In this document: positions 1 through 64,000 of the stretch, piece after piece
Layout: every line of letters begins with the position of its first letter
How positions within the stretch are numbered: position 1 is the first letter of the stretch
Origin: Eledone cirrhosa
Taxonomy: Eukaryota
Assembly: GCA_964016885.1 (NCBI GenBank)
Contig: OZ024744.1
Coordinates: forward strand, 131,440,001 to 131,504,000
Direction of reading: 5' to 3'
Length of the DNA: 64,000 nucleotides
Notes under the pieces: generated by a model
Told to the model about the DNA's origin: nothing
The model's input: the letters and a program-made list of their open reading frames with translations, nothing else
Databases searched by the model: none
Position numbers and translations under genes: made by a program

Positions 1-117
1 GTTAAGTTAAGTTGGGGTTAATTTAAGTTGGGGTCAACTTAAATTGGGGTTAAGTTAAGTTGGGGTTAAGTTAAGTTGGGGTTAAGTTAAGTTGGGGTTA
101 AGTTAAGTTGGGGCTTA

Positions 118-2740
118 GTTAAGTTGGGGTTAAGTTAAGTCGGGGTTAAGTTAAGTCGGGGTTAAGTTAAGTTAGGGTTAAGTTAAGTTGGAGTTAAGTT
201 AAGTTGGGGTTGAGTTAAGTTGGGGTTGAGTTAAATTGGGGTGGAGTTAAGTTGGGGTTGAGTTAAGTTGGTGTTGAATTAAGTTGGGGTTAAGTTAAGT
301 TGGGGTTAAGTTAAGTGCAGTTAAGTTAAGTTGAGGTTAAGTTATGTAGGGGTTAAGTTAAGTTGGGGTTAAGTTAAGTTGGGGCTAAGTTAAGTTGGGG
401 CTAAGTTAAGTTGGGGCTAAGTTAAGTTGGGGTTCAGTTAAGTTGGGGTTAAGTTAAGTTTGGGTTAAGTTGGGGTTAAATTAAGTTGGGGTTAAGTTAA
501 GTTGGGGTTTAGTTAAGTTGGGGTTAAGTTAAGTTGGGGTTAATTTAAGTTGGGGTTAAGTTAAGTTGGGGTTAAGTTGGCGTTAAGTTAAGTTGGGGTT
601 GAATTAAGTTGGGGTTGAGTTAATTTAGGGTTAAGTTAAGTTGGGGTTAAGTTAAGTTGGGTTTAAGTTAAGTTGGGGTTAAATTAAGTTGGGGTTAAAT
701 TAAGTTCGGGTTAAGTTAAGTTGGGGGTAAGTTAAGTTGGTGTTAAGTTAAGTTGGGGTTAAGTTAAGTTGGGGTTAAGTTAAGTTGGGGTCAAGTTAAG
801 TTGGGGTTAAAATTAAGTTGGGGTTAAGTCAAGTTGGGGTTAAGTTAAGTTTGAGTTAATTTAGTTGGGGTTAAGTTAAGTTGGGGCTAAGTTAAGTTGG
901 GGCTAAGTTAAGTTGGGGCTAAGTTAAGTTGGGGTTAAGTTAAGTTGGGGTTAAGTTAAGGTGGGGTTAATTTAAGTTGGGGTCAACTTAAATTGGGGTT
1001 AAGTTAAGTTGGGGTTAAGTTAAGTTGGGGTTAAGTTAAGTTGGGGTTAAGTTAAGTTGGGGTTAAGTTAAGTTGGTGTTAAGTTAAGTTGGGGCTAAGT
1101 TAAGTTGGGGCTGAGTTAAGTTGGGGCTGAGTTAAGTTGGGGTTAATTTAAGTTGGGGTTGAGTTAAGTTGGGGTTAAGTTAAGTTGGGGTTAAGTTAAG
1201 TTGGGGTTGAGTTAAGTTGGGGTTAAGTTAAGTTGGGGTTAAGTTAAGTTGGGGTTAAGTTAAGTTGGGGTTAAGTTAAGTCGGGGTTAAGTTAAGTCGG
1301 GGTTAAGTTAAGTTAGGGTTAAGTTAAGTTGGAGTTAAGTTAAGTTGGGGTTGAGTTAAGTTGGGGTTGAGTTAAATTGGGGTGGAGTTAAGTTGGGGTT
1401 GAGTTAAGTTGGTGTTGAATTAAGTTGGGGTTAAGTTAAGTTGGGGTTAAGTTAAGTGCAGTTAAGTTAAGTTGAGGTTAAGTTATGTAGGGGTTAAGTT
1501 AAGTTGGGGTTAAGTTAAGTTGGGGCTAAGTTAAGTTGGGGCTAAGTTAAGTTGGGGCTAAGTTAAGTTGGGGTTCAGTTAAGTTGGGGTTAAGTTAAGT
1601 TTGGGTTAAGTTGGGGTTAAATTAAGTTGGGGTTAAGTTAAGTTGGGGTTTAGTTAAGTTGGGGTTAAGTTAAGTTGGGGTTAATTTAAGTTGGGGTTAA
1701 GTTAAGTTGGGGTTAAGTTGGCGTTAAGTTAATTTGGGGTTGAATTAAGTTGGGGTTGAGTTAATTTAGGGTTAAGTTAAGTTGGGGTTAAGTTAAGTTG
1801 GGTTTAAGTTAAGTTGGGGTTAAATTAAGTTGGGGTTAAATTAAGTTCGGGTTAAGTTAAGTTGGGGGTAAGTTAAGTTGGTGTTAAGTTAAGTTGGGGT
1901 TAAGTTAAGTTGGGGTTAAGTTAAGTTGGGGTCAAGTTAAGTTGGGGTTAAAATTAAGTTGGGGTTAAGTCAAGTTGGGGTTAAGTTAAGTTTGAGTTAA
2001 TTTAGTTGGGGTTAAGTTAAGTTGGGGCTAAGTTAAGTTGGGGCTAAGTTAAGTTGGGGCTAAGTTAAGTTGGGGTTAAGTTAAGTTGGGGTTAAGTTAA
2101 GGTGGGGTTAATTTAAGTTGGGGTCAACTTAAATTGGGGTTAAGTTAAGTTGGGGTTAAGTTAAGTTGGGGTTAAGTTAAGTTGGGGTTAAGTTAAGTTG
2201 GGGTTAAGTTAAGTTGGTGTTAAGTTAAGTTGGGGCTAAGTTAAGTTGGGGCTGAGTTAAGTTGGGGCTGAGTTAAGTTGGGGTTAATTTAAGTTGGGGT
2301 TGAGTTAAGTTGGGGTTAAGTTAAGTTGGGGTTAAGTTAAGTTGGGGTTGAGTTAAGTTGGGGTTAAGTTAAGTTGGGGTTAAGTTAAGTTGGGGTTAAG
2401 TTAAGTTGGGGTTAAGTTAAGTCGGGGTTAAGTTAAGTCGGGGTTAAGTTAAGTTAGGGTTAAGTTAAGTTGGAGTTAAGTTAAGTTGGGGTTGAGTTAA
2501 GTTGGGGTTGAGTTAAATTGGGGTGGAGTTAAGTTGGGGTTGAGTTAAGTTGGTGTTGAGTTAAGTTGGGGTTAAGTTAAGTTGGGGTTAAGTTAAGTTG
2601 CAGTTAAGTTAAGTTGAGGTTAAGTTAAGTTGGGGTTAAGTTAAGTTGGGGTTAAGTTAAGTTGGGGCTAAGTTAAGTTGGGGCTAAGTTAAGTTGTGGC
2701 TAAGTTAAGTTGGGGTTCAGTTAAGTTGGGGTTAAGTTAA
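118..2740 (+). repeat. Higher-order tandem repeat, 1141-bp period (2 copies plus a partial)
   Basis: The first C of the GTCGGGG doublet falls at 141, 1282 and 2423, and the intervening variant order is repeated. Confidence 0.9.
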
Positions 2741-3158
2741 GTTGGTTAGTTAAGTTGAGTTTAATTTAAGTTGGGGTTAATTTAAGTTGGGGCTAAGTTA
2801 AGTTGGGGTTAAGTTAAGTTGGGGTTAAGTTAAGTTGGGGTTAAGTTAATTTGGGGTTCAGTTAAGTTGGGGTTAAGTCAAGTTGGGGTTAAGTTGGGGT
2901 TAAATTAATCTGGGGTTAAGTTATTGTTGGGGTTAAGTTAAGTTGGGGTTAAGTTAAGTTGGGGTTAAGTTAAGTTGGGGTTAAGTTAATTTGGGGTTGA
3001 GTTAATTTGGGGTTAAGTTAAGTTGGGGTTAAGTTAAGTTGGGTTTAAGTTAAATTGGGGTTAAATTAAGTTGGGGTTAAATTAAGTTGGGGTTAAGTTA
3101 AGTTGGGGGTAAGTTAAGTTGGGGGCAAGTTAATTTGTGGATAAGTTAAGTTGTGGTT

Positions 3159-3551
3159 AACCCCAACTTCACTCAACCCCACCTTAACTCAACCCCAACT
3201 TAACTTAACCCCAACTTCACTCAACCCCAACTTAACTCAACCCCAACTTAACTTAACCCCAACTTAACTTAACCCTAACTTAACTTAACCCCAACTTAAC
3301 TTAACTTCGACTTAACTTAACCCCAACTTAACTTAACCCCAACTTAACTTAACCCCAACTTAACTTAACCACAAATTAACTTAACCCCAACTTAAATTAA
3401 CCCCAACTTAAATTAACCCCAACTTAACTTAACCCCAACTTAACTTAACCCCAACTTAACTCACACCCAACTTAACTTACCCCCAACTTAACTTAACCCC
3501 AACTTGACTTAACCCCAAATTAACTTAACCCCAACTTAACTTAACCCCAAA
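3159..3551 (-). repeat. Inverted satellite island 1 (subfamily A, 393 bp)
   Basis: Switch to AACTTAACTTAACCCC monomers at GTGGTT|AACCCC and back at CCCCAAA|TTCGGGG. Confidence 0.96.
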
Positions 3552-6500
3552 TTCGGGGTTAAGTTAAGTTGGGGTTAAATTAAGTTAGGCTTAACTTAAG
3601 TTGGGGTTAAGTTAAATTGGGGGTAAGTTAAGTTCTGGGTAAGTTAAGTTGGGGTTAAGTTAAGTTAGGGTTAAGTTAAGTTGGGGTTGAGTTAAGTTGG
3701 GGTTAAGTTAAGTTGGGGTTATGTTAAGTTGGGGTCAAGTTAAGTTGGGGTTAAAATTAAGTTGGGGTTAAATCAAGTTGGGGTTAAGTTAAGTTGGGGT
3801 TAATTTAGTTGGGGTTAAGTTAAGTTGGGGCTAAGTTAAGTTGGGGTTAAGTTAAGTTGGGGTTAAGTTAAGTTGGGGTTAATTTAAATTGGGGTTAAGT
3901 TAACTTTGTGGTTAAGTTAAGTTGGGGTTAAGTTAAGTTGGGGTTAAGTTAAGTTGGGGTTGAGTTAAGTTGGGGTTGAGTGAAGTTGGTGTTAAGTTAA
4001 GTTGGGGTTAAGTTGGCGTTAAGTTAAATTGGGGTTGAATTAAGTTGGGGTTGAGTTAATTTAGGGTTAAGTTAAGTTGGGGTTAAGTTAAGTTGGGTTT
4101 AAGTTAAGTTGGGGTTAAATTAAGTTGGGGTTAAATTAAGTTGGGGTTAAGTTAAGTTGGGGGTAAGTTAAGTTGGTGTTAAGTTAAGTTGGGGTTAAGT
4201 TAAGTTGGGGTCAAGTTAAGTTGGGGTTAAAATTAAGTTTGGGTTAAGTCAAGTTGGGGTTAAGTTAAGTTTGAGTTAATTTAGTTGGGGTTAAGTTAAG
4301 TTGGGGCTAAGTTAAGTTGGGGCTAAGTTAAGTTGGGGCTAAGTTAAGTTGGGGTTAAGTTAAGTTGGGGTTAAGTTAAGGTGGGGTTAATTTAAGTTGG
4401 GGTCAACTTAAATTGGGGATAAGTTAAGTTGGGGTTACGTTAAGTTGGGGTTAAGTTAAGTTGGGGTTAAGTTAAGCTGGGGTTAAGTTAAGTTGGTGTT
4501 AAGTTAAGTTGGGGCTAAGTTAAGTTGGGGCTGAGTTAAGTTGGGGCTGAGTTAAGTTGGGGTTAATTTAAGTTGGGGTTGAGTTAAGTTGGGGTTAAGT
4601 TAAGTTGGGGTTAATTTAAGTTGGGGTTAAGTTAAGTTGGGGTTGAGTTAAGTTGGGGTTAAGTTAAGTTGGGGTTAAGTTAAGTTGGGGTTCAGTTAAG
4701 TTGGGGTTAAGTTAAGTTGGGGTTAAGATGGGGTTAAATTAAGTTGGGGTTAAGTTAAGTTGGGGTTAAGTTAAGTTAGGGTTAAGTTAAGTTGGGGTTA
4801 AGTTAAGTCGGGGTTAAGTTAAGTCGGGGTTAAGTTAAGTTAGGGTTAAGTTGGAGTTAAGTTAAGTTGGGGTTGAGTTAAGTTGGGGTTGAGTTAAATT
4901 GGGGTGGAGTTAAGTTGGGGTTGAGTTAAGTTGGTGTTGAGTTAAGTTGGGGTTAAGTTAAGTTGGGGTTAAGTTAAGTTGCAGTTAAGTTAAGTTGAGG
5001 TTAAGTTAAGTTGGGGTTAAGTTAAGTTGGGGTTAAGTTAAGTTGGGGCTAAGTTAAATGGGGCTAAGTTAAGTTGGGGCTAAGTTAAGTTGGGGTTCAG
5101 TTAAGTTGGGGTTAAGTTAAGTTTGGGTTAAGTTGGGGTTAAATTAAGTTGGGGTTAAGTTAAGTTGGGGTTTAGTTAAGTTGGGGTTAAGTTAAGTTGG
5201 GGTTAATTTAAGTTGGGGTTAAGTTAAGTTGGGGTTAAGTTGGCGTTAAGTTAAGTTGGGGTTGAATTAAGTTGGGGTTGAGTTAATTTAGGGTTAAGTT
5301 AAGTTGGGGTTAAGTTAAGTTGGGTTTAAGTTAAGTTGGGGTTAAATTAAGTTGGGGTTAAATTAAGTTCGGGTTAAGTTAAGTTGGGGGTAAGTTAAGT
5401 TGGTGTTAAGTTAAGTTGGGGTTAAGTTAAGTTGGGGTTAAGTTAAGTTGGGGTCAAGTTAAGTTGGGGTTAAAATTAAGTTGGGGTTAAGTCAAGTTGG
5501 GGTTAAGTTAAGTTTGAGTTAATTTAGTTGGGGTTAAGTTAAGTTGGGGCTAAGTTAAGTTGGGGCTAAGTTAAGTTGGGGCTAAGTTAAGTTGGGGTTA
5601 AGTTAAGTTGGGGTTAAGTTAAGGTGGGGTTAATTTAAGTTGGGGTCAACTTAAATTGGGGTTAAGTTAAGTTGGGGTTAAGTTAAGTTGGGGTTAAGTT
5701 AAGTTGGGGTTAAGTTAAGTTGGTGTTAAGTTAAGTTGGGCCTAAGTTAAGTTGGGGCTGAGTTAAGTTGGGGCTGAGTTAAGTTGGGGTTAATTTAAGT
5801 TGGGGTTGAGTTAAGTTGGGGTTAAGTTAAGTTGGGGTTAAGTTAAGTTGGGGGTAAGTTAAGTTCTGGGTAAGTTAAGTTGGGGTTAAGTTAAGTTGGG
5901 GTTAAGTTGGGGTTAAGTTAAGTTAGGGTTAAGTTAAGTTGGGGTTGAGTTAAGTTGGGGTTAAGTTAAGTTAGGGTTAAGTTAAGTTGGGGTCAAGTTA
6001 AGTTGGGGTTAAAATTAAGTTGGGGTTAAGTCAAGTTGGGGCTAAGTTAAGTTGGGGCTAAGTTAAGTTGGGGCTACGTTAAGTTGGGGTTAAGTTAAGT
6101 TGGGGTTAAGTTAAGTTGGGGTTAATTTAAATTGGGGTTAAGTTAACTTTGTGGTTAAGTTAAGTTGGGGTAAATTTAAGTTGGGGTTAAGTTAAGTTGG
6201 GGTTGAGTTAAGTTGGGGTTGAGTCAAGTTGGGGTTAAGTTAAGTTGGGGTTAAGTTAAGTTGGCGTTTATTTAAGTTGGGGTTGAGTTAAGTTGGGGTT
6301 GAGTTAATTCAGGGTTAAGTTAAGTAGGGGTTAAGTTAAGTTGTGTTTAAGTTAAGTTGGGGTTAAATTAAGTTGGGGTTAAGTTAAGTTGGGGGTAAGT
6401 TAAGTTGGGGTTAAGTTAAGTTGGGGTTAAGTTAAGTTGGGGTTAAGTTAAGTTGGGGTCAAGTTAAGTTGGGGTTAAAATTAAGTTGGGGTTAAGTCAA

Positions 6501-6789
6501 GTTGGGGTTAAGTTAAGTTGGGGTTAAGTTAAGGTGGGGTTAATTTAAGTTGGGGTCAACTTAAATTGGGGTTAAGTTAAGTTGGTTAGTTAAGTTGAGT
6601 TTAAGTTAAGTTGGGGTTAATTTAAGTTGGGGTTAAGTTAAGTTGGGGTTAAGTTAAGTTGGGGTTAAGTTAAGTTGGGGTTAAGTTAATTTGGGGTTCA
6701 GTTAAGTTGGGGTTAAGTCAAGTTGGGGTTAAGTTGGGGTTAAATTAAGTTGGGGTTAAGTTAATTCGTGGTTAAGTTAAGTTGGGGTT

Positions 6790-7214
6790 AACCCCAACTT
6801 CACTCAACCCCACCTTAACTCAACCCCAACTTAACTTAACCCCAACTTCACTCAACCCCAACTTAACTTAACCCCAACTTCACTCAACCCCAACTTAACT
6901 CAACCCCAACTTAACTTAACCCCAACTTAACTTAACGCTAACTTAACTTAACCCCGACTTCACTTAACTTCGACTTAACTTAACCCCAACTTAACTTAAC
7001 CCCAACTTAACTTAACCCCAACTTAACTTAACCACAAATTAACTTAACCCCAACTTAAATTAACCCCAACTTAAATTAACCCCAACTTAACTTAACCCCA
7101 ACTTAACTTAACCCCAACTTAACTCACACCCAACTTAACTTACCCCCAACTTAACTTAACCCCAACTTGACTTAACCCCAACTTAACTTAACCCCAACTT
7201 AACTTAACCCCAAA
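6790..7214 (-). repeat. Inverted satellite island 2 (subfamily A, 425 bp)
   Basis: GGGGTT|AACCCC left junction, AAA|TTCGGGG right junction, AACGCTAA marker. Confidence 0.96.
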
Positions 7215-8183
7215 TTCGGGGTTAAGTTAAGTTGGGGTTAAGTTAAGTTAGGCTTAACTTAAGTTGGGGTTAAGTTAAGTTGGGGGTAAGTTAAGTTCTG
7301 GGTAAGTTAATTTGGGGTTAAGTTAAGTTGGGGTTAAGTTGGGGTTAAGTTAAGTTAGGGTTAAGTTAAGTTGGGGTTGATTTAAGTTGGGGTTAAGTTA
7401 AGTTTGGGTTAAGTTGGGGTTAAATTAAGTTGGGGTTAAGTTAAGTTGGGGTTAAGTTAAGTTGGGGTTAAGTTAAGTTGGGGTTAAGTTAAGTTGGGGT
7501 TAATTTAAGTTGGGGTTAAGTTAAGTTGCGGGTAATTTAAGTTGGGGTTAAGTTAAGTTGGGGTTAAGTTAAGTTGGGGTTAAGTTAAGTTGGGGTTAAG
7601 GTAAGTTGGGGTTAAGTTAAGTTGGGACTAAGTTAAGTTGGGGCTGAGTTAAGTTGGGGTTAAGTTAAGTTGGGGTTAAGTTAAGTTGGGGTTAAGTTAA
7701 GTTGGGGTTAAGTTAAGTTGGGGTTGAGTTAAGTTGGGGTTAAGTTAAGTAGGGGTAAGTTAAGTTGGGGTTCAGTTAAGTTGGGGTTAAGTTAAGTTGG
7801 GGTTAAGATGGGGTTAAATTAAGTTGGGGTTAAGTTAAGTTGGGGTTAAGTTAAGTTGGGGTTAAGTTAAGTTGGGGTTAAGTTAAGTCGGGGTTAAGTT
7901 AAGTCGGGGTTAAGTTAAGTTAGGGTTAAGTTAAGTTGGAGTTAAGTTAAGTTGGGGTTGAGTTAAGTTGGGGTTGAGTTAAATTGGGGTTGAGTTAAGT
8001 TGGGGTTGAGTTAAGTTGGTGTTGAGTTAAGTTGGGGTTAAATTAAGTTGGGGTTAAGTTAAGTTGGGTTTAAGTTAAATTGGGGTTAAATTAAGTTGGG
8101 GTTAAATTAAGTTGGGGTTAAGTTAAGTTGGGGGTAAGTTAAGTTGGGGGCAAGTTAATTTGTGGATAAGTTAAGTTGTGGTT

Positions 8184-8576
8184 AACCCCAACTTCACTCA
8201 ACCCCACCTTAACTCAACCCCAACTTAACTTAACCCCAACTTCACTCAACCCCAACTTAACTCAACCCCAACTTAACTTAACCCCAACTTAACTTAACCC
8301 TAACTTAACTTAACCCCAACTTAACTTAACTTCGACTTAACTTAACCCCAACTTAACTTAACCCCAACTTAACTTAACCCCAACTTAACTTAACCACAAA
8401 TTAACTTAACCCCAACTTAAATTAACCCCAACTTAAATTAACCCCAACTTAACTTAACCCCAACTTAACTTAACCCCAACTTAACTCACACCCAACTTAA
8501 CTTACCCCCAACTTAACTTAACCCCAACTTGACTTAACCCCAAATTAACTTAACCCCAACTTAACTTAACCCCAAA
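8184..8576 (-). repeat. Inverted satellite island 3 (subfamily A, 393 bp)
   Basis: Same junctions, length and upstream TGTGGATAAG marker as island 1 (offset 5025). Confidence 0.96.
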
Positions 8577-9963
8577 TTCGGGGTTAAGTTAAGTTGGGGT
8601 TAAATTAAGTTAGGCTTAACTTAAGTTGGGGTTAAGTTAAATTGGGGGTAAGTTAAGTTCTGGGTAAGTTAAGTTGGGGTTAAGTTAAGTTAGGGTTAAG
8701 TTAAGTTGGGGTTGAGTTAAGTTGGGGTTAAGTTAAGTTGGGGTTATGTTAAGTTGGGGTCAAGTTAAGTTGGGGTTAAAATTAAGTTGGGGTTAAATCA
8801 AGTTGGGGTTAAGTTAAGTTGGGGTTAATTTAGTTGGGGTTAAGTTAAGTTGGGGCTAAGTTAAGTTGGGGTTAAGTTAAGTTGGGGTTAAGTTAAGTTG
8901 GGGTTAATTTAAGTTGGGGCTAAGTTAATTTGTGGTTAAGTTAAGTTGGGGTTAAGTTAAGTTGGGGTTAAGTTAAGTTGGGGTTGAGTTAAGTTGGGGT
9001 TGAGTTAATTTAGGGTTAAGTTAAGTTGGGGTTAAGTTAAGTTGGGTTTAAGTTAAGTTGGGGTTAAATTAAGTTGGGGTTAAATTAAGTTGGGGTTAAG
9101 TTAAGTTGGGGGTAAGTTAAGTTGGGGGCAAGTTAAGTTGGGGTTAAATTAAGTTGGGGTTAAGTTTAGTTGGTGTTAAGTTAAGTTGGGGTTTATTTAA
9201 GTTGGGGTTAATTAAGTTGGGGCTGAGTTAAGTTGGGGCTGAATTAAGTTGGGGTTAAGTTAAGTTGGGGTTGAGTTAAGTTGGGGTTAAGTTAAGTTGG
9301 GGTTAAGTTAAGTTGGGGTTAAGTTAAGTTGGGGTTTAGTTAAGTTGGGGTTCAGTTAAGTTGGGGTTAAGTTGGGGTTAAATTAATTTGGGGTTAAGTT
9401 AAGTTGGGGTTTAGTTTAGTTGGGGTTAAATTAAGTTGGGGTTAATTTAAGTTGGGGTTAAGTTAAGTTGCGGGTAATTTAAGTTGGGGTCAAGTTAAGT
9501 TGGGGTTAAGTTAAGTTGGGGTTAAGTTAAGTTGGGGGTAAGTTAAGTTGGGGGTAAGTTAAGTTGGGGGTAAGTTAAGTTGGGGTTAAGTTAAGTTGGG
9601 GTTAAGTTAAGTTAGGGTTAAGTTAAGTTGGGGTTGAGTTAAGTTGGGGTTAAGTTAAGTTGGGGTTATGTTAAGTTGGGGTTAAGTTAAGTTGGTTCGT
9701 TAAGTTGAGTTTAAGTTAAGTTGGGGTTAATTTAAGTTGGGGTTAAGTTAAGTTGGGGTTAAGTTAAGTTGGGGTTAAGTTAAGTTGGGGTTAAGTTAAG
9801 TTGGGGTTCAGTTAAGTTGGGGTTAAGTCAAGTTGGGGTTAAGTTGGGGTTAAATTAATTTGGGGTTAAGTTAAGTTGGGGTTAAGTTAAGTTGTGGTTA
9901 TGTTAAGTTGGGGTTAAGTTAAGTTGGGGTTAAGTTAATTTGTGGTTAAGTTAAGTTGTGGTT

Positions 9964-10404
9964 AACCCCAACTTCACTCAACCCCACCTTAACTCAACCC
10001 CAACTTAACTTAACCCCAACTTCACTCAACCCCAACTTAACTTAACCCCAACTTCACTCAACCCCAACTTAACTCAACCCCAACTTAACTTAACCCCAAC
10101 TTAACTTAACCCTAACTTAACTTAACCCCAACTTAACTTAACTTCGACTTAACTTAACCCCAACTTAACTTAACCCCAACTTAACTTAACCCCAACTTAA
10201 CTTAACCACAAATTAACTTAACCCCAACTTAAATTAACCCCAACTTAAATTAACCCCAACTTAACTTAACCCCAACTTAACTTAACCCCAACTTAACTTA
10301 ACCCCAACTTAACTCACACCCAACTTAACTTACCCCCAACTTAACTTAACCCCAACTTGACTTAACCCCAAATTAACTTAACCCCAACTTAACTTAACCC
10401 CAAA
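9964..10404 (-). repeat. Inverted satellite island 4 (subfamily A, 441 bp)
   Basis: C-rich monomers between the conserved junctions. Confidence 0.96.
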
Positions 10405-13400
10405 TTCGGGGTTAAGTTAAGTTGGGGTTAAATTAAGTTAGGCTTAACTTAAGTTGGGGTTAAGTTAAATTGGGGGTAAGTTAAGTTCTGGGTAAGTTAA
10501 GTTGGGGTTAAGTTAAGTTGGGGTTAAGTTGGGGTTAAGTTAAGTTAGGGTTAAGTTAAGTTGGGGTTGAGTTAAGTTGGGGTTAAGTTAAGTTGGGGTT
10601 AAGTTAAGTTGGGGTCAAGTTAAGTTGGGGTTAAAATTAAGTTGGGGTTAAATCAAGTTGGGGTTAAGTTAAGTTGGGGTTAATTTAGTTGGGGTTAAGT
10701 TAAGTTGGGGCTAAGTTAAGTTGGGGCTAAGTTAAGTTGGGACTAAGTTAAGTTGGGGTTAAGTTCAGTTGGGGTTAAGTTAAGTTGGGGTTAATTTAAA
10801 TTGGGGTTAAGTTAACTTTGTGGTTAAGTTAAGTTGGGGTTAAGTTAAGTTGGGGTTAAGTTAAGTTGGGGTTGAGTTATGTTGGGGTTGAGTGAAGTTG
10901 GGGTTAAGTTAAGTTGGGGTTAAGTTGGCGTTAATTTAAGTTGGGGTTGAATTAAGTTGGGGTTGAGTTAATTTAGGGTTAAGTTAAGTTGGGGTTAAGT
11001 TAAGTTGGGTTTAAGTTAAGTTGGGGTTAAATTAAGTTGGGGTTAAATTAAGTTGGGGTTAAGTTAAGTTGGGGGTAGGTTAAGTTGGTGTTAAGTTAAG
11101 TTGGGGTTAAGTTAAGTTGGGGTTAAGTTAAGTTGGGGTCAAGTTAAGTTGGGGTTAAAATTAAGTTTGGGTTAAGTCAAGTTGGGGTTAAGTTAAGTTT
11201 GAGTTAATTTAGTTGGGGTTAAGTTAAGTTGGGGCTAAGTTAAGTTGGGGCTAAGTTAAGTTGGGGCTAAGTTAAGTTGGGGTTAAGTTAAGTTGGGGTT
11301 AATTTAAGTTGGGGTCAACTTAAATTGGGGTTAAGTTAAGTTGGGGTTAAGTTAAGTTGGGGTTAAGTTAAGTTGGGGTTAAGTTAAGTTGGGGCTTAGT
11401 TAAGTTGGGGCTGAGTTAAGTTGGGGCTGAGTTAAGTTGGGGTTAAGTTAAGTTGGGGTTGAGTTAAGTTGGGGTTAAGTTAAGTTGGGGTTAAGTTAAG
11501 TTGGGGTTAATTTAAGTTGGGTTTAAGTTATGTTGGGGTTGAGTTAAGTTGGGGTTAAGTTAAGTTGGGGTTCAGTTAAGTTGGGGTTAAGTTAAGTTGG
11601 GGTTAAGATGGGGTTAAATTAAGTTGGGGTTAAGTTAAGTTGGGGTTAAGTTAAGTTGGGGTTAAGTTAAGTCGGGGTTAAGTTAAGTCGGGGTTAAGTT
11701 AAGTTAGGGTTAAGTTAAGTTGGAGTTAAGTTAAGTTGGGGTTGAGTTAAGTTGGGGTTGAGTTAAATTGGGGTGGAGTTAAGTTGGGGTTGAGTTAAGT
11801 TGGTGTTGAATTAAGTTGGGGTTAAGTTAAGTTGGGGTTAAGTTAAGTGCAGTTAAGTTAAGTTGAGGTTAAGTTATGTAGGGGTTAAGTTAAGTTGGGG
11901 TTAAGTTAAGTTGGGGCTAAGTTAAGTTGGGGCTAAGTTAAGTTGGGGCTAAGTTAAGTTGGGGTTCAGTTAAGTTGGGGTTAAGTTAAGTTTGGGTTAA
12001 GTTGGGGTTAAATTAAGTTGGGGTTAAGTTAAGTTGGGGTTTAGTTAAGTTGGGGTTAAGTTAAGTTGGGGTTAATTTAAGTTGGGGTTAAGTTAAGTTG
12101 GGGTTAAGTTGGCGTTAAGTTAAGTTGGGGTTGAATTAAGTTGGGGTTGAGTTAATTTAGGGTTAAGTTAAGTTGGGGTTAAGTTAAGTTGGGTTTAAGT
12201 TAAGTTGGGGTTAAATTAAGTTGGGGTTAAATTAAGTTCGGGTTAAGTTAAGTTGGGGGTAAGTTAAGTTGGTGTTAAGTTAAGTTGGGGTTAAGTTAAG
12301 TTGGGGTTAAGTTAAGTTGGGGTCAAGTTAAGTTGGGGTTAAAATTAAGTTGGGGTTAAGTCAAGTTGGGGTTAAGTTAAGTTTGAGTTAATTTAGTTGG
12401 GGTTAAGTTAAGTTGGGGCTAAGTTAAGTTGGGGCTAAGTTAAGTTGGGGCTAAGTTAAGTTGGGGTTAAGTTAAGTTGGGGTTAAGTTAAGGTGGGGTT
12501 AATTTAAGTTGGGGTCAACTTAAATTGGGGTTAAGTTAAGTTGGGGTTAAGTTAAGTTGGGGTTAAGTTAAGTTGGGGTTAAGTTAAGTTGGGGTTAAGT
12601 TAAGTTGGTGTTAAGTTAAGTTGGGGCTAAGTTAAGTTGGGGCTGAGTTAAGTTGGGGCTGAGTTAAGTTGGGGTTAATTTAAGTTGGGGTTGAGTTAAG
12701 TTGGGGTTAAGTTAAGTTGGGGTTAAGTTAAGTTGGGGTTGAGTTAAGTTGGGGTTAAGTTAAGTTGGGGTTAAGTTAAGTTGGGGTTAAGTTAAGTTGG
12801 GGTTAAGTTAAGTCGGGGTTAAGTTAAGTCGGGGTTAAGTTAAGTTAGGGTTAAGTTAAGTTGGAGTTAAGTTAAGTTGGGGTTGAGTTAAGTTGGGGTT
12901 GAGTTAAATTGGGGTGGAGTTAAGTTGGGGTTGAGTTAAGTTGGTGTTGAATTAAGTTGGGGTTAAGTTAAGTTGGGGTTAAGTTAAGTGCAGTTAAGTT
13001 AAGTTGAGGTTAAGTTATGTAGGGGTTAAGTTAAGTTGGGGTTAAGTTAAGTTGGGGCTAAGTTAAGTTGGGGCTAAGTTAAGTTGGGGCTAAGTTAAGT
13101 TGGGGTTCAGTTAAGTTGGGGTTAAGTTAAGTTTGGGTTAAGTTGGGGTTAAATTAAGTTGGGGTTAAGTTAAGTTGGGGTTTAGTTAAGTTGGGGTTAA
13201 GTTAAGTTGGGGTTAATTTAAGTTGGGGTTAAGTTAAGTTGGGGTTAAGTTGGCGTTAAGTTAATTTGGGGTTGAATTAAGTTGGGGTTGAGTTAATTTA
13301 GGGTTAAGTTAAGTTGGGGTTAAGTTAAGTTGGGTTTAAGTTAAGTTGGGGTTAAATTAAGTTGGGGTTAAATTAAGTTCGGGTTAAGTTAAGTTGGGGG

Positions 13401-14690
13401 TAAGTTAAGTTGGTGTTAAGTTAAGTTGGGGTTAAGTTAAGTTGGGGTTAAGTTAAGTTGGGGTCAAGTTAAGTTGGGGTTAAAATTAAGTTGGGGTTAA
13501 GTCAAGTTGGGGTTAAGTTAAGTTTGAGTTAATTTAGTTGGGGTTAAGTTAAGTTGGGGCTAAGTTAAGTTGGGGCTAAGTTAAGTTGGGGCTAAGTTAA
13601 GTTGGGGTTAAGTTAAGTTGGGGTTAAGTTAAGGTGGGGTTAATTTAAGTTGGGGTCAACTTAAATTGGGGTTAAGTTAAGTTGGGGTTAAGTTAAGTTG
13701 GGGTTAAGTTAAGTTGGGGTTAAGTTAAGTTGGGGTTAAGTTAAGTTGGTGTTAAGTTAAGTTGGGGCTAAGTTAAGTTGGGGCTGAGTTAAGTTGGGGC
13801 TGAGTTAAGTTGGGGTTAATTTAAGTTGGGGTTGAGTTAAGTTGGGGTTAAGTTAAGTTGGGGTTAAGTTAAGTTGGGGTTGAGTTAAGTTGGGGTTAAG
13901 TTAAGTTGGGGTTAAGTTAAGTTGGGGTTAAGTTAAGTTGGGGTTAAGTTAAGTCGGGGTTAAGTTAAGTCGGGGTTAAGTTAAGTTAGGGTTAAGTTAA
14001 GTTGGAGTTAAGTTAAGTTGGGGTTGAGTTAAGTTGGGGTTGAGTTAAATTGGGGTGGAGTTAAGTTGGGGTTGAGTTAAGTTGGTGTTGAGTTAAGTTG
14101 GGGTTAAGTTAAGTTGGGGTTAAGTTAAGTTGCAGTTAAGTTAAGTTGAGGTTAAGTTAAGTTGGGGTTAAGTTAAGTTGGGGTTAAGTTAAGTTGGGGC
14201 TAAGTTAAGTTGGGGCTAAGTTAAGTTGTGGCTAAGTTAAGTTGGGGTTCAGTTAAGTTGGGGTTAAGTTAAGTTGGTTAGTTAAGTTGAGTTTAATTTA
14301 AGTTGGGGTTAATTTAAGTTGGGGCTAAGTTAAGTTGGGGTTAAGTTAAGTTGGGGTTAAGTTAAGTTGGGGTTAAGTTAATTTGGGGTTCAGTTAAGTT
14401 GGGGTTAAGTCAAGTTGGGGTTAAGTTGGGGTTAAATTAATCTGGGGTTAAGTTATTGTTGGGGTTAAGTTAAGTTGGGGTTAAGTTAAGTTGGGGTTAA
14501 GTTAAGTTGGGGTTAAGTTAATTTGGGGTTGAGTTAATTTGGGGTTAAGTTAAGTTGGGGTTAAGTTAAGTTGGGTTTAAGTTAAATTGGGGTTAAATTA
14601 AGTTGGGGTTAAATTAAGTTGGGGTTAAGTTAAGTTGGGGGTAAGTTAAGTTGGGGGCAAGTTAATTTGTGGATAAGTTAAGTTGTGGTT

Positions 14691-15083
14691 AACCCCAACT
14701 TCACTCAACCCCACCTTAACTCAACCCCAACTTAACTTAACCCCAACTTCACTCAACCCCAACTTAACTCAACCCCAACTTAACTTAACCCCAACTTAAC
14801 TTAACCCTAACTTAACTTAACCCCAACTTAACTTAACTTCGACTTAACTTAACCCCAACTTAACTTAACCCCAACTTAACTTAACCCCAACTTAACTTAA
14901 CCACAAATTAACTTAACCCCAACTTAAATTAACCCCAACTTAAATTAACCCCAACTTAACTTAACCCCAACTTAACTTAACCCCAACTTAACTCACACCC
15001 AACTTAACTTACCCCCAACTTAACTTAACCCCAACTTGACTTAACCCCAAATTAACTTAACCCCAACTTAACTTAACCCCAAA
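14691..15083 (-). repeat. Inverted satellite island 5 (subfamily A, 393 bp)
   Basis: Copy of island 1 at offset 11532. Confidence 0.96.
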
Positions 15084-18000
15084 TTCGGGGTTAAGTTAAG
15101 TTGGGGTTAAATTAAGTTAGGCTTAACTTAAGTTGGGGTTAAGTTAAATTGGGGGTAAGTTAAGTTCTGGGTAAGTTAAGTTGGGGTTAAGTTAAGTTAG
15201 GGTTAAGTTAAGTTGGGGTTGAGTTAAGTTGGGGTTAAGTTAAGTTGGGGTTATGTTAAGTTGGGGTCAAGTTAAGTTGGGGTTAAAATTAAGTTGGGGT
15301 TAAATCAAGTTGGGGTTAAGTTAAGTTGGGGTTAATTTAGTTGGGGTTAAGTTAAGTTGGGGCTAAGTTAAGTTGGGGTTAAGTTAAGTTGGGGTTAAGT
15401 TAAGTTGGGGTTAATTTAAATTGGGGTTAAGTTAACTTTGTGGTTAAGTTAAGTTGGGGTTAAGTTAAGTTGGGGTTAAGTTAAGTTGGGGTTGAGTTAA
15501 GTTGGGGTTGAGTGAAGTTGGTGTTAAGTTAAGTTGGGGTTAAGTTGGCGTTAAGTTAAATTGGGGTTGAATTAAGTTGGGGTTGAGTTAATTTAGGGTT
15601 AAGTTAAGTTGGGGTTAAGTTAAGTTGGGTTTAAGTTAAGTTGGGGTTAAATTAAGTTGGGGTTAAATTAAGTTGGGGTTAAGTTAAGTTGGGGGTAAGT
15701 TAAGTTGGTGTTAAGTTAAGTTGGGGTTAAGTTAAGTTGGGGTCAAGTTAAGTTGGGGTTAAAATTAAGTTTGGGTTAAGTCAAGTTGGGGTTAAGTTAA
15801 GTTTGAGTTAATTTAGTTGGGGTTAAGTTAAGTTGGGGCTAAGTTAAGTTGGGGCTAAGTTAAGTTGGGGCTAAGTTAAGTTGGGGTTAAGTTAAGTTGG
15901 GGTTAAGTTAAGGTGGGGTTAATTTAAGTTGGGGTCAACTTAAATTGGGGATAAGTTAAGTTGGGGTTACGTTAAGTTGGGGTTAAGTTAAGTTGGGGTT
16001 AAGTTAAGCTGGGGTTAAGTTAAGTTGGTGTTAAGTTAAGTTGGGGCTAAGTTAAGTTGGGGCTGAGTTAAGTTGGGGCTGAGTTAAGTTGGGGTTAATT
16101 TAAGTTGGGGTTGAGTTAAGTTGGGGTTAAGTTAAGTTGGGGTTAATTTAAGTTGGGGTTAAGTTAAGTTGGGGTTGAGTTAAGTTGGGGTTAAGTTAAG
16201 TTGGGGTTAAGTTAAGTTGGGGTTCAGTTAAGTTGGGGTTAAGTTAAGTTGGGGTTAAGATGGGGTTAAATTAAGTTGGGGTTAAGTTAAGTTGGGGTTA
16301 AGTTAAGTTAGGGTTAAGTTAAGTTGGGGTTAAGTTAAGTCGGGGTTAAGTTAAGTCGGGGTTAAGTTAAGTTAGGGTTAAGTTGGAGTTAAGTTAAGTT
16401 GGGGTTGAGTTAAGTTGGGGTTGAGTTAAATTGGGGTGGAGTTAAGTTGGGGTTGAGTTAAGTTGGTGTTGAGTTAAGTTGGGGTTAAGTTAAGTTGGGG
16501 TTAAGTTAAGTTGCAGTTAAGTTAAGTTGAGGTTAAGTTAAGTTGGGGTTAAGTTAAGTTGGGGTTAAGTTAAGTTGGGGCTAAGTTAAATGGGGCTAAG
16601 TTAAGTTGGGGCTAAGTTAAGTTGGGGTTCAGTTAAGTTGGGGTTAAGTTAAGTTTGGGTTAAGTTGGGGTTAAATTAAGTTGGGGTTAAGTTAAGTTGG
16701 GGTTTAGTTAAGTTGGGGTTAAGTTAAGTTGGGGTTAATTTAAGTTGGGGTTAAGTTAAGTTGGGGTTAAGTTGGCGTTAAGTTAAGTTGGGGTTGAATT
16801 AAGTTGGGGTTGAGTTAATTTAGGGTTAAGTTAAGTTGGGGTTAAGTTAAGTTGGGTTTAAGTTAAGTTGGGGTTAAATTAAGTTGGGGTTAAATTAAGT
16901 TCGGGTTAAGTTAAGTTGGGGGTAAGTTAAGTTGGTGTTAAGTTAAGTTGGGGTTAAGTTAAGTTGGGGTTAAGTTAAGTTGGGGTCAAGTTAAGTTGGG
17001 GTTAAAATTAAGTTGGGGTTAAGTCAAGTTGGGGTTAAGTTAAGTTTGAGTTAATTTAGTTGGGGTTAAGTTAAGTTGGGGCTAAGTTAAGTTGGGGCTA
17101 AGTTAAGTTGGGGCTAAGTTAAGTTGGGGTTAAGTTAAGTTGGGGTTAAGTTAAGGTGGGGTTAATTTAAGTTGGGGTCAACTTAAATTGGGGTTAAGTT
17201 AAGTTGGGGTTAAGTTAAGTTGGGGTTAAGTTAAGTTGGGGTTAAGTTAAGTTGGTGTTAAGTTAAGTTGGGCCTAAGTTAAGTTGGGGCTGAGTTAAGT
17301 TGGGGCTGAGTTAAGTTGGGGTTAATTTAAGTTGGGGTTGAGTTAAGTTGGGGTTAAGTTAAGTTGGGGTTAAGTTAAGTTGGGGGTAAGTTAAGTTCTG
17401 GGTAAGTTAAGTTGGGGTTAAGTTAAGTTGGGGTTAAGTTGGGGTTAAGTTAAGTTAGGGTTAAGTTAAGTTGGGGTTGAGTTAAGTTGGGGTTAAGTTA
17501 AGTTAGGGTTAAGTTAAGTTGGGGTCAAGTTAAGTTGGGGTTAAAATTAAGTTGGGGTTAAGTCAAGTTGGGGCTAAGTTAAGTTGGGGCTAAGTTAAGT
17601 TGGGGCTACGTTAAGTTGGGGTTAAGTTAAGTTGGGGTTAAGTTAAGTTGGGGTTAATTTAAATTGGGGTTAAGTTAACTTTGTGGTTAAGTTAAGTTGG
17701 GGTAAATTTAAGTTGGGGTTAAGTTAAGTTGGGGTTGAGTTAAGTTGGGGTTGAGTCAAGTTGGGGTTAAGTTAAGTTGGGGTTAAGTTAAGTTGGCGTT
17801 TATTTAAGTTGGGGTTGAGTTAAGTTGGGGTTGAGTTAATTCAGGGTTAAGTTAAGTAGGGGTTAAGTTAAGTTGTGTTTAAGTTAAGTTGGGGTTAAAT
17901 TAAGTTGGGGTTAAGTTAAGTTGGGGGTAAGTTAAGTTGGGGTTAAGTTAAGTTGGGGTTAAGTTAAGTTGGGGTTAAGTTAAGTTGGGGTCAAGTTAAG

Positions 18001-18321
18001 TTGGGGTTAAAATTAAGTTGGGGTTAAGTCAAGTTGGGGTTAAGTTAAGTTGGGGTTAAGTTAAGGTGGGGTTAATTTAAGTTGGGGTCAACTTAAATTG
18101 GGGTTAAGTTAAGTTGGTTAGTTAAGTTGAGTTTAAGTTAAGTTGGGGTTAATTTAAGTTGGGGTTAAGTTAAGTTGGGGTTAAGTTAAGTTGGGGTTAA
18201 GTTAAGTTGGGGTTAAGTTAATTTGGGGTTCAGTTAAGTTGGGGTTAAGTCAAGTTGGGGTTAAGTTGGGGTTAAATTAAGTTGGGGTTAAGTTAATTCG
18301 TGGTTAAGTTAAGTTGGGGTT

Positions 18322-18746
18322 AACCCCAACTTCACTCAACCCCACCTTAACTCAACCCCAACTTAACTTAACCCCAACTTCACTCAACCCCAACTTAACT
18401 TAACCCCAACTTCACTCAACCCCAACTTAACTCAACCCCAACTTAACTTAACCCCAACTTAACTTAACGCTAACTTAACTTAACCCCGACTTCACTTAAC
18501 TTCGACTTAACTTAACCCCAACTTAACTTAACCCCAACTTAACTTAACCCCAACTTAACTTAACCACAAATTAACTTAACCCCAACTTAAATTAACCCCA
18601 ACTTAAATTAACCCCAACTTAACTTAACCCCAACTTAACTTAACCCCAACTTAACTCACACCCAACTTAACTTACCCCCAACTTAACTTAACCCCAACTT
18701 GACTTAACCCCAACTTAACTTAACCCCAACTTAACTTAACCCCAAA
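18322..18746 (-). repeat. Inverted satellite island 6 (subfamily A, 425 bp)
   Basis: Copy of island 2 at offset 11532. Confidence 0.96.
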
Positions 18747-20188
18747 TTCGGGGTTAAGTTAAGTTGGGGTTAAGTTAAGTTAGGCTTAACTTAAGTTGGG
18801 GTTAAGTTAAGTTGGGGGTAAGTTAAGTTCTGGGTAAGTTAATTTGGGGTTAAGTTAAGTTGGGGTTAAGTTGGGGTTAAGTTAAGTTAGGGTTAAGTTA
18901 AGTTGGGGTTGATTTAAGTTGGGGTTAAGTTAAGTTTGGGTTAAGTTGGGGTTAAATTAAGTTGGGGTTAAGTTAAGTTGGGGTTAAGTTAAGTTGGGGT
19001 TAAGTTAAGTTGGGGTTAAGTTAAGTTGGGGTTAATTTAAGTTGGGGTTAAGTTAAGTTGCGGGTAATTTAAGTTGGGGTTAAGTTAAGTTGGGGTTAAG
19101 TTAAGTTGGGGTTAAGTTAAGTTGGGGTTAAGGTAAGTTGGGGTTAAGTTAAGTTGGGACTAAGTTAAGTTGGGGCTGAGTTAAGTTGGGGTTAAGTTAA
19201 GTTGGGGTTAAGTTAAGTTGGGGTTAAGTTAAGTTGGGGTTAAGTTAAGTTGGGGTTGAGTTAAGTTGGGGTTAAGTTAAGTAGGGGTAAGTTAAGTTGG
19301 GGTTCAGTTAAGTTGGGGTTAAGTTAAGTTGGGGTTAAGATGGGGTTAAATTAAGTTGGGGTTAAGTTAAGTTGGGGTTAAGTTAAGTTGGGGTTAAGTT
19401 AAGTTGGGGTTAAGTTAAGTCGGGGTTAAGTTAAGTCGGGGTTAAGTTAAGTTAGGGTTAAGTTAAGTTGGAGTTAAGTTAAGTTGGGGTTGAGTTAAGT
19501 TGGGGTTGAGTTAAATTGGGGTTGAGTTAAGTTGGGGTTGAGTTAAGTTGGTGTTGAGTTAAGTTGGGGTTAAATTAAGTTGGGGTTAAATTAAGTTGGG
19601 GTTAAGTAAATTTGGGGGTAAGTTAAGTTGGGGGCAAGTTAAGTTGGGGTTAAATTAAGTTGGGGTTACGTTAAGTTGGTGTTAAGTTAAGTTGGGGTTA
19701 ATTTAAGTTGGGGTTAATTAAGTTAGGGTTAAGTTAAGTTGGGGTTAAGTTAAGTTGGGGTTAATTTAAGTTGGGGTTGAGTTAAGTTAGGGTTAAGTTA
19801 AGTTGGGGTTTATTAAGTTGGGGTTAAGTTAAGTTGGGGTTAAGTTAAGTTGGGGTTCAGTTAAGTTGCGGTTAAGTTAAGTTGGGGTTAAGTTAAGTTG
19901 GGGTTAAGTTAAGTTGGGGTTAAGTTAAGTTGGGGTCAAGTTAAGTTGGGGTTAAGTTAAGTTGGGGTTAAGTTAAGTTGGGGTTAATTTAAGTTGGGGT
20001 TAAGTTAAGTTGGGGTTAAGTTAAGTTGGGGTTAAGTTAAGTTGGAGTTAAGTTAAGTTGGGGTTCAGTTAAGTTGGGGTTAAGTCAAGTTGGGGTTAAG
20101 TTGGGGTTAAATTAATTTGGGGTTAAGTTAAGTTGGGGTTAAGTTAAGTTGGGGTTATTTTAAGTTGGGGTTAAGTTAAGTTGTGGTT

Positions 20189-20613
20189 AACCCCAACTTC
20201 ACTCAACCCCACCTTAACTCAACCCCAACTTAACTTAACCCCAACTTCACTCAACCCCAACTTAACTTAACCCCAACTTCACTCAACCCCAACTTAAATC
20301 AACCCCAACTTAACATAACCCCAACTTAACTTAACCCTAACTTAACTTAACCCCGACTTAACTTAACTTCGACTTAACTTAACCCCAACTTAACTTAACC
20401 CCAACTTAACTTAACCCCAACTTAACTTAACCACAAATTAACTTAACCCCAACTTAAATTAACCCCAACTTAAATTAACCCCAACTTAACTTAACCCCAA
20501 CTTAACTTAACCCCAACTTAACTCACACCCAACTTAACTTACCCCCAACTTAACTTAACCCCAACTTGACTTAACCCCAAATTAACTTAACCCCAACTTA
20601 ACTTAACCCCAAA
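20189..20613 (-). repeat. Inverted satellite island 7 (subfamily A, 425 bp)
   Basis: Conserved junctions. TTAAATCAA and TAACATAA markers are shared with island 13. Confidence 0.96.
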
Positions 20614-21715
20614 TTCGGGGTTAAGTTAAGTTGGGGTTAAGTTAAGTTAGGCTTAACTTATGTTGGGGTTAAGTTAAGTTGGGGGTAAGTTAAGTTCTGG
20701 GTAAGTTAAGTTGGGGTTAAGTTAAGTTGGGGTTAAGTTGGGGTTAAGTTAAGTTAGGGTTAAGTTAAGTTGGGGTTGAGTTAAGTTGGGGTTAAGTTAA
20801 GTTAGGGTTAAGTTAAGTTGGGGTCAAGTTAAGTTGGGGTTAAAATTAAGTTGGGGTTAAGTCAAGTTGGGGCTAAGTTAAGTTGGGGCTAAGTTAAGTT
20901 GGGGCTACGTTAAGTTGGGGTTAAGTTAAGTTGGGGTTAAGTTAAGTTGGGGTTAATTTAAATTGGGGTTAAGTTAACTTTGTGGTTAAGTTAAGTTGGG
21001 GTAAAGTTAAGTTGGGGTTAAGTTAAGTTGGGGTTGAGTTAAGTTGGGGTTGAGTCAAGTTGGGGTTAAGTTAAGTTGGGGTTAAGTTAAGTTGGCGTTT
21101 ATTTAAGTTGGGGTTGAGTTAAGTTGGGGTTGAGTTAATTTAGGGTTAAGTTAAGTTGGGGTTAAGTTAAGTTGTGTTTAAGTTAAGTTGGGGTTAAAGT
21201 AAGTTGGGGTTAAGTTAAGTTGGGGGTAAGTTAAGTTGGGGTTAAGTTAAGTTGGGGTTAAGTTAAGTTGGGGTTAAGTTAAGTTGGGGTCAAGTTAAGT
21301 TGGGGTTAAAATTAAGTTGGGGTTAAGTCAAGTTGGGGTTAAGTTAAGTTGGGGTTAATTTAGTTGGGGTTAAGTTAAGTTGGGGCTAAGTTAAGTTGGG
21401 GCTAAGTTAAGTTGCGGCTAAGTTAAGTTGGGGTTAAGTTAAGTTGGGGTTAAGTTAAGGTGGGGTTAATTTAAGTTGGGGTCAACTTAAATTGGGGTTA
21501 AGTTAAGTTGGTTAGTTAAGTTGAGTTTAAGTTAAGTTGGGGTTAATTTAAGTTGGGGTTAAGTTAAGTTGGGGTTAAGTTAAGTTGGGGTTAAGTTAAG
21601 TTGGGGTTAAGTTAATTTGGGGTTCAGTTAAGTTGGGGTTAAGTCAAGTTGGGGTTAAGTTGGGGTTAAATTAAGTTGGGGTTAAGTTAATTCGTGGTTA
21701 AGTTAAGTTGGGGTT

Positions 21716-21916
21716 AACCCCAACTTCACTCAACCCCACCTTAACTCAACCCCAACTTAACTTAACCCCAACTTCACTCAACCCCAACTTAACTTAACCC
21801 CAACTTCACTCAACCCCAACTTAACTCAACCCCAACTTAACTTAACCCCAACTTCACTCAACCCCAACTTAACTCAACCCCAACTTAACTTAACCCCAAG
21901 TTAACTTAACCCCAAA
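21716..21916 (-). repeat. Inverted satellite island 8 (subfamily A, internally shortened, 201 bp)
   Basis: Both junctions intact but lacks the ACTTCGAC, ACCACAAAT and CTCACACCC internal markers. Confidence 0.95.
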
Positions 21917-23534
21917 TTCGGGGTTAAGTTAAGTTGGGGTTAAGTTAAGTTAGGCTTAACTTAAGTTGGGGTTAAGTTAAGTTGGGGGTAAGTTAAGTTC
22001 TGGGTAAGTTAATTTGGGGTTAAGTTAAGTTGGGGTTAAGTTGGGGTTAAGTTAAGTTAGGGTTAAGTTAAGTTGGGGTTGATTTAAGTTGGGGTTAAGT
22101 TAAGTTGGGGTTAAGTTAAGTTGGGGTCAAGTTAAGTTGGGGTTAAAATTAAGTTGGGGTTAAGTCAAGTTGGGGTTAACTTAAGTTGGGGTCAACTTAG
22201 TTGGGGTTAAGTTAAGTTGGGGCTAAGATAAGTTGGGGCTAAGTTAAGTTGGGGCTAAGTTAAGTTGGGGTTAAGTTAAGTTAGGGTTAAGTTAAGTTGG
22301 GGTTAATTTAAATTGGGGTTAAGTTAACTTTGTAGCTAAGTTAAGTTGGGGTTAAGTTAAGTTGGGGTTAAGTTAAGTTGGGGTTGAGTTAAGTTGGGGT
22401 TGAGTGAAGTTGGGGTTAAGTTACGTTGGGGTTAAGTTAAGTTGGCGTTAAGTTAAGTTGGGGTTGAGTTAAGTTGGGGTTGAGTTAATTTAGGGTTAAG
22501 TTAAGTTGGGGTAAAGTTAAGTTGTGTTTAAGTTAAGTTGGGGTTAAATTAAGTTGGGGTTAAATTAAGTTGGGGTTAAGTTAAGTTGGGGTAAAGTTAA
22601 GTTGTGTTTAAGTTAATTTGGGGTTAAAATTAAGTTGGGGTTAAATCAAGTTGGGGTTAAGTTAAGTTGGGGTTAATTTAGTTGGGGTTAAGTTAAGTTG
22701 GGGCTAAGTTAAGTTGGGGCTAAGTTAAGTTGGGGCTAAGTTAAGTTGGGGTTAAGTTAAGTTGGGGTTAAGTTAAGGTGGGGTTAATTTAAGTTGGGGT
22801 CAACTTAAATTGGGGTTAAGTTAAGTTGGGGTTAAGTTAAGTTGGAGTTAAGTTAAGTTGGGGTTAAGTTAAGTTGGTGTTAAGTTAAGTTGGGGCTTAG
22901 TTAAGTTGGGGCTGAGTTAAGTTGGGGCTGAGTTAAGTTGGGGTTAAGTTAAGTTGGGGTTGAGTTAAGTTGGGGTTAAGTTAAGTTGGGGTTAAGTTAA
23001 GTTGGGGTTAAGTTAAGTTGGGTTTAAGTTATGTTGGGGTTGAGTTAAGTTGGGGTTAAGTTAAGTTGGGGTTCAGTTAAGTTGGGGTTAAGTTAAGTTG
23101 GGGTTAAGATGGGGTTAAATTAAGTTGGGGTTAAGTTAAGTTGGGGTTAAGTTAAGTTGGGGTTAAGTTAAGTTGGGGTTAAGTTAAGTCGGGGTTAAGT
23201 TAAGTCGGGGTTAAGTTAAGTTAGGGTTAAGTTAAGTTGGAGTTAAGTTAAGTTGGGGTTGAGTTAAGTTGGGGTTGAGTTAAATTGGGGTGGAGTTAAG
23301 TTGGGGTTAAGTTAAGTTGGTGTTGAGTTAAGTTGGGGTTAAGTTAAGTTGGGGTTAAGTTAAGTGCAGTTAAGTTAAGTTGAGGTTAAGTTATGTAGGG
23401 GTTAAGTTAAGTTGGGGTTAAGTTAAGTTGGGGCTAAGTTAAGTTGGGGCTAAGTTAAGTTGGGGCTAAGTTAAGTTGGGGTTCAGTTAAGTTGGGGTTA
23501 AGTTAAGTTTGGGTTAAGTTGGGGTTAAATTAAG

Positions 23535-26500
23535 TTGGGGTTAAGTTAAGTTGGGGTTTAGTTAAGTTGGGGTTAATTTAAGTTGGGGTTAATTTAAGTT
23601 GCGGTTAAGTTAAGTTGGGGTTAAGTTAAGTGGTGGTTATGTTAAGTTGGGGTTAAGTTAAGTTGGGGTTAATTTAAATTGGGGTTAAGTTAACTTTGTG
23701 GTTAAGTTAAGTTGGGGTTAAGTTAAGTTGGGGTTAAGTTAAGTTGGGGTTGCGTTAAGTTGGGGTTGAGTGAAGTTGGGGTTAAGTTAAGTTGGGGTTA
23801 ATTTAAGTTGGGGTTAAGTTAAGTCGGGCTTAAGTTAAGTTGGGGTTGAGTTAAGTTGGGGTTAATTTAAGTTGGGGCTAAGTTAATTTGTGGTTAAGTT
23901 ACGTTGGGGTTAAGTTAAGTTGGGGTTAAGTTAAGTTGGGGTTGAGTTAAGTTGGGGTTGAGTTAATTTAGGGTTAAGTTAAGTTGGGGTTAAGTTAAGT
24001 TGGGTTTAAGTTAAGTTGGGGGTAAGTTAAGTTGGGGGCAAGTTAAGTTGGGGTTAAGTTAAGTTGGGGTTAAATTAAGTTGGGGTTAAGTTTAGTTGGT
24101 GTTAAGTTAAGTTGGGGTTTATTTAAGTTGGGGTTAATTAAGTTGGGGCTGAGTTAAGTTGGGGCTGAATTAAGTTGGGGTTAAGTTAAGTTGCGGTTGA
24201 GTTAAGTTGGGGTTAAGTTAAGTTGGGGTTAAGTTGAGTTGGGGTTAAGTTAAGTTGGGGTTTAGTTAAGTTGGGGTTCAGTTAAGTTGGGATTAAGTTG
24301 GGGTTAAATTAATTTGGGGTTAAGTTAAGTTGGGGTTTAGTTTAGTTGGGGTTAAATTAAGTTGGAGTTAATTTAAGTTGGGGTTAAGTTAAGTTGCGGG
24401 TAATTTAAGTTGGGGTTAAGTTAAGTTGGGGTTAAGTTAAGTTGGGGGTAAGTTAAGTTGGGGGTAAGTTAAGTTGGGGGTAAGTTAAGTTGGGGTTAAG
24501 TTAAGTTGGGGTTAAGTTAAGTTAGGGTTAAGTTAAGTTGGGGTTGAGTTAAGTTGGGGTTAAGTTAAGTTGGGGTTATGTTAAGTTGGGGTTAAGTTAA
24601 GTTGGTTCGTTAAGTTGAGTTTAAGTTAAGTTGGGGTTAATTTAAGTTGGGGTTAAGTTAAGTTGGGTTTAAGTTAAGTTGGGGTTAATTTAAATTGGGG
24701 TTAAGTTAACTTTGTGGCTAAGTTAAGTTGGGGTTAAGTTAAGTTGGGGTTAAGTTAAGTTGGGGTTGAGTTAAGTTGGGGTTGAGTGAAGTTGGGGTTA
24801 AGTTACGTTGGGGTTAAGTTAAGTTGGCGTTAATTTAAGTTGGGGTTGAGTTAAGTTTGGGTTGAGTTAATTTAGGGTTAAGTTAAGTTGGGGTAAAGTT
24901 AAGTTGGGTTTAAGTTAAGTTGGGGTTAAATTAAGTTGGGGTTAAATTAAGTTGGGGTTAAGTTAAGTTGGGGGTAATTTAAGTTGGGGTTAAGTTAAGT
25001 TGGGGTTAAGTTAAGTTGGGGTTAAGTTAAGTTGGGGTCAAGTTAATTTGGGGTTAAAATTAAGTTGGGGTTAAATCAAGTTGGGGTTAAGTTAAGTTGG
25101 GGTTAATTTAGTTGGGGTTAAGTTAAGTTGGGGCTAAGTTAAGTTGGGGCTAAGTTAAGTTGGGGCTAAGTTAAGTTGGGGTTAAGTTAAGTTGGGGTTA
25201 AGTTAAGGTGGGGTTAATTTAAGTTGGGGTCAACTTAAATTGGGGTTAAGTTAAGTTGGGGTTAAGTTAAGTTGGGGTTAAGTTAAGTTGGGGTTAAGTT
25301 AAGTTGGTGTTAAGTTAAGTTGGGGCTTAGTTAAGTTGGGGCTGAGTTAAGTTGGGGCTGAGTTAAGTTGGGGTTAAGTTAAGTTGGGGTTGAGTTAAGT
25401 TGGGGTTAAGTTAAGTTGGGGTTAAGTTATGTAGGGGTTAAGTTAAGTTTGGGTTAAGTTGGGGTTAAATTAAGTTGGGGTTAAGTTAAGTTGGGGTTAA
25501 GTTAAGTTGGGGTTAAGTTAAGTTGGGGTTGAGTTAAATTGGGGTGGAGTTAAGTTGGGGTTGAGTTAAGTTGGTGTTGAGTTAAGTTGGGGTTAAGTTA
25601 AGTTGGGGTTAAGTTAAGTTGCAGTTAAGTTAAGTTGAGGTTAAGTTAAGTTGGGGTTAAGTTAAGTTGGGGTTAAGTTAAGTTGGGGCTAAGTTAAGTT
25701 GGGGCTAAGTTAAGTTGGGGCTAAGTTAAGTTGGGGTTCAGTTAAGTTGGGGTTAAGTTAAGTTTGGGTTAAGTTGGGGTTAAATTAAGTTGGGGTTAAG
25801 TTAAGTTGGGGTTTAGTTAAGTTGGGGTTAAGTTAAGTTGGGGTTAATTTAAGTTGGGGTTAAGTTAAGTTGGGGTTAAGTTGGCGTTAAGTTAAGTTGG
25901 GGTTGAATTAAGTTGGGGTTGAGTTAATTTAGGGTTAAGTTAAGTTGGGGTTAAGTTAAGTTGGGTTTAAGTTAAGTTGGGGTTAAATTAAGTTGGGGTT
26001 AAATTAAGTTCGGGTTAAGTTAAGTTGGGGTTAAGTTAAGTTTGAGTTAATTTAGTTGGGGTTAAGTTAAGTTGGGGCTAAGTTAAGTTGGGGCTAAGTT
26101 AAGTTGGGGCTAAGTTAAGTTGGGGTTAAGTTAAGTTGGGGTTAAGTTAAGGTGGGGTTAATTTAAGTTGGGGTTAAGTTAAGTTGGGGTTTAGTTAAGT
26201 TGGGGTTAATTTAAGTTGGGGTTAATTTAAGTTGCGGTTAAGTTAAGTTGGGGTTAAGTTAAGTGGTGGTTATGTTAAGTTGGGGTTAAGTTAAGTTGGG
26301 GTTAATTTAAATTGGGGTTAAGTTAACTTTGTGGTTAAGTTAAGTTGGGGTTAAGTTAAGTTGGGGTTAAGTTAAGTTGGGGTTGCGTTAAGTTGGGGTT
26401 GAGTGAAGTTGGGGTTAAGTTAAGTTGGGGTTAATTTAAGTTGGGGTTAAGTTAAGTCGGGCTTAAGTTAAGTTGGGGTTGAGTTAAGTTGGGGTTAATT

Positions 26501-28643
26501 TAAGTTGGGGCTAAGTTAATTTGTGGTTAAGTTAAGTTGGGGTTAAGTTAAGTTGGGGTTAAGTTAAGTTGGGGTTGAGTTAAGTTGGGGTTGAGTTAAT
26601 TTAGGGTTAAGTTAAGTTGGGGTTAAGTTAAGTTGGGTTTAAGTTAAGTTGGGGGTAAGTTAAGTTGGGGGCAAGTTAAGTTGGGGTTAAGTTAAGTTGG
26701 GGTTAAATTAAGTTGGGGTTAAGTTTAGTTGGTGTTAAGTTAAGTTGGGGTTTATTTAAGTTGGGGTTAATTAAGTTGGGGCTGAGTTAAGTTGGGGCTG
26801 AATTAAGTTGGGGTTAAGTTAAGTTGCGGTTGAGTTAAGTTGGGGTTAAGTTAAGTTGGGGTTAAGTTGAGTTGGGGTTAAGTTAAGTTGGGGTTTAGTT
26901 AAGTTGGGGTTCAGTTAAGTTGGGATTAAGTTGGGGTTAAATTAATTTGGGGTTAAGTTAAGTTGGGGTTTAGTTTAGTTGGGGTTAAATTAAGTTGGAG
27001 TTAATTTAAGTTGGGGTTAAGTTAAGTTGCGGGTAATTTAAGTTGGGGTTAAGTTAAGTTGGGGTTAAGTTAAGTTGGGGGTAAGTTAAGTTGGGGGTAA
27101 GTTAAGTTGGGGGTAAGTTAAGTTGGGGTTAAGTTAAGTTGGGGTTAAGTTAAGTTAGGGTTAAGTTAAGTTGGGGTTGAGTTAAGTTGGGGTTAAGTTA
27201 AGTTGGGGTTATGTTAAGTTGGGGTTAAGTTAAGTTGGTTCGTTAAGTTGAGTTTAAGTTAAGTTGGGGTTAATTTAAGTTGGGGTTAAGTTAAGTTGGG
27301 TTTAAGTTAAGTTGGGGTTAATTTAAATTGGGGTTAAGTTAACTTTGTGGCTAAGTTAAGTTGGGGTTAAGTTAAGTTGGGGTTAAGTTAAGTTGGGGTT
27401 GAGTTAAGTTGGGGTTGAGTGAAGTTGGGGTTAAGTTACGTTGGGGTTAAGTTAAGTTGGCGTTAATTTAAGTTGGGGTTGAGTTAAGTTTGGGTTGAGT
27501 TAATTTAGGGTTAAGTTAAGTTGGGGTAAAGTTAAGTTGGGTTTAAGTTAAGTTGGGGTTAAATTAAGTTGGGGTTAAATTAAGTTGGGGTTAAGTTAAG
27601 TTGGGGGTAATTTAAGTTGGGGTTAAGTTAAGTTGGGGTTAAGTTAAGTTGGGGTTAAGTTAAGTTGGGGTCAAGTTAATTTGGGGTTAAAATTAAGTTG
27701 GGGTTAAATCAAGTTGGGGTTAAGTTAAGTTGGGGTTAATTTAGTTGGGGTTAAGTTAAGTTGGGGCTAAGTTAAGTTGGGGCTAAGTTAAGTTGGGGCT
27801 AAGTTAAGTTGGGGTTAAGTTAAGTTGGGGTTAAGTTAAGGTGGGGTTAATTTAAGTTGGGGTCAACTTAAATTGGGGTTAAGTTAAGTTGGGGTTAAGT
27901 TAAGTTGGGGTTAAGTTAAGTTGGGGTTAAGTTAAGTTGGTGTTAAGTTAAGTTGGGGCTTAGTTAAGTTGGGGCTGAGTTAAGTTGGGGCTGAGTTAAG
28001 TTGGGGTTAAGTTAAGTTGGGGTTGAGTTAAGTTGGGGTTAAGTTAAGTTGGGGTTAAGTTATGTAGGGGTTAAGTTAAGTTTGGGTTAAGTTGGGGTTA
28101 AATTAAGTTGGGGTTAAGTTAAGTTGGGGTTAAGTTAAGTTGGGGTTAAGTTAAGTTGGGGTTGAGTTAAATTGGGGTGGAGTTAAGTTGGGGTTGAGTT
28201 AAGTTGGTGTTGAGTTAAGTTGGGGTTAAGTTAAGTTGGGGTTAAGTTAAGTTGCAGTTAAGTTAAGTTGAGGTTAAGTTAAGTTGGGGTTAAGTTAAGT
28301 TGGGGTTAAGTTAAGTTGGGGCTAAGTTAAGTTGGGGCTAAGTTAAGTTGGGGCTAAGTTAAGTTGGGGTTCAGTTAAGTTGGGGTTAAGTTAAGTTTGG
28401 GTTAAGTTGGGGTTAAATTAAGTTGGGGTTAAGTTAAGTTGGGGTTTAGTTAAGTTGGGGTTAAGTTAAGTTGGGGTTAATTTAAGTTGGGGTTAAGTTA
28501 AGTTGGGGTTAAGTTGGCGTTAAGTTAAGTTGGGGTTGAATTAAGTTGGGGTTGAGTTAATTTAGGGTTAAGTTAAGTTGGGGTTAAGTTAAGTTGGGTT
28601 TAAGTTAAGTTGGGGTTAAATTAAGTTGGGGTTAAATTAAGTT
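23535..28643 (+). repeat. Tandem duplication, 2633-bp period
   Basis: GCGG marker at 23601/26234 and GGTTCG marker at 24604/27237. Confidence 0.88.
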
Positions 28644-31600
28644 GGGGTTAAGTTAAGTTGGGGTTAAGTTAAGGTGGGGTTAATTTAAGTTGGGGTCAAC
28701 TTAAATTGGGGTTAAGTTAAGTTGGGGTTAAGTTAAGTTGGGGTTAAGTTAAGTTGGGGTTAAGTTAAGTTGGGGTTAAGTTAAGTTGGTGTTAAGTTAA
28801 GTTGGGGCTAAGTTAAGTTGGGGCTGAGTTAAGTTGGGGCTGAGTTAAGTTGGGGTTAATTTAAGTTGGGGTTGAGTTAAGTTGGGGTTAAGTTAAGTTG
28901 GGGTTAAGTTAAGTTGGGGTTAAGTTAAGTTGGGGTTGAGTTAAGTTGGGGTTAAGTTAAGTTGGGGTTAAGTTAAGTTGGGGTTAAGTTAAGTTAGGGT
29001 TAAGTTAAGTTGGGGTTGAGTTAAGTTGGGGTTAAGTTAAGTTGGGGTTATGTTAAGTTGGGGTTAAGTTAAGTTGGTTCGTTAAGTTGAGTTTAAGTTA
29101 AGTTGGGGTTAATTTAAGTTGGGGTTAAGTTAAGTTGGGTTTAAGTTAAGTTGGGGTTAATTTAAATTGGGGTTAAGTTAACTTTGTGGCTAAGTTAAGT
29201 TGGGGTTAAGTTAAGTTGGGGTTAAGTTAAGTTGGGGTTGAGTTAAGTTGGGGTTGAGTGAAGTTGGGGTTAAGTTACGTTGGGGTTAAGTTAAGTTGGC
29301 GTTAAGTTAAGTTGGGGTTGAGTTAAGTTTGGGTTGAGTTAATTTAGGGTTAAGTTAAGTTGGGGTAAAGTTAAGTTGGGTTTAAGTTAAGTTGGGGTTA
29401 AATTAAGTTGGGGTTAAATTAAGTTGGGGTTAAGTTAAGTTGGGGGTAATTTAAGTTGGGGTTAAGTTAAGTTGGGGTTAAGTTAAGTTGGGGTTAAGTT
29501 AAGTTGGGGTCAAGTTAATTTGGGGTTAAAATTAAGTTGGGGTTAAATCAAGTTGGGGTTAAGTTAAGTTGGGGTTAATTTAGTTGGCGTTAAGTTAAGT
29601 TGGGGCTAAGTTAAGTTGGGGCTAAGTTAAGTTGGGGCTAAGTTAAGTTGGGGTTAAGTTAAGTTGGGGTTAAGTTAAGGTGGGGTTAATTTAAGTTGGG
29701 GTCAACTTAAATTGGGGTTAAGTTAAGTTGGGGTTAAGTTAAGTTGGGGTTAAGTTAAGTTGGGGTTAAGTTAAGTTGGTGTTAAGTTAAGTTGGGGCTT
29801 AGTTAAGTTGGGGCTGAGTTAAGTTGGGGCTGAGTTAAGTTGGGGTTAAGTTAAGTTGGGGTTGAGTTAAGTTGGGGTTAAGTTAAGTTGGGGTTAAGTT
29901 ATGTAGGGGTTAAGTTAAGTTTGGGTTAAGTTGGGGTTAAATTAAGTTGGGGTTAAGTTAAGTTGGGGTTAAGTTAAGTTGGGGTTAAGTTAAGTTGGGG
30001 TTAAGTTAAGTCGGGGTTAAGTTAAGTCGGGGTTAAGTTAAGTTAGGTTTAAGTTAAGTTGGAGTTAAGTTAAGTTGGGGTTGAGTTAAGTTGGGGTTGA
30101 GTTAAATTGGGGTGGAGTTAAGTTGGGGTTGAGTTAAGTTGGTGTTGAGTTAAGTTGGGGTTAAGTTAAGTTGGGGTTAAGTTAAGTTGCAGTTAAGTTA
30201 AGTTGAGGTTAAGTTAAGTTGGGGTTAAGTTAAGTTGGGGTTAAGTTAAGTTGGGGCTAAGTTAAGTTGGGGCTAAGTTAAGTTGGGGCTAAGTTAAGTT
30301 GGGGTTCAGTTAAGTTGGGGTTAAGTTAAGTTTGGGTTAAGTTGGGGTTAAATTAAGTTGGGGTTAAGTTAAGTTGGGGTTTAGTTAAGTTGGGGTTAAG
30401 TTAAGTTGGGGTTAATTTAAGTTGGGGTTAAGTTAAGTTGGGGTTAAGTTGGCGTTAAGTTAAGTTGGGGTTGAATTAAGTTGGGGTTGAGTTAATTTAG
30501 GGTTAAGTTAAGTTGGGGTTAAGTTAAGTTGGGTTTAAGTTAAGTTGGGGTTAAATTAAGTTGGGGTTAAATTAAGTTCGGGTTAAGTTAAGTTGGGGTT
30601 AAGTTAAGTTTGAGTTAATTTAGTTGGGGTTAAGTTAAGTTGGGGCTAAGTTAAGTTGGGGTTAAGTTAAGTTGGGGTTAAGTTAAGGTGGGGTTAATTT
30701 AAGTTGGGGTCAACTTAAATTGGGGTTAAGTTAAGTTGGGGTTAAGTTAAGTTGGGGTTAAGTTAAGTTGGGGTTAAGTTAAGTTGGGGTTAAGTTAAGT
30801 TGGTGTTAAGTTAAGTTGGGGCTCAGTTAAGTTGGGGCTGAGTTAAGTTGGGGCTGAGTTAAGTTGGGGTTAATTTAAGTTGGGGTTGAGTTAAGTTGGG
30901 GTTAAGTTAAGTTGGGGTTAAGTTAAGTTGGGGTTAAGTTAAGTTGGGGTTGAGTTAAGTTGGGGTTAAGTTAAGTTGGGGTTAAGTTAAGTTGGGGTTC
31001 AGTTAAGTTGGGGTTAAGTTAAGTTGGGGTTAAGATGGGGTTAAATTAAGTTGGGGTTAAGTTAAGTTGGGGTTAAGTTAAGTTGGGGTTAAGTTAAGTT
31101 GGGGTTAAGTTAAGTCGGGGTTAAGTTAAGTCGGGGTTAAGTTAAGTTAGGGTTAAGTTAAGTTGGAGTTAAGTTAAGTTGGGGTTGAGTTAAGTTGGGG
31201 TTGAGTTAAATTGGGGTGGAGTTAAGTTGGGGTTGAGTTAAGTTGGTGTTGAGTTAAGTTGGGGTTAAGTTAAGTTGGGGTTAAGTTAAGTTGCAGTTAA
31301 GTTAAGTTGAGGTTAAGTTAAGTTGGGGTTAAGTTAAGTTGGGGTTAAGTTAAGTTGGGGCTAAGTTAAGTTGGGGCTAAGTTAAGTTGGGGCTAAGTTA
31401 AGTTGGGGTTCAGTTAAGTTGGGGTTAAGTTAAGTTGGTTAGTTAAGTTGAGTTTAATTTAAGTTGGGGTTAATTTAAGTTGGGGCTAAGTTAAGTTGGG
31501 GTTAAGTTAAGTTGGGGTTAAGTTAAGTTGGGGTTAAGTTAATTTGGGGTTCAGTTAAGTTGGGGTTAAGTCAAGTTGGGGTTAAGTTGGGGTTAAATTA

Positions 31601-31851
31601 ATCTGGGGTTAAGTTATTGTTGGGGTTAAGTTAAGTTGGGGTTAAGTTAAGTTGGGGTTAAGTTAAGTTGGGGTTAAGTTAATTTGGGGTTGAGTTAATT
31701 TGGGGTTAAGTTAAGTTGGGGTTAAGTTAAGTTGGGTTTAAGTTAAGTTGGGGTTAAATTAAGTTGGGGTTAAATTAAGTTGGGGTTAAGTTAAGTTGGG
31801 GGTAAGTTAAGTTGGGGGCAAGTTAATTTGTGGATAAGTTAAGTTGTGGTT

Positions 31852-32244
31852 AACCCCAACTTCACTCAACCCCACCTTAACTCAACCCCAACTTAACTTA
31901 ACCCCAACTTCACTCAACCCCAACTTAACTCAACCCCAACTTAACTTAACCCCAACTTAACTTAACCCTAACTTAACTTAACCCCAACTTAACTTAACTT
32001 CGACTTAACTTAACCCCAACTTAACTTAACCCCAACTTAACTTAACCCCAACTTAACTTAACCACAAATTAACTTAACCCCAACTTAAATTAACCCCAAC
32101 TTAAATTAACCCCAACTTAACTTAACCCCAACTTAACTTAACCCCAACTTAACTCACACCCAACTTAACTTACCCCCAACTTAACTTAACCCCAACTTGA
32201 CTTAACCCCAAATTAACTTAACCCCAACTTAACTTAACCCCAAA
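31852..32244 (-). repeat. Inverted satellite island 9 (subfamily A, 393 bp)
   Basis: Same type as islands 1, 3 and 5 (TGTGGATAAG upstream marker). Confidence 0.96.
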
Positions 32245-35200
32245 TTCGGGGTTAAGTTAAGTTGGGGTTAAATTAAGTTAGGCTTAACTTAAGTTGGGGT
32301 TAAGTTAAATTGGGGGTAAGTTAAGTTCTGGGTAAGTTAAGTTGGGGTTAAGTTAAGTTGGGGTTAAGTTGGGGTTAAGTTAAGTTAGGGTTAAGTTAAG
32401 TTGGGGTTGAGTTAAGTTGGGGTTAAGTTAAGTTGGGGTTATGTTAAGTTGGGGTCAAGTTAAGTTGGGGTTAAAATTAAGTTGGGGTTAAATCAAGTTG
32501 GGGTTAAGTTAAGTTGGGGTTAATTTAGTTGGGGTTAAGTTAAGTTGGGGCTAAGTTAAGTTGGGGCTAAGTTAAGTTGGGGCTAAGTTAAGTTGGGGTT
32601 AAGTTAAGTTGGGGTTAAGTTAAGTTGGGGTTAATTTAAATTGGGGTTAAGTTAAGTTGGGGTTGAGTTAAGTTGGGGTTGAGTGAAGTTGGTGTTAAGT
32701 TAAGTTGGGGTTAAGTTGGCGTTAAGTTAAATTGGGGTTGAATTAAGTTGGGGTTGAGTTAATTTAGGGTTAAGTTAAGTTGGGGTTAAGTTAAGTTGGG
32801 TTTAAGTTAAGTTGGGGTTAAATTAAGTTGGGGTTAAATTAAGTTGGGGTTAAGTTAAGTTGGGGGTAAGTTAAGTTGGTGTTAAGTTAAGTTGGGGTTA
32901 AGTTAAGTTGGGGTCAAGTTAAGTTGGGGTTAAAATTAAGTTTGGGTTAAGTCAAGTTGGGGTTAAGTTAAGTTTGAGTTAATTTAGTTGGGGTTAAGTT
33001 AAGTTGGGGCTAAGTTAAGTTGGGGCTAAGTTAAGTTGGGGTTAAGTTAAGTTGGGGTTAAGTTAAGGTGGGGTTAATTTAAGTTGGGGTCAACTTAAAT
33101 TGGGGTTAAGTTAAGTTGGGGTTAAGTTAAGTTGGGGTTAAGTTAAGTTGGGGTTAAGTTAAGTTGGTGTTAAGTTAAGTTGGGGCTTAGTTAAGTTGGG
33201 GCTGAGTTAAGTTGGGGCTGAGTTAAGTTGGGGTTAAGTTAAGTTGGGGTTGAGTTAAGTTGGGGTTAAGTTAAGTTGGGGTTAAGTTATGTAGGGGTTA
33301 AGTTAAGTTTGGGTTAAGTTGGGGTTAAATTAAGTTGGGGTTAAGTTAAGTTGGGGTTAAGTTAAGTTGGGGTTAAGTTAAGTTGGGGTTAAGTTAAGTC
33401 GGGGTTAAGTTAAGTCGGGGTTAAGTTAAGTTAGGTTTAAGTTAAGTTGGAGTTAAGTTAAGTTGGGGTTGAGTTAAGTTGGGGTTGAGTTAAATTGGGG
33501 TGGAGTTAAGTTGGGGTTGAGTTAAGTTGGTGTTGAGTTAAGTTGGGGTTAAGTTAAGTTGGGGTTAAGTTAAGTTGCAGTTAAGTTAAGTTGAGGTTAA
33601 GTTAAGTTGGGGTTAAGTTAAGTTGGGGTTAAGTTAAGTTGGGGCTAAGTTAAGTTGGGGCTAAGTTAAGTTGGGGCTAAGTTAAGTTGGGGTTCATTTA
33701 AGTTGGGGTTAAGTTAAGTTTGGGTTAAGTTGGGGTTAAATTAAGTTGGGGTTAAGTTAAGTTGGGGTTTAGTTAAGTTGGGGTTAAGTTAAGTTGGGGT
33801 TAATTTAAGTTGGGGTTAAGTTAAGTTGGGGTTAAGTTGGCGTTAAGTTAAGTTGGGGTTGAATTAAGTTGGGGTTGAGTTAATTTAGGGTTAAGTTAAG
33901 TTGGGGTTAAGTTAAGTTGGGTTTAAGTTAAGTTGGGGTTAAATTAAGTTGGGGTTAAATTAAGTTCGGGTTAAGTTAAGTTGGGGTTAAGTTAAGTTTG
34001 AGTTAATTTAGTTGGGGTTAAGTTAAGTTGGGGCTAAGTTAAGTTGGGGCTAAGTTAAGTTGGGGCTAAGTTAAGTTGGGGTTAAGTTAAGTTGGGGTTA
34101 AGTTAAGGTGGGGTTAATTTAAGTTGGGGTCAACTTAAATTGGGGTTAAGTTAAGTTGGGGTTAAGTTAAGTTGGGGTTAAGTTAAGTTGGGGTTAAGTT
34201 AAGTTGGGGTTAAGTTAAGTTGGTGTTAAGTTAAGTTGGGGCTAAGTTAAGTTGGGGCTGAGTTAAGTTGGGGCTGAGTTAAGTTGGGGTTAATTTAAGT
34301 TGGGGTTGAGCTAAGTTGGGGTTAAGTTAAGTTGGGGTTAAGTTAAGTTGGGGTTAAGTTAAGTTGGGGTTGAGTTAAGTTGGGGTTAAGTTAAGTTGGG
34401 GTTAAGTTAAGTTGGGGTTCAGTTAAGTTGGGGTTAAGTTAAGTTGGGGTTAAGATGGGGTTAAATTAAGTTGGGGTTAAGTTAAGTTGGGGTTAAGTTA
34501 AGTTGGGGTTAAGTTAAGTTGGGGTTAAGTTAAGGTGGGGTTAATTTAAGTTGGGCTCAACTTAAATTGGGGATAAGTTAAGTTGGGGTTACGTTAAGTT
34601 GGGGTTAAGTTAAGTTGGGGTTAAGTTAAGCTGGGGTTAAGTTAAGTTGGTGTTAAGTTAAGTTGGGGCTAAGTTAAGTTGGGGCTGAGTTAAGTTGGGG
34701 CTGAGTTAAGTTGGGGTTAATTTAAGTTGGGGTTGAGTTAAGTTGGGGTTAAGTTAAGTTGGGGTTAAGTTAAGTTGGGGTTAAGTTAAGTTGGGGTTGA
34801 GTTAAGTTGGGGTTAAGTTAAGTTGGGGTTAAGTTAAGTTGGGGTTCAGTTAAGTTGGGGTTAAGTTAAGTTGGGGTTAAGATGGGGTTAAATTAAGTTG
34901 GGGTTAAGTTAAGTTGGGGTTAAGTTAAGTTAGGGTTAAGTTAAGTTGGGGTTAAGTTAAGTCGGGGTTAAGTTAAGTCGGGGTTAAGTTAAGTTAGGGT
35001 TAAGTTAAGTTGGAGTTAAGTTAAGTTGGGGTTGAGTTAAGTTGGGGTTGAGTTAAATTGGGGTGGAGTTAAGTTGGGGTTGAGTTAAGTTGGTGTTGAG
35101 TTAAGTTGGGGTTAAGTTAAGTTGGGGTTAAGTTAAGTTGCAGTTAAGTTAAGTTGAGGTTAAGTTAAGTTGGGGTTAAGTTAAGTTGGGGTTAAGTTAA

Positions 35201-38026
35201 GTTGGGGCTAAGTTAAATGGGGCTAAGTTAAGTTGGGGCTAAGTTAAGTTGGGGTTCAGTTAAGTTGGGGTTAAGTTAAGTTTGGGTTAAGTTGGGGTTA
35301 AATTAAGTTGGGGTTAAGTTAAGTTGGGGTTTAGTTAAGTTGGGGTTAAGTTAAGTTGGGGTTAATTTAAGTTGGGGTTAAGTTAAGTTGGGGTTAAGTT
35401 GGCGTTAAGTTAAGTTGGGGTTGAATTAAGTTGGGGTTGAGTTAATTTAGGGTTAAGTTAAGTTGGGGTTAAGTTAAGTTGGGTTTAAGTTAAGTTGGGG
35501 TTAAATTAAGTTGGGGTTAAATTAAGTTCGGGTTAAGTTAAGTTGGGGGTAAGTTAAGTTGGTGTTAAGTTAAGTTGGGGTTAAGTTAAGTTGGGGTTAA
35601 GTTAAGTTGGGGTCAAGTTAAGTTGGGGTTAAAATTAAGTTGGGGTTAAGTCAAGTTGGGGTTAAGTTAAGTTTGAGTTAATTTAGTTGGGGTTAAGTTA
35701 AGTTGGGGCTAAGTTAAGTTGGGGCTAAGTTAAGTTGGGGCTAACTTAAGTTGGGGTTAAGTTAAGTTGGGGTTAAGTTAAGGTGGGGTTAATTTAAGTT
35801 GGGGTCAACTTAAATTGGGGTTAAGTTAAGTTGGGGTTAAGTTAAGTTGGGGTTAAGTTAAGTTGGGGTTAAGTTAAGTTGGTGTTAAGTTAAGTTGGGC
35901 CTAAGTTAAGTTGGGGCTGAGTTAAGTTGGGGCTGAGTTAAGTTGGGGTTAATTTAAGTTGGGGTTGAGTTAAGTTGGGGTTAAGTTAAGTTGGGGTTAA
36001 GTTAAGTTGGGGTTAAGTTAAGTTGGGGTTGAGTTAAGTTGGGGTTAAGTTAAGTTGGGGTTAAGTTAAGTTGGGGTTCAGTTAAGTTGGGGTTAAGTTA
36101 AGTTGGGGTTAAGATGGGGTTAAATTAAGTTGGGGTTAAGTTAAGTTGGGGTTAAGTTAAGTTGGGGTTAAGTTAAGTTGGGGTTAAGTTAAGTCGGGGT
36201 TAAGTTAAGTCGGGGTTAAGTTAAGTTAGGGTTAAGTTAAGTTGGAGTTAAGTTAAGTTGGGGTTGAGTTAAGTTGGGGTTGAGTTAAATTGGGGTGGAG
36301 TTAAGTTGGGGTTGAGTTAAGTTGGTGTTGAGTTAAGTTGGGGTTAAGTTAAGTTGGGGTTAAGTTAAGTTGCAGTTAAGTTAAGTTGAGGTTAAGTTAA
36401 GTTGGGGTTAAGTTAAGTTGGGGTTAAGTTAAGTTGGGGCTAAGTTAAGTTGGGGCTAAGTTAAGTTGGGGCTAAGTTAAGTTGGGGTTCAGTTAAGTTG
36501 GGGTTAAGTTAAGTTTGGGTTAAGTTAAGTGGTGGTTATGTTAAGTTGGGGTTAAGTTAAGTTGGGGTTAATTTAAATTGGGGTTAAGTTAACTTTGTGG
36601 TTAAGTTAAGTTGGGGTTAAGTTAAGTTGGGGTTAAGTTAAGTTGGGGTTCAGTTAAGTTGCGGTTAAGTTAAGTTGGGGTTAAGTTAAGTTGGGGTTAA
36701 GTTAAGTTGGGGTTAAGTTAAGTTGGGGTCAAGTTAATTTGGGGTTAAGTTAAGTTGGGGTTAAGTTAAGTTGGTTAGTTAAGTTGAGTTTAATTTAAGT
36801 TGGGGTTAATTTAAGTTGGGGCTAAGTTAAGTTGGGGTTAAGTTAAGTTGGGGTTAAGTTAAGTTGGGGTTAAGTTAATTTGGGGTTCAGTTAAGTTGGG
36901 GTTAAGTCAAGTTGGGGTTAATTTGGGGTTAAATTAATCTGGGGTTAAGTTATTGTTGGGGTTAAGTTAAGTTGGGGTTAAGTTAAGTTGGGGTTAAGTT
37001 AAGTTGGGGTTAAGTTAATTTGGGGTTGAGTTAATTTGGGGTTAAGTTAAGTTGGGGTTAAGTTAAGTTGGGTTTAAGTTAAGTTGGGGTTAAATTAAGT
37101 TGGGGTTAAATTAAGTTGGGGTTAAGTTAAGTTGGGGTTAAGTTAAGTTGGGGGCAAGTTAAGTTGGGGTTAAGTTAAGTTGGGGTTAAATTAAGTTGGG
37201 GTTACGTTAAGTTGGTGTTAAGTTAAGTTGGGGTTAATTTAAGTTGGGGTTAATGAAGTTGGGGTTAAGTTAAGTTGGGGTTAAGTTAAGTTGGGGTTAA
37301 TTTAAGTTGGGATTGAGTTAAGTTGGGGTTAAGTTAAGTTGGGGTTATATTAAGTTGAGGTTAAGTTAAGTTGGGGTTAAGTTAAGTTGGGGTTCAGTTA
37401 AGTTGGGGTTAAGTTAAGTTGGGGTTAAGTTAAGTTGGGGTTAAGTTAAGTTGGGGTCAAGTTAAGTTGGGGTTAAGTTAAGTTGGGATTAAGTTAAGTT
37501 GGGGTTAAGTTAAGTTGGGGTTAAGTTAAGTAGGGGTTAAGTTAAGTTGGGGTTAAGTTAAGTTGAGGTTAAGTTAAGTTGGGGTTAAATTAAGTTGGGG
37601 TTAATTTAAGTTGGGGTTAATTTAAGCTGGGGTTAAGTTAAGTTGGGGATAATTTAAGTTGGGGATAAGTTAAGTTGGGATTAAGTTAAGTTGGGTTTAA
37701 GTTAAGTTGGGGTTAAGTTAAGTTGGGGTTAAGTTAAGTTGGTTAGTTAAGTTGAGTTTAAGTTAAGTTGGGGTTAACTTAAGTTGGGGTTAAGTTACGT
37801 TGGGGTTAAGTTAAGTTGGGGTTAAGTTAAGTTGGGGTTCAGTTAAGTTGGGGTTAAATCAAGTTGGGGTTAAGTTGGGGTTAAATTAATTTGGGGTTAA
37901 GTTAAGTTGGGGTTAAGTTAAGTTGGGGTTAAGTTAAGTTGGGGTTAAGTTAAGTTGGGGTTAAGTTAAGTTGGAGTTAAGTTAAGTTTGGGTTGAGTTA
38001 AGTTGGGGTTGAGTTAAATTGGGGTT

Positions 38027-38515
38027 AACTCCAACTTAAGTTAACCCCAACTTAACTTAACCCCAACTTCACTCAACCCCAACTTAACTTAACCCCAACT
38101 TCACTCAACCCCAACTTAACTCAACCCCAACTTAACTTAACCCCAACTTCACTCAACCCCAACTTATCTTAACCCCAACTTCACTCAACCCCAACTTAAC
38201 TCATCCCCAACTTAACTTAACCCCAACTTAACTTAACTCTAACTTAACTTAACCCCGACTTAACTTAACCTCGACTTAACTTAACCCCAACTTAATTTAA
38301 CCCCAACTTAACTTAACCCCAACTTAACTTAACCACAAATTAACTTAACCCCAACTTCAATTAACCCCAACTTAACTTAACCCCAACTTAACTTAACCCC
38401 AACTTAACTTAACCCCAACTTAACTCACACCCAACTTACCTTACCCCCAACTTAACTTAACCCCAACTTGACTTAACCCCAACTTAACTTAACCCCAACT
38501 TAACTTAACCCCAAA
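38027..38515 (-). repeat. Inverted satellite island 10 (subfamily B, 489 bp)
   Basis: Left junction GGGGTT|AACTCCAACTTAAGTTAACCCC, internal ACCTCGAC, right flank AGGCCTAACT. Confidence 0.96.
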
Positions 38516-39722
38516 TTCGGGGTTAAGTTATGTTGGGGTTAAGTTAAGTTAGGCCTAACTTAAGTTGGAGTTAAGTTAAGTTGGGGGTAAGTTAAGTTGG
38601 GGGTAAGTTAAGTTGGGGTTAAGTTAAGTTGGGGTTAAGTTGGGGTTAAGTTAAGTTAGGGTTAAGTTAATTTGGGGTTGAGTTAAGTTGGGGTTAAGTT
38701 AAGTGGTGGTTATGTTAAGTTGGGGTGAAGTTAACTGGGGTTAATTTAAATTGGTGTTAAGTTAACTTTGTGGTTAAGTTAAGTTGGGGTTAAGTTAAGT
38801 TGGGGTTAAGTTAAGTTGGGGTTGAGTTAAGTTGGGGTTGAGTGAAGTTGGGGTTAAGTTAAGTTGGGGTTAATTTAAGTTGAGGTTAAGTTAAATCGGA
38901 GTTAAGTTAAGTTGGGGTTGAGTTAAGTTGGCGTTAATTTAAGTTGGGGCTAAGTTAAGTTGGGGTTAAGTTAAGTTGAGGTTAAGTTAAGTTGGGGTTG
39001 AGTTAAGTTGGGGTTGAGTTAATTTGGGGTTAAGTTAAGTTGGGGTTAAGTTAAGTTGGGTTTAAGTTAAGTTGGGGTTAAATTAAGTTGGGATTAAATT
39101 AAGTTGGGGTTAAGTTAAGTTGGGGGTAAGATAAGTTGGGGGCAAGTTAAGTTGGGGTTAAGTTAAGTTGGGGTTAAATTAAGTTGGGGTTAATTTAAGT
39201 TGGGGTTATATTAAGTCGGGGTTAAGTTAAGTTGGTGTTCATTTAAGTTGGGGTTAAGTTAAGTTTGGGTTAAGTTGGGGTTAAATTAAGTTGGGGTTAA
39301 TTTAAGTTGGGGTTAATTTAAGCTGGGGTTAAGTTAAGTTGGGGATAATTTAAGTTGGGGATAAGTTAAGTTGGGGTTAAGTTAAGTTGGGTTTAAGTTA
39401 AGTTGGGGTTAAGTTAAGTTGGGGTTAAGTTAAGTTGGTTAGTTAAGTTGAGTTTAAGTTAAGTTGGGGTTAACTTAAGTTGGGGTTAAGTTACGTTGGG
39501 GTTAAGTTAAGTTGGGGTTAAGTTAAGTTGGGGTTAAGTTAAGTTGGGGTTAAATCAAGTTGGGGTTAAGTTGGGGTTAAATTAATTTGGGGTTAAGTTA
39601 AGTTGGGGTTAAGTTAAGTTGGGGTTAAGTTAAGTTGGGGTTAAGTTAAGTTGGGGTTAAGTTAAGTTGGAGTTAAGTTAAGTTTGGGTTGAGTTAAGTT
39701 GGGGTTGAGTTAAATTGGGGTT

Positions 39723-40211
39723 AACTCCAACTTAAGTTAACCCCAACTTAACTTAACCCCAACTTCACTCAACCCCAACTTAACTTAACCCCAACTTCAC
39801 TCAACCCCAACTTAACTCAACCCCAACTTAACTTAACCCCAACTTCACTCAACCCCAACTTATCTTAACCCCAACTTCACTCAACCCCAACTTAACTCAT
39901 CCCCAACTTAACTTAACCCCAACTTAACTTAACTCTAACTTAACTTAACCCCGACTTAACTTAACCTCGACTTAACTTAACCCCAACTTAATTTAACCCC
40001 AACTTAAATTAACCCCAACTTAACTTAACCACAAATTAACTTAACCCCAACTTCAATTAACCCCAACTTAACTTAACCCCAACTTAACTTAACCCCAACT
40101 TAACTTAACCCCAACTTAACTCACACCCAACTTACCTTACCCCCAACTTAACTTAACCCCAACTTGACTTAACCCCAACTTAACTTAACCCCAACTTAAC
40201 TTAACCCCAAA
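39723..40211 (-). repeat. Inverted satellite island 11 (subfamily B, 489 bp)
   Basis: Copy of island 10 at offset 1696 with the shared CTCATCCCC and AACTCTAA markers. Confidence 0.96.
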
Positions 40212-42939
40212 TTCGGGGTTAAGTTATGTTGGGGTTAAGTTAAGTTAGGCCTAACTTAAGTTGGAGTTAAGTTAAGTTGGGGGTAAGTTAAGTTGGGGGT
40301 AAGTTAAGTTGGGGTTAAGTTAAGTTGGGGTTAAGTTGGGGTTAAGTTAAGTTAGGGTTAAGTTAATTTGGGGTTGAGTTAAGTTGGGGTTAAGTTAAGT
40401 GGTGGTTATGTTAAGTTGGGGTGAAGTTAACTGGGGTTAATTTAAATTGGTGTTAAGTTAACTTTGTGGTTAAGTTAAGTTGGGGTTAAGTTAAGTTGGG
40501 GTTAAGTTAAGTTGGGGTTGAGTTAAGTTGGGGTTGAGTGAAGTTGGGGTTAAGTTAAGTTGGGGTTAATTTAAGTTGAGGTTAAGTTAAATCGGAGTTA
40601 AGTTAAGTTGGGGTTGAGTTAAGTTGGCGTTAATTTAAGTTGGGGCTAAGTTAAGTTGGGGTTAAGTTAAGTTGAGGTTAAGTTAAGTTGGGGTTGAGTT
40701 AAGTTGGGGTTGAGTTAATTTGGGGTTAAGTTAAGTTGGGGTTAAGTTAAGTTGGGTTTAAGTTAAGTTGATGTTAAATTAAGTTGGGATTAAATTAAGT
40801 TGGGGTTAAGTTAAGTTTGGGGTAAGATAAGTTGGGGGCAAGCTAAGTTGGGGTTAAGTTAAGTTGGGGTTAAATTAAGTTGGGGTTAAGTTAAGTTGGG
40901 GTTATATTAAGTCGGGGTTAAGTTAAGTTGGTGTTCATTTAAGTTGGGGTTAAGTTAAGTTTGGGTTAAGTTGGGGTTAAATTAAGTTGGGGTTAAGTTA
41001 AGTTGGGGTTAAGTTAAGTTGGGGTTAAGTTAAGTTGGGGTTCAGTTAAGTTGGGGTTAAGTTAAGTTGGGGTTAAGATGGGGTTAAATTAAGTTGGGGT
41101 TAAGTTAAGTTGGGGTTAAGTTAAGTTGGGGTTAAGTTAAGTTGGGGTTAAGTTAAGTCGGGGTTAAGTTAAGTCGGGGTTAAGTTAAGTTAGGGTTAAG
41201 TTAAGTTGGAGTTAAGTTAAGTTGGGGTTGAGTTAAGTTGGGGTTGAGTTAAATTGGGGTGGAGTTAAGTTGGGGTTGAGTTAAGTTGGTGTTGAGTTAA
41301 GTTGGGGTTAAGTTAAGTTGGGGTTAAGTTAAGTTGCAGTTAAGTTAAGTTGAGGTTAAGTTAAGTTGGGGTTAAGTTAAGTTGGGGTTAAGTTAAGTTG
41401 GGGCTAAGTTAAGTTGGGGCTAAGTTAAGTTGGGGCTAAGTTAAGTTGGGGTTCAGTTAAGTTGGGGTTAAGTTAAGTTTGGGTTAAGTTGGGGTTAAAT
41501 TAAGTTGGGGTTAAGTTAAGTTGGGGTTTAGTTAAGTTGGGGTTAAGTTAAGTTGGGGTTAAGTTAAGTGGTGGTTATGTTAAGTTGGGGTTAAGTTAAG
41601 TTGGGGTTAATTTAAATTGGGGTTAAGTTAACTTTGTGGTTAAGTTAAGTTGGGGTTAAGTTAAGTTGGGGTTAAGTTAAGTTGGGGTTCAGTTAAGTTG
41701 CGGTTAAGTTAAGTTGGTGTTAAGTTAAGTTGGGGTTAAGTTAAGTTGGGGTTAAGTTAAGTTGGGGTCAAGTTAAGTTGGGGTTAAGTTAAGTTGGGGT
41801 TAAGTTAAGTTGGTTAGTTAAGTTGAGTTTAATTTAAGTTGGGGTTAATTTAAGTTGGGGCTAAGTTAAGTTGGGGTTAAGTTAAGTTGGGGTTAAGTTA
41901 AGTTGGGGTTAAGTTAATTTGGGGTTCAGTTAAGTTGGGGTTAAGTCAAGTTGGGGTTAAGTTGGGGTTAAATTAATCTGGGGTTAAGTTATTGTTGGGG
42001 TTAAGTTAAGTTGGGGTTAAGTTAAGTTGGGGTTAAGTTAAGTTGGGGTTAAGTTAATTTGGGGTTGAGTTAATTTGGGGTTAAGTTAAGTTGGGGTTAA
42101 GTTAAGTTGGGTTTAAGTTAAGTTGGGGTTAAATTAAGTTGGGGTTAAATTAAGTTGGGGTTAAGTTAAGTTGGGGGTAAGTTAAGTTGGGGGCAAGTTA
42201 AGTTGGGGTTAAGTTAAGTTGGGGTTAAATTAAGTTGGGGTTACGTTAAGTTGGTGTTAAGTTAAGTTGGGGTTAATTTAAGTTGGGGTTAATGAAGTTG
42301 GGGTTAAGTTAAGTTGGGGTTAAGTTAAGTTGGGGTTAATTTAAGTTGGGATTGAGTTAAGTTGGGGTTAAGTTAAGTTGGGTTATATTAAGTTGAGGTT
42401 AAGTTAAGTTGGGGTTAAGTTAAGTTGGGGTTCAGTTAAGTTGCGGTTAAGTTAAGTTGGGGTTAAGTTAAGTTGGGGTTAAGTTAAGTTGGGGTCAAGT
42501 TAAGTTGGGGTTAAGTTAAGTTGGGGTTAAGTTAAGTTGAGGTTAAGTTAAGTTGGAGTTAAATTAAGTTGGGGTTAATTTAAGTTGGGGTTAATTTAAG
42601 CTGGGGTTAAGTTAAGTTGGGGATAATTTAAGTTGGGGATGAGTTAAGTTGGGGTTAAGTTAAGTTGGGTTTACGTTAAGTTGGGGTTAATTTAAGTTGG
42701 GGTTAAGTTACGTTGGGGTTAAGTTAAGTTGGGGTTAAGTTAAGTTGGGGTTCAGTTAAGTTGGGGTTAAATCAAGTTGGGGTTAAGTTGGGGTTAAAGT
42801 AATTTGGGGTTAAGTTAAGTTGGGGTTAAGTTAAGTTGGGGTTAAGTTAAGTTGGGGTTAAGTTAAGTTGGGGTTAAGTTAAGTTGGAGTTAAGTTAAGT
42901 TTGGGTTGAGTTAAGTTGGGGTTGAGTTAAATTGGGGTT

Positions 42940-43268
42940 AACTCCAACTTAAGTTAACCCCAACTTAACTTAACCCCAACTTCACTCAACCCCAACTTAA
43001 CTTAACCCCAACTTCACTCAACCCCAACTTAACTCAACCCCAACTTAACTTAACCCCAACTTCACTCAACCCCAACTTATCTTAACCCCAACTTCACTCA
43101 ACCCCAACTTAACTCAACCCCAACTTAACTTAACCCCAACTTAACTTAACCCTAACTTAACTTAACCCCGACTTAACTTAACCTCGACTTAACTTAACCC
43201 CAACTTAATTTAACCCCAACTTAACTTAACGCCAACTTAACTTAACCACAAATTAACTTAACCCCGAA
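42940..43268 (-). repeat. Inverted satellite island 12 (subfamily B, 329 bp, right junction CCCCGAATTCGGGG)
   Basis: B-type left junction. The 3' part is missing and the right junction is a perfect palindrome. Confidence 0.95.
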
Positions 43269-45106
43269 TTCGGGGTTAAGTTATGTTGGGGTTAAGTTAA
43301 GTTAGGCCTAACTTAAGTTGGAGTTAAGTTAAGTTGGGGGTAAGTTAAGTTGGGGGTAAGTTAAGTTGGGGTTAAGTTAAGTTGGGGTTAAGTTGGGGTT
43401 AAGTTAAGTTAGGGTTAAGTTAAGTTGGGGTTGAGTTAAGTTGGGGTTAAGTTAAGTGGGGTTAATTTAAATTGGTGTTAAGTTAACTTTGTGGTTAAGT
43501 TAAGTTGGGGTTAAGTTAAGTTGGGGTTAAGTTAAGTTGGGGTTGAGTTAAGTTGGGGTTGAGTGAAGATGGGGTTAAGTTAAGTTGGGGTTAATTTAAG
43601 TTGGGGTTAAGTTAAATCGGAGTTAAGTTAAGTTGGGGTTGAGTTAAGTTGGCGTTAATTTAAGTTGGGGCTAAGTTAAGTTGGGGTTAAGTTAAGTTGA
43701 GGTTAAGTTAAGTTGGGCTTGAGTTAAGTTGGGGTTGAGTTAATTTGGGGTTAAGTTAAGTTGGGGTTAAGTTAAGTTGGGTTTAAGTTAAGTTGGGGTT
43801 AAATTAAGTTGGGGTTAAATTAAGTTGGGGTTAAGTTAAGTTGGGGGTAAGATAAGTTGGGGGCAAGTTAAGTTGGGGTTAAGTTAAGTTGGGGTTAAAT
43901 TAAGTTGGGGATAAGTTAAGTTGGGGTTATATTAAGTCGGGGTTAAGTTAAGTTGGTGTTCATTTAAGTTGGGGTTAAGTTAAGTTTGGGTTAAGTTGGG
44001 GTTAAATTAAGTTGGGGTTAAGTTAAGTTGGGGTTAAGTTAAGTTGGGGTTAAGTTAAGTTGGGGTTAAGTTAAGTTGGGGTTAATTTAAGTTGGGGTTA
44101 AGTTAAGTTGCGGGTAATTTAAGTTGGGGTTAAGTTAAGTTGGGGTTAAGTTAAGTTGGGGTTAAGTTAAGTTGGGGTTAAGGTAAGTTGGGGTTAAGTT
44201 AAGTTGGGGCTAAGTTAAGTTGGGGCTGAGTTAAGTTGGGGTTAAGTTAAGTTGGGGTTAAGTTAAGTTGGGGTTAAGTTAAGTTGGGGTTAAGTTAAGT
44301 TGGGGTTGAGTTAAGTCGGGGTTAAGTTAAGTTAGGGTTAAGTTAAGTAGGGGTAAGTTAAGTTGGGGTTCAGTTAAGTTGGGGGCAAGTTAAGTTGGGG
44401 TTAAGATGGGGTTAAATTAAGTTGGGGTTAAGTTAAGTTGGGGTTAAGTTAAATTGGGGTTAAGTTAAGTTGGGGTTAAGTTAAGTCGGGGTTAAGTTAA
44501 GTCGGGGTTAAGTTAAGTTAGGGTTGAGTTAAGTTGAGGTTGATTTAAGTTGGTGTTGAGTTAAGTTGGGGTTAAATTAAGTTGGGGTTAAATTAAGTTG
44601 GGGTTAAGTAAATTTGGGGGTAAGTTAAGTTGGGGGCAAGTTAAGTTGGGGTTAATTAAGTTAGGGTTAAGTTAAGTTGGTGTTAAGTTAAGTTGGGGTT
44701 AATTTAAGTTGGGGTTAATTAAGTTAGGGTTAAGTTAAGTTGGGGTTAAGTTAAGTTGGGGTTAATTTAAGTTGGGGTTGAGTTAAGTTAGGGTTAAGTT
44801 AAGTTGGGGTTTATTAAGTTGGGGTTAAGTTAAGTTGGGGTTAAGTTAAGTTGGGGTTCAGTTAAGTTGCGGTTAAGTTAAGTTGGGGTTAAGTTAAGTT
44901 GGGGTTAAGTTAATTTGGTTAGTTAAGTTGAGTTTAAGTTAAGTTGGGGTTAATTTAAGTTGGGGTTAAGTTAAGTTGGGGTTAAGTTAAGTTGGGGTTA
45001 AGTCAAGTTGGGGTTAAGTTGGGGTTAAATTAATTTGGGGTTAAGTTAAGTTGGGGTTAAGTTAAGTTGGGGTTATGTTAAGTTGGGGTTAAGTTAAGTT
45101 GTGGTT

Positions 45107-45435
45107 AACTCCAACTTCACTCAACCCCACCTTAACTCAACCCCAACTTAACTTAACCCCAACTTCACTCAACCCCAACTTAACTTAACCCCAACTTCAC
45201 TCAACCCCAACTTAAATCAACCCCAACTTAACATAACCCCAACTTAACTTAACCCTAACTTAACTTAACCCCGACTTAACTTAACTTCGACTTAACTTAA
45301 CCCCAACTTAACCTAACCCCAACTTAACTTAACCCCAACTTAACTTAACCACAAAGTAACTTAACCCCAACTTAAATTAACCCCAACTTGACTTAACCCC
45401 AAATTAACTTAACCCCAACTTAACTTAACCCCAAA
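45107..45435 (-). repeat. Inverted satellite island 13 (subfamily A, 329 bp)
   Basis: Shares island 7 markers and is six monomers shorter. Confidence 0.95.
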
Positions 45436-46429
45436 TTCGGGGTTAAGTTAAGTTGGGGTTAAGTTAAGTTAGGCTTAACTTAAGTTGGGGTTAAGTTAAG
45501 TTGGGGGTAAGTTAAGTTCTGGGTAAGTTAAGTTGAGGTTAAGTTAAGTTGGGGTTAAGTTAAGTTGGGGTTGAGTTAAGTTGGGGTTAAGTTAAGTTAG
45601 GGTTAAGTTAAGTTGGGGTCAAGTTAAATTGGGGTTAAAATTAAGTTGGGGTTAAGTCAAGTTGGGGCTAAGTTAAGTTGGGGCTAAGTTAAGTTGGGGC
45701 TACGTTAAGTTGGGGTTAAGTTAAGTTGGGGTTAAGTTAAGTTGGGGTTAATTTAAATTGGGGTTAAGTTAACTTTGTGGTTAAGTTAAGTTGGGGTAAA
45801 GTTAAGTTGGGGTTAAGTTAAGTTGGGGTTGAGTTAAGTTGGGGTTGAGTCAAGTTGGGGTTAAGTTAAGTTGGGGTTAAGTTAAGTTGGCGTTTATTTA
45901 AGTTGGGGTTGAGTTAAGTTGGGGTTGAGTTAATTTAGGGTTAAGTTAAGTTGGGGTTAAGTTAAGTTGTGTTTAAGTTAAGTTGGGGTTAAATTAAGTT
46001 GGGGTTAAGTTAAGTTGGGGGTAAGTTAAGTTGGGGTTAAGTTAAGTTGGGGTTAAGTTAAGTTGGGGTTAAGTTAAGTTGGGGTTAATTTAGTTGGGGT
46101 TAAGTTAAGTTGGGGCTAAGTTAAGTTGGGGCTAAGTTAAGTTGCGGCTAAGTTAAGTTGGGGTTAAGTTAAGTTGGGGTTAAGTTAAGGTGGGGTTAAT
46201 TTAAGTTGGGGTCAACTTAAATTGGGGTTAAGTTAAGTTGGTTAGTTAAGTTGAGTTTAAGTTAAGTTGGGGTTAATTTAAGTTGGGGTTAAGTTAAGTT
46301 GGGGTTAAGTTAAGTTGGGGTTAAGTTAATTTGGGGTTCAGTTAAGTTGGGGTTAAGTCAAGTTGGGGTTAAGTTGGGGTTAAATTAAGTTGGGGTTAAG
46401 TTAATTCGTGGTTAAGTTAAGTTGGGGTT

Positions 46430-46855
46430 AACCCCAACTTCACTCAACCCCACCTTAACTCAACCCCAACTTAACTTAACCCCAACTTCACTCAACCCCA
46501 ACTTAACTTAACCCCAACTTCACTCAAACCCCAACTTAACTCAACCCCAACTTAACTTAACCCCAACTTAACTTAACGCTAACTTAACTTAACCCCGACT
46601 TCACTTAACTTCGACTTAACTTAACCCCAACTTAACTTAACCCCAACTTAACTTAACCCCAACTTAACTTAACCACAAATTAACTTAACCCCAACTTAAA
46701 TTAACCCCAACTTAAATTAACCCCAACTTAACTTAACCCCAACTTAACTTAACCCCAACTTAACTCACACCCAACTTAACTTACCCCCAACTTAACTTAA
46801 CCCCAACTTGACTTAACCCCAACTTAACTTAACCCCAACTTAACTTAACCCCAAA
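46430..46855 (-). repeat. Inverted satellite island 14 (subfamily A, 426 bp)
   Basis: Island-2 type (AACGCTAA, upstream TTCGTGG) with a 1-bp insertion CTCAAACCCC. Confidence 0.95.
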
Positions 46856-47749
46856 TTCGGGGTTAAGTTAAGTTGGGGTTAAGTTAAGTTAGGCTTAACT
46901 TAAGTTGGGGTTAAGTTAAGTTGGGGGTAAGTTAAGTTCTGGGTAAGTTAATTTGGGGTTAAGTTAAGTTGGGGTTAAGTTGGGGTTAAGTTAAGTTAGG
47001 GTTAAGTTAAGTTGGGGTTGAGTTAAGTTGGGGTTAAGTTAAGTTGGGGTTAAGTTAAGTTGGGGTCAAGTTAAGTTGGGGTTAAAATTAAGTTGGGGTT
47101 AAGTCAAGTTGGGGTTAAGTTAAGTTGGGGTTAATTTAGTTGGGGTTAAGTTAAGTTGGGGCTAAGATAAGTTGGGGCTAAGTTAAGTTGGGGCTAAGTT
47201 AAGTTGGGGTTAAGTTAAGTTAGGGTTAAGTTAAGTTGGGGTTAATTTAAATTGGGGTTAAGTTAACTTTGTGGCTAAGTTAAGTTGGGGTTAAGTTAAG
47301 TTGGGGTTAAGTTAAGTTGGGGTTGAGTTAAGTTGGGGTTGAGTGAAGTTGGGGTTAAGTTACGTTGGGGTTAAGTTAAGTTGGCGTTAAGTTAAGTTGG
47401 GGTTGAGTTAAGTTGGCGTTGAGTTAATTTAGGGTTAAGTTAAGTTGGGGTAAAGTTAAGTTGTGTTTAAGTTAAGTTGGGGTTAAATTAAGTTGGGGTT
47501 AAATTAAGTTGGGGTTAAGTTAAGTTGGGGGAAAGTTAAGTTGGGGTTAAGTTAAGTTGGGGTTAAGTTAAGTTGGGGTTAAGTTAAGTTGGGGTCAAGT
47601 TAATTTGGGGTTAAAATTAAGTTGGGGTTAAATCAAGTTGGGGTTAAGTTAAGTTGGGGTTAATTAAGTTGGGGTTAAGTTAAGTTGGGGCTAAGTTAAG
47701 TTGGGGCTAAGTTAAGTTGGGGCTAAGTTAAGTTGGGGTTAAGTTAAGT

Positions 47750-50700
47750 TGGTGTTAAGTTAAGTTGGGGCTTAGTTAAGTTGGGGCTGAGTTAAGTTGG
47801 GGCTGAGTTAAGTTGGGGTTAAGTTAAGTTGGGGTTGAGTTAAGTTGGGGTTAAGTTAAGTTGGGGTTAAGTTAAGTTGGGGTTAAGTTAAGTTGGGTTT
47901 AAGTTATGTTGGGGTTGAGTTAAGTTGGGGTTAAGTTAAGTTGGGGTTCAGTTAAGTTGGGGTTAAGTTAAGTTGGGGTTAAGATGGGGTTAAATTAAGT
48001 TGGGGTTAAGTTAAGTTGGGGTTAAGTTAAGTTGGGGTTAAGTTAAGTTGGGGTTAAGTTAAGTCGGGGTTAAGTTAAGTCGGGGTTAAGTTAAGTTAGG
48101 GTTAAGTTAAGTTGGAGTTAAGTTAAGTTGGGGTTGAGTTAAGTTGGGGTTGAGTTAAATTGGGGTGGAGTTAAGTTGGGGTTAAGTTAAGTTGGTGTTG
48201 AGTTAAGTTGGGGTTAAGTTAAGTTGGGGTTAAGTTAAGTGCAGTTAAGTTAAGTTGAGGTTAAGTTATGTAGGGGTTAAGTTAAGTTGGGGTTAAGTTA
48301 AGTTGGGGCTAAGTTAAGTTGGGGCTAAGTTAAGTTGGGGCTAAGTTAAGTTGGGGTTCAGTTAAGTTGGGGTTAAGTTAAGTTTGGGTTAAGTTGGGGT
48401 TAAATTAAGTTGGGGTTAAGTTAAGTTGGGGTTTAGTTAAGTTGGGGTTAATTTAAGTTGGGGTTAATTTAAGTTGCGGTTAAGTTAAGTGGTGGTTATG
48501 TTAAGTTGGGGTTAAGTTAAGTTGGGGTTAATTTAAATTGGGGTTAAGTTAACTTTGTGGTTAAGTTAAGTTGGGGTTAAGTTAAGTTGGGGTTAAGTTA
48601 AGTTGGGGTTGCGTTAAGTTGGGGTTGAGTGAAGTTGGGGTTAAGTTAAGTTGGGGTTAATTTAAGTTGGGATTAAGTTAAGTCGGGCTTAAGTTAAGTT
48701 GGGGTTGAGTTAAGTTGGGGTTAATTTAAGTTGGGGCTAAGTTAATTTGTGGTTAAGTTAAGTTGGGGTTAAGTTAAGTTGGGGTTAAGTTAAGTTGGAG
48801 TTGAGTTAAGTTGGGGTTGAGTTAATTTAGGGTTAAGTTAAGTTGGGGTTAAGTTAAGTTGGGTTTAAGTTAAGTTGGGGGTAAGTTAAGTTGGGGGCAA
48901 GTTAAGTTGGGGTTAAGTTAAGTTGGGGTTAAATTAAGTTGGGGTTAAGTTTAGTTGGTGTTAAGTTAAGTTGGGGTTTATTTAAGTTGGGGTTAATTAA
49001 GTTGGGGCTGAGTTAAGTTGGGGCTGAATTAAGTTGGGGTTAAGTTAAGTTGGGGTTGAGTTAAGTTGGGGTTAAGTTAAGTTGGGGTTAAGTTGAGTTG
49101 GGGTTAAGTTAAGTTGGGGTTTAGTTAAGTTGGGGTTCAGTTAAGTTGGGGTTAAGTTGGGGTTAAATTAATTTGGGGTTAAGTTAAGTTGGGGTTTAGT
49201 TTAGTTGGGGTTAAATTAAGTTGGAGTTAATTTAAGTTGGGGTTAAGTTAAGTTGCGGGTAATTTAAGTTGGGGTTAAGTTAAGTTGGGGTTAAGTTAAG
49301 TTGGGGGTAAGTTAAGTTGGGGGTAAGTTAAGTTGGGGGTAAGTTAAGTTGGGGTTAAGTTAAGTTGGGGTTAAGTTAAGTTAGGGTTAAGTTAAGTTGG
49401 GGTTGAGTTAAGTTGGGGTTAAGTTAAGTTGGGGTTATGTTAAGTTGGGGTTAAGTTAAGTTGGTTCGTTAAGTTGAGTTTAAGTTAAGTTGGGGTTAAT
49501 TTAAGTTGGGGTTAAGTTAAGTTGGGGTTAAGTTAAGTTGGGGTTAATTTAAATTGGGGTTAAGTTAACTTTGTGGCTAAGTTAAGTTGGGGTTAAGTTA
49601 AGTTGGGGTTAAGTTAAGTTGGGGTTGAGTTAAGTTGGGGTTGAGTGAAGTTGGGGTTAAGTTACGTTGGGGTTAAGTTAAGTTGGCGTTAAGTTAAGTT
49701 GGGGTTGAGTTAAGTTGGGGTTGAGTTAATTTAGGGTTAAGTTAAGTTGGGGTAAAGTTAAGTTGGGTTTAAGTTAAGTTGGGGTTAAATTAAGTTGGGG
49801 TTAAATTAAGTTGGGGTTAAGTTAAGTTGGGGGTAAGTTAAGTTGGGGTTAAGTTAAGTTGGGGTTAAGTTAAGTTGGGGTTAAGTTAAGTTGGGGTCAA
49901 GTTAATTTGGGGTTAAAATAAAGTTGGGGTTAAATCAAGTTGGGGTTAAGTTAAGTTGGGGTTAATTTAGTTGGGGTTAAGTTAAGTTGGGGCTAAGTTA
50001 AGTTGGGGCTAAGTTAAGTTGGGGCTAAGTTAAGTTGGGGTTAAGTTAAGTTGGGGTTAAGTTAAGGTGGGGTTAATTTAAGTTGGGGTCAACTTAAATT
50101 GGGGTTAAGTTAAGTTGGGGTTAAGTTAAGTTGGGGTTAAGTTAAGTTGGGGTTAAGTTAAGTTGGTGTTAAGTTAAGTTGGGGCTTAGTTAAGTTGGGG
50201 CTGAGTTAAGTTGGGGCTGAGTTAAGTTGGGGTTATTTAAGTTGGGGTTGAGTTAAGTTGGGGTTAAGTTAAGTTGGGGTTAAGTTAAGTTGGGGTTAAG
50301 TTAAGTTGGGTTTAAGTTATGTTGGGGTTGAGTTAAGTTGGGGTTAAGTTAAGTTGGGGTTCAGTTAAGTTGGGGTTAAGTTAAGTTGGGGTTAAGATGG
50401 GGTTAAATTAAGTTGGGGTTAAGTTAAGTTGGGGTTAAGTTAAGTTGGGGTTAAGTTAAGTTGGGGTTAATTTAAGTCGGGGTTAAGTTAAGTCGGGGTT
50501 AAGTTAAGTTAGGGTTAAGTTAAGTTGGAGTTAAGTTAAGTTGGGGTTGAGTTAAGTTGGGGTTGAGTTAAATTGGGGTGGAGTTAAGTTGGGGTTAAGT
50601 TAAGTTGGTGTTGAGTTAAGTTGGGGTTAAGTTAAGTTGGGGTTAAGTTAAGTGCAGTTAAGTTAAGTTGAGGTTAAGTTATGTAGGGGTTAAGTTAAGT

Positions 50701-51930
50701 TGGGGTTAAGTTAAGTTGGGGCTAAGTTAAGTTGGGGCTAAGTTAAGTTGGGGCTAAGTTAAGTTGGGGTTCAGTTAAGTTGGGGTTAAGTTAAGTTTGG
50801 GTTAAGTTGGGGTTAAATTAAGTTGGGGTTAAGTTAAGTTGGGGTTTAGTTAAGTTGGGGTTAATTTAAGTTGGGGTTAATTTAAGTTGCGGTTAAGTTA
50901 AGTTGGGGTTAAGTTAAGTGGTGGTTATGTTAAGTTGGGGTTAAGTTAAGTTGGGGTTAATTTAAATTGGGGTTAAGTTAACTTTGTGGTTAAGTTAAGT
51001 TGGGGTTAAGTTAAGTTGGGGTTAAGTTAAGTTGGGGTTGCGTTAAGTTGGGGTTGAGTGAAGTTGGGGTTAAGTTAAGTTGGGGTTAATTTAAGTTGGG
51101 ATTAAGTTAAGTCGGGCTTAAGTTAAGTTGGGGTTGAGTTAAGTTGGGGTTAGTTTAAGTTGGGGCTAAGTTAATTTGTGGTTAAGTTAAGTTGGGGTTA
51201 AGTTAAGTTGGGGTTAAGTTAAGTTGGGGTTGAGTTAAGTTGGGGTTGAGTTAATTTAGGGTTAAGTTAAGTTGGGGTTAAGTTAAGTTGGGTTTAAGTT
51301 AAGTTGTGGGTAAGTTAAGTTGGGGGCAAGTTAAGTTGGGGTTAAGTTAAGTTGGGGTTAAATTAAGTTGGGGTTAAGTTTAGTTGGTGTTAAGTTAAGT
51401 TGGGGTTTATTTAAGTTGGGGTTAATTAAGTTGGGGCTGAGTTAAGTTGGGGCTGAATTAAGTTGGGGTTAAGTTAAGTTGGGGTTGAGTTAAGTTGGGG
51501 TTAAGTTAAGTTGGGGTTAAGTTGAGTTGGGGTTAAGTTAAGTTGGGGTTTAGTTAAGTTGGGGTTCAGTTAAGTTGGGGTTAAGTTGGGGTTAAATTAA
51601 TTTGGGGTTAAGTTAAGTTGGGGTTTAGTTTAGTTGGGGTTAAATTAAGTTGGAGTTAATTTAAGTTGGGGTTAAGTTAAGTTGCGGGTAATTTAAGTTG
51701 GGGTTAAGTTAAGTTGGGGTTAAGTTAAGTTGGGGGTAAGTTAAGTTGGGGGTAAGTTAAGTTGGGGGTAAGTTAAGTTGGGGTTAAGTTAAGTTGGGGT
51801 TAAGTTAAGTTAGGGTTAAGTTAAGTTGGGGTTGAGTTAAGTTGGGGTTAAGTTAAGTTGGGGTTATGTTAAGTTGGGGTTAAGTTAAGTTGGTTCGTTA
51901 AGTTGAGTTTAAGTTAAGTTGGGGTTAATT
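47750..51930 (+). repeat. Direct duplication, period about 2413-2429 bp
   Basis: GTGCAG marker at 48241/50654 and GGTTCG at 49463/51892. The two offsets differ by one monomer. Confidence 0.82.
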
Positions 51931-52145
51931 TAAGTTAGGGTTAAGTTAAGTTGGGGTTAAGTTAAGTTGGGGTTAAGTTAAGTTGGGGTTAAGTTAATTT
52001 GGGGTTCAGTTAAGTTGGGGTTAAGTTGGGGTTAAATTAATTTGGGGTTAAGTTAAGTTGGGGTTAAGTTAAGTTGGGGTTATGTTAAGTTGGGGTTAAG
52101 TTAAGTTGGGGTTAAGTTAATTTGTGGTTAAGTTAAGTTGTGGTT

Positions 52146-52532
52146 AACCCCAACTTCACTCAACCCCACCTTAACTCAACCCCAACTTAACTTAACCCCA
52201 ACTTAACTTAACCCCAACTTAACTTAACCACAAATTAATTTAACCCCAACTTAACCCCAACTTGACTTAACCCCAACTTAACTGAACCCCAACTTAACTT
52301 AACTCCAACTTAACTTAAACCCAACTTAATTAAACCCAACTTAACTTATCCCCAACTTAACTTATCCCCAACTTAACTTAACCCCAACTTAACTTAACCC
52401 CAACTTAACTTAACCCCAACTTAACTTAACCCCAACTTAACTCACACCCAACTTAACTTACCCCCAACTTAACTTAACCCCAACTTGACTTAACCCCAAA
52501 TTAACTTAACCCCAACTTAACTTAACCCCAAA
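52146..52532 (-). repeat. Inverted satellite island 15 (subfamily A ends, atypical interior, 387 bp)
   Basis: Conserved junctions, but the interior at about 52231-52375 differs from all other islands. Confidence 0.95.
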
Positions 52533-54315
52533 TTCGGGGTTAAGTTAAGTTGGGGTTAAATTAAGTTAGGCTTAACTTAAGTTGGGGTTAAGTTAAATTG
52601 GGGGTAAGTTAAGTTCTGGGTAAGTTAAGTTGGGGTTAAGTTAAGTTGGGGTTAAGTTGGGGTTAAGTTAAGTTAGGGTTAAGTTAAGTTGGGGTTGAGT
52701 TAAGTTGGGGTTAAGTTAAGTTGGGGTTAAGTTAAGTTGGGGTCAAGTTAAGTTGGGGTTAAAATTAAGTTGGGGTTAAATCAAGTTGGGGTTAAGTTAA
52801 GTTGGGGTTAATTTAGTTAGGGTTAAGTTAAGTTGGGGCTAAGTTAAGTTGGGGCTAAGTTAAGTTGGGGCTAAGTTAAGTTGGGGTTAAGTTAAGTTGG
52901 GGTTAATTTAAATTGGGGTTAAGTTAACTTTGTGGTTAAGTTAAGTTGGGGTTAAGTTAAGTTGGGGTTAAGTTAAGTTGGGGTTGAGTTAAGTTGGGGT
53001 TGAGTGAAGTTGGGGTTAAGTTAAGTTGGGGTTAAGTTAAGTTGGGGTTAAGTTAAGTTGGGGTCAAGTTAAGTTGGGGTTAAGTTAAGTTGGGGTTAAG
53101 ATAAGTTGGTTAGTTAAGTTGAGTTTAATTTAAGTTGGGGTTAAGTTAAGTTGGGGTTAAGTTAAGTTGGGGTTAAGTTAATTTGGGGTTCAGTTAAGTT
53201 GGGGTTAAGTCAAGTTGGGGTTAAGTTGGGGTTAAATTAATCTGGGATTAAGTTATTGTTGGGGTTAAGTTAAGTTGGGGTTAAGTTAAGTTGGGGTTAA
53301 GTTAAGTTGGGGTTAAGTTAATTTGGGGTTGAGTTAATTTGGGGTTAAGTTAAGTTGGGGTTAAGTTAAGTTGGGTTTAAGTTAAGTTGGGGTTAAATTA
53401 AGTTGGGGTTAAATTAAGTTGGGGTTAAGTTAAGTTGGGGGTAAGTTAAGTTGGGGGCAAGTTAAGTTGGGGTTAAGTTAAGTTGGGGTTAAATTAAGTT
53501 GGGGTTACGTTAAGTTGGTGTTAAGTTAAGTTGGGGTTAATTTAAGTTGGGGTTAATGAAGTTGGGGTTAAGTTAAGTTGGGGTTAAGTTAAGTTGGGGT
53601 TAATTTAAGTTGGGATTGAGTTAAGTTGGGGTTAAGTTAAGTTGGGGTTATATTAAGTTGAGGTTAAGTTAAGTTGGGGTTAAGTTAAGTTGGGGTTCTG
53701 TTAAGTTGCGGTTAAGTTAAGTTGGGGTTAAGTTAAGTTGGGGTTAAGTTAAGTTGGGGTTAAGTTAAGTTGGGGTCAAGTTAAGTTGGGGTTAAGTTAA
53801 GTTGGGATTAAGTTAAGTTGGGGTTAAGTTAAGTTGGGGTTAAGTTAAGTAGGGGTTAAGTTAAGTTGGGGTTAAGTTAAGTTGAGGTTAAGTTAAGTTG
53901 GGGTTAAATTAAGTTGGGGTTAATTTAAGTTGGGGTTAATTTAAGCTGGGGTTAAGTTAAGTTGGGGATAATTTAAGTTGGGGATAAGTTAAGTTGGGGT
54001 TAAGTTAAGTTGGGTTTAAGTTAAGTTGGGGTTAAGTTAAGTTGGGGTTAAGTTAAGTTGGGGTTAATTTAAGTTGGGGTTAAGTTACGTTGGAGTTAAG
54101 TTAAGTTGGGGTTAAGTTAAGTTGGGGTTCAGTTAAGTTGGGGTTAAATCAAGTTGGGGTTAAGTTGGGGTTAAATTAATTGGGGTTAAGTTAAGTTGGG
54201 GTTAAGTTAAGTTGGGGTTAAGTTAAGTTGGGGTTAAGTTAAGTTGGGGTTAAGTTAAGTTGGAGTTAAGTTAAGTTTGGGTTGAGTTAAGTTGGGGTTG
54301 AGTTAAATTGGGGTT

Positions 54316-54804
54316 AACTCCAACTTAAGTTAACCCCAACTTAACTTAACCCCAACTTCACTCAACCCCAACTTAACTTAACCCCAACTTCACTCAACCC
54401 CAACTTAACTCAACCCCAACTTAACTTAACCCCAACTTCACTCAACCCCAACTTATCTTAACCCCAACTTCACTCAACCCCAACTAAACTCAACCCCAAC
54501 TTAACTTAACCCCAACTTAACTTAACCCTAACTTAACTTAACCCCGACTTAACTTAACCTCGACTTAACTTAACCCCAACTTAATTTAACCCCAACTTAA
54601 CTTAACCCCAACTTAACTTAACCACAAATTAACTTAACCCCAACTTCAATTAACCCCAACTTAACTTAACCCCAACTTAACTTAACCCCAACTTAACTTA
54701 ACCCCAACTTAACTCACACCCAACTTACCTTACCCCCAACTTAACTTAACCCCAACTTGACTTAACCCCAACTTAACTTAACCCCAACTTAACTTAACCC
54801 CAAA
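54316..54804 (-). repeat. Inverted satellite island 16 (subfamily B, 489 bp)
   Basis: B-type junction and markers. Confidence 0.96.
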
Positions 54805-56459
54805 TTCGGGGTTAAGTTATGTTGGGGTTAAGTTAAGTTAGGCCTAACTTAAGTTGGAGTTAAGTTAAGTTGGGGGTAAGTTAAGTTGGGGGTAAGTTAA
54901 GTTGGGGTTAAGTTAAGTTGGGGTTAAGTTGGGGTTAAGTTAAGTTAGGGTTAAGTTAAGTTGGGGTTGATTTAAGTTGGGGTTAAGTTAAGTGGTGGTT
55001 ATGTTAAGTTGGGGTGAAGTTAACTGGGGTTAATTTAAATTGGTGTTAAGTTAACTTTGTGGTTAAGTTAAGTTGGGGTTAAGTTAAGTTGGGGTTAAGT
55101 TAAGTTGGGGTTGAGTTAAGTTGGGGTTGAGTGAAGTTGGGGTTAAGTTAAGTTGGGGTTAATTTAAGTTGGGGTTAAGTTAAATCGGAGTTAAGTTAAG
55201 TTGGGGTTGAGTTAAGTTGGCGTTAATTTAAGTTGGGGCTAAGTTAAGTTGGGGTTAAGTTAAGTTGAGGTTAAGTTAAGTTGGGGTTGAGTTAAGTTGG
55301 GGTTGAGTTAATTTGGGGTTAAGTTAAGTTGGGGTTAAGTTAAGTTGGGTTTAAGTTAAGTTGGGGTTAAATTAAGTTGGGGTTAAATTAAGTTGGGGTT
55401 AAGTTAAGTAGGGGGTAAGATAAGTTGGGGGCAAGTTAAGTTGGGGTTAAGTTAAGTTGGGGTTAAATTAAGTTGGGGTTAAGTTAAGTTGGGGTTATAT
55501 TAAGTTGGGGTTAAGTTAAGTTGGGGTTAATTTAAGTTGGGGTTCAGTTAAGTTGCGGTTAAGTTAAGTTGGGGTTAAGTTAAGTTGGGGTTAAGTTAAG
55601 TTGGGGTCAAGTTAAGTTGGGGTTATGTTAAGTTGGGGTTTAGTTAAGTTGGTGTTCATTTAAGTTGGGGTTAAGTTAAGTTTGGGTTAAGTTGGGGTTA
55701 AATTAAGTTGGGGTTAAGTTAAGTTGGGGTTAAGTTAAGTTGGGGTTAAGTTAAGTTGGGGTTAATTTAAGTTGGGGTTAAGTTAAGTTGCGGGTAATTT
55801 AAGTTGGGGTTAAGTTAAGTTGGGGTTAAGTTAAGTTGGGGTTAAGTTAAGTTGGGGTCAAGTTAAGTTGGGGTTAAAATTAAGTTGGGGTTAAGTCAAG
55901 TTGGGGTTAAGTTAAGTTGGGGTTAATTTAGTTGGGGTTAAGTTAAGTTGGGGCTAAGTTAAGTTGGGGCTAAGTTAAGTTGGGGCTAAGTTAAGTTGGG
56001 GTTAAGTTAAGTTGGGGTTAAGTTAAGGTGGGGTTAATTTAAGTTGGGGTCAACTTAAATTGGGGTTAAGTTAAGTTGGGTTTAAGTTAAGTTGGGGTTA
56101 AGTTAAGTGGGGGTTAAGTTAAGTTGGGGTTAATTTAAGTTGGTGTTAAGTTAAGTTGGGGTTAAGTTAAGTTGGGGTTAAGTTAAGTTGGTTAGTTAAG
56201 TTGAGTTTAAGTTAAGTTGGGGTTAATTTAAGTTGGGGTTAAGTTAAGTTGGGGTTAAGTTAAGTTGGGGTTAAGTTAAGTTGGGGTTAAGTTAATTTGG
56301 GGTTCAGTTAAGTTGGGGTTAAGTCAAGTTGGGGTTAAGTTGGGGTTAAATTAATTTGGGGTTAAGTTAAGTTGGGGTTAAGTTAAGTTGGGGTTAAGTT
56401 AAGTTGGGGTTAAGTTAAGTTGGGGTTAAGTTAATTTGTGGTTAAGTTAAGTTGGGGTT

Positions 56460-56884
56460 AACCCCACCTTCACTCAACCCCACCTTAATTCAACCCCAAC
56501 TTAACTTAACCCCAACTTCACTCAACCCCAACTTAACTTAACCCCAACTTCACTCAACCCCAACTTAACTCAACCCCAACTTAACTTAACCCCAACTTAA
56601 CTTAACGCTAACTTAACTGAACCCCGACTTAACTTAACTTCGACTTAACTTAACCCCAACTTAAATTAACCCCAACTTAACTTAACCCCAACTTAACTTA
56701 ACCACAAATTAACTTAACCCCAACTTAAATTAACCCCAACTTAAATTAACCCCAACTTAACTTAACCCCAACTTAACTTAACCCCAACTTAACTCACACC
56801 CAACTTAACTTACCCCCAACTTAACTTAACCCCAACTTGACTTAACCCCAACTTAACTTAACCCCAACTTAACTTAACCCCAAA
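56460..56884 (-). repeat. Inverted satellite island 17 (subfamily A, 425 bp)
   Basis: Conserved junctions and AACGCTAA marker, plus private variants. Confidence 0.96.
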
Positions 56885-57499
56885 TTCGGGGTTAAGTTAA
56901 GTTGGGGTTAAGTTAAGTTAGGCTTAACTTAAGTTGGGGTTAAGTTAAGTTGGGGGTAAGTTAATTTCTGGGTAAGTTAAGTTGGGGTTAAGTTAAGTTG
57001 GGGTTAAGTTGGGGTTAAGTTAAGTTAGGGTTAAGTTAAGTTGGGGTTGAGTTAAGTTGGGGTTAAGTTAAGTTGGGGTTAAGTTAAGTTGGGGTAAAGT
57101 TAAGTTGGGTTTAAGTTAAGTTGGGGTTAAATTAAGTTGGGGTTAAATTAAGTTGGGGTTAAGTTAAGTTGGGGTTAAGTTAAGTTGGGGTTAAATTAAG
57201 TTGGGGTTACGTTAAGTTGGTGTTAAGTTAAGTTGGGGTTAATTTAAGTTGGGGTTAATTAAGTTAGGGTTCAGTTAAGTTGGGGTTAAGTTAAGTTGGG
57301 GTTAATTTAAGTTGGGGTTGAGTTAAGTTAGGGTTAAGTTAATTTGGGGTTATATTAAGTTGGGGTTAAGTTAAGGTGGGGTTAAGTTAAGTTGGGGTTC
57401 AGTTAAGTTGCGGTTAAGTTAAGTTGGGGTTAAGTTAAGTTGGGGTTAAGTTAAGTTGGGGTTAAGTTAAGTTGGGGTCAAGTTAAGTTGGGGTTAAGT

Positions 57500-59830
57500 T
57501 AAGTTGGGGTTAAGTTAAGTTGGTTAGTTAAGTTGAGTTTAAGTTAAGTTGGGGTTAATTTAAGTTGGGGTTAAGTTAAGTTGGTGTTAAGTTAAGTTGG
57601 GGCTAAGTTAAGTTGGGGCTGAGTTAAGTTGGGGTTAAGTTAAGTTGGGGTTGAGTTAAGTTGGGGTTAAGTTAAGTTGGGGTTAAGTTAAGTTGGGGTT
57701 TAGTTAAGTTGGGGTTCAGTTAAGTTGGGGTTAAGTTAAGTTGGGGTTAAGATGGGGTTAAATTAAGTTGGGGTTAAGTTAAGTTGGGGCTAAGTTAAGT
57801 TGGGGCTGAGTTAAGTTGGGGTTAAGTTAAGTTGGGGTTCAGTTAAGTCGGGGTTAAGTTAAGTCGGGGTTAAGTTAAGTTAGGGTTAAGTTAAGTTGGA
57901 GTTAAGTTAAGTTCTGGGTAAGTTAAGTTGGGGTTAAGTTAAGTTGGGGTTAAGATGGGGTTAAATTAAGTTGGGGTTAAGTTAAGTTGGGGTTAAGTTA
58001 AGTTGGGGTTAAGTTAAGTTGGGGTTAAGTTAAGTCGGGGTTAAGTTAAGTCGGGGTTAAGTTAAGTTGGCGTTAAGTTAAGTTGGGGTTAAGTTAAGTT
58101 AGGCTTAACTTAAGTTGGGCTTAAGTTAAGTTGGGGGTAAGTTAAGTTCTGGGTAAGTTAATTTGGGGTTAAGTTAAGTTGGGGTTAAGTTGGGGTTAAG
58201 TTAAGTTAGGGTTAAGTTAAGTTGGGGTTGAGTTAAGTTGGGGTTAAGTTAAGTTGGGGTTAAGTTAAGTTGGGGTCAAGTTAAGTTGGGGTTAAAATTA
58301 AGTTGGGGTTAAGTCAAGTTGGGGTTAAGTTAAGTTGGGGTTAATTTAGTTGGGGTTAAGTTAAGTTGGGGCTAAGATAAGTTGGGGCTAAGTTAAGTTG
58401 GGGCTAAGTTAAGTTGGGGTTAAGTTAAGTTAGGGTTAAGTTAAGTTGGGGTTAATTTAAATTGGGGTTAAGTTAACTTTGTGGTTAAGTTAAGTTGGGG
58501 TTAAGTTAAGTTGGGGTTAAGTTAAGTTGGGGTTGAGTTAAGTTGGGGTTGAGTGAAGTTGGGGTTAAGTTACGTTGGGGTTAAGTTAAGATGGCGTTAA
58601 GTTAAGTTGGGGTTGAGTTAAGTTGGGGTTGAGTTAATTTAGGGTTAAGTTAAGTTGGGGTAAAGTTAAGTTGGGTTTAAGTTAAGTTGGGGTTAAATCA
58701 AGTTGGGGTTAAGTTAAGTTGGTGTTAATTTAGTTGGGGTTAAGTTAAGTTGGGGCTAAGTTAAGTTGGGGTTAAGTTAAGTTGGGGTTAAGTTAAGTTG
58801 GTTAGTTAAGTTGAGTTTAAGTTAAGTTGGGGTTAATTTAAGTTGGGGTTAAGTTAAGTTGGTGTTAAGTTAAGTTGGGGCTAAGTTAAGTTGGGGCTGA
58901 GTTAAGTTGGGGTTAAGTTAAGTTGGGGTTGAGTTAAGTTGGGGTTAAGTTAAGTTGGGGTTAAGTTAAGTTGGGGTTTAGTTAAGTTGGGGTTCAGTTA
59001 AGTTGGGGTTAAGTTAAGTTGGGGTTAAGATGGGGTTAAATTAAGTTGGGGTTAAGTTAAGTTGGGGCTGAGTTAAGTTGGGGTTAAGTTAAGTTGGGGT
59101 TCAGTTAAGTCGGGGTTAAGTTAAGTCGGGGTTAAGTTAAGTTAGGGTTAAGTTAAGTTGGAGTTAAGTTAAGTTCTGGGTAAGTTAAGTTGGGGTTAAG
59201 TTAAGTTGGGGTTAAGATGGGGTTAAATTAAGTTGGGGTTAAGTTAAGTTGGGGTTAAGTTAAGTTGGGGTTAAGTTAAGTTGGGGTTAAGTTAAGTCGG
59301 GGTTAAGTTAAGTCGGGGTTAAGTTAAGTTGGGGTTAAGTTAAGTTGGGGTTAAGTTAAGTTAGGCTTAACTTAAGTTGGGCTTAAGTTAAGTTGGGGGT
59401 AAGTTAAGTTCTGGGTAAGTTAATTTGGGGTTAAGTTAAGTTGGGGTTAAGTTGGGGTTAAGTTAAGTTAGGGTTAAGTTAAGTTGGGGTTGAGTTAAGT
59501 TGGGGTTAAGTTAAGTTGGGGTTAAGTTAAGTTGGGGTCAAGTTAAGTTGGGGTTAAAATTAAGTTGGGGTTAAGTCAAGTTGGGGTTAAGTTAAGTTGG
59601 GGTTAATTTAGTTGGGGTTAAGTTAAGTTGGGGCTAAGATAAGTTGGGGCTAAGTTAAGTTGGGGCTAAGTTAAGTTGGGGTTAAGTTAAGTTAGGGTTA
59701 AGTTAAGTTGGGGTTAATTTAAATTGGGGTTAAGTTAACTTTGTGGTTAAGTTAAGTTGGGGTTAAGTTAAGTTGGGGTTAAGTTAAGTTGGGGTTGAGT
59801 TAAGTTGGGGTTGAGTGAAGTTGGGGTTAA
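57500..59830 (+). repeat. Tandem duplication, period about 1262-1278 bp
   Basis: GGTTAGTTAAGTTGAGTTT at 57522/58800 and AGGCTTAACTTAAGTTGGGCTT at 58101/59363. Confidence 0.85.
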
Positions 59831-60977
59831 GTTAAGTTGGGGTTAATTTAAGTTGGGGTTAAGTTAAGTCGGGCTTAAGTTACGTTGGGGTTGAGTTAAG
59901 TTGGGGTTAATTTAAGTTGGGGCTAAGTTAATTTGTGGTTAAGTTAAGTTGGGGTTAAGTTAAGTTGGGGTTAAGTTAAGTTGGGGTTGAGTTAAGTTGG
60001 GGTTGAGTTAATTTAGGGTTAAGTTAAGTTGGGGTTAAGTTAAGTTGGGTTTAAGTTAAGTTGGGGTTAAATTAAGTTGGGGTTAAATTAAGTTGGGGTT
60101 AAGTTAAGTTGGGGGTAAGTTAAGTTGGGGGCAAGTTAAGTTGGGGTTAAGTTAAGTTGGGGTTAAATTAAGTTGGGGTTAAGTTTAGTTGGTGTTAAGT
60201 TAAGTTGGGGTTTATTTAAGTTGGGGTTAATTAAGTTGGGGCTGAGTTAAGTTGGGGCTGAATTAAGTTGGGGTTAAGTTAAGTTGGGGTTGAGTTAAGT
60301 TGGGGTTAAGTTAAGTTGGGGTTAAGTTAAGTTGGGGTTAAGTTAAGTTGGGGTTTAGTTAAGTTGGGGTTCAGTTAAGTTGGGGTTAAGTTGGGGTTAA
60401 ATTAATTTGGGGTTAAGTTAAGTTGGGGTTTAGTTTAGTTGGGGTTAAATTAAGTTGGGGTTAATTTAAGTTGGTGTTAAGTTAAGTTGCGGGTAATTTA
60501 AGTTGGGGTCAAGTTAAGTTGGGGTTAAGTTAAGTTGGGGTTAAGTTAAGTTGGGGTTAAGTTAAGTTGGGGGTAAGTTAAGTTGGGGGTAAGTTAAGTT
60601 GGGGGTAAGTTAAGTTGGGGTTAAGTTATGTTGGGGTTAAGTTAAGTTAGGGTTAAGTTAAGTTGGGGTTGAGTTAAGTTGGGGTTAAGTTAAGTTGGGG
60701 TTATGTTAAGTTGGGGTTAAGTTAAGTTGGTTCGTTAAGTTGAGTTTAAGTTAAGTTGGGGTTAATTTAAGTTGGGGTTAAGTTAAGTTGGGGTTAAGTT
60801 GGGGTTAAGTTAAGTTGGGGTTCAGTTAAGTTGGGGTTAAGTCAAGTTGGGGTTAAGTTGGGGTTAAATTAATTTGGGGTTAAGTTAAGTTGGGGTTAAG
60901 TTAAGTTGGGGTTATGTTAAGTTGGGGTTAAGTTAAGTTGGGGTTAAGTTAATTCGTGGTTAAGTTAAGTTGTGGTT

Positions 60978-61401
60978 AACCCCAACTTCACTCAACCCCA
61001 CCTTAACTCAACCCCAACTTAACTTAACCCCAACTTCACTCAACCCCAACTTAACTTAACCCCAACTTCACTCAACCCCAACTTAACTCAACCCCAACTT
61101 AACTTAACCCCAACTTAACTTAACCCTAACTTAACTTAACCCGACTTAACTTAACTTCGACTTAACTTAACCCCAACTTAACTTAACCCCAACTTAACTT
61201 AACCCCAACTTAACTTAACCACAAATTAACTTAACCCCAACTTAAATTAACCCCAACTTAAATTAACCCCAACTTAACTTAACCCCAACTTAACTTAACC
61301 CCAACTTAACTCACACCCAACTTAACTTACCCCCAACTTAACTTAACCCCAACATGACTTAACACCAAATTAACTTAACCCCAACTTAACTTAACCCCAA
61401 A
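60978..61401 (-). repeat. Inverted satellite island 18 (subfamily A, 424 bp)
   Basis: Conserved junctions, a 1-bp deletion (AACCCGAC) and private variants (AACATGAC, AACACC). Confidence 0.96.
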
Positions 61402-64000
61402 TTCGGGGTTAAGTTAAGTTAGGCTTAACTTAAGTTGGGGTTAAGTTAAATTGGGGGTAAGTTAAGTTCTGGGTAAGTTAAGTTGGGGTTAAGTTAAGTT
61501 GGTTTAAGTTGGGGTTAAGTTAAGTTAGGGTTAAGTTAAGTTGGGGTTGAGTTAAGTTGGTGTTAAGTTAAGTTGGGGTTAATTTAAGTTGGGGCTAAGT
61601 TAAGTTGGGGCTAAGTTAAGTTGGGGCTAAGTTAAGTTGGGGTTCAGTTAAGTTGGGGTTAAGTTAAGTTGGGGTTAAGTTAAGTTGGGGTCAAGTTAAG
61701 TTGGGGTTAAAATTAAGTTGGGGTTAAATCAAGTTGGGGTTAAGTTAAGTTGGGGTTAATTTAAATTGGGGTTAAGTTAACTTTGTGGTTAAGTTAAGTT
61801 GGGGTTAAGTTAAGTTGGGGTTAAGTTAAGTTGGGGTTGAGTTAAGTTGGGGTTGAGTGAAGTTGGGGTTAAGTTAAGTTGGGGTTAAGTTGGCGTTAAG
61901 TTAAGTTGGGGTTGAATTAAGTTGGGGTTGAGTTAATTTAGGGTTAAGTTAAGTTGGGGTTAAGTTAAGTTGGGTTTAAGTTAGGTTGGGGTTAAATTAA
62001 GTTGGGGTTAAATTAAGTTGGGGTTAAGTTAAGTTGGGGGTAAGTTAAGTTGGTGTTAAGTTAAGTTGGGGTTAAGTTAAGTTGGGGTTAAGTTAAGTTG
62101 GGGTCAAGTTAAGTTGGGGTTAAAATTAAGTTGGGGTTAAGTCAAGTTGGGGTTAAGTTAAGTTTGAGTTAATTTAGTTGGGGTTAAGTTAAGTTGGGGC
62201 TAAGTTAAGTTGGGGCTAAGTTAAGTTGGGGCTGAGTTAAGTTGGGGTTAAGTTAAGTTGGGGTTAATTAAGGTGGGGTTAATTTAAGTTGGGGTTAAGT
62301 TAAGTTGGTGTTAAGTTAAGTTGGGGCTAAGTTAACTTGGGGCTGAGTTAAGTTGGGGCTGAGTTAAGTTGGGGTAAATTTAAGTTGGGGTTGAGTTAAG
62401 TTGGGGTTAAGTTAAGTTGGGGTTAAGTTAAGTTGGGGTTAAGTTAAGTTGGGGTTAAGTTAAGTTGGGGTTCAGTTAAGTTGGGGTTAAGTTAAGTTGG
62501 GGTTAGGATGGGGTTAAATTAAGTTGGGGTTAAGTTAAGTTGGGGTTAAGTTAAGTTGGGGTTAAGTTAAATTGGGGTTAAGTTAAGTCGGGGTTAAGTT
62601 AAGTCGTGGTTAAGTTAAGTTAGGGTTAAGTTAAGTTGGAGTTAAGTTAAGTTGGGGTTGAGTTAAGTTGGGGTTGAGTTAAATTGGGGTGGAGTTAAGT
62701 TGGGGTTGAGTTAAGTTGGTGTTGAGTTAAGTTGGGATTAAGTTAAGTTGGGGTTAAGTTAAGTTGCAGTTAAGTTAAGTTGAGGTTAAGTTAAGTTGGG
62801 GTTAAGTTAAGTTGGGGTTAAGTTAAGTTGGGGCTACGTTAAGTTGGGGCTAAGTTAAGTTGGGGCTCAGTTAAGTTGGGGTTCAGTTAAGTTGGGGTTA
62901 AGTTAAGTTTGGGTTAAGTTGGGGTTAAATTAAGTTGGGGTTAAGTTAAGTTGGGGTTTAGTTAAGTTGGGGTTAAGTTAAGTTGGGGTTAATTTAAGTT
63001 GGGGTTAAGTTAAGTTGGGGTTAAGTTGGCGTTAAGTTAAGTTGGGGTTGAATTAAGTTGGGGTTGAGTTAATTTAGGGTTAAGTTAAGTTGGGGTTAAG
63101 TTAAGTTGGGTTTAAGTTAAGTTGGGGTTAAATTAAGTTGGGGTTAAATTAAGTTGGGGTTAAGTTAAGTTGGGGGTAAGTTAAGTTGGTGTTAAGTTAA
63201 GTTGGGGTTAAGTTAAGTTGGGGTTAAGTTAAGTTGGGGTCAAGTTAAGTTGGTGTTAAGTTAAGTTGGGGTTAAGTTAAGTTGGGGCTCAGTTAAGTTG
63301 GGGCTAAGTTAAGTTGGGGCTAATTTAAGTTGGGGTTAAGTTAAGTTGGGGTTAAGTTAAGGTGGGGTTAATTTAAGTTGGGGTCAACTTAAATTGGGGT
63401 TAAGTTAAGTTGGGGTTAAGTTAAGTTGGGGTTAAGTTAAGTTGGGGTTAAGTTAAGTTGGGGTTAAGTTAAGTTGGGGTTGAGTTAAGTTGGGGTTAAG
63501 TTAAGTTGGGGGTAAGTTAAGTTGGGGGCAAGTTAAGTTGGGGTTAAGTTAAGTTGGGGTTAAATTAAGTTGGGGTTAAGTTTAGTTGGTGTTAAGTTAA
63601 GTTGGGGTTTATTTAAGTTGGGGTTAATTAAGTTGGGGCTGAGTTAAGTTGGGGCTGAATTAAGTTGGGGTTAAGTTAAGTTGGGGTTGAGTTAAGTTGC
63701 GGTTAAGTTAAGTTGGGGTTAAGTTAAGTTGGGGTTAAGTTAAGTTGGGGTTGAGTTAAGTTGGGGTTAAGTTAAGTTGGGGTTCAGTTAAGTTGGTGTT
63801 AAGTTAAGTTGGGGTTAAGATGGGGTTAAATTAAGTTGGGGTTAAGTTAAGTTGGGGTTAAGTTAAGTTGGGGTTAAGTTAAGTTGGGGTTAAGTTAAGT
63901 CGGGGTTAAGTTAAGTCGGGGTTAAGTTAAGTTAGGGTTAAGTTAAGTTGGAGTTAAGTTAAGTTGGGGTCAAGTTAAGTTGGGGTTAAGTTAAGTTGGG

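What the first reader, a model, noticed from the sequence alone, without database searches (positions are those of the whole stretch)
3159..61401. 18 copies of one inverted island with conserved palindromic junctions embedded in the satellite
Seen: the array flips to the C-rich strand 18 times. It always enters at GGTT|AAC, using the monomer's own TTAA palindrome with no inserted bases, and always exits at CCCC(A/G)AA|TTCGGGG. Most islands share ordered internal variants (CTTCACTCAA, TCGAC, ACCACAAAT, CTCACACCC, CTTGACTT). Inference: this is one ancestral inversion, possibly a fold-back or template switch, that has been amplified and retained, not 18 independent events. Established: long spacer-less inverted repeats are generally unstable, so persistence at this density (about one per 3.5 kb) is notable.
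Basis: partly seen in the sequence, partly recalled or inferred. Interest (0 to 1): 0.75.

Follow-up and report, generated by a model that had tools for sequence, protein, structure and literature searches.

The report
One old flip, copied 800 times
The 18 back-to-front patches in this 16-base repeat array are real and belong to a family of roughly 800 on one chromosome; they likely descend from a single old copying slip, were likely carried along passively as the array duplicated, and now and then likely let larger blocks flip, with no sign so far that they have a job.

Summary
Real, but a known kind of structure. The window lies in an 8-Mb array of a 16-bp satellite. All 18 inverted islands (201-489 bp) are there, share both junctions and their flanks, and 15 of 18 keep the same phase. 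The genome holds about 750 exit and about 840 entry junctions, and read-derived contigs of one sample span both. One old inversion or inverted insertion was most likely copied by ordinary tandem duplication (an exact 7.9-kb duplicate carries two islands). The 'unstable long palindrome' premise is weak: arms are only 80-94% alike, like any two array segments; the exit has a mismatch; 3.3 Mb of the array lack islands. Junction cores vary slightly less than their surroundings (P = 0.053), which does not show selection. Islands do seem to feed rare later rearrangements: island 15 carries a mirrored piece of upstream flank, and a 2.4-kb and a ~560-kb reversed block end inside islands. Closest: conserved inversion sites in Tribolium satellites; human HSat3 strand switches. 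The scan already reported this family from four other windows of the same array.

The parts
1..64000 (+). 16-bp satellite array, consensus monomer GGGGTTAAGTTAAGTT, G-rich strand on +; part of an array spanning about 126.97-135.3 Mb of contig C28
3159..3551 (-). Inverted island 1 (393 bp), entry GTGGTT|AACCCC, exit CCCCAAA|TTCGGGG
   Evidence: both junctions in read-derived contigs
6790..7214 (-). Inverted island 2 (425 bp)
8184..8576 (-). Inverted island 3 (393 bp, identical to island 1)
9964..10404 (-). Inverted island 4 (441 bp)
14691..15083 (-). Inverted island 5 (393 bp; copy of island 1 inside the 7.9-kb exact duplicate)
18322..18746 (-). Inverted island 6 (425 bp; copy of island 2 inside the 7.9-kb exact duplicate)
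20189..20613 (-). Inverted island 7 (425 bp)
21716..21916 (-). Inverted island 8 (201 bp, internally shortened by whole monomers)
31852..32244 (-). Inverted island 9 (393 bp)
38027..38515 (-). Inverted island 10 (489 bp, AACTCC-entry subfamily)
39723..40211 (-). Inverted island 11 (489 bp, AACTCC-entry subfamily)
42940..43268 (-). Inverted island 12 (329 bp, AACTCC-entry subfamily; only island with a perfectly symmetric exit core, GAATTC)
45107..45435 (-). Inverted island 13 (329 bp)
46430..46855 (-). Inverted island 14 (426 bp, 1-bp insertion)
52146..52532 (-). Inverted island 15 (387 bp; chimeric interior)
52216..52369 (-). 154-bp tract in island 15 carrying forward-array monomer variants, including the four-monomer signature of the upstream flank, near mirror register about the entry junction; likely a conversion tract
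54316..54804 (-). Inverted island 16 (489 bp, AACTCC-entry subfamily)
56460..56884 (-). Inverted island 17 (425 bp)
60978..61401 (-). Inverted island 18 (424 bp, 1-bp deletion)
117..8057 (+). First copy of an exact 7,941-bp duplicate holding islands 1 and 2
11649..19589 (+). Second copy of the exact 7,941-bp duplicate (shift 11,532 bp) holding islands 5 and 6

Best explanation
The 18 islands are copies of one inverted patch that likely arose once by two template switches and was then likely multiplied passively, together with its flanks, as the satellite array duplicated itself. Shown: same two junctions, same phase, shared private variants and flanks, and exact duplicates that carry islands. 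Inferred: the first switch used the monomer's 4-bp TTAA microhomology, the second a 1-bp overlap onto an AAGTC monomer variant (ancestral exit CCCCAAAGTCGG; the window's AAATTC form is a later local substitution); the net register shift is +2 bp, so it was not a clean cut-and-flip at TTAA. Inferred: unequal exchange or break-induced copying changed island length by whole monomers, spread some subfamilies and dropped others. Inferred: because islands are the array's common opposite-strand homology, rare later recombination between an island and the forward array converted part of island 15 and ended a 2.4-kb and a ~560-kb reversed block. The islands persist because diverged arms make weak cruciform substrates and a satellite likely pays little for local deletions.
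For: All 18 share both junctions; 15 of 18 lengths are 9 modulo 16 (lengths). Island-only monomers: GGGTGTGAG type 136 in islands vs 1 in forward sequence. Downstream flank signature within 75 bp of the exit in 18 of 18 window islands and 208 of 252 islands in 864 kb, vs 0.125% of random forward windows. Exact 7,941-bp duplicate with two islands; other islands have exact duplicates of 179-3,368 bp at 1.7-138 kb. Genome-wide 153+2 AAATTC exits (152+2 inside the 864 kb fetched), 583+15 AAAGTC-type exits, 839 entry matches; the same island and flank layout from 124.6 to 135.0 Mb. No listed junction from 124.69 to 130.25 Mb although the array starts at 126.97 Mb; none in 131.82-131.90 Mb; density falls from 47 to 0 per 100 kb. 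Flank signature without island at 7 or more places. Arm identity 80-94% fits 5.4% and 6.4% divergence from consensus; in yeast, 86% identity lowers Alu inverted-repeat rearrangement about 58-fold (PMC10164571, passages). Secondary events.
Against: Junction cores (8 bp each side) show 17 changes in 32 columns vs 140 in 160 elsewhere, P = 0.053, a hint of constraint, though cores are also shielded from monomer-to-monomer conversion. Junction hairpins are predicted stable as single strands (-12.8 to -35.9 kcal/mol vs -4.6 for forward DNA), and PMC10164571 (passages) shows diverged repeats are unstable in single-stranded DNA. A perfect 22-bp entry palindrome is the commonest entry (161 of 254 segments have the GGGGTTAACCCC core). 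No forward-strand donor of the whole island was found, so the founding mechanism is inferred from junctions only. The left end of the ~560-kb block is an N stretch, and its right end was not checked against reads.
Confidence: 0.82

Rival explanations
1. The islands drive their own spread: the junction hairpin stalls forks or breaks, and repair by break-induced copying or unequal exchange amplifies island-bearing units more than island-free ones.
For: About 750-840 copies from one event; stable predicted hairpins; secondary rearrangements end in islands; densest domain has 47 islands per 100 kb.
Against: Island-free domains of similar size also expanded (126.97-130.25 Mb); any inversion by homology in a one-way array must end in an island, so that coincidence is expected; only 2 secondary lineages among 254 reverse segments.
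Confidence: 0.09
2. The junction dyads are kept by selection as chromatin or centromere signals, as proposed for Tribolium macro-dyads.
For: Cores vary somewhat less than surroundings, P = 0.053; both junction types persist in all domains sampled; precedent proposed in PMC13081366 and PMC12581902 (sections and passages).
Against: Spacing is irregular (351-12,699 bp, CV 0.68); megabases lack islands; cores differ among subfamilies (9 exit forms in 254 segments); listed junctions are on one contig only; no junction cover in the two other organisms' contigs that hold the monomer (weak, contigs do not show absence).
Confidence: 0.06
3. The islands are sequencing or assembly artefacts (fold-back reads).
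For: Strand switches at short palindromes are a typical library artefact (own knowledge). The runs that confirm the junctions are one sample that may be the assembly's source.
Against: Islands are not mirror images of adjacent DNA; they have 122 distinct types among 252 with nested private variants; both junctions lie in read-derived contigs at depths of 250-1,460, AAATTC and three-difference forms at about 1:3 as in the assembly (155:598).
Confidence: 0.02
4. The 18 islands are independent inversions at a recurring hotspot in the monomer.
For: TTAA switches can recur: an unrelated palindrome at 128.585 Mb has three TTAA-centred switch points.
Against: Identical non-reciprocal exit, phase, private variants and flanks; the independent event has different junctions and mirrors its neighbours.
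Confidence: 0.01

Closest known systems
Conserved inversion sites INV_1a/INV_1b/INV_2 and macro-dyad symmetries of Tribolium madens TmSat1/TmSat2 and T. freemani TfSat01/TfSat03 (PMC13081366: abstract, section 7 part 1, section 10; PMC12581902: passages)
   Same: Satellite arrays switch strand at a few highly conserved junction types present in large numbers; authors allow that conservation may reflect the spreading mechanism.
   Different: There the inverted subarrays are kilobases long and tend to balance, on all chromosomes, at putative centromeres; here a 0.1-0.5-kb patch makes up about 10% of the island-bearing domain, the monomer is 16 bp, and listed junctions lie on one contig.
Strand switches in human satellites: HSat3B5 on chr9 and beta satellite with over 200 inversion breakpoints; 1.7-Mb polymorphic inversion in chr1 alpha satellite (10.1101/2021.07.12.452052, passages)
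   Same: Short-monomer satellite arrays with hundreds of inversion breakpoints, plus large inverted blocks inside one array.
   Different: The passages seen do not trace the breakpoints to one ancestral out-and-back patch; here two junctions account for nearly all switches.
Satellites whose unit contains inverted subunits (T. brevicornis 1061-bp unit with ~470-bp inverted segments; T. madens TmSat2), as described in PMC13081366 and PMC12581902
   Same: An old inversion is fixed inside the amplified unit.
   Different: Here the unit is not fixed: island spacing runs from 0.35 to 12.7 kb and flanks occur without islands.
Microhomology-mediated template-switch inversions (FoSTeS/MMBIR, ODIRA; own knowledge, PMC10766183 and PMC4689423 seen as search listings only)
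   Same: Two junctions with 4-bp and 1-bp microhomology and no inserted bases.
   Different: The island no longer mirrors its flanks, so a fold-back or inverted-triplication origin cannot be read from it; the separate 128.585-Mb palindrome fits that pattern better.

Membership tests
Amplified ancestral inversion inside a satellite | Identical junctions and phase in all copies | tested here: met
   18 of 18 share both junctions, 15 of 18 lengths 9 modulo 16, the other three explained by short indels
Amplified ancestral inversion inside a satellite | Private variants and flanks inherited with the inversion | tested here: met
Amplified ancestral inversion inside a satellite | Copies lie inside larger direct duplications | tested here: met
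   exact 7,941-bp duplicate with two islands
Tribolium-type macro-dyad satellite | Conserved inversion sites in many copies | tested here: met
   about 750 exits, about 840 entries
Tribolium-type macro-dyad satellite | Multi-kilobase opposed subarrays tending to symmetry | tested here: not met
   252 of 254 reverse segments are under 600 bp; reverse strand is 9.7% of 864 kb
Tribolium-type macro-dyad satellite | (Peri)centromeric location on all chromosomes | tested here: inconclusive
   first listed junction matches are all on C28, 1.2-12 Mb from its end; later contigs not listed; centromere position unknown
Long perfect palindrome (unstable spacer-less inverted repeat) | Near-identical arms of 100 bp or more around a short spacer | tested here: not met
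   perfect stems 3-11 bp (entry) and 12-32 bp beyond a mismatched loop (exit); 80-94% identity over 64 bp
Fold-back inversion | Inverted segment is the mirror copy of adjacent DNA | tested here: not met
   island variants differ from both flanks; may have been erased by age
Reciprocal cut-and-flip inversion at TTAA | Exit is the reciprocal TTAA junction, register conserved | tested here: not met
   register shifted by 2 bp; 0 matches to a TTAA-centred exit of that phase in the genome
Selected functional element | Junctions more conserved than co-duplicated flanks | tested here: inconclusive
   P = 0.053; CpG test has no power
Selected functional element | Protein binding, CENP-A or cruciform formation in vivo | not testable with these tools
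   no chromatin data

The most novel reading that the evidence does not exclude
One old inverted patch became a self-promoting U-turn element in a satellite: its hairpin junctions trigger breaks whose repair amplifies island-bearing units, converts sequence between the arms (island 15) and plants new inverted blocks from 2 kb to over 500 kb, so a single mutation now steers the strand architecture of an 8-Mb array.
Probability: 0.12. Interest if true: 0.62.

Novelty: new member of a known kind. Interest (0 to 1): 0.3.

Why it matters
It shows that hundreds of strand switches in a satellite can be copies of one event, which warns against reading conserved inversion sites as functional. The roughly 800 dated copies are a natural record of array turnover, and the array has island-rich and island-free domains side by side, so drive versus passive spread is testable by long reads of several individuals. 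As it stands it is an ordinary outcome of satellite evolution.

Tried and rejected
Fold-back origin: arms compared in register and by monomer variants; no mirror match. Donor search: longest exact forward matches of window islands point to the re-inverted island in the nested block, not to a donor; the GGGGGT-GGGTGT pair occurs forward in other domains but not the island's order (the script stopped with an index error after printing most output). Idea that the exit was once TTAA-centred and lost 4 bases: 0 matches to the undeleted form, untestable. Idea that perfect exits are purged: 0 genome matches to the C-to-T symmetrised exit, but a control CpG inside islands kept its C in 142 of 143, so no power; three perfect GAATTC exits exist. 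In-place inversion for the ~560-kb block: its 32-mers are shared more with 130.5-130.9 and 134.0-135.0 Mb (0.45-0.65) than with its neighbours (0.15-0.42), so not supported. Single donor of the nested 2.4-kb block: exact anchors scatter over several places. Run X6 (reduced representation) was uninformative: 0.9 of laid reads run on into unlike sequence. X1 and X2 show no cover of the entry junction and X1 no piece across the exit; contigs do not show absence. Literature search for the monomer in six phases found 0 papers; supplements were not searched, so a published description under another name is not excluded. No tree of islands was built: gap placement in a 16-bp repeat is ambiguous, so shared junctions, variants and flanks were counted instead.
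Full report
Setting. The whole window is a tandem array of a 16-bp monomer, GGGGTTAAGTTAAGTT, 4,032 copies, 87% matches. It is G000:C28:131,440,001-131,504,000 of a 3.0-Gb genome. Sampling shows the array from 126.967 Mb to beyond 135.305 Mb of the 136.5-Mb contig, with a separate reversed block at 124.60-124.69 Mb. I fetched 800 kb around the window and 60 further stretches. A full-text search for the monomer in six phases found 0 papers.

Observation. There are exactly 18 C-rich islands, 201-489 bp, at the stated coordinates. All enter at GGTT|AAC and all leave at CCCC(A/G)AA|TTCGGGG. Read-derived contigs of run X3 span the entry junction (one 105-bp record, 4 other letters, depth 251), and contigs of X3, X4 and X5 span the exit (exact 54-55-bp records, depth 320-480; a three-difference form at 950-1,465). 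These runs are one sample that may be the assembly's source, so they exclude an assembly error more than a sample peculiarity.

One origin. Fifteen of 18 lengths are 9 modulo 16; the other three differ by short indels. An orientation model found 254 reverse segments in 864 kb, 252 of them under 600 bp. Island-only monomers abound (136 vs 1, 67 vs 1 in islands vs forward DNA). A downstream signature follows the exit in 18 of 18 window islands and 208 of 252 overall, vs 0.125% of random forward windows; upstream flanks are shared too. An exact 7,941-bp duplicate holds islands 1-2 and 5-6. Genome-wide there are 153+2 AAATTC exits, 152+2 of them in the fetched 864 kb, 583+15 AAAGTC-type exits and 839 forward and 776 reverse matches to the near-palindromic entry pattern. 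Islands from 124.6 to 135.0 Mb share order and flanks. AAAGTC is the widespread form and AAGTC is an ordinary forward monomer end, so I infer it is ancestral.

Founding event (inferred). The entry has 4 bp of TTAA microhomology; the ancestral exit has a 1-bp overlap; neither has inserted bases. The register shifts by 2 bp, and the TTAA-centred exit has 0 matches, so this was not a reciprocal flip at TTAA. Two microhomology-mediated template switches fit best (own knowledge of FoSTeS/MMBIR). The island is not a mirror of its flanks and no whole donor was found, so fold-back is not shown.

Why persistence is not surprising. Perfect stems are 3-11 bp at the entry and 12-32 bp beyond a mismatched loop at the exit; arms are 80-94% alike over 64 bp, as expected from 5.4% and 6.4% divergence from consensus; random forward pairs give a median perfect run of 8 bp, 90th percentile 24. 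In yeast, Alu inverted repeats at 94% and 86% identity rearrange about 15- and 58-fold less than perfect ones, but stay unstable in single-stranded DNA (PMC10164571, passages). No junction is listed between 124.69 and 130.25 Mb, density falls from 47 to 0 per 100 kb across the fetched stretch, and spacing is irregular. The downstream flank stands without an island at 7 or more places. Against this reading: on a spanning tree of 92 junction haplotypes (82 of 91 edges used, 9 with more than 6 differences dropped; the 2 long segments left out) cores have 17 changes in 32 columns vs 140 in 160, P = 0.053, and 80-nt junction hairpins fold at -12.8 to -35.9 kcal/mol vs -4.6 for forward DNA. Cores have no in-register monomer template for conversion, which alone could lower their change rate (inference).

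Later events that use the islands. Island 15, in 3 identical copies among 252, has a 154-bp interior of forward-type monomers, including the four-monomer signature that sits 7-10 monomers upstream of its entry, now 6-9 monomers inside it: likely conversion between the hairpin arms. A 2.4-kb block at 131.324-131.326 Mb is re-inverted with both ends inside islands. A ~560-kb reversed block ends on the right in a reversed exit plus two island monomers; its left end is an N stretch, and its 32-mers match distant domains better than its neighbours. Neither single-copy junction was checked against reads. Since islands are the common opposite-strand homology in the array, such ends are expected there and do not show that islands cause breaks.

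Comparison. Tribolium madens and T. freemani satellites have thousands of conserved inversion sites (PMC13081366: abstract, section 7 part 1, section 10; PMC12581902: passages), but with kilobase-scale balanced subarrays; that test is not met here. Human HSat3B5 and beta satellite hold over 200 inversion breakpoints (10.1101/2021.07.12.452052, passages). Cichlid centromeres with inverted blocks (PMC13652916, abstract only) are a different design. Supplements were not read. The scan's earlier, unreviewed notes on four other windows of this array reach the same reading; they are not independent support. One prompted the 32-mer test of the large block and one pointed to PMC12581902.

Verdict. Observation confirmed; interpretation partly supported. 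A new member of a known kind, most likely a passenger (0.82), interest 0.30. The bolder reading, a self-promoting U-turn element, stays open at about 0.12.

Noticed in passing
G000:C28:131,323,657-131,326,270 (L009): Nested reversed block of about 2.4 kb: it starts inside an AACTCC-type island, runs through reversed forward array, a whole re-inverted island and two reversed exit junctions, and rejoins the forward array inside another island with no new junction sequence.
   Followed up: partly
G000:C28:132,795,108-133,355,377 (L105-L115, L125, L126): Reversed block of about 560 kb; right end is a reversed exit junction plus two island monomers merging into forward array; left end abuts an N stretch; sequence resembles the 130.5-130.9 and 134-135 Mb domains more than its neighbours.
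   Followed up: partly
L131:4502-7293 (G000:C28:128,584,502-128,587,293): Independent near-perfect palindrome, 1,393-nt arms, 98% complementary, 6-nt spacer, centred in an AT-rich repeat, with three TTAA-centred strand switches; mirrors its neighbours, so either a fresh fold-back event or an artefact.
   Followed up: partly
L101:1340-6200; L121-L124: AT-rich repeat (GC about 18%, CCTTATATAATCAA and TTCGAAAA motifs) interrupts the array; a 0.7-kb piece replaces the entry half of an island and was itself amplified at least four times at 132.758-132.785 Mb.
   Followed up: no
L141 (G000:C2:209,194,712-209,197,741): The same 16-bp monomer occurs on contig C2 inside a ~520-bp composite tandem unit beside a related AT-rich repeat; the unit's boundary matches a loose end in run X1 of another organism, so this may be the older home of the monomer.
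   Followed up: partly
G000:C28:124,599,483-124,691,519 (L132-L136): Separate 92-kb reversed satellite block with reversed islands of the AAAGTCGGAG subfamily, 2.3 Mb from the main array, ending at an N stretch.
   Followed up: partly
window:42940-43275: Exit core became a perfect palindrome (GAATTC) in one lineage of three copies, after an earlier change had already restored one pair; two symmetry-restoring changes among about five seen in the 6-bp loop, too few to call template-directed correction.
   Followed up: partly
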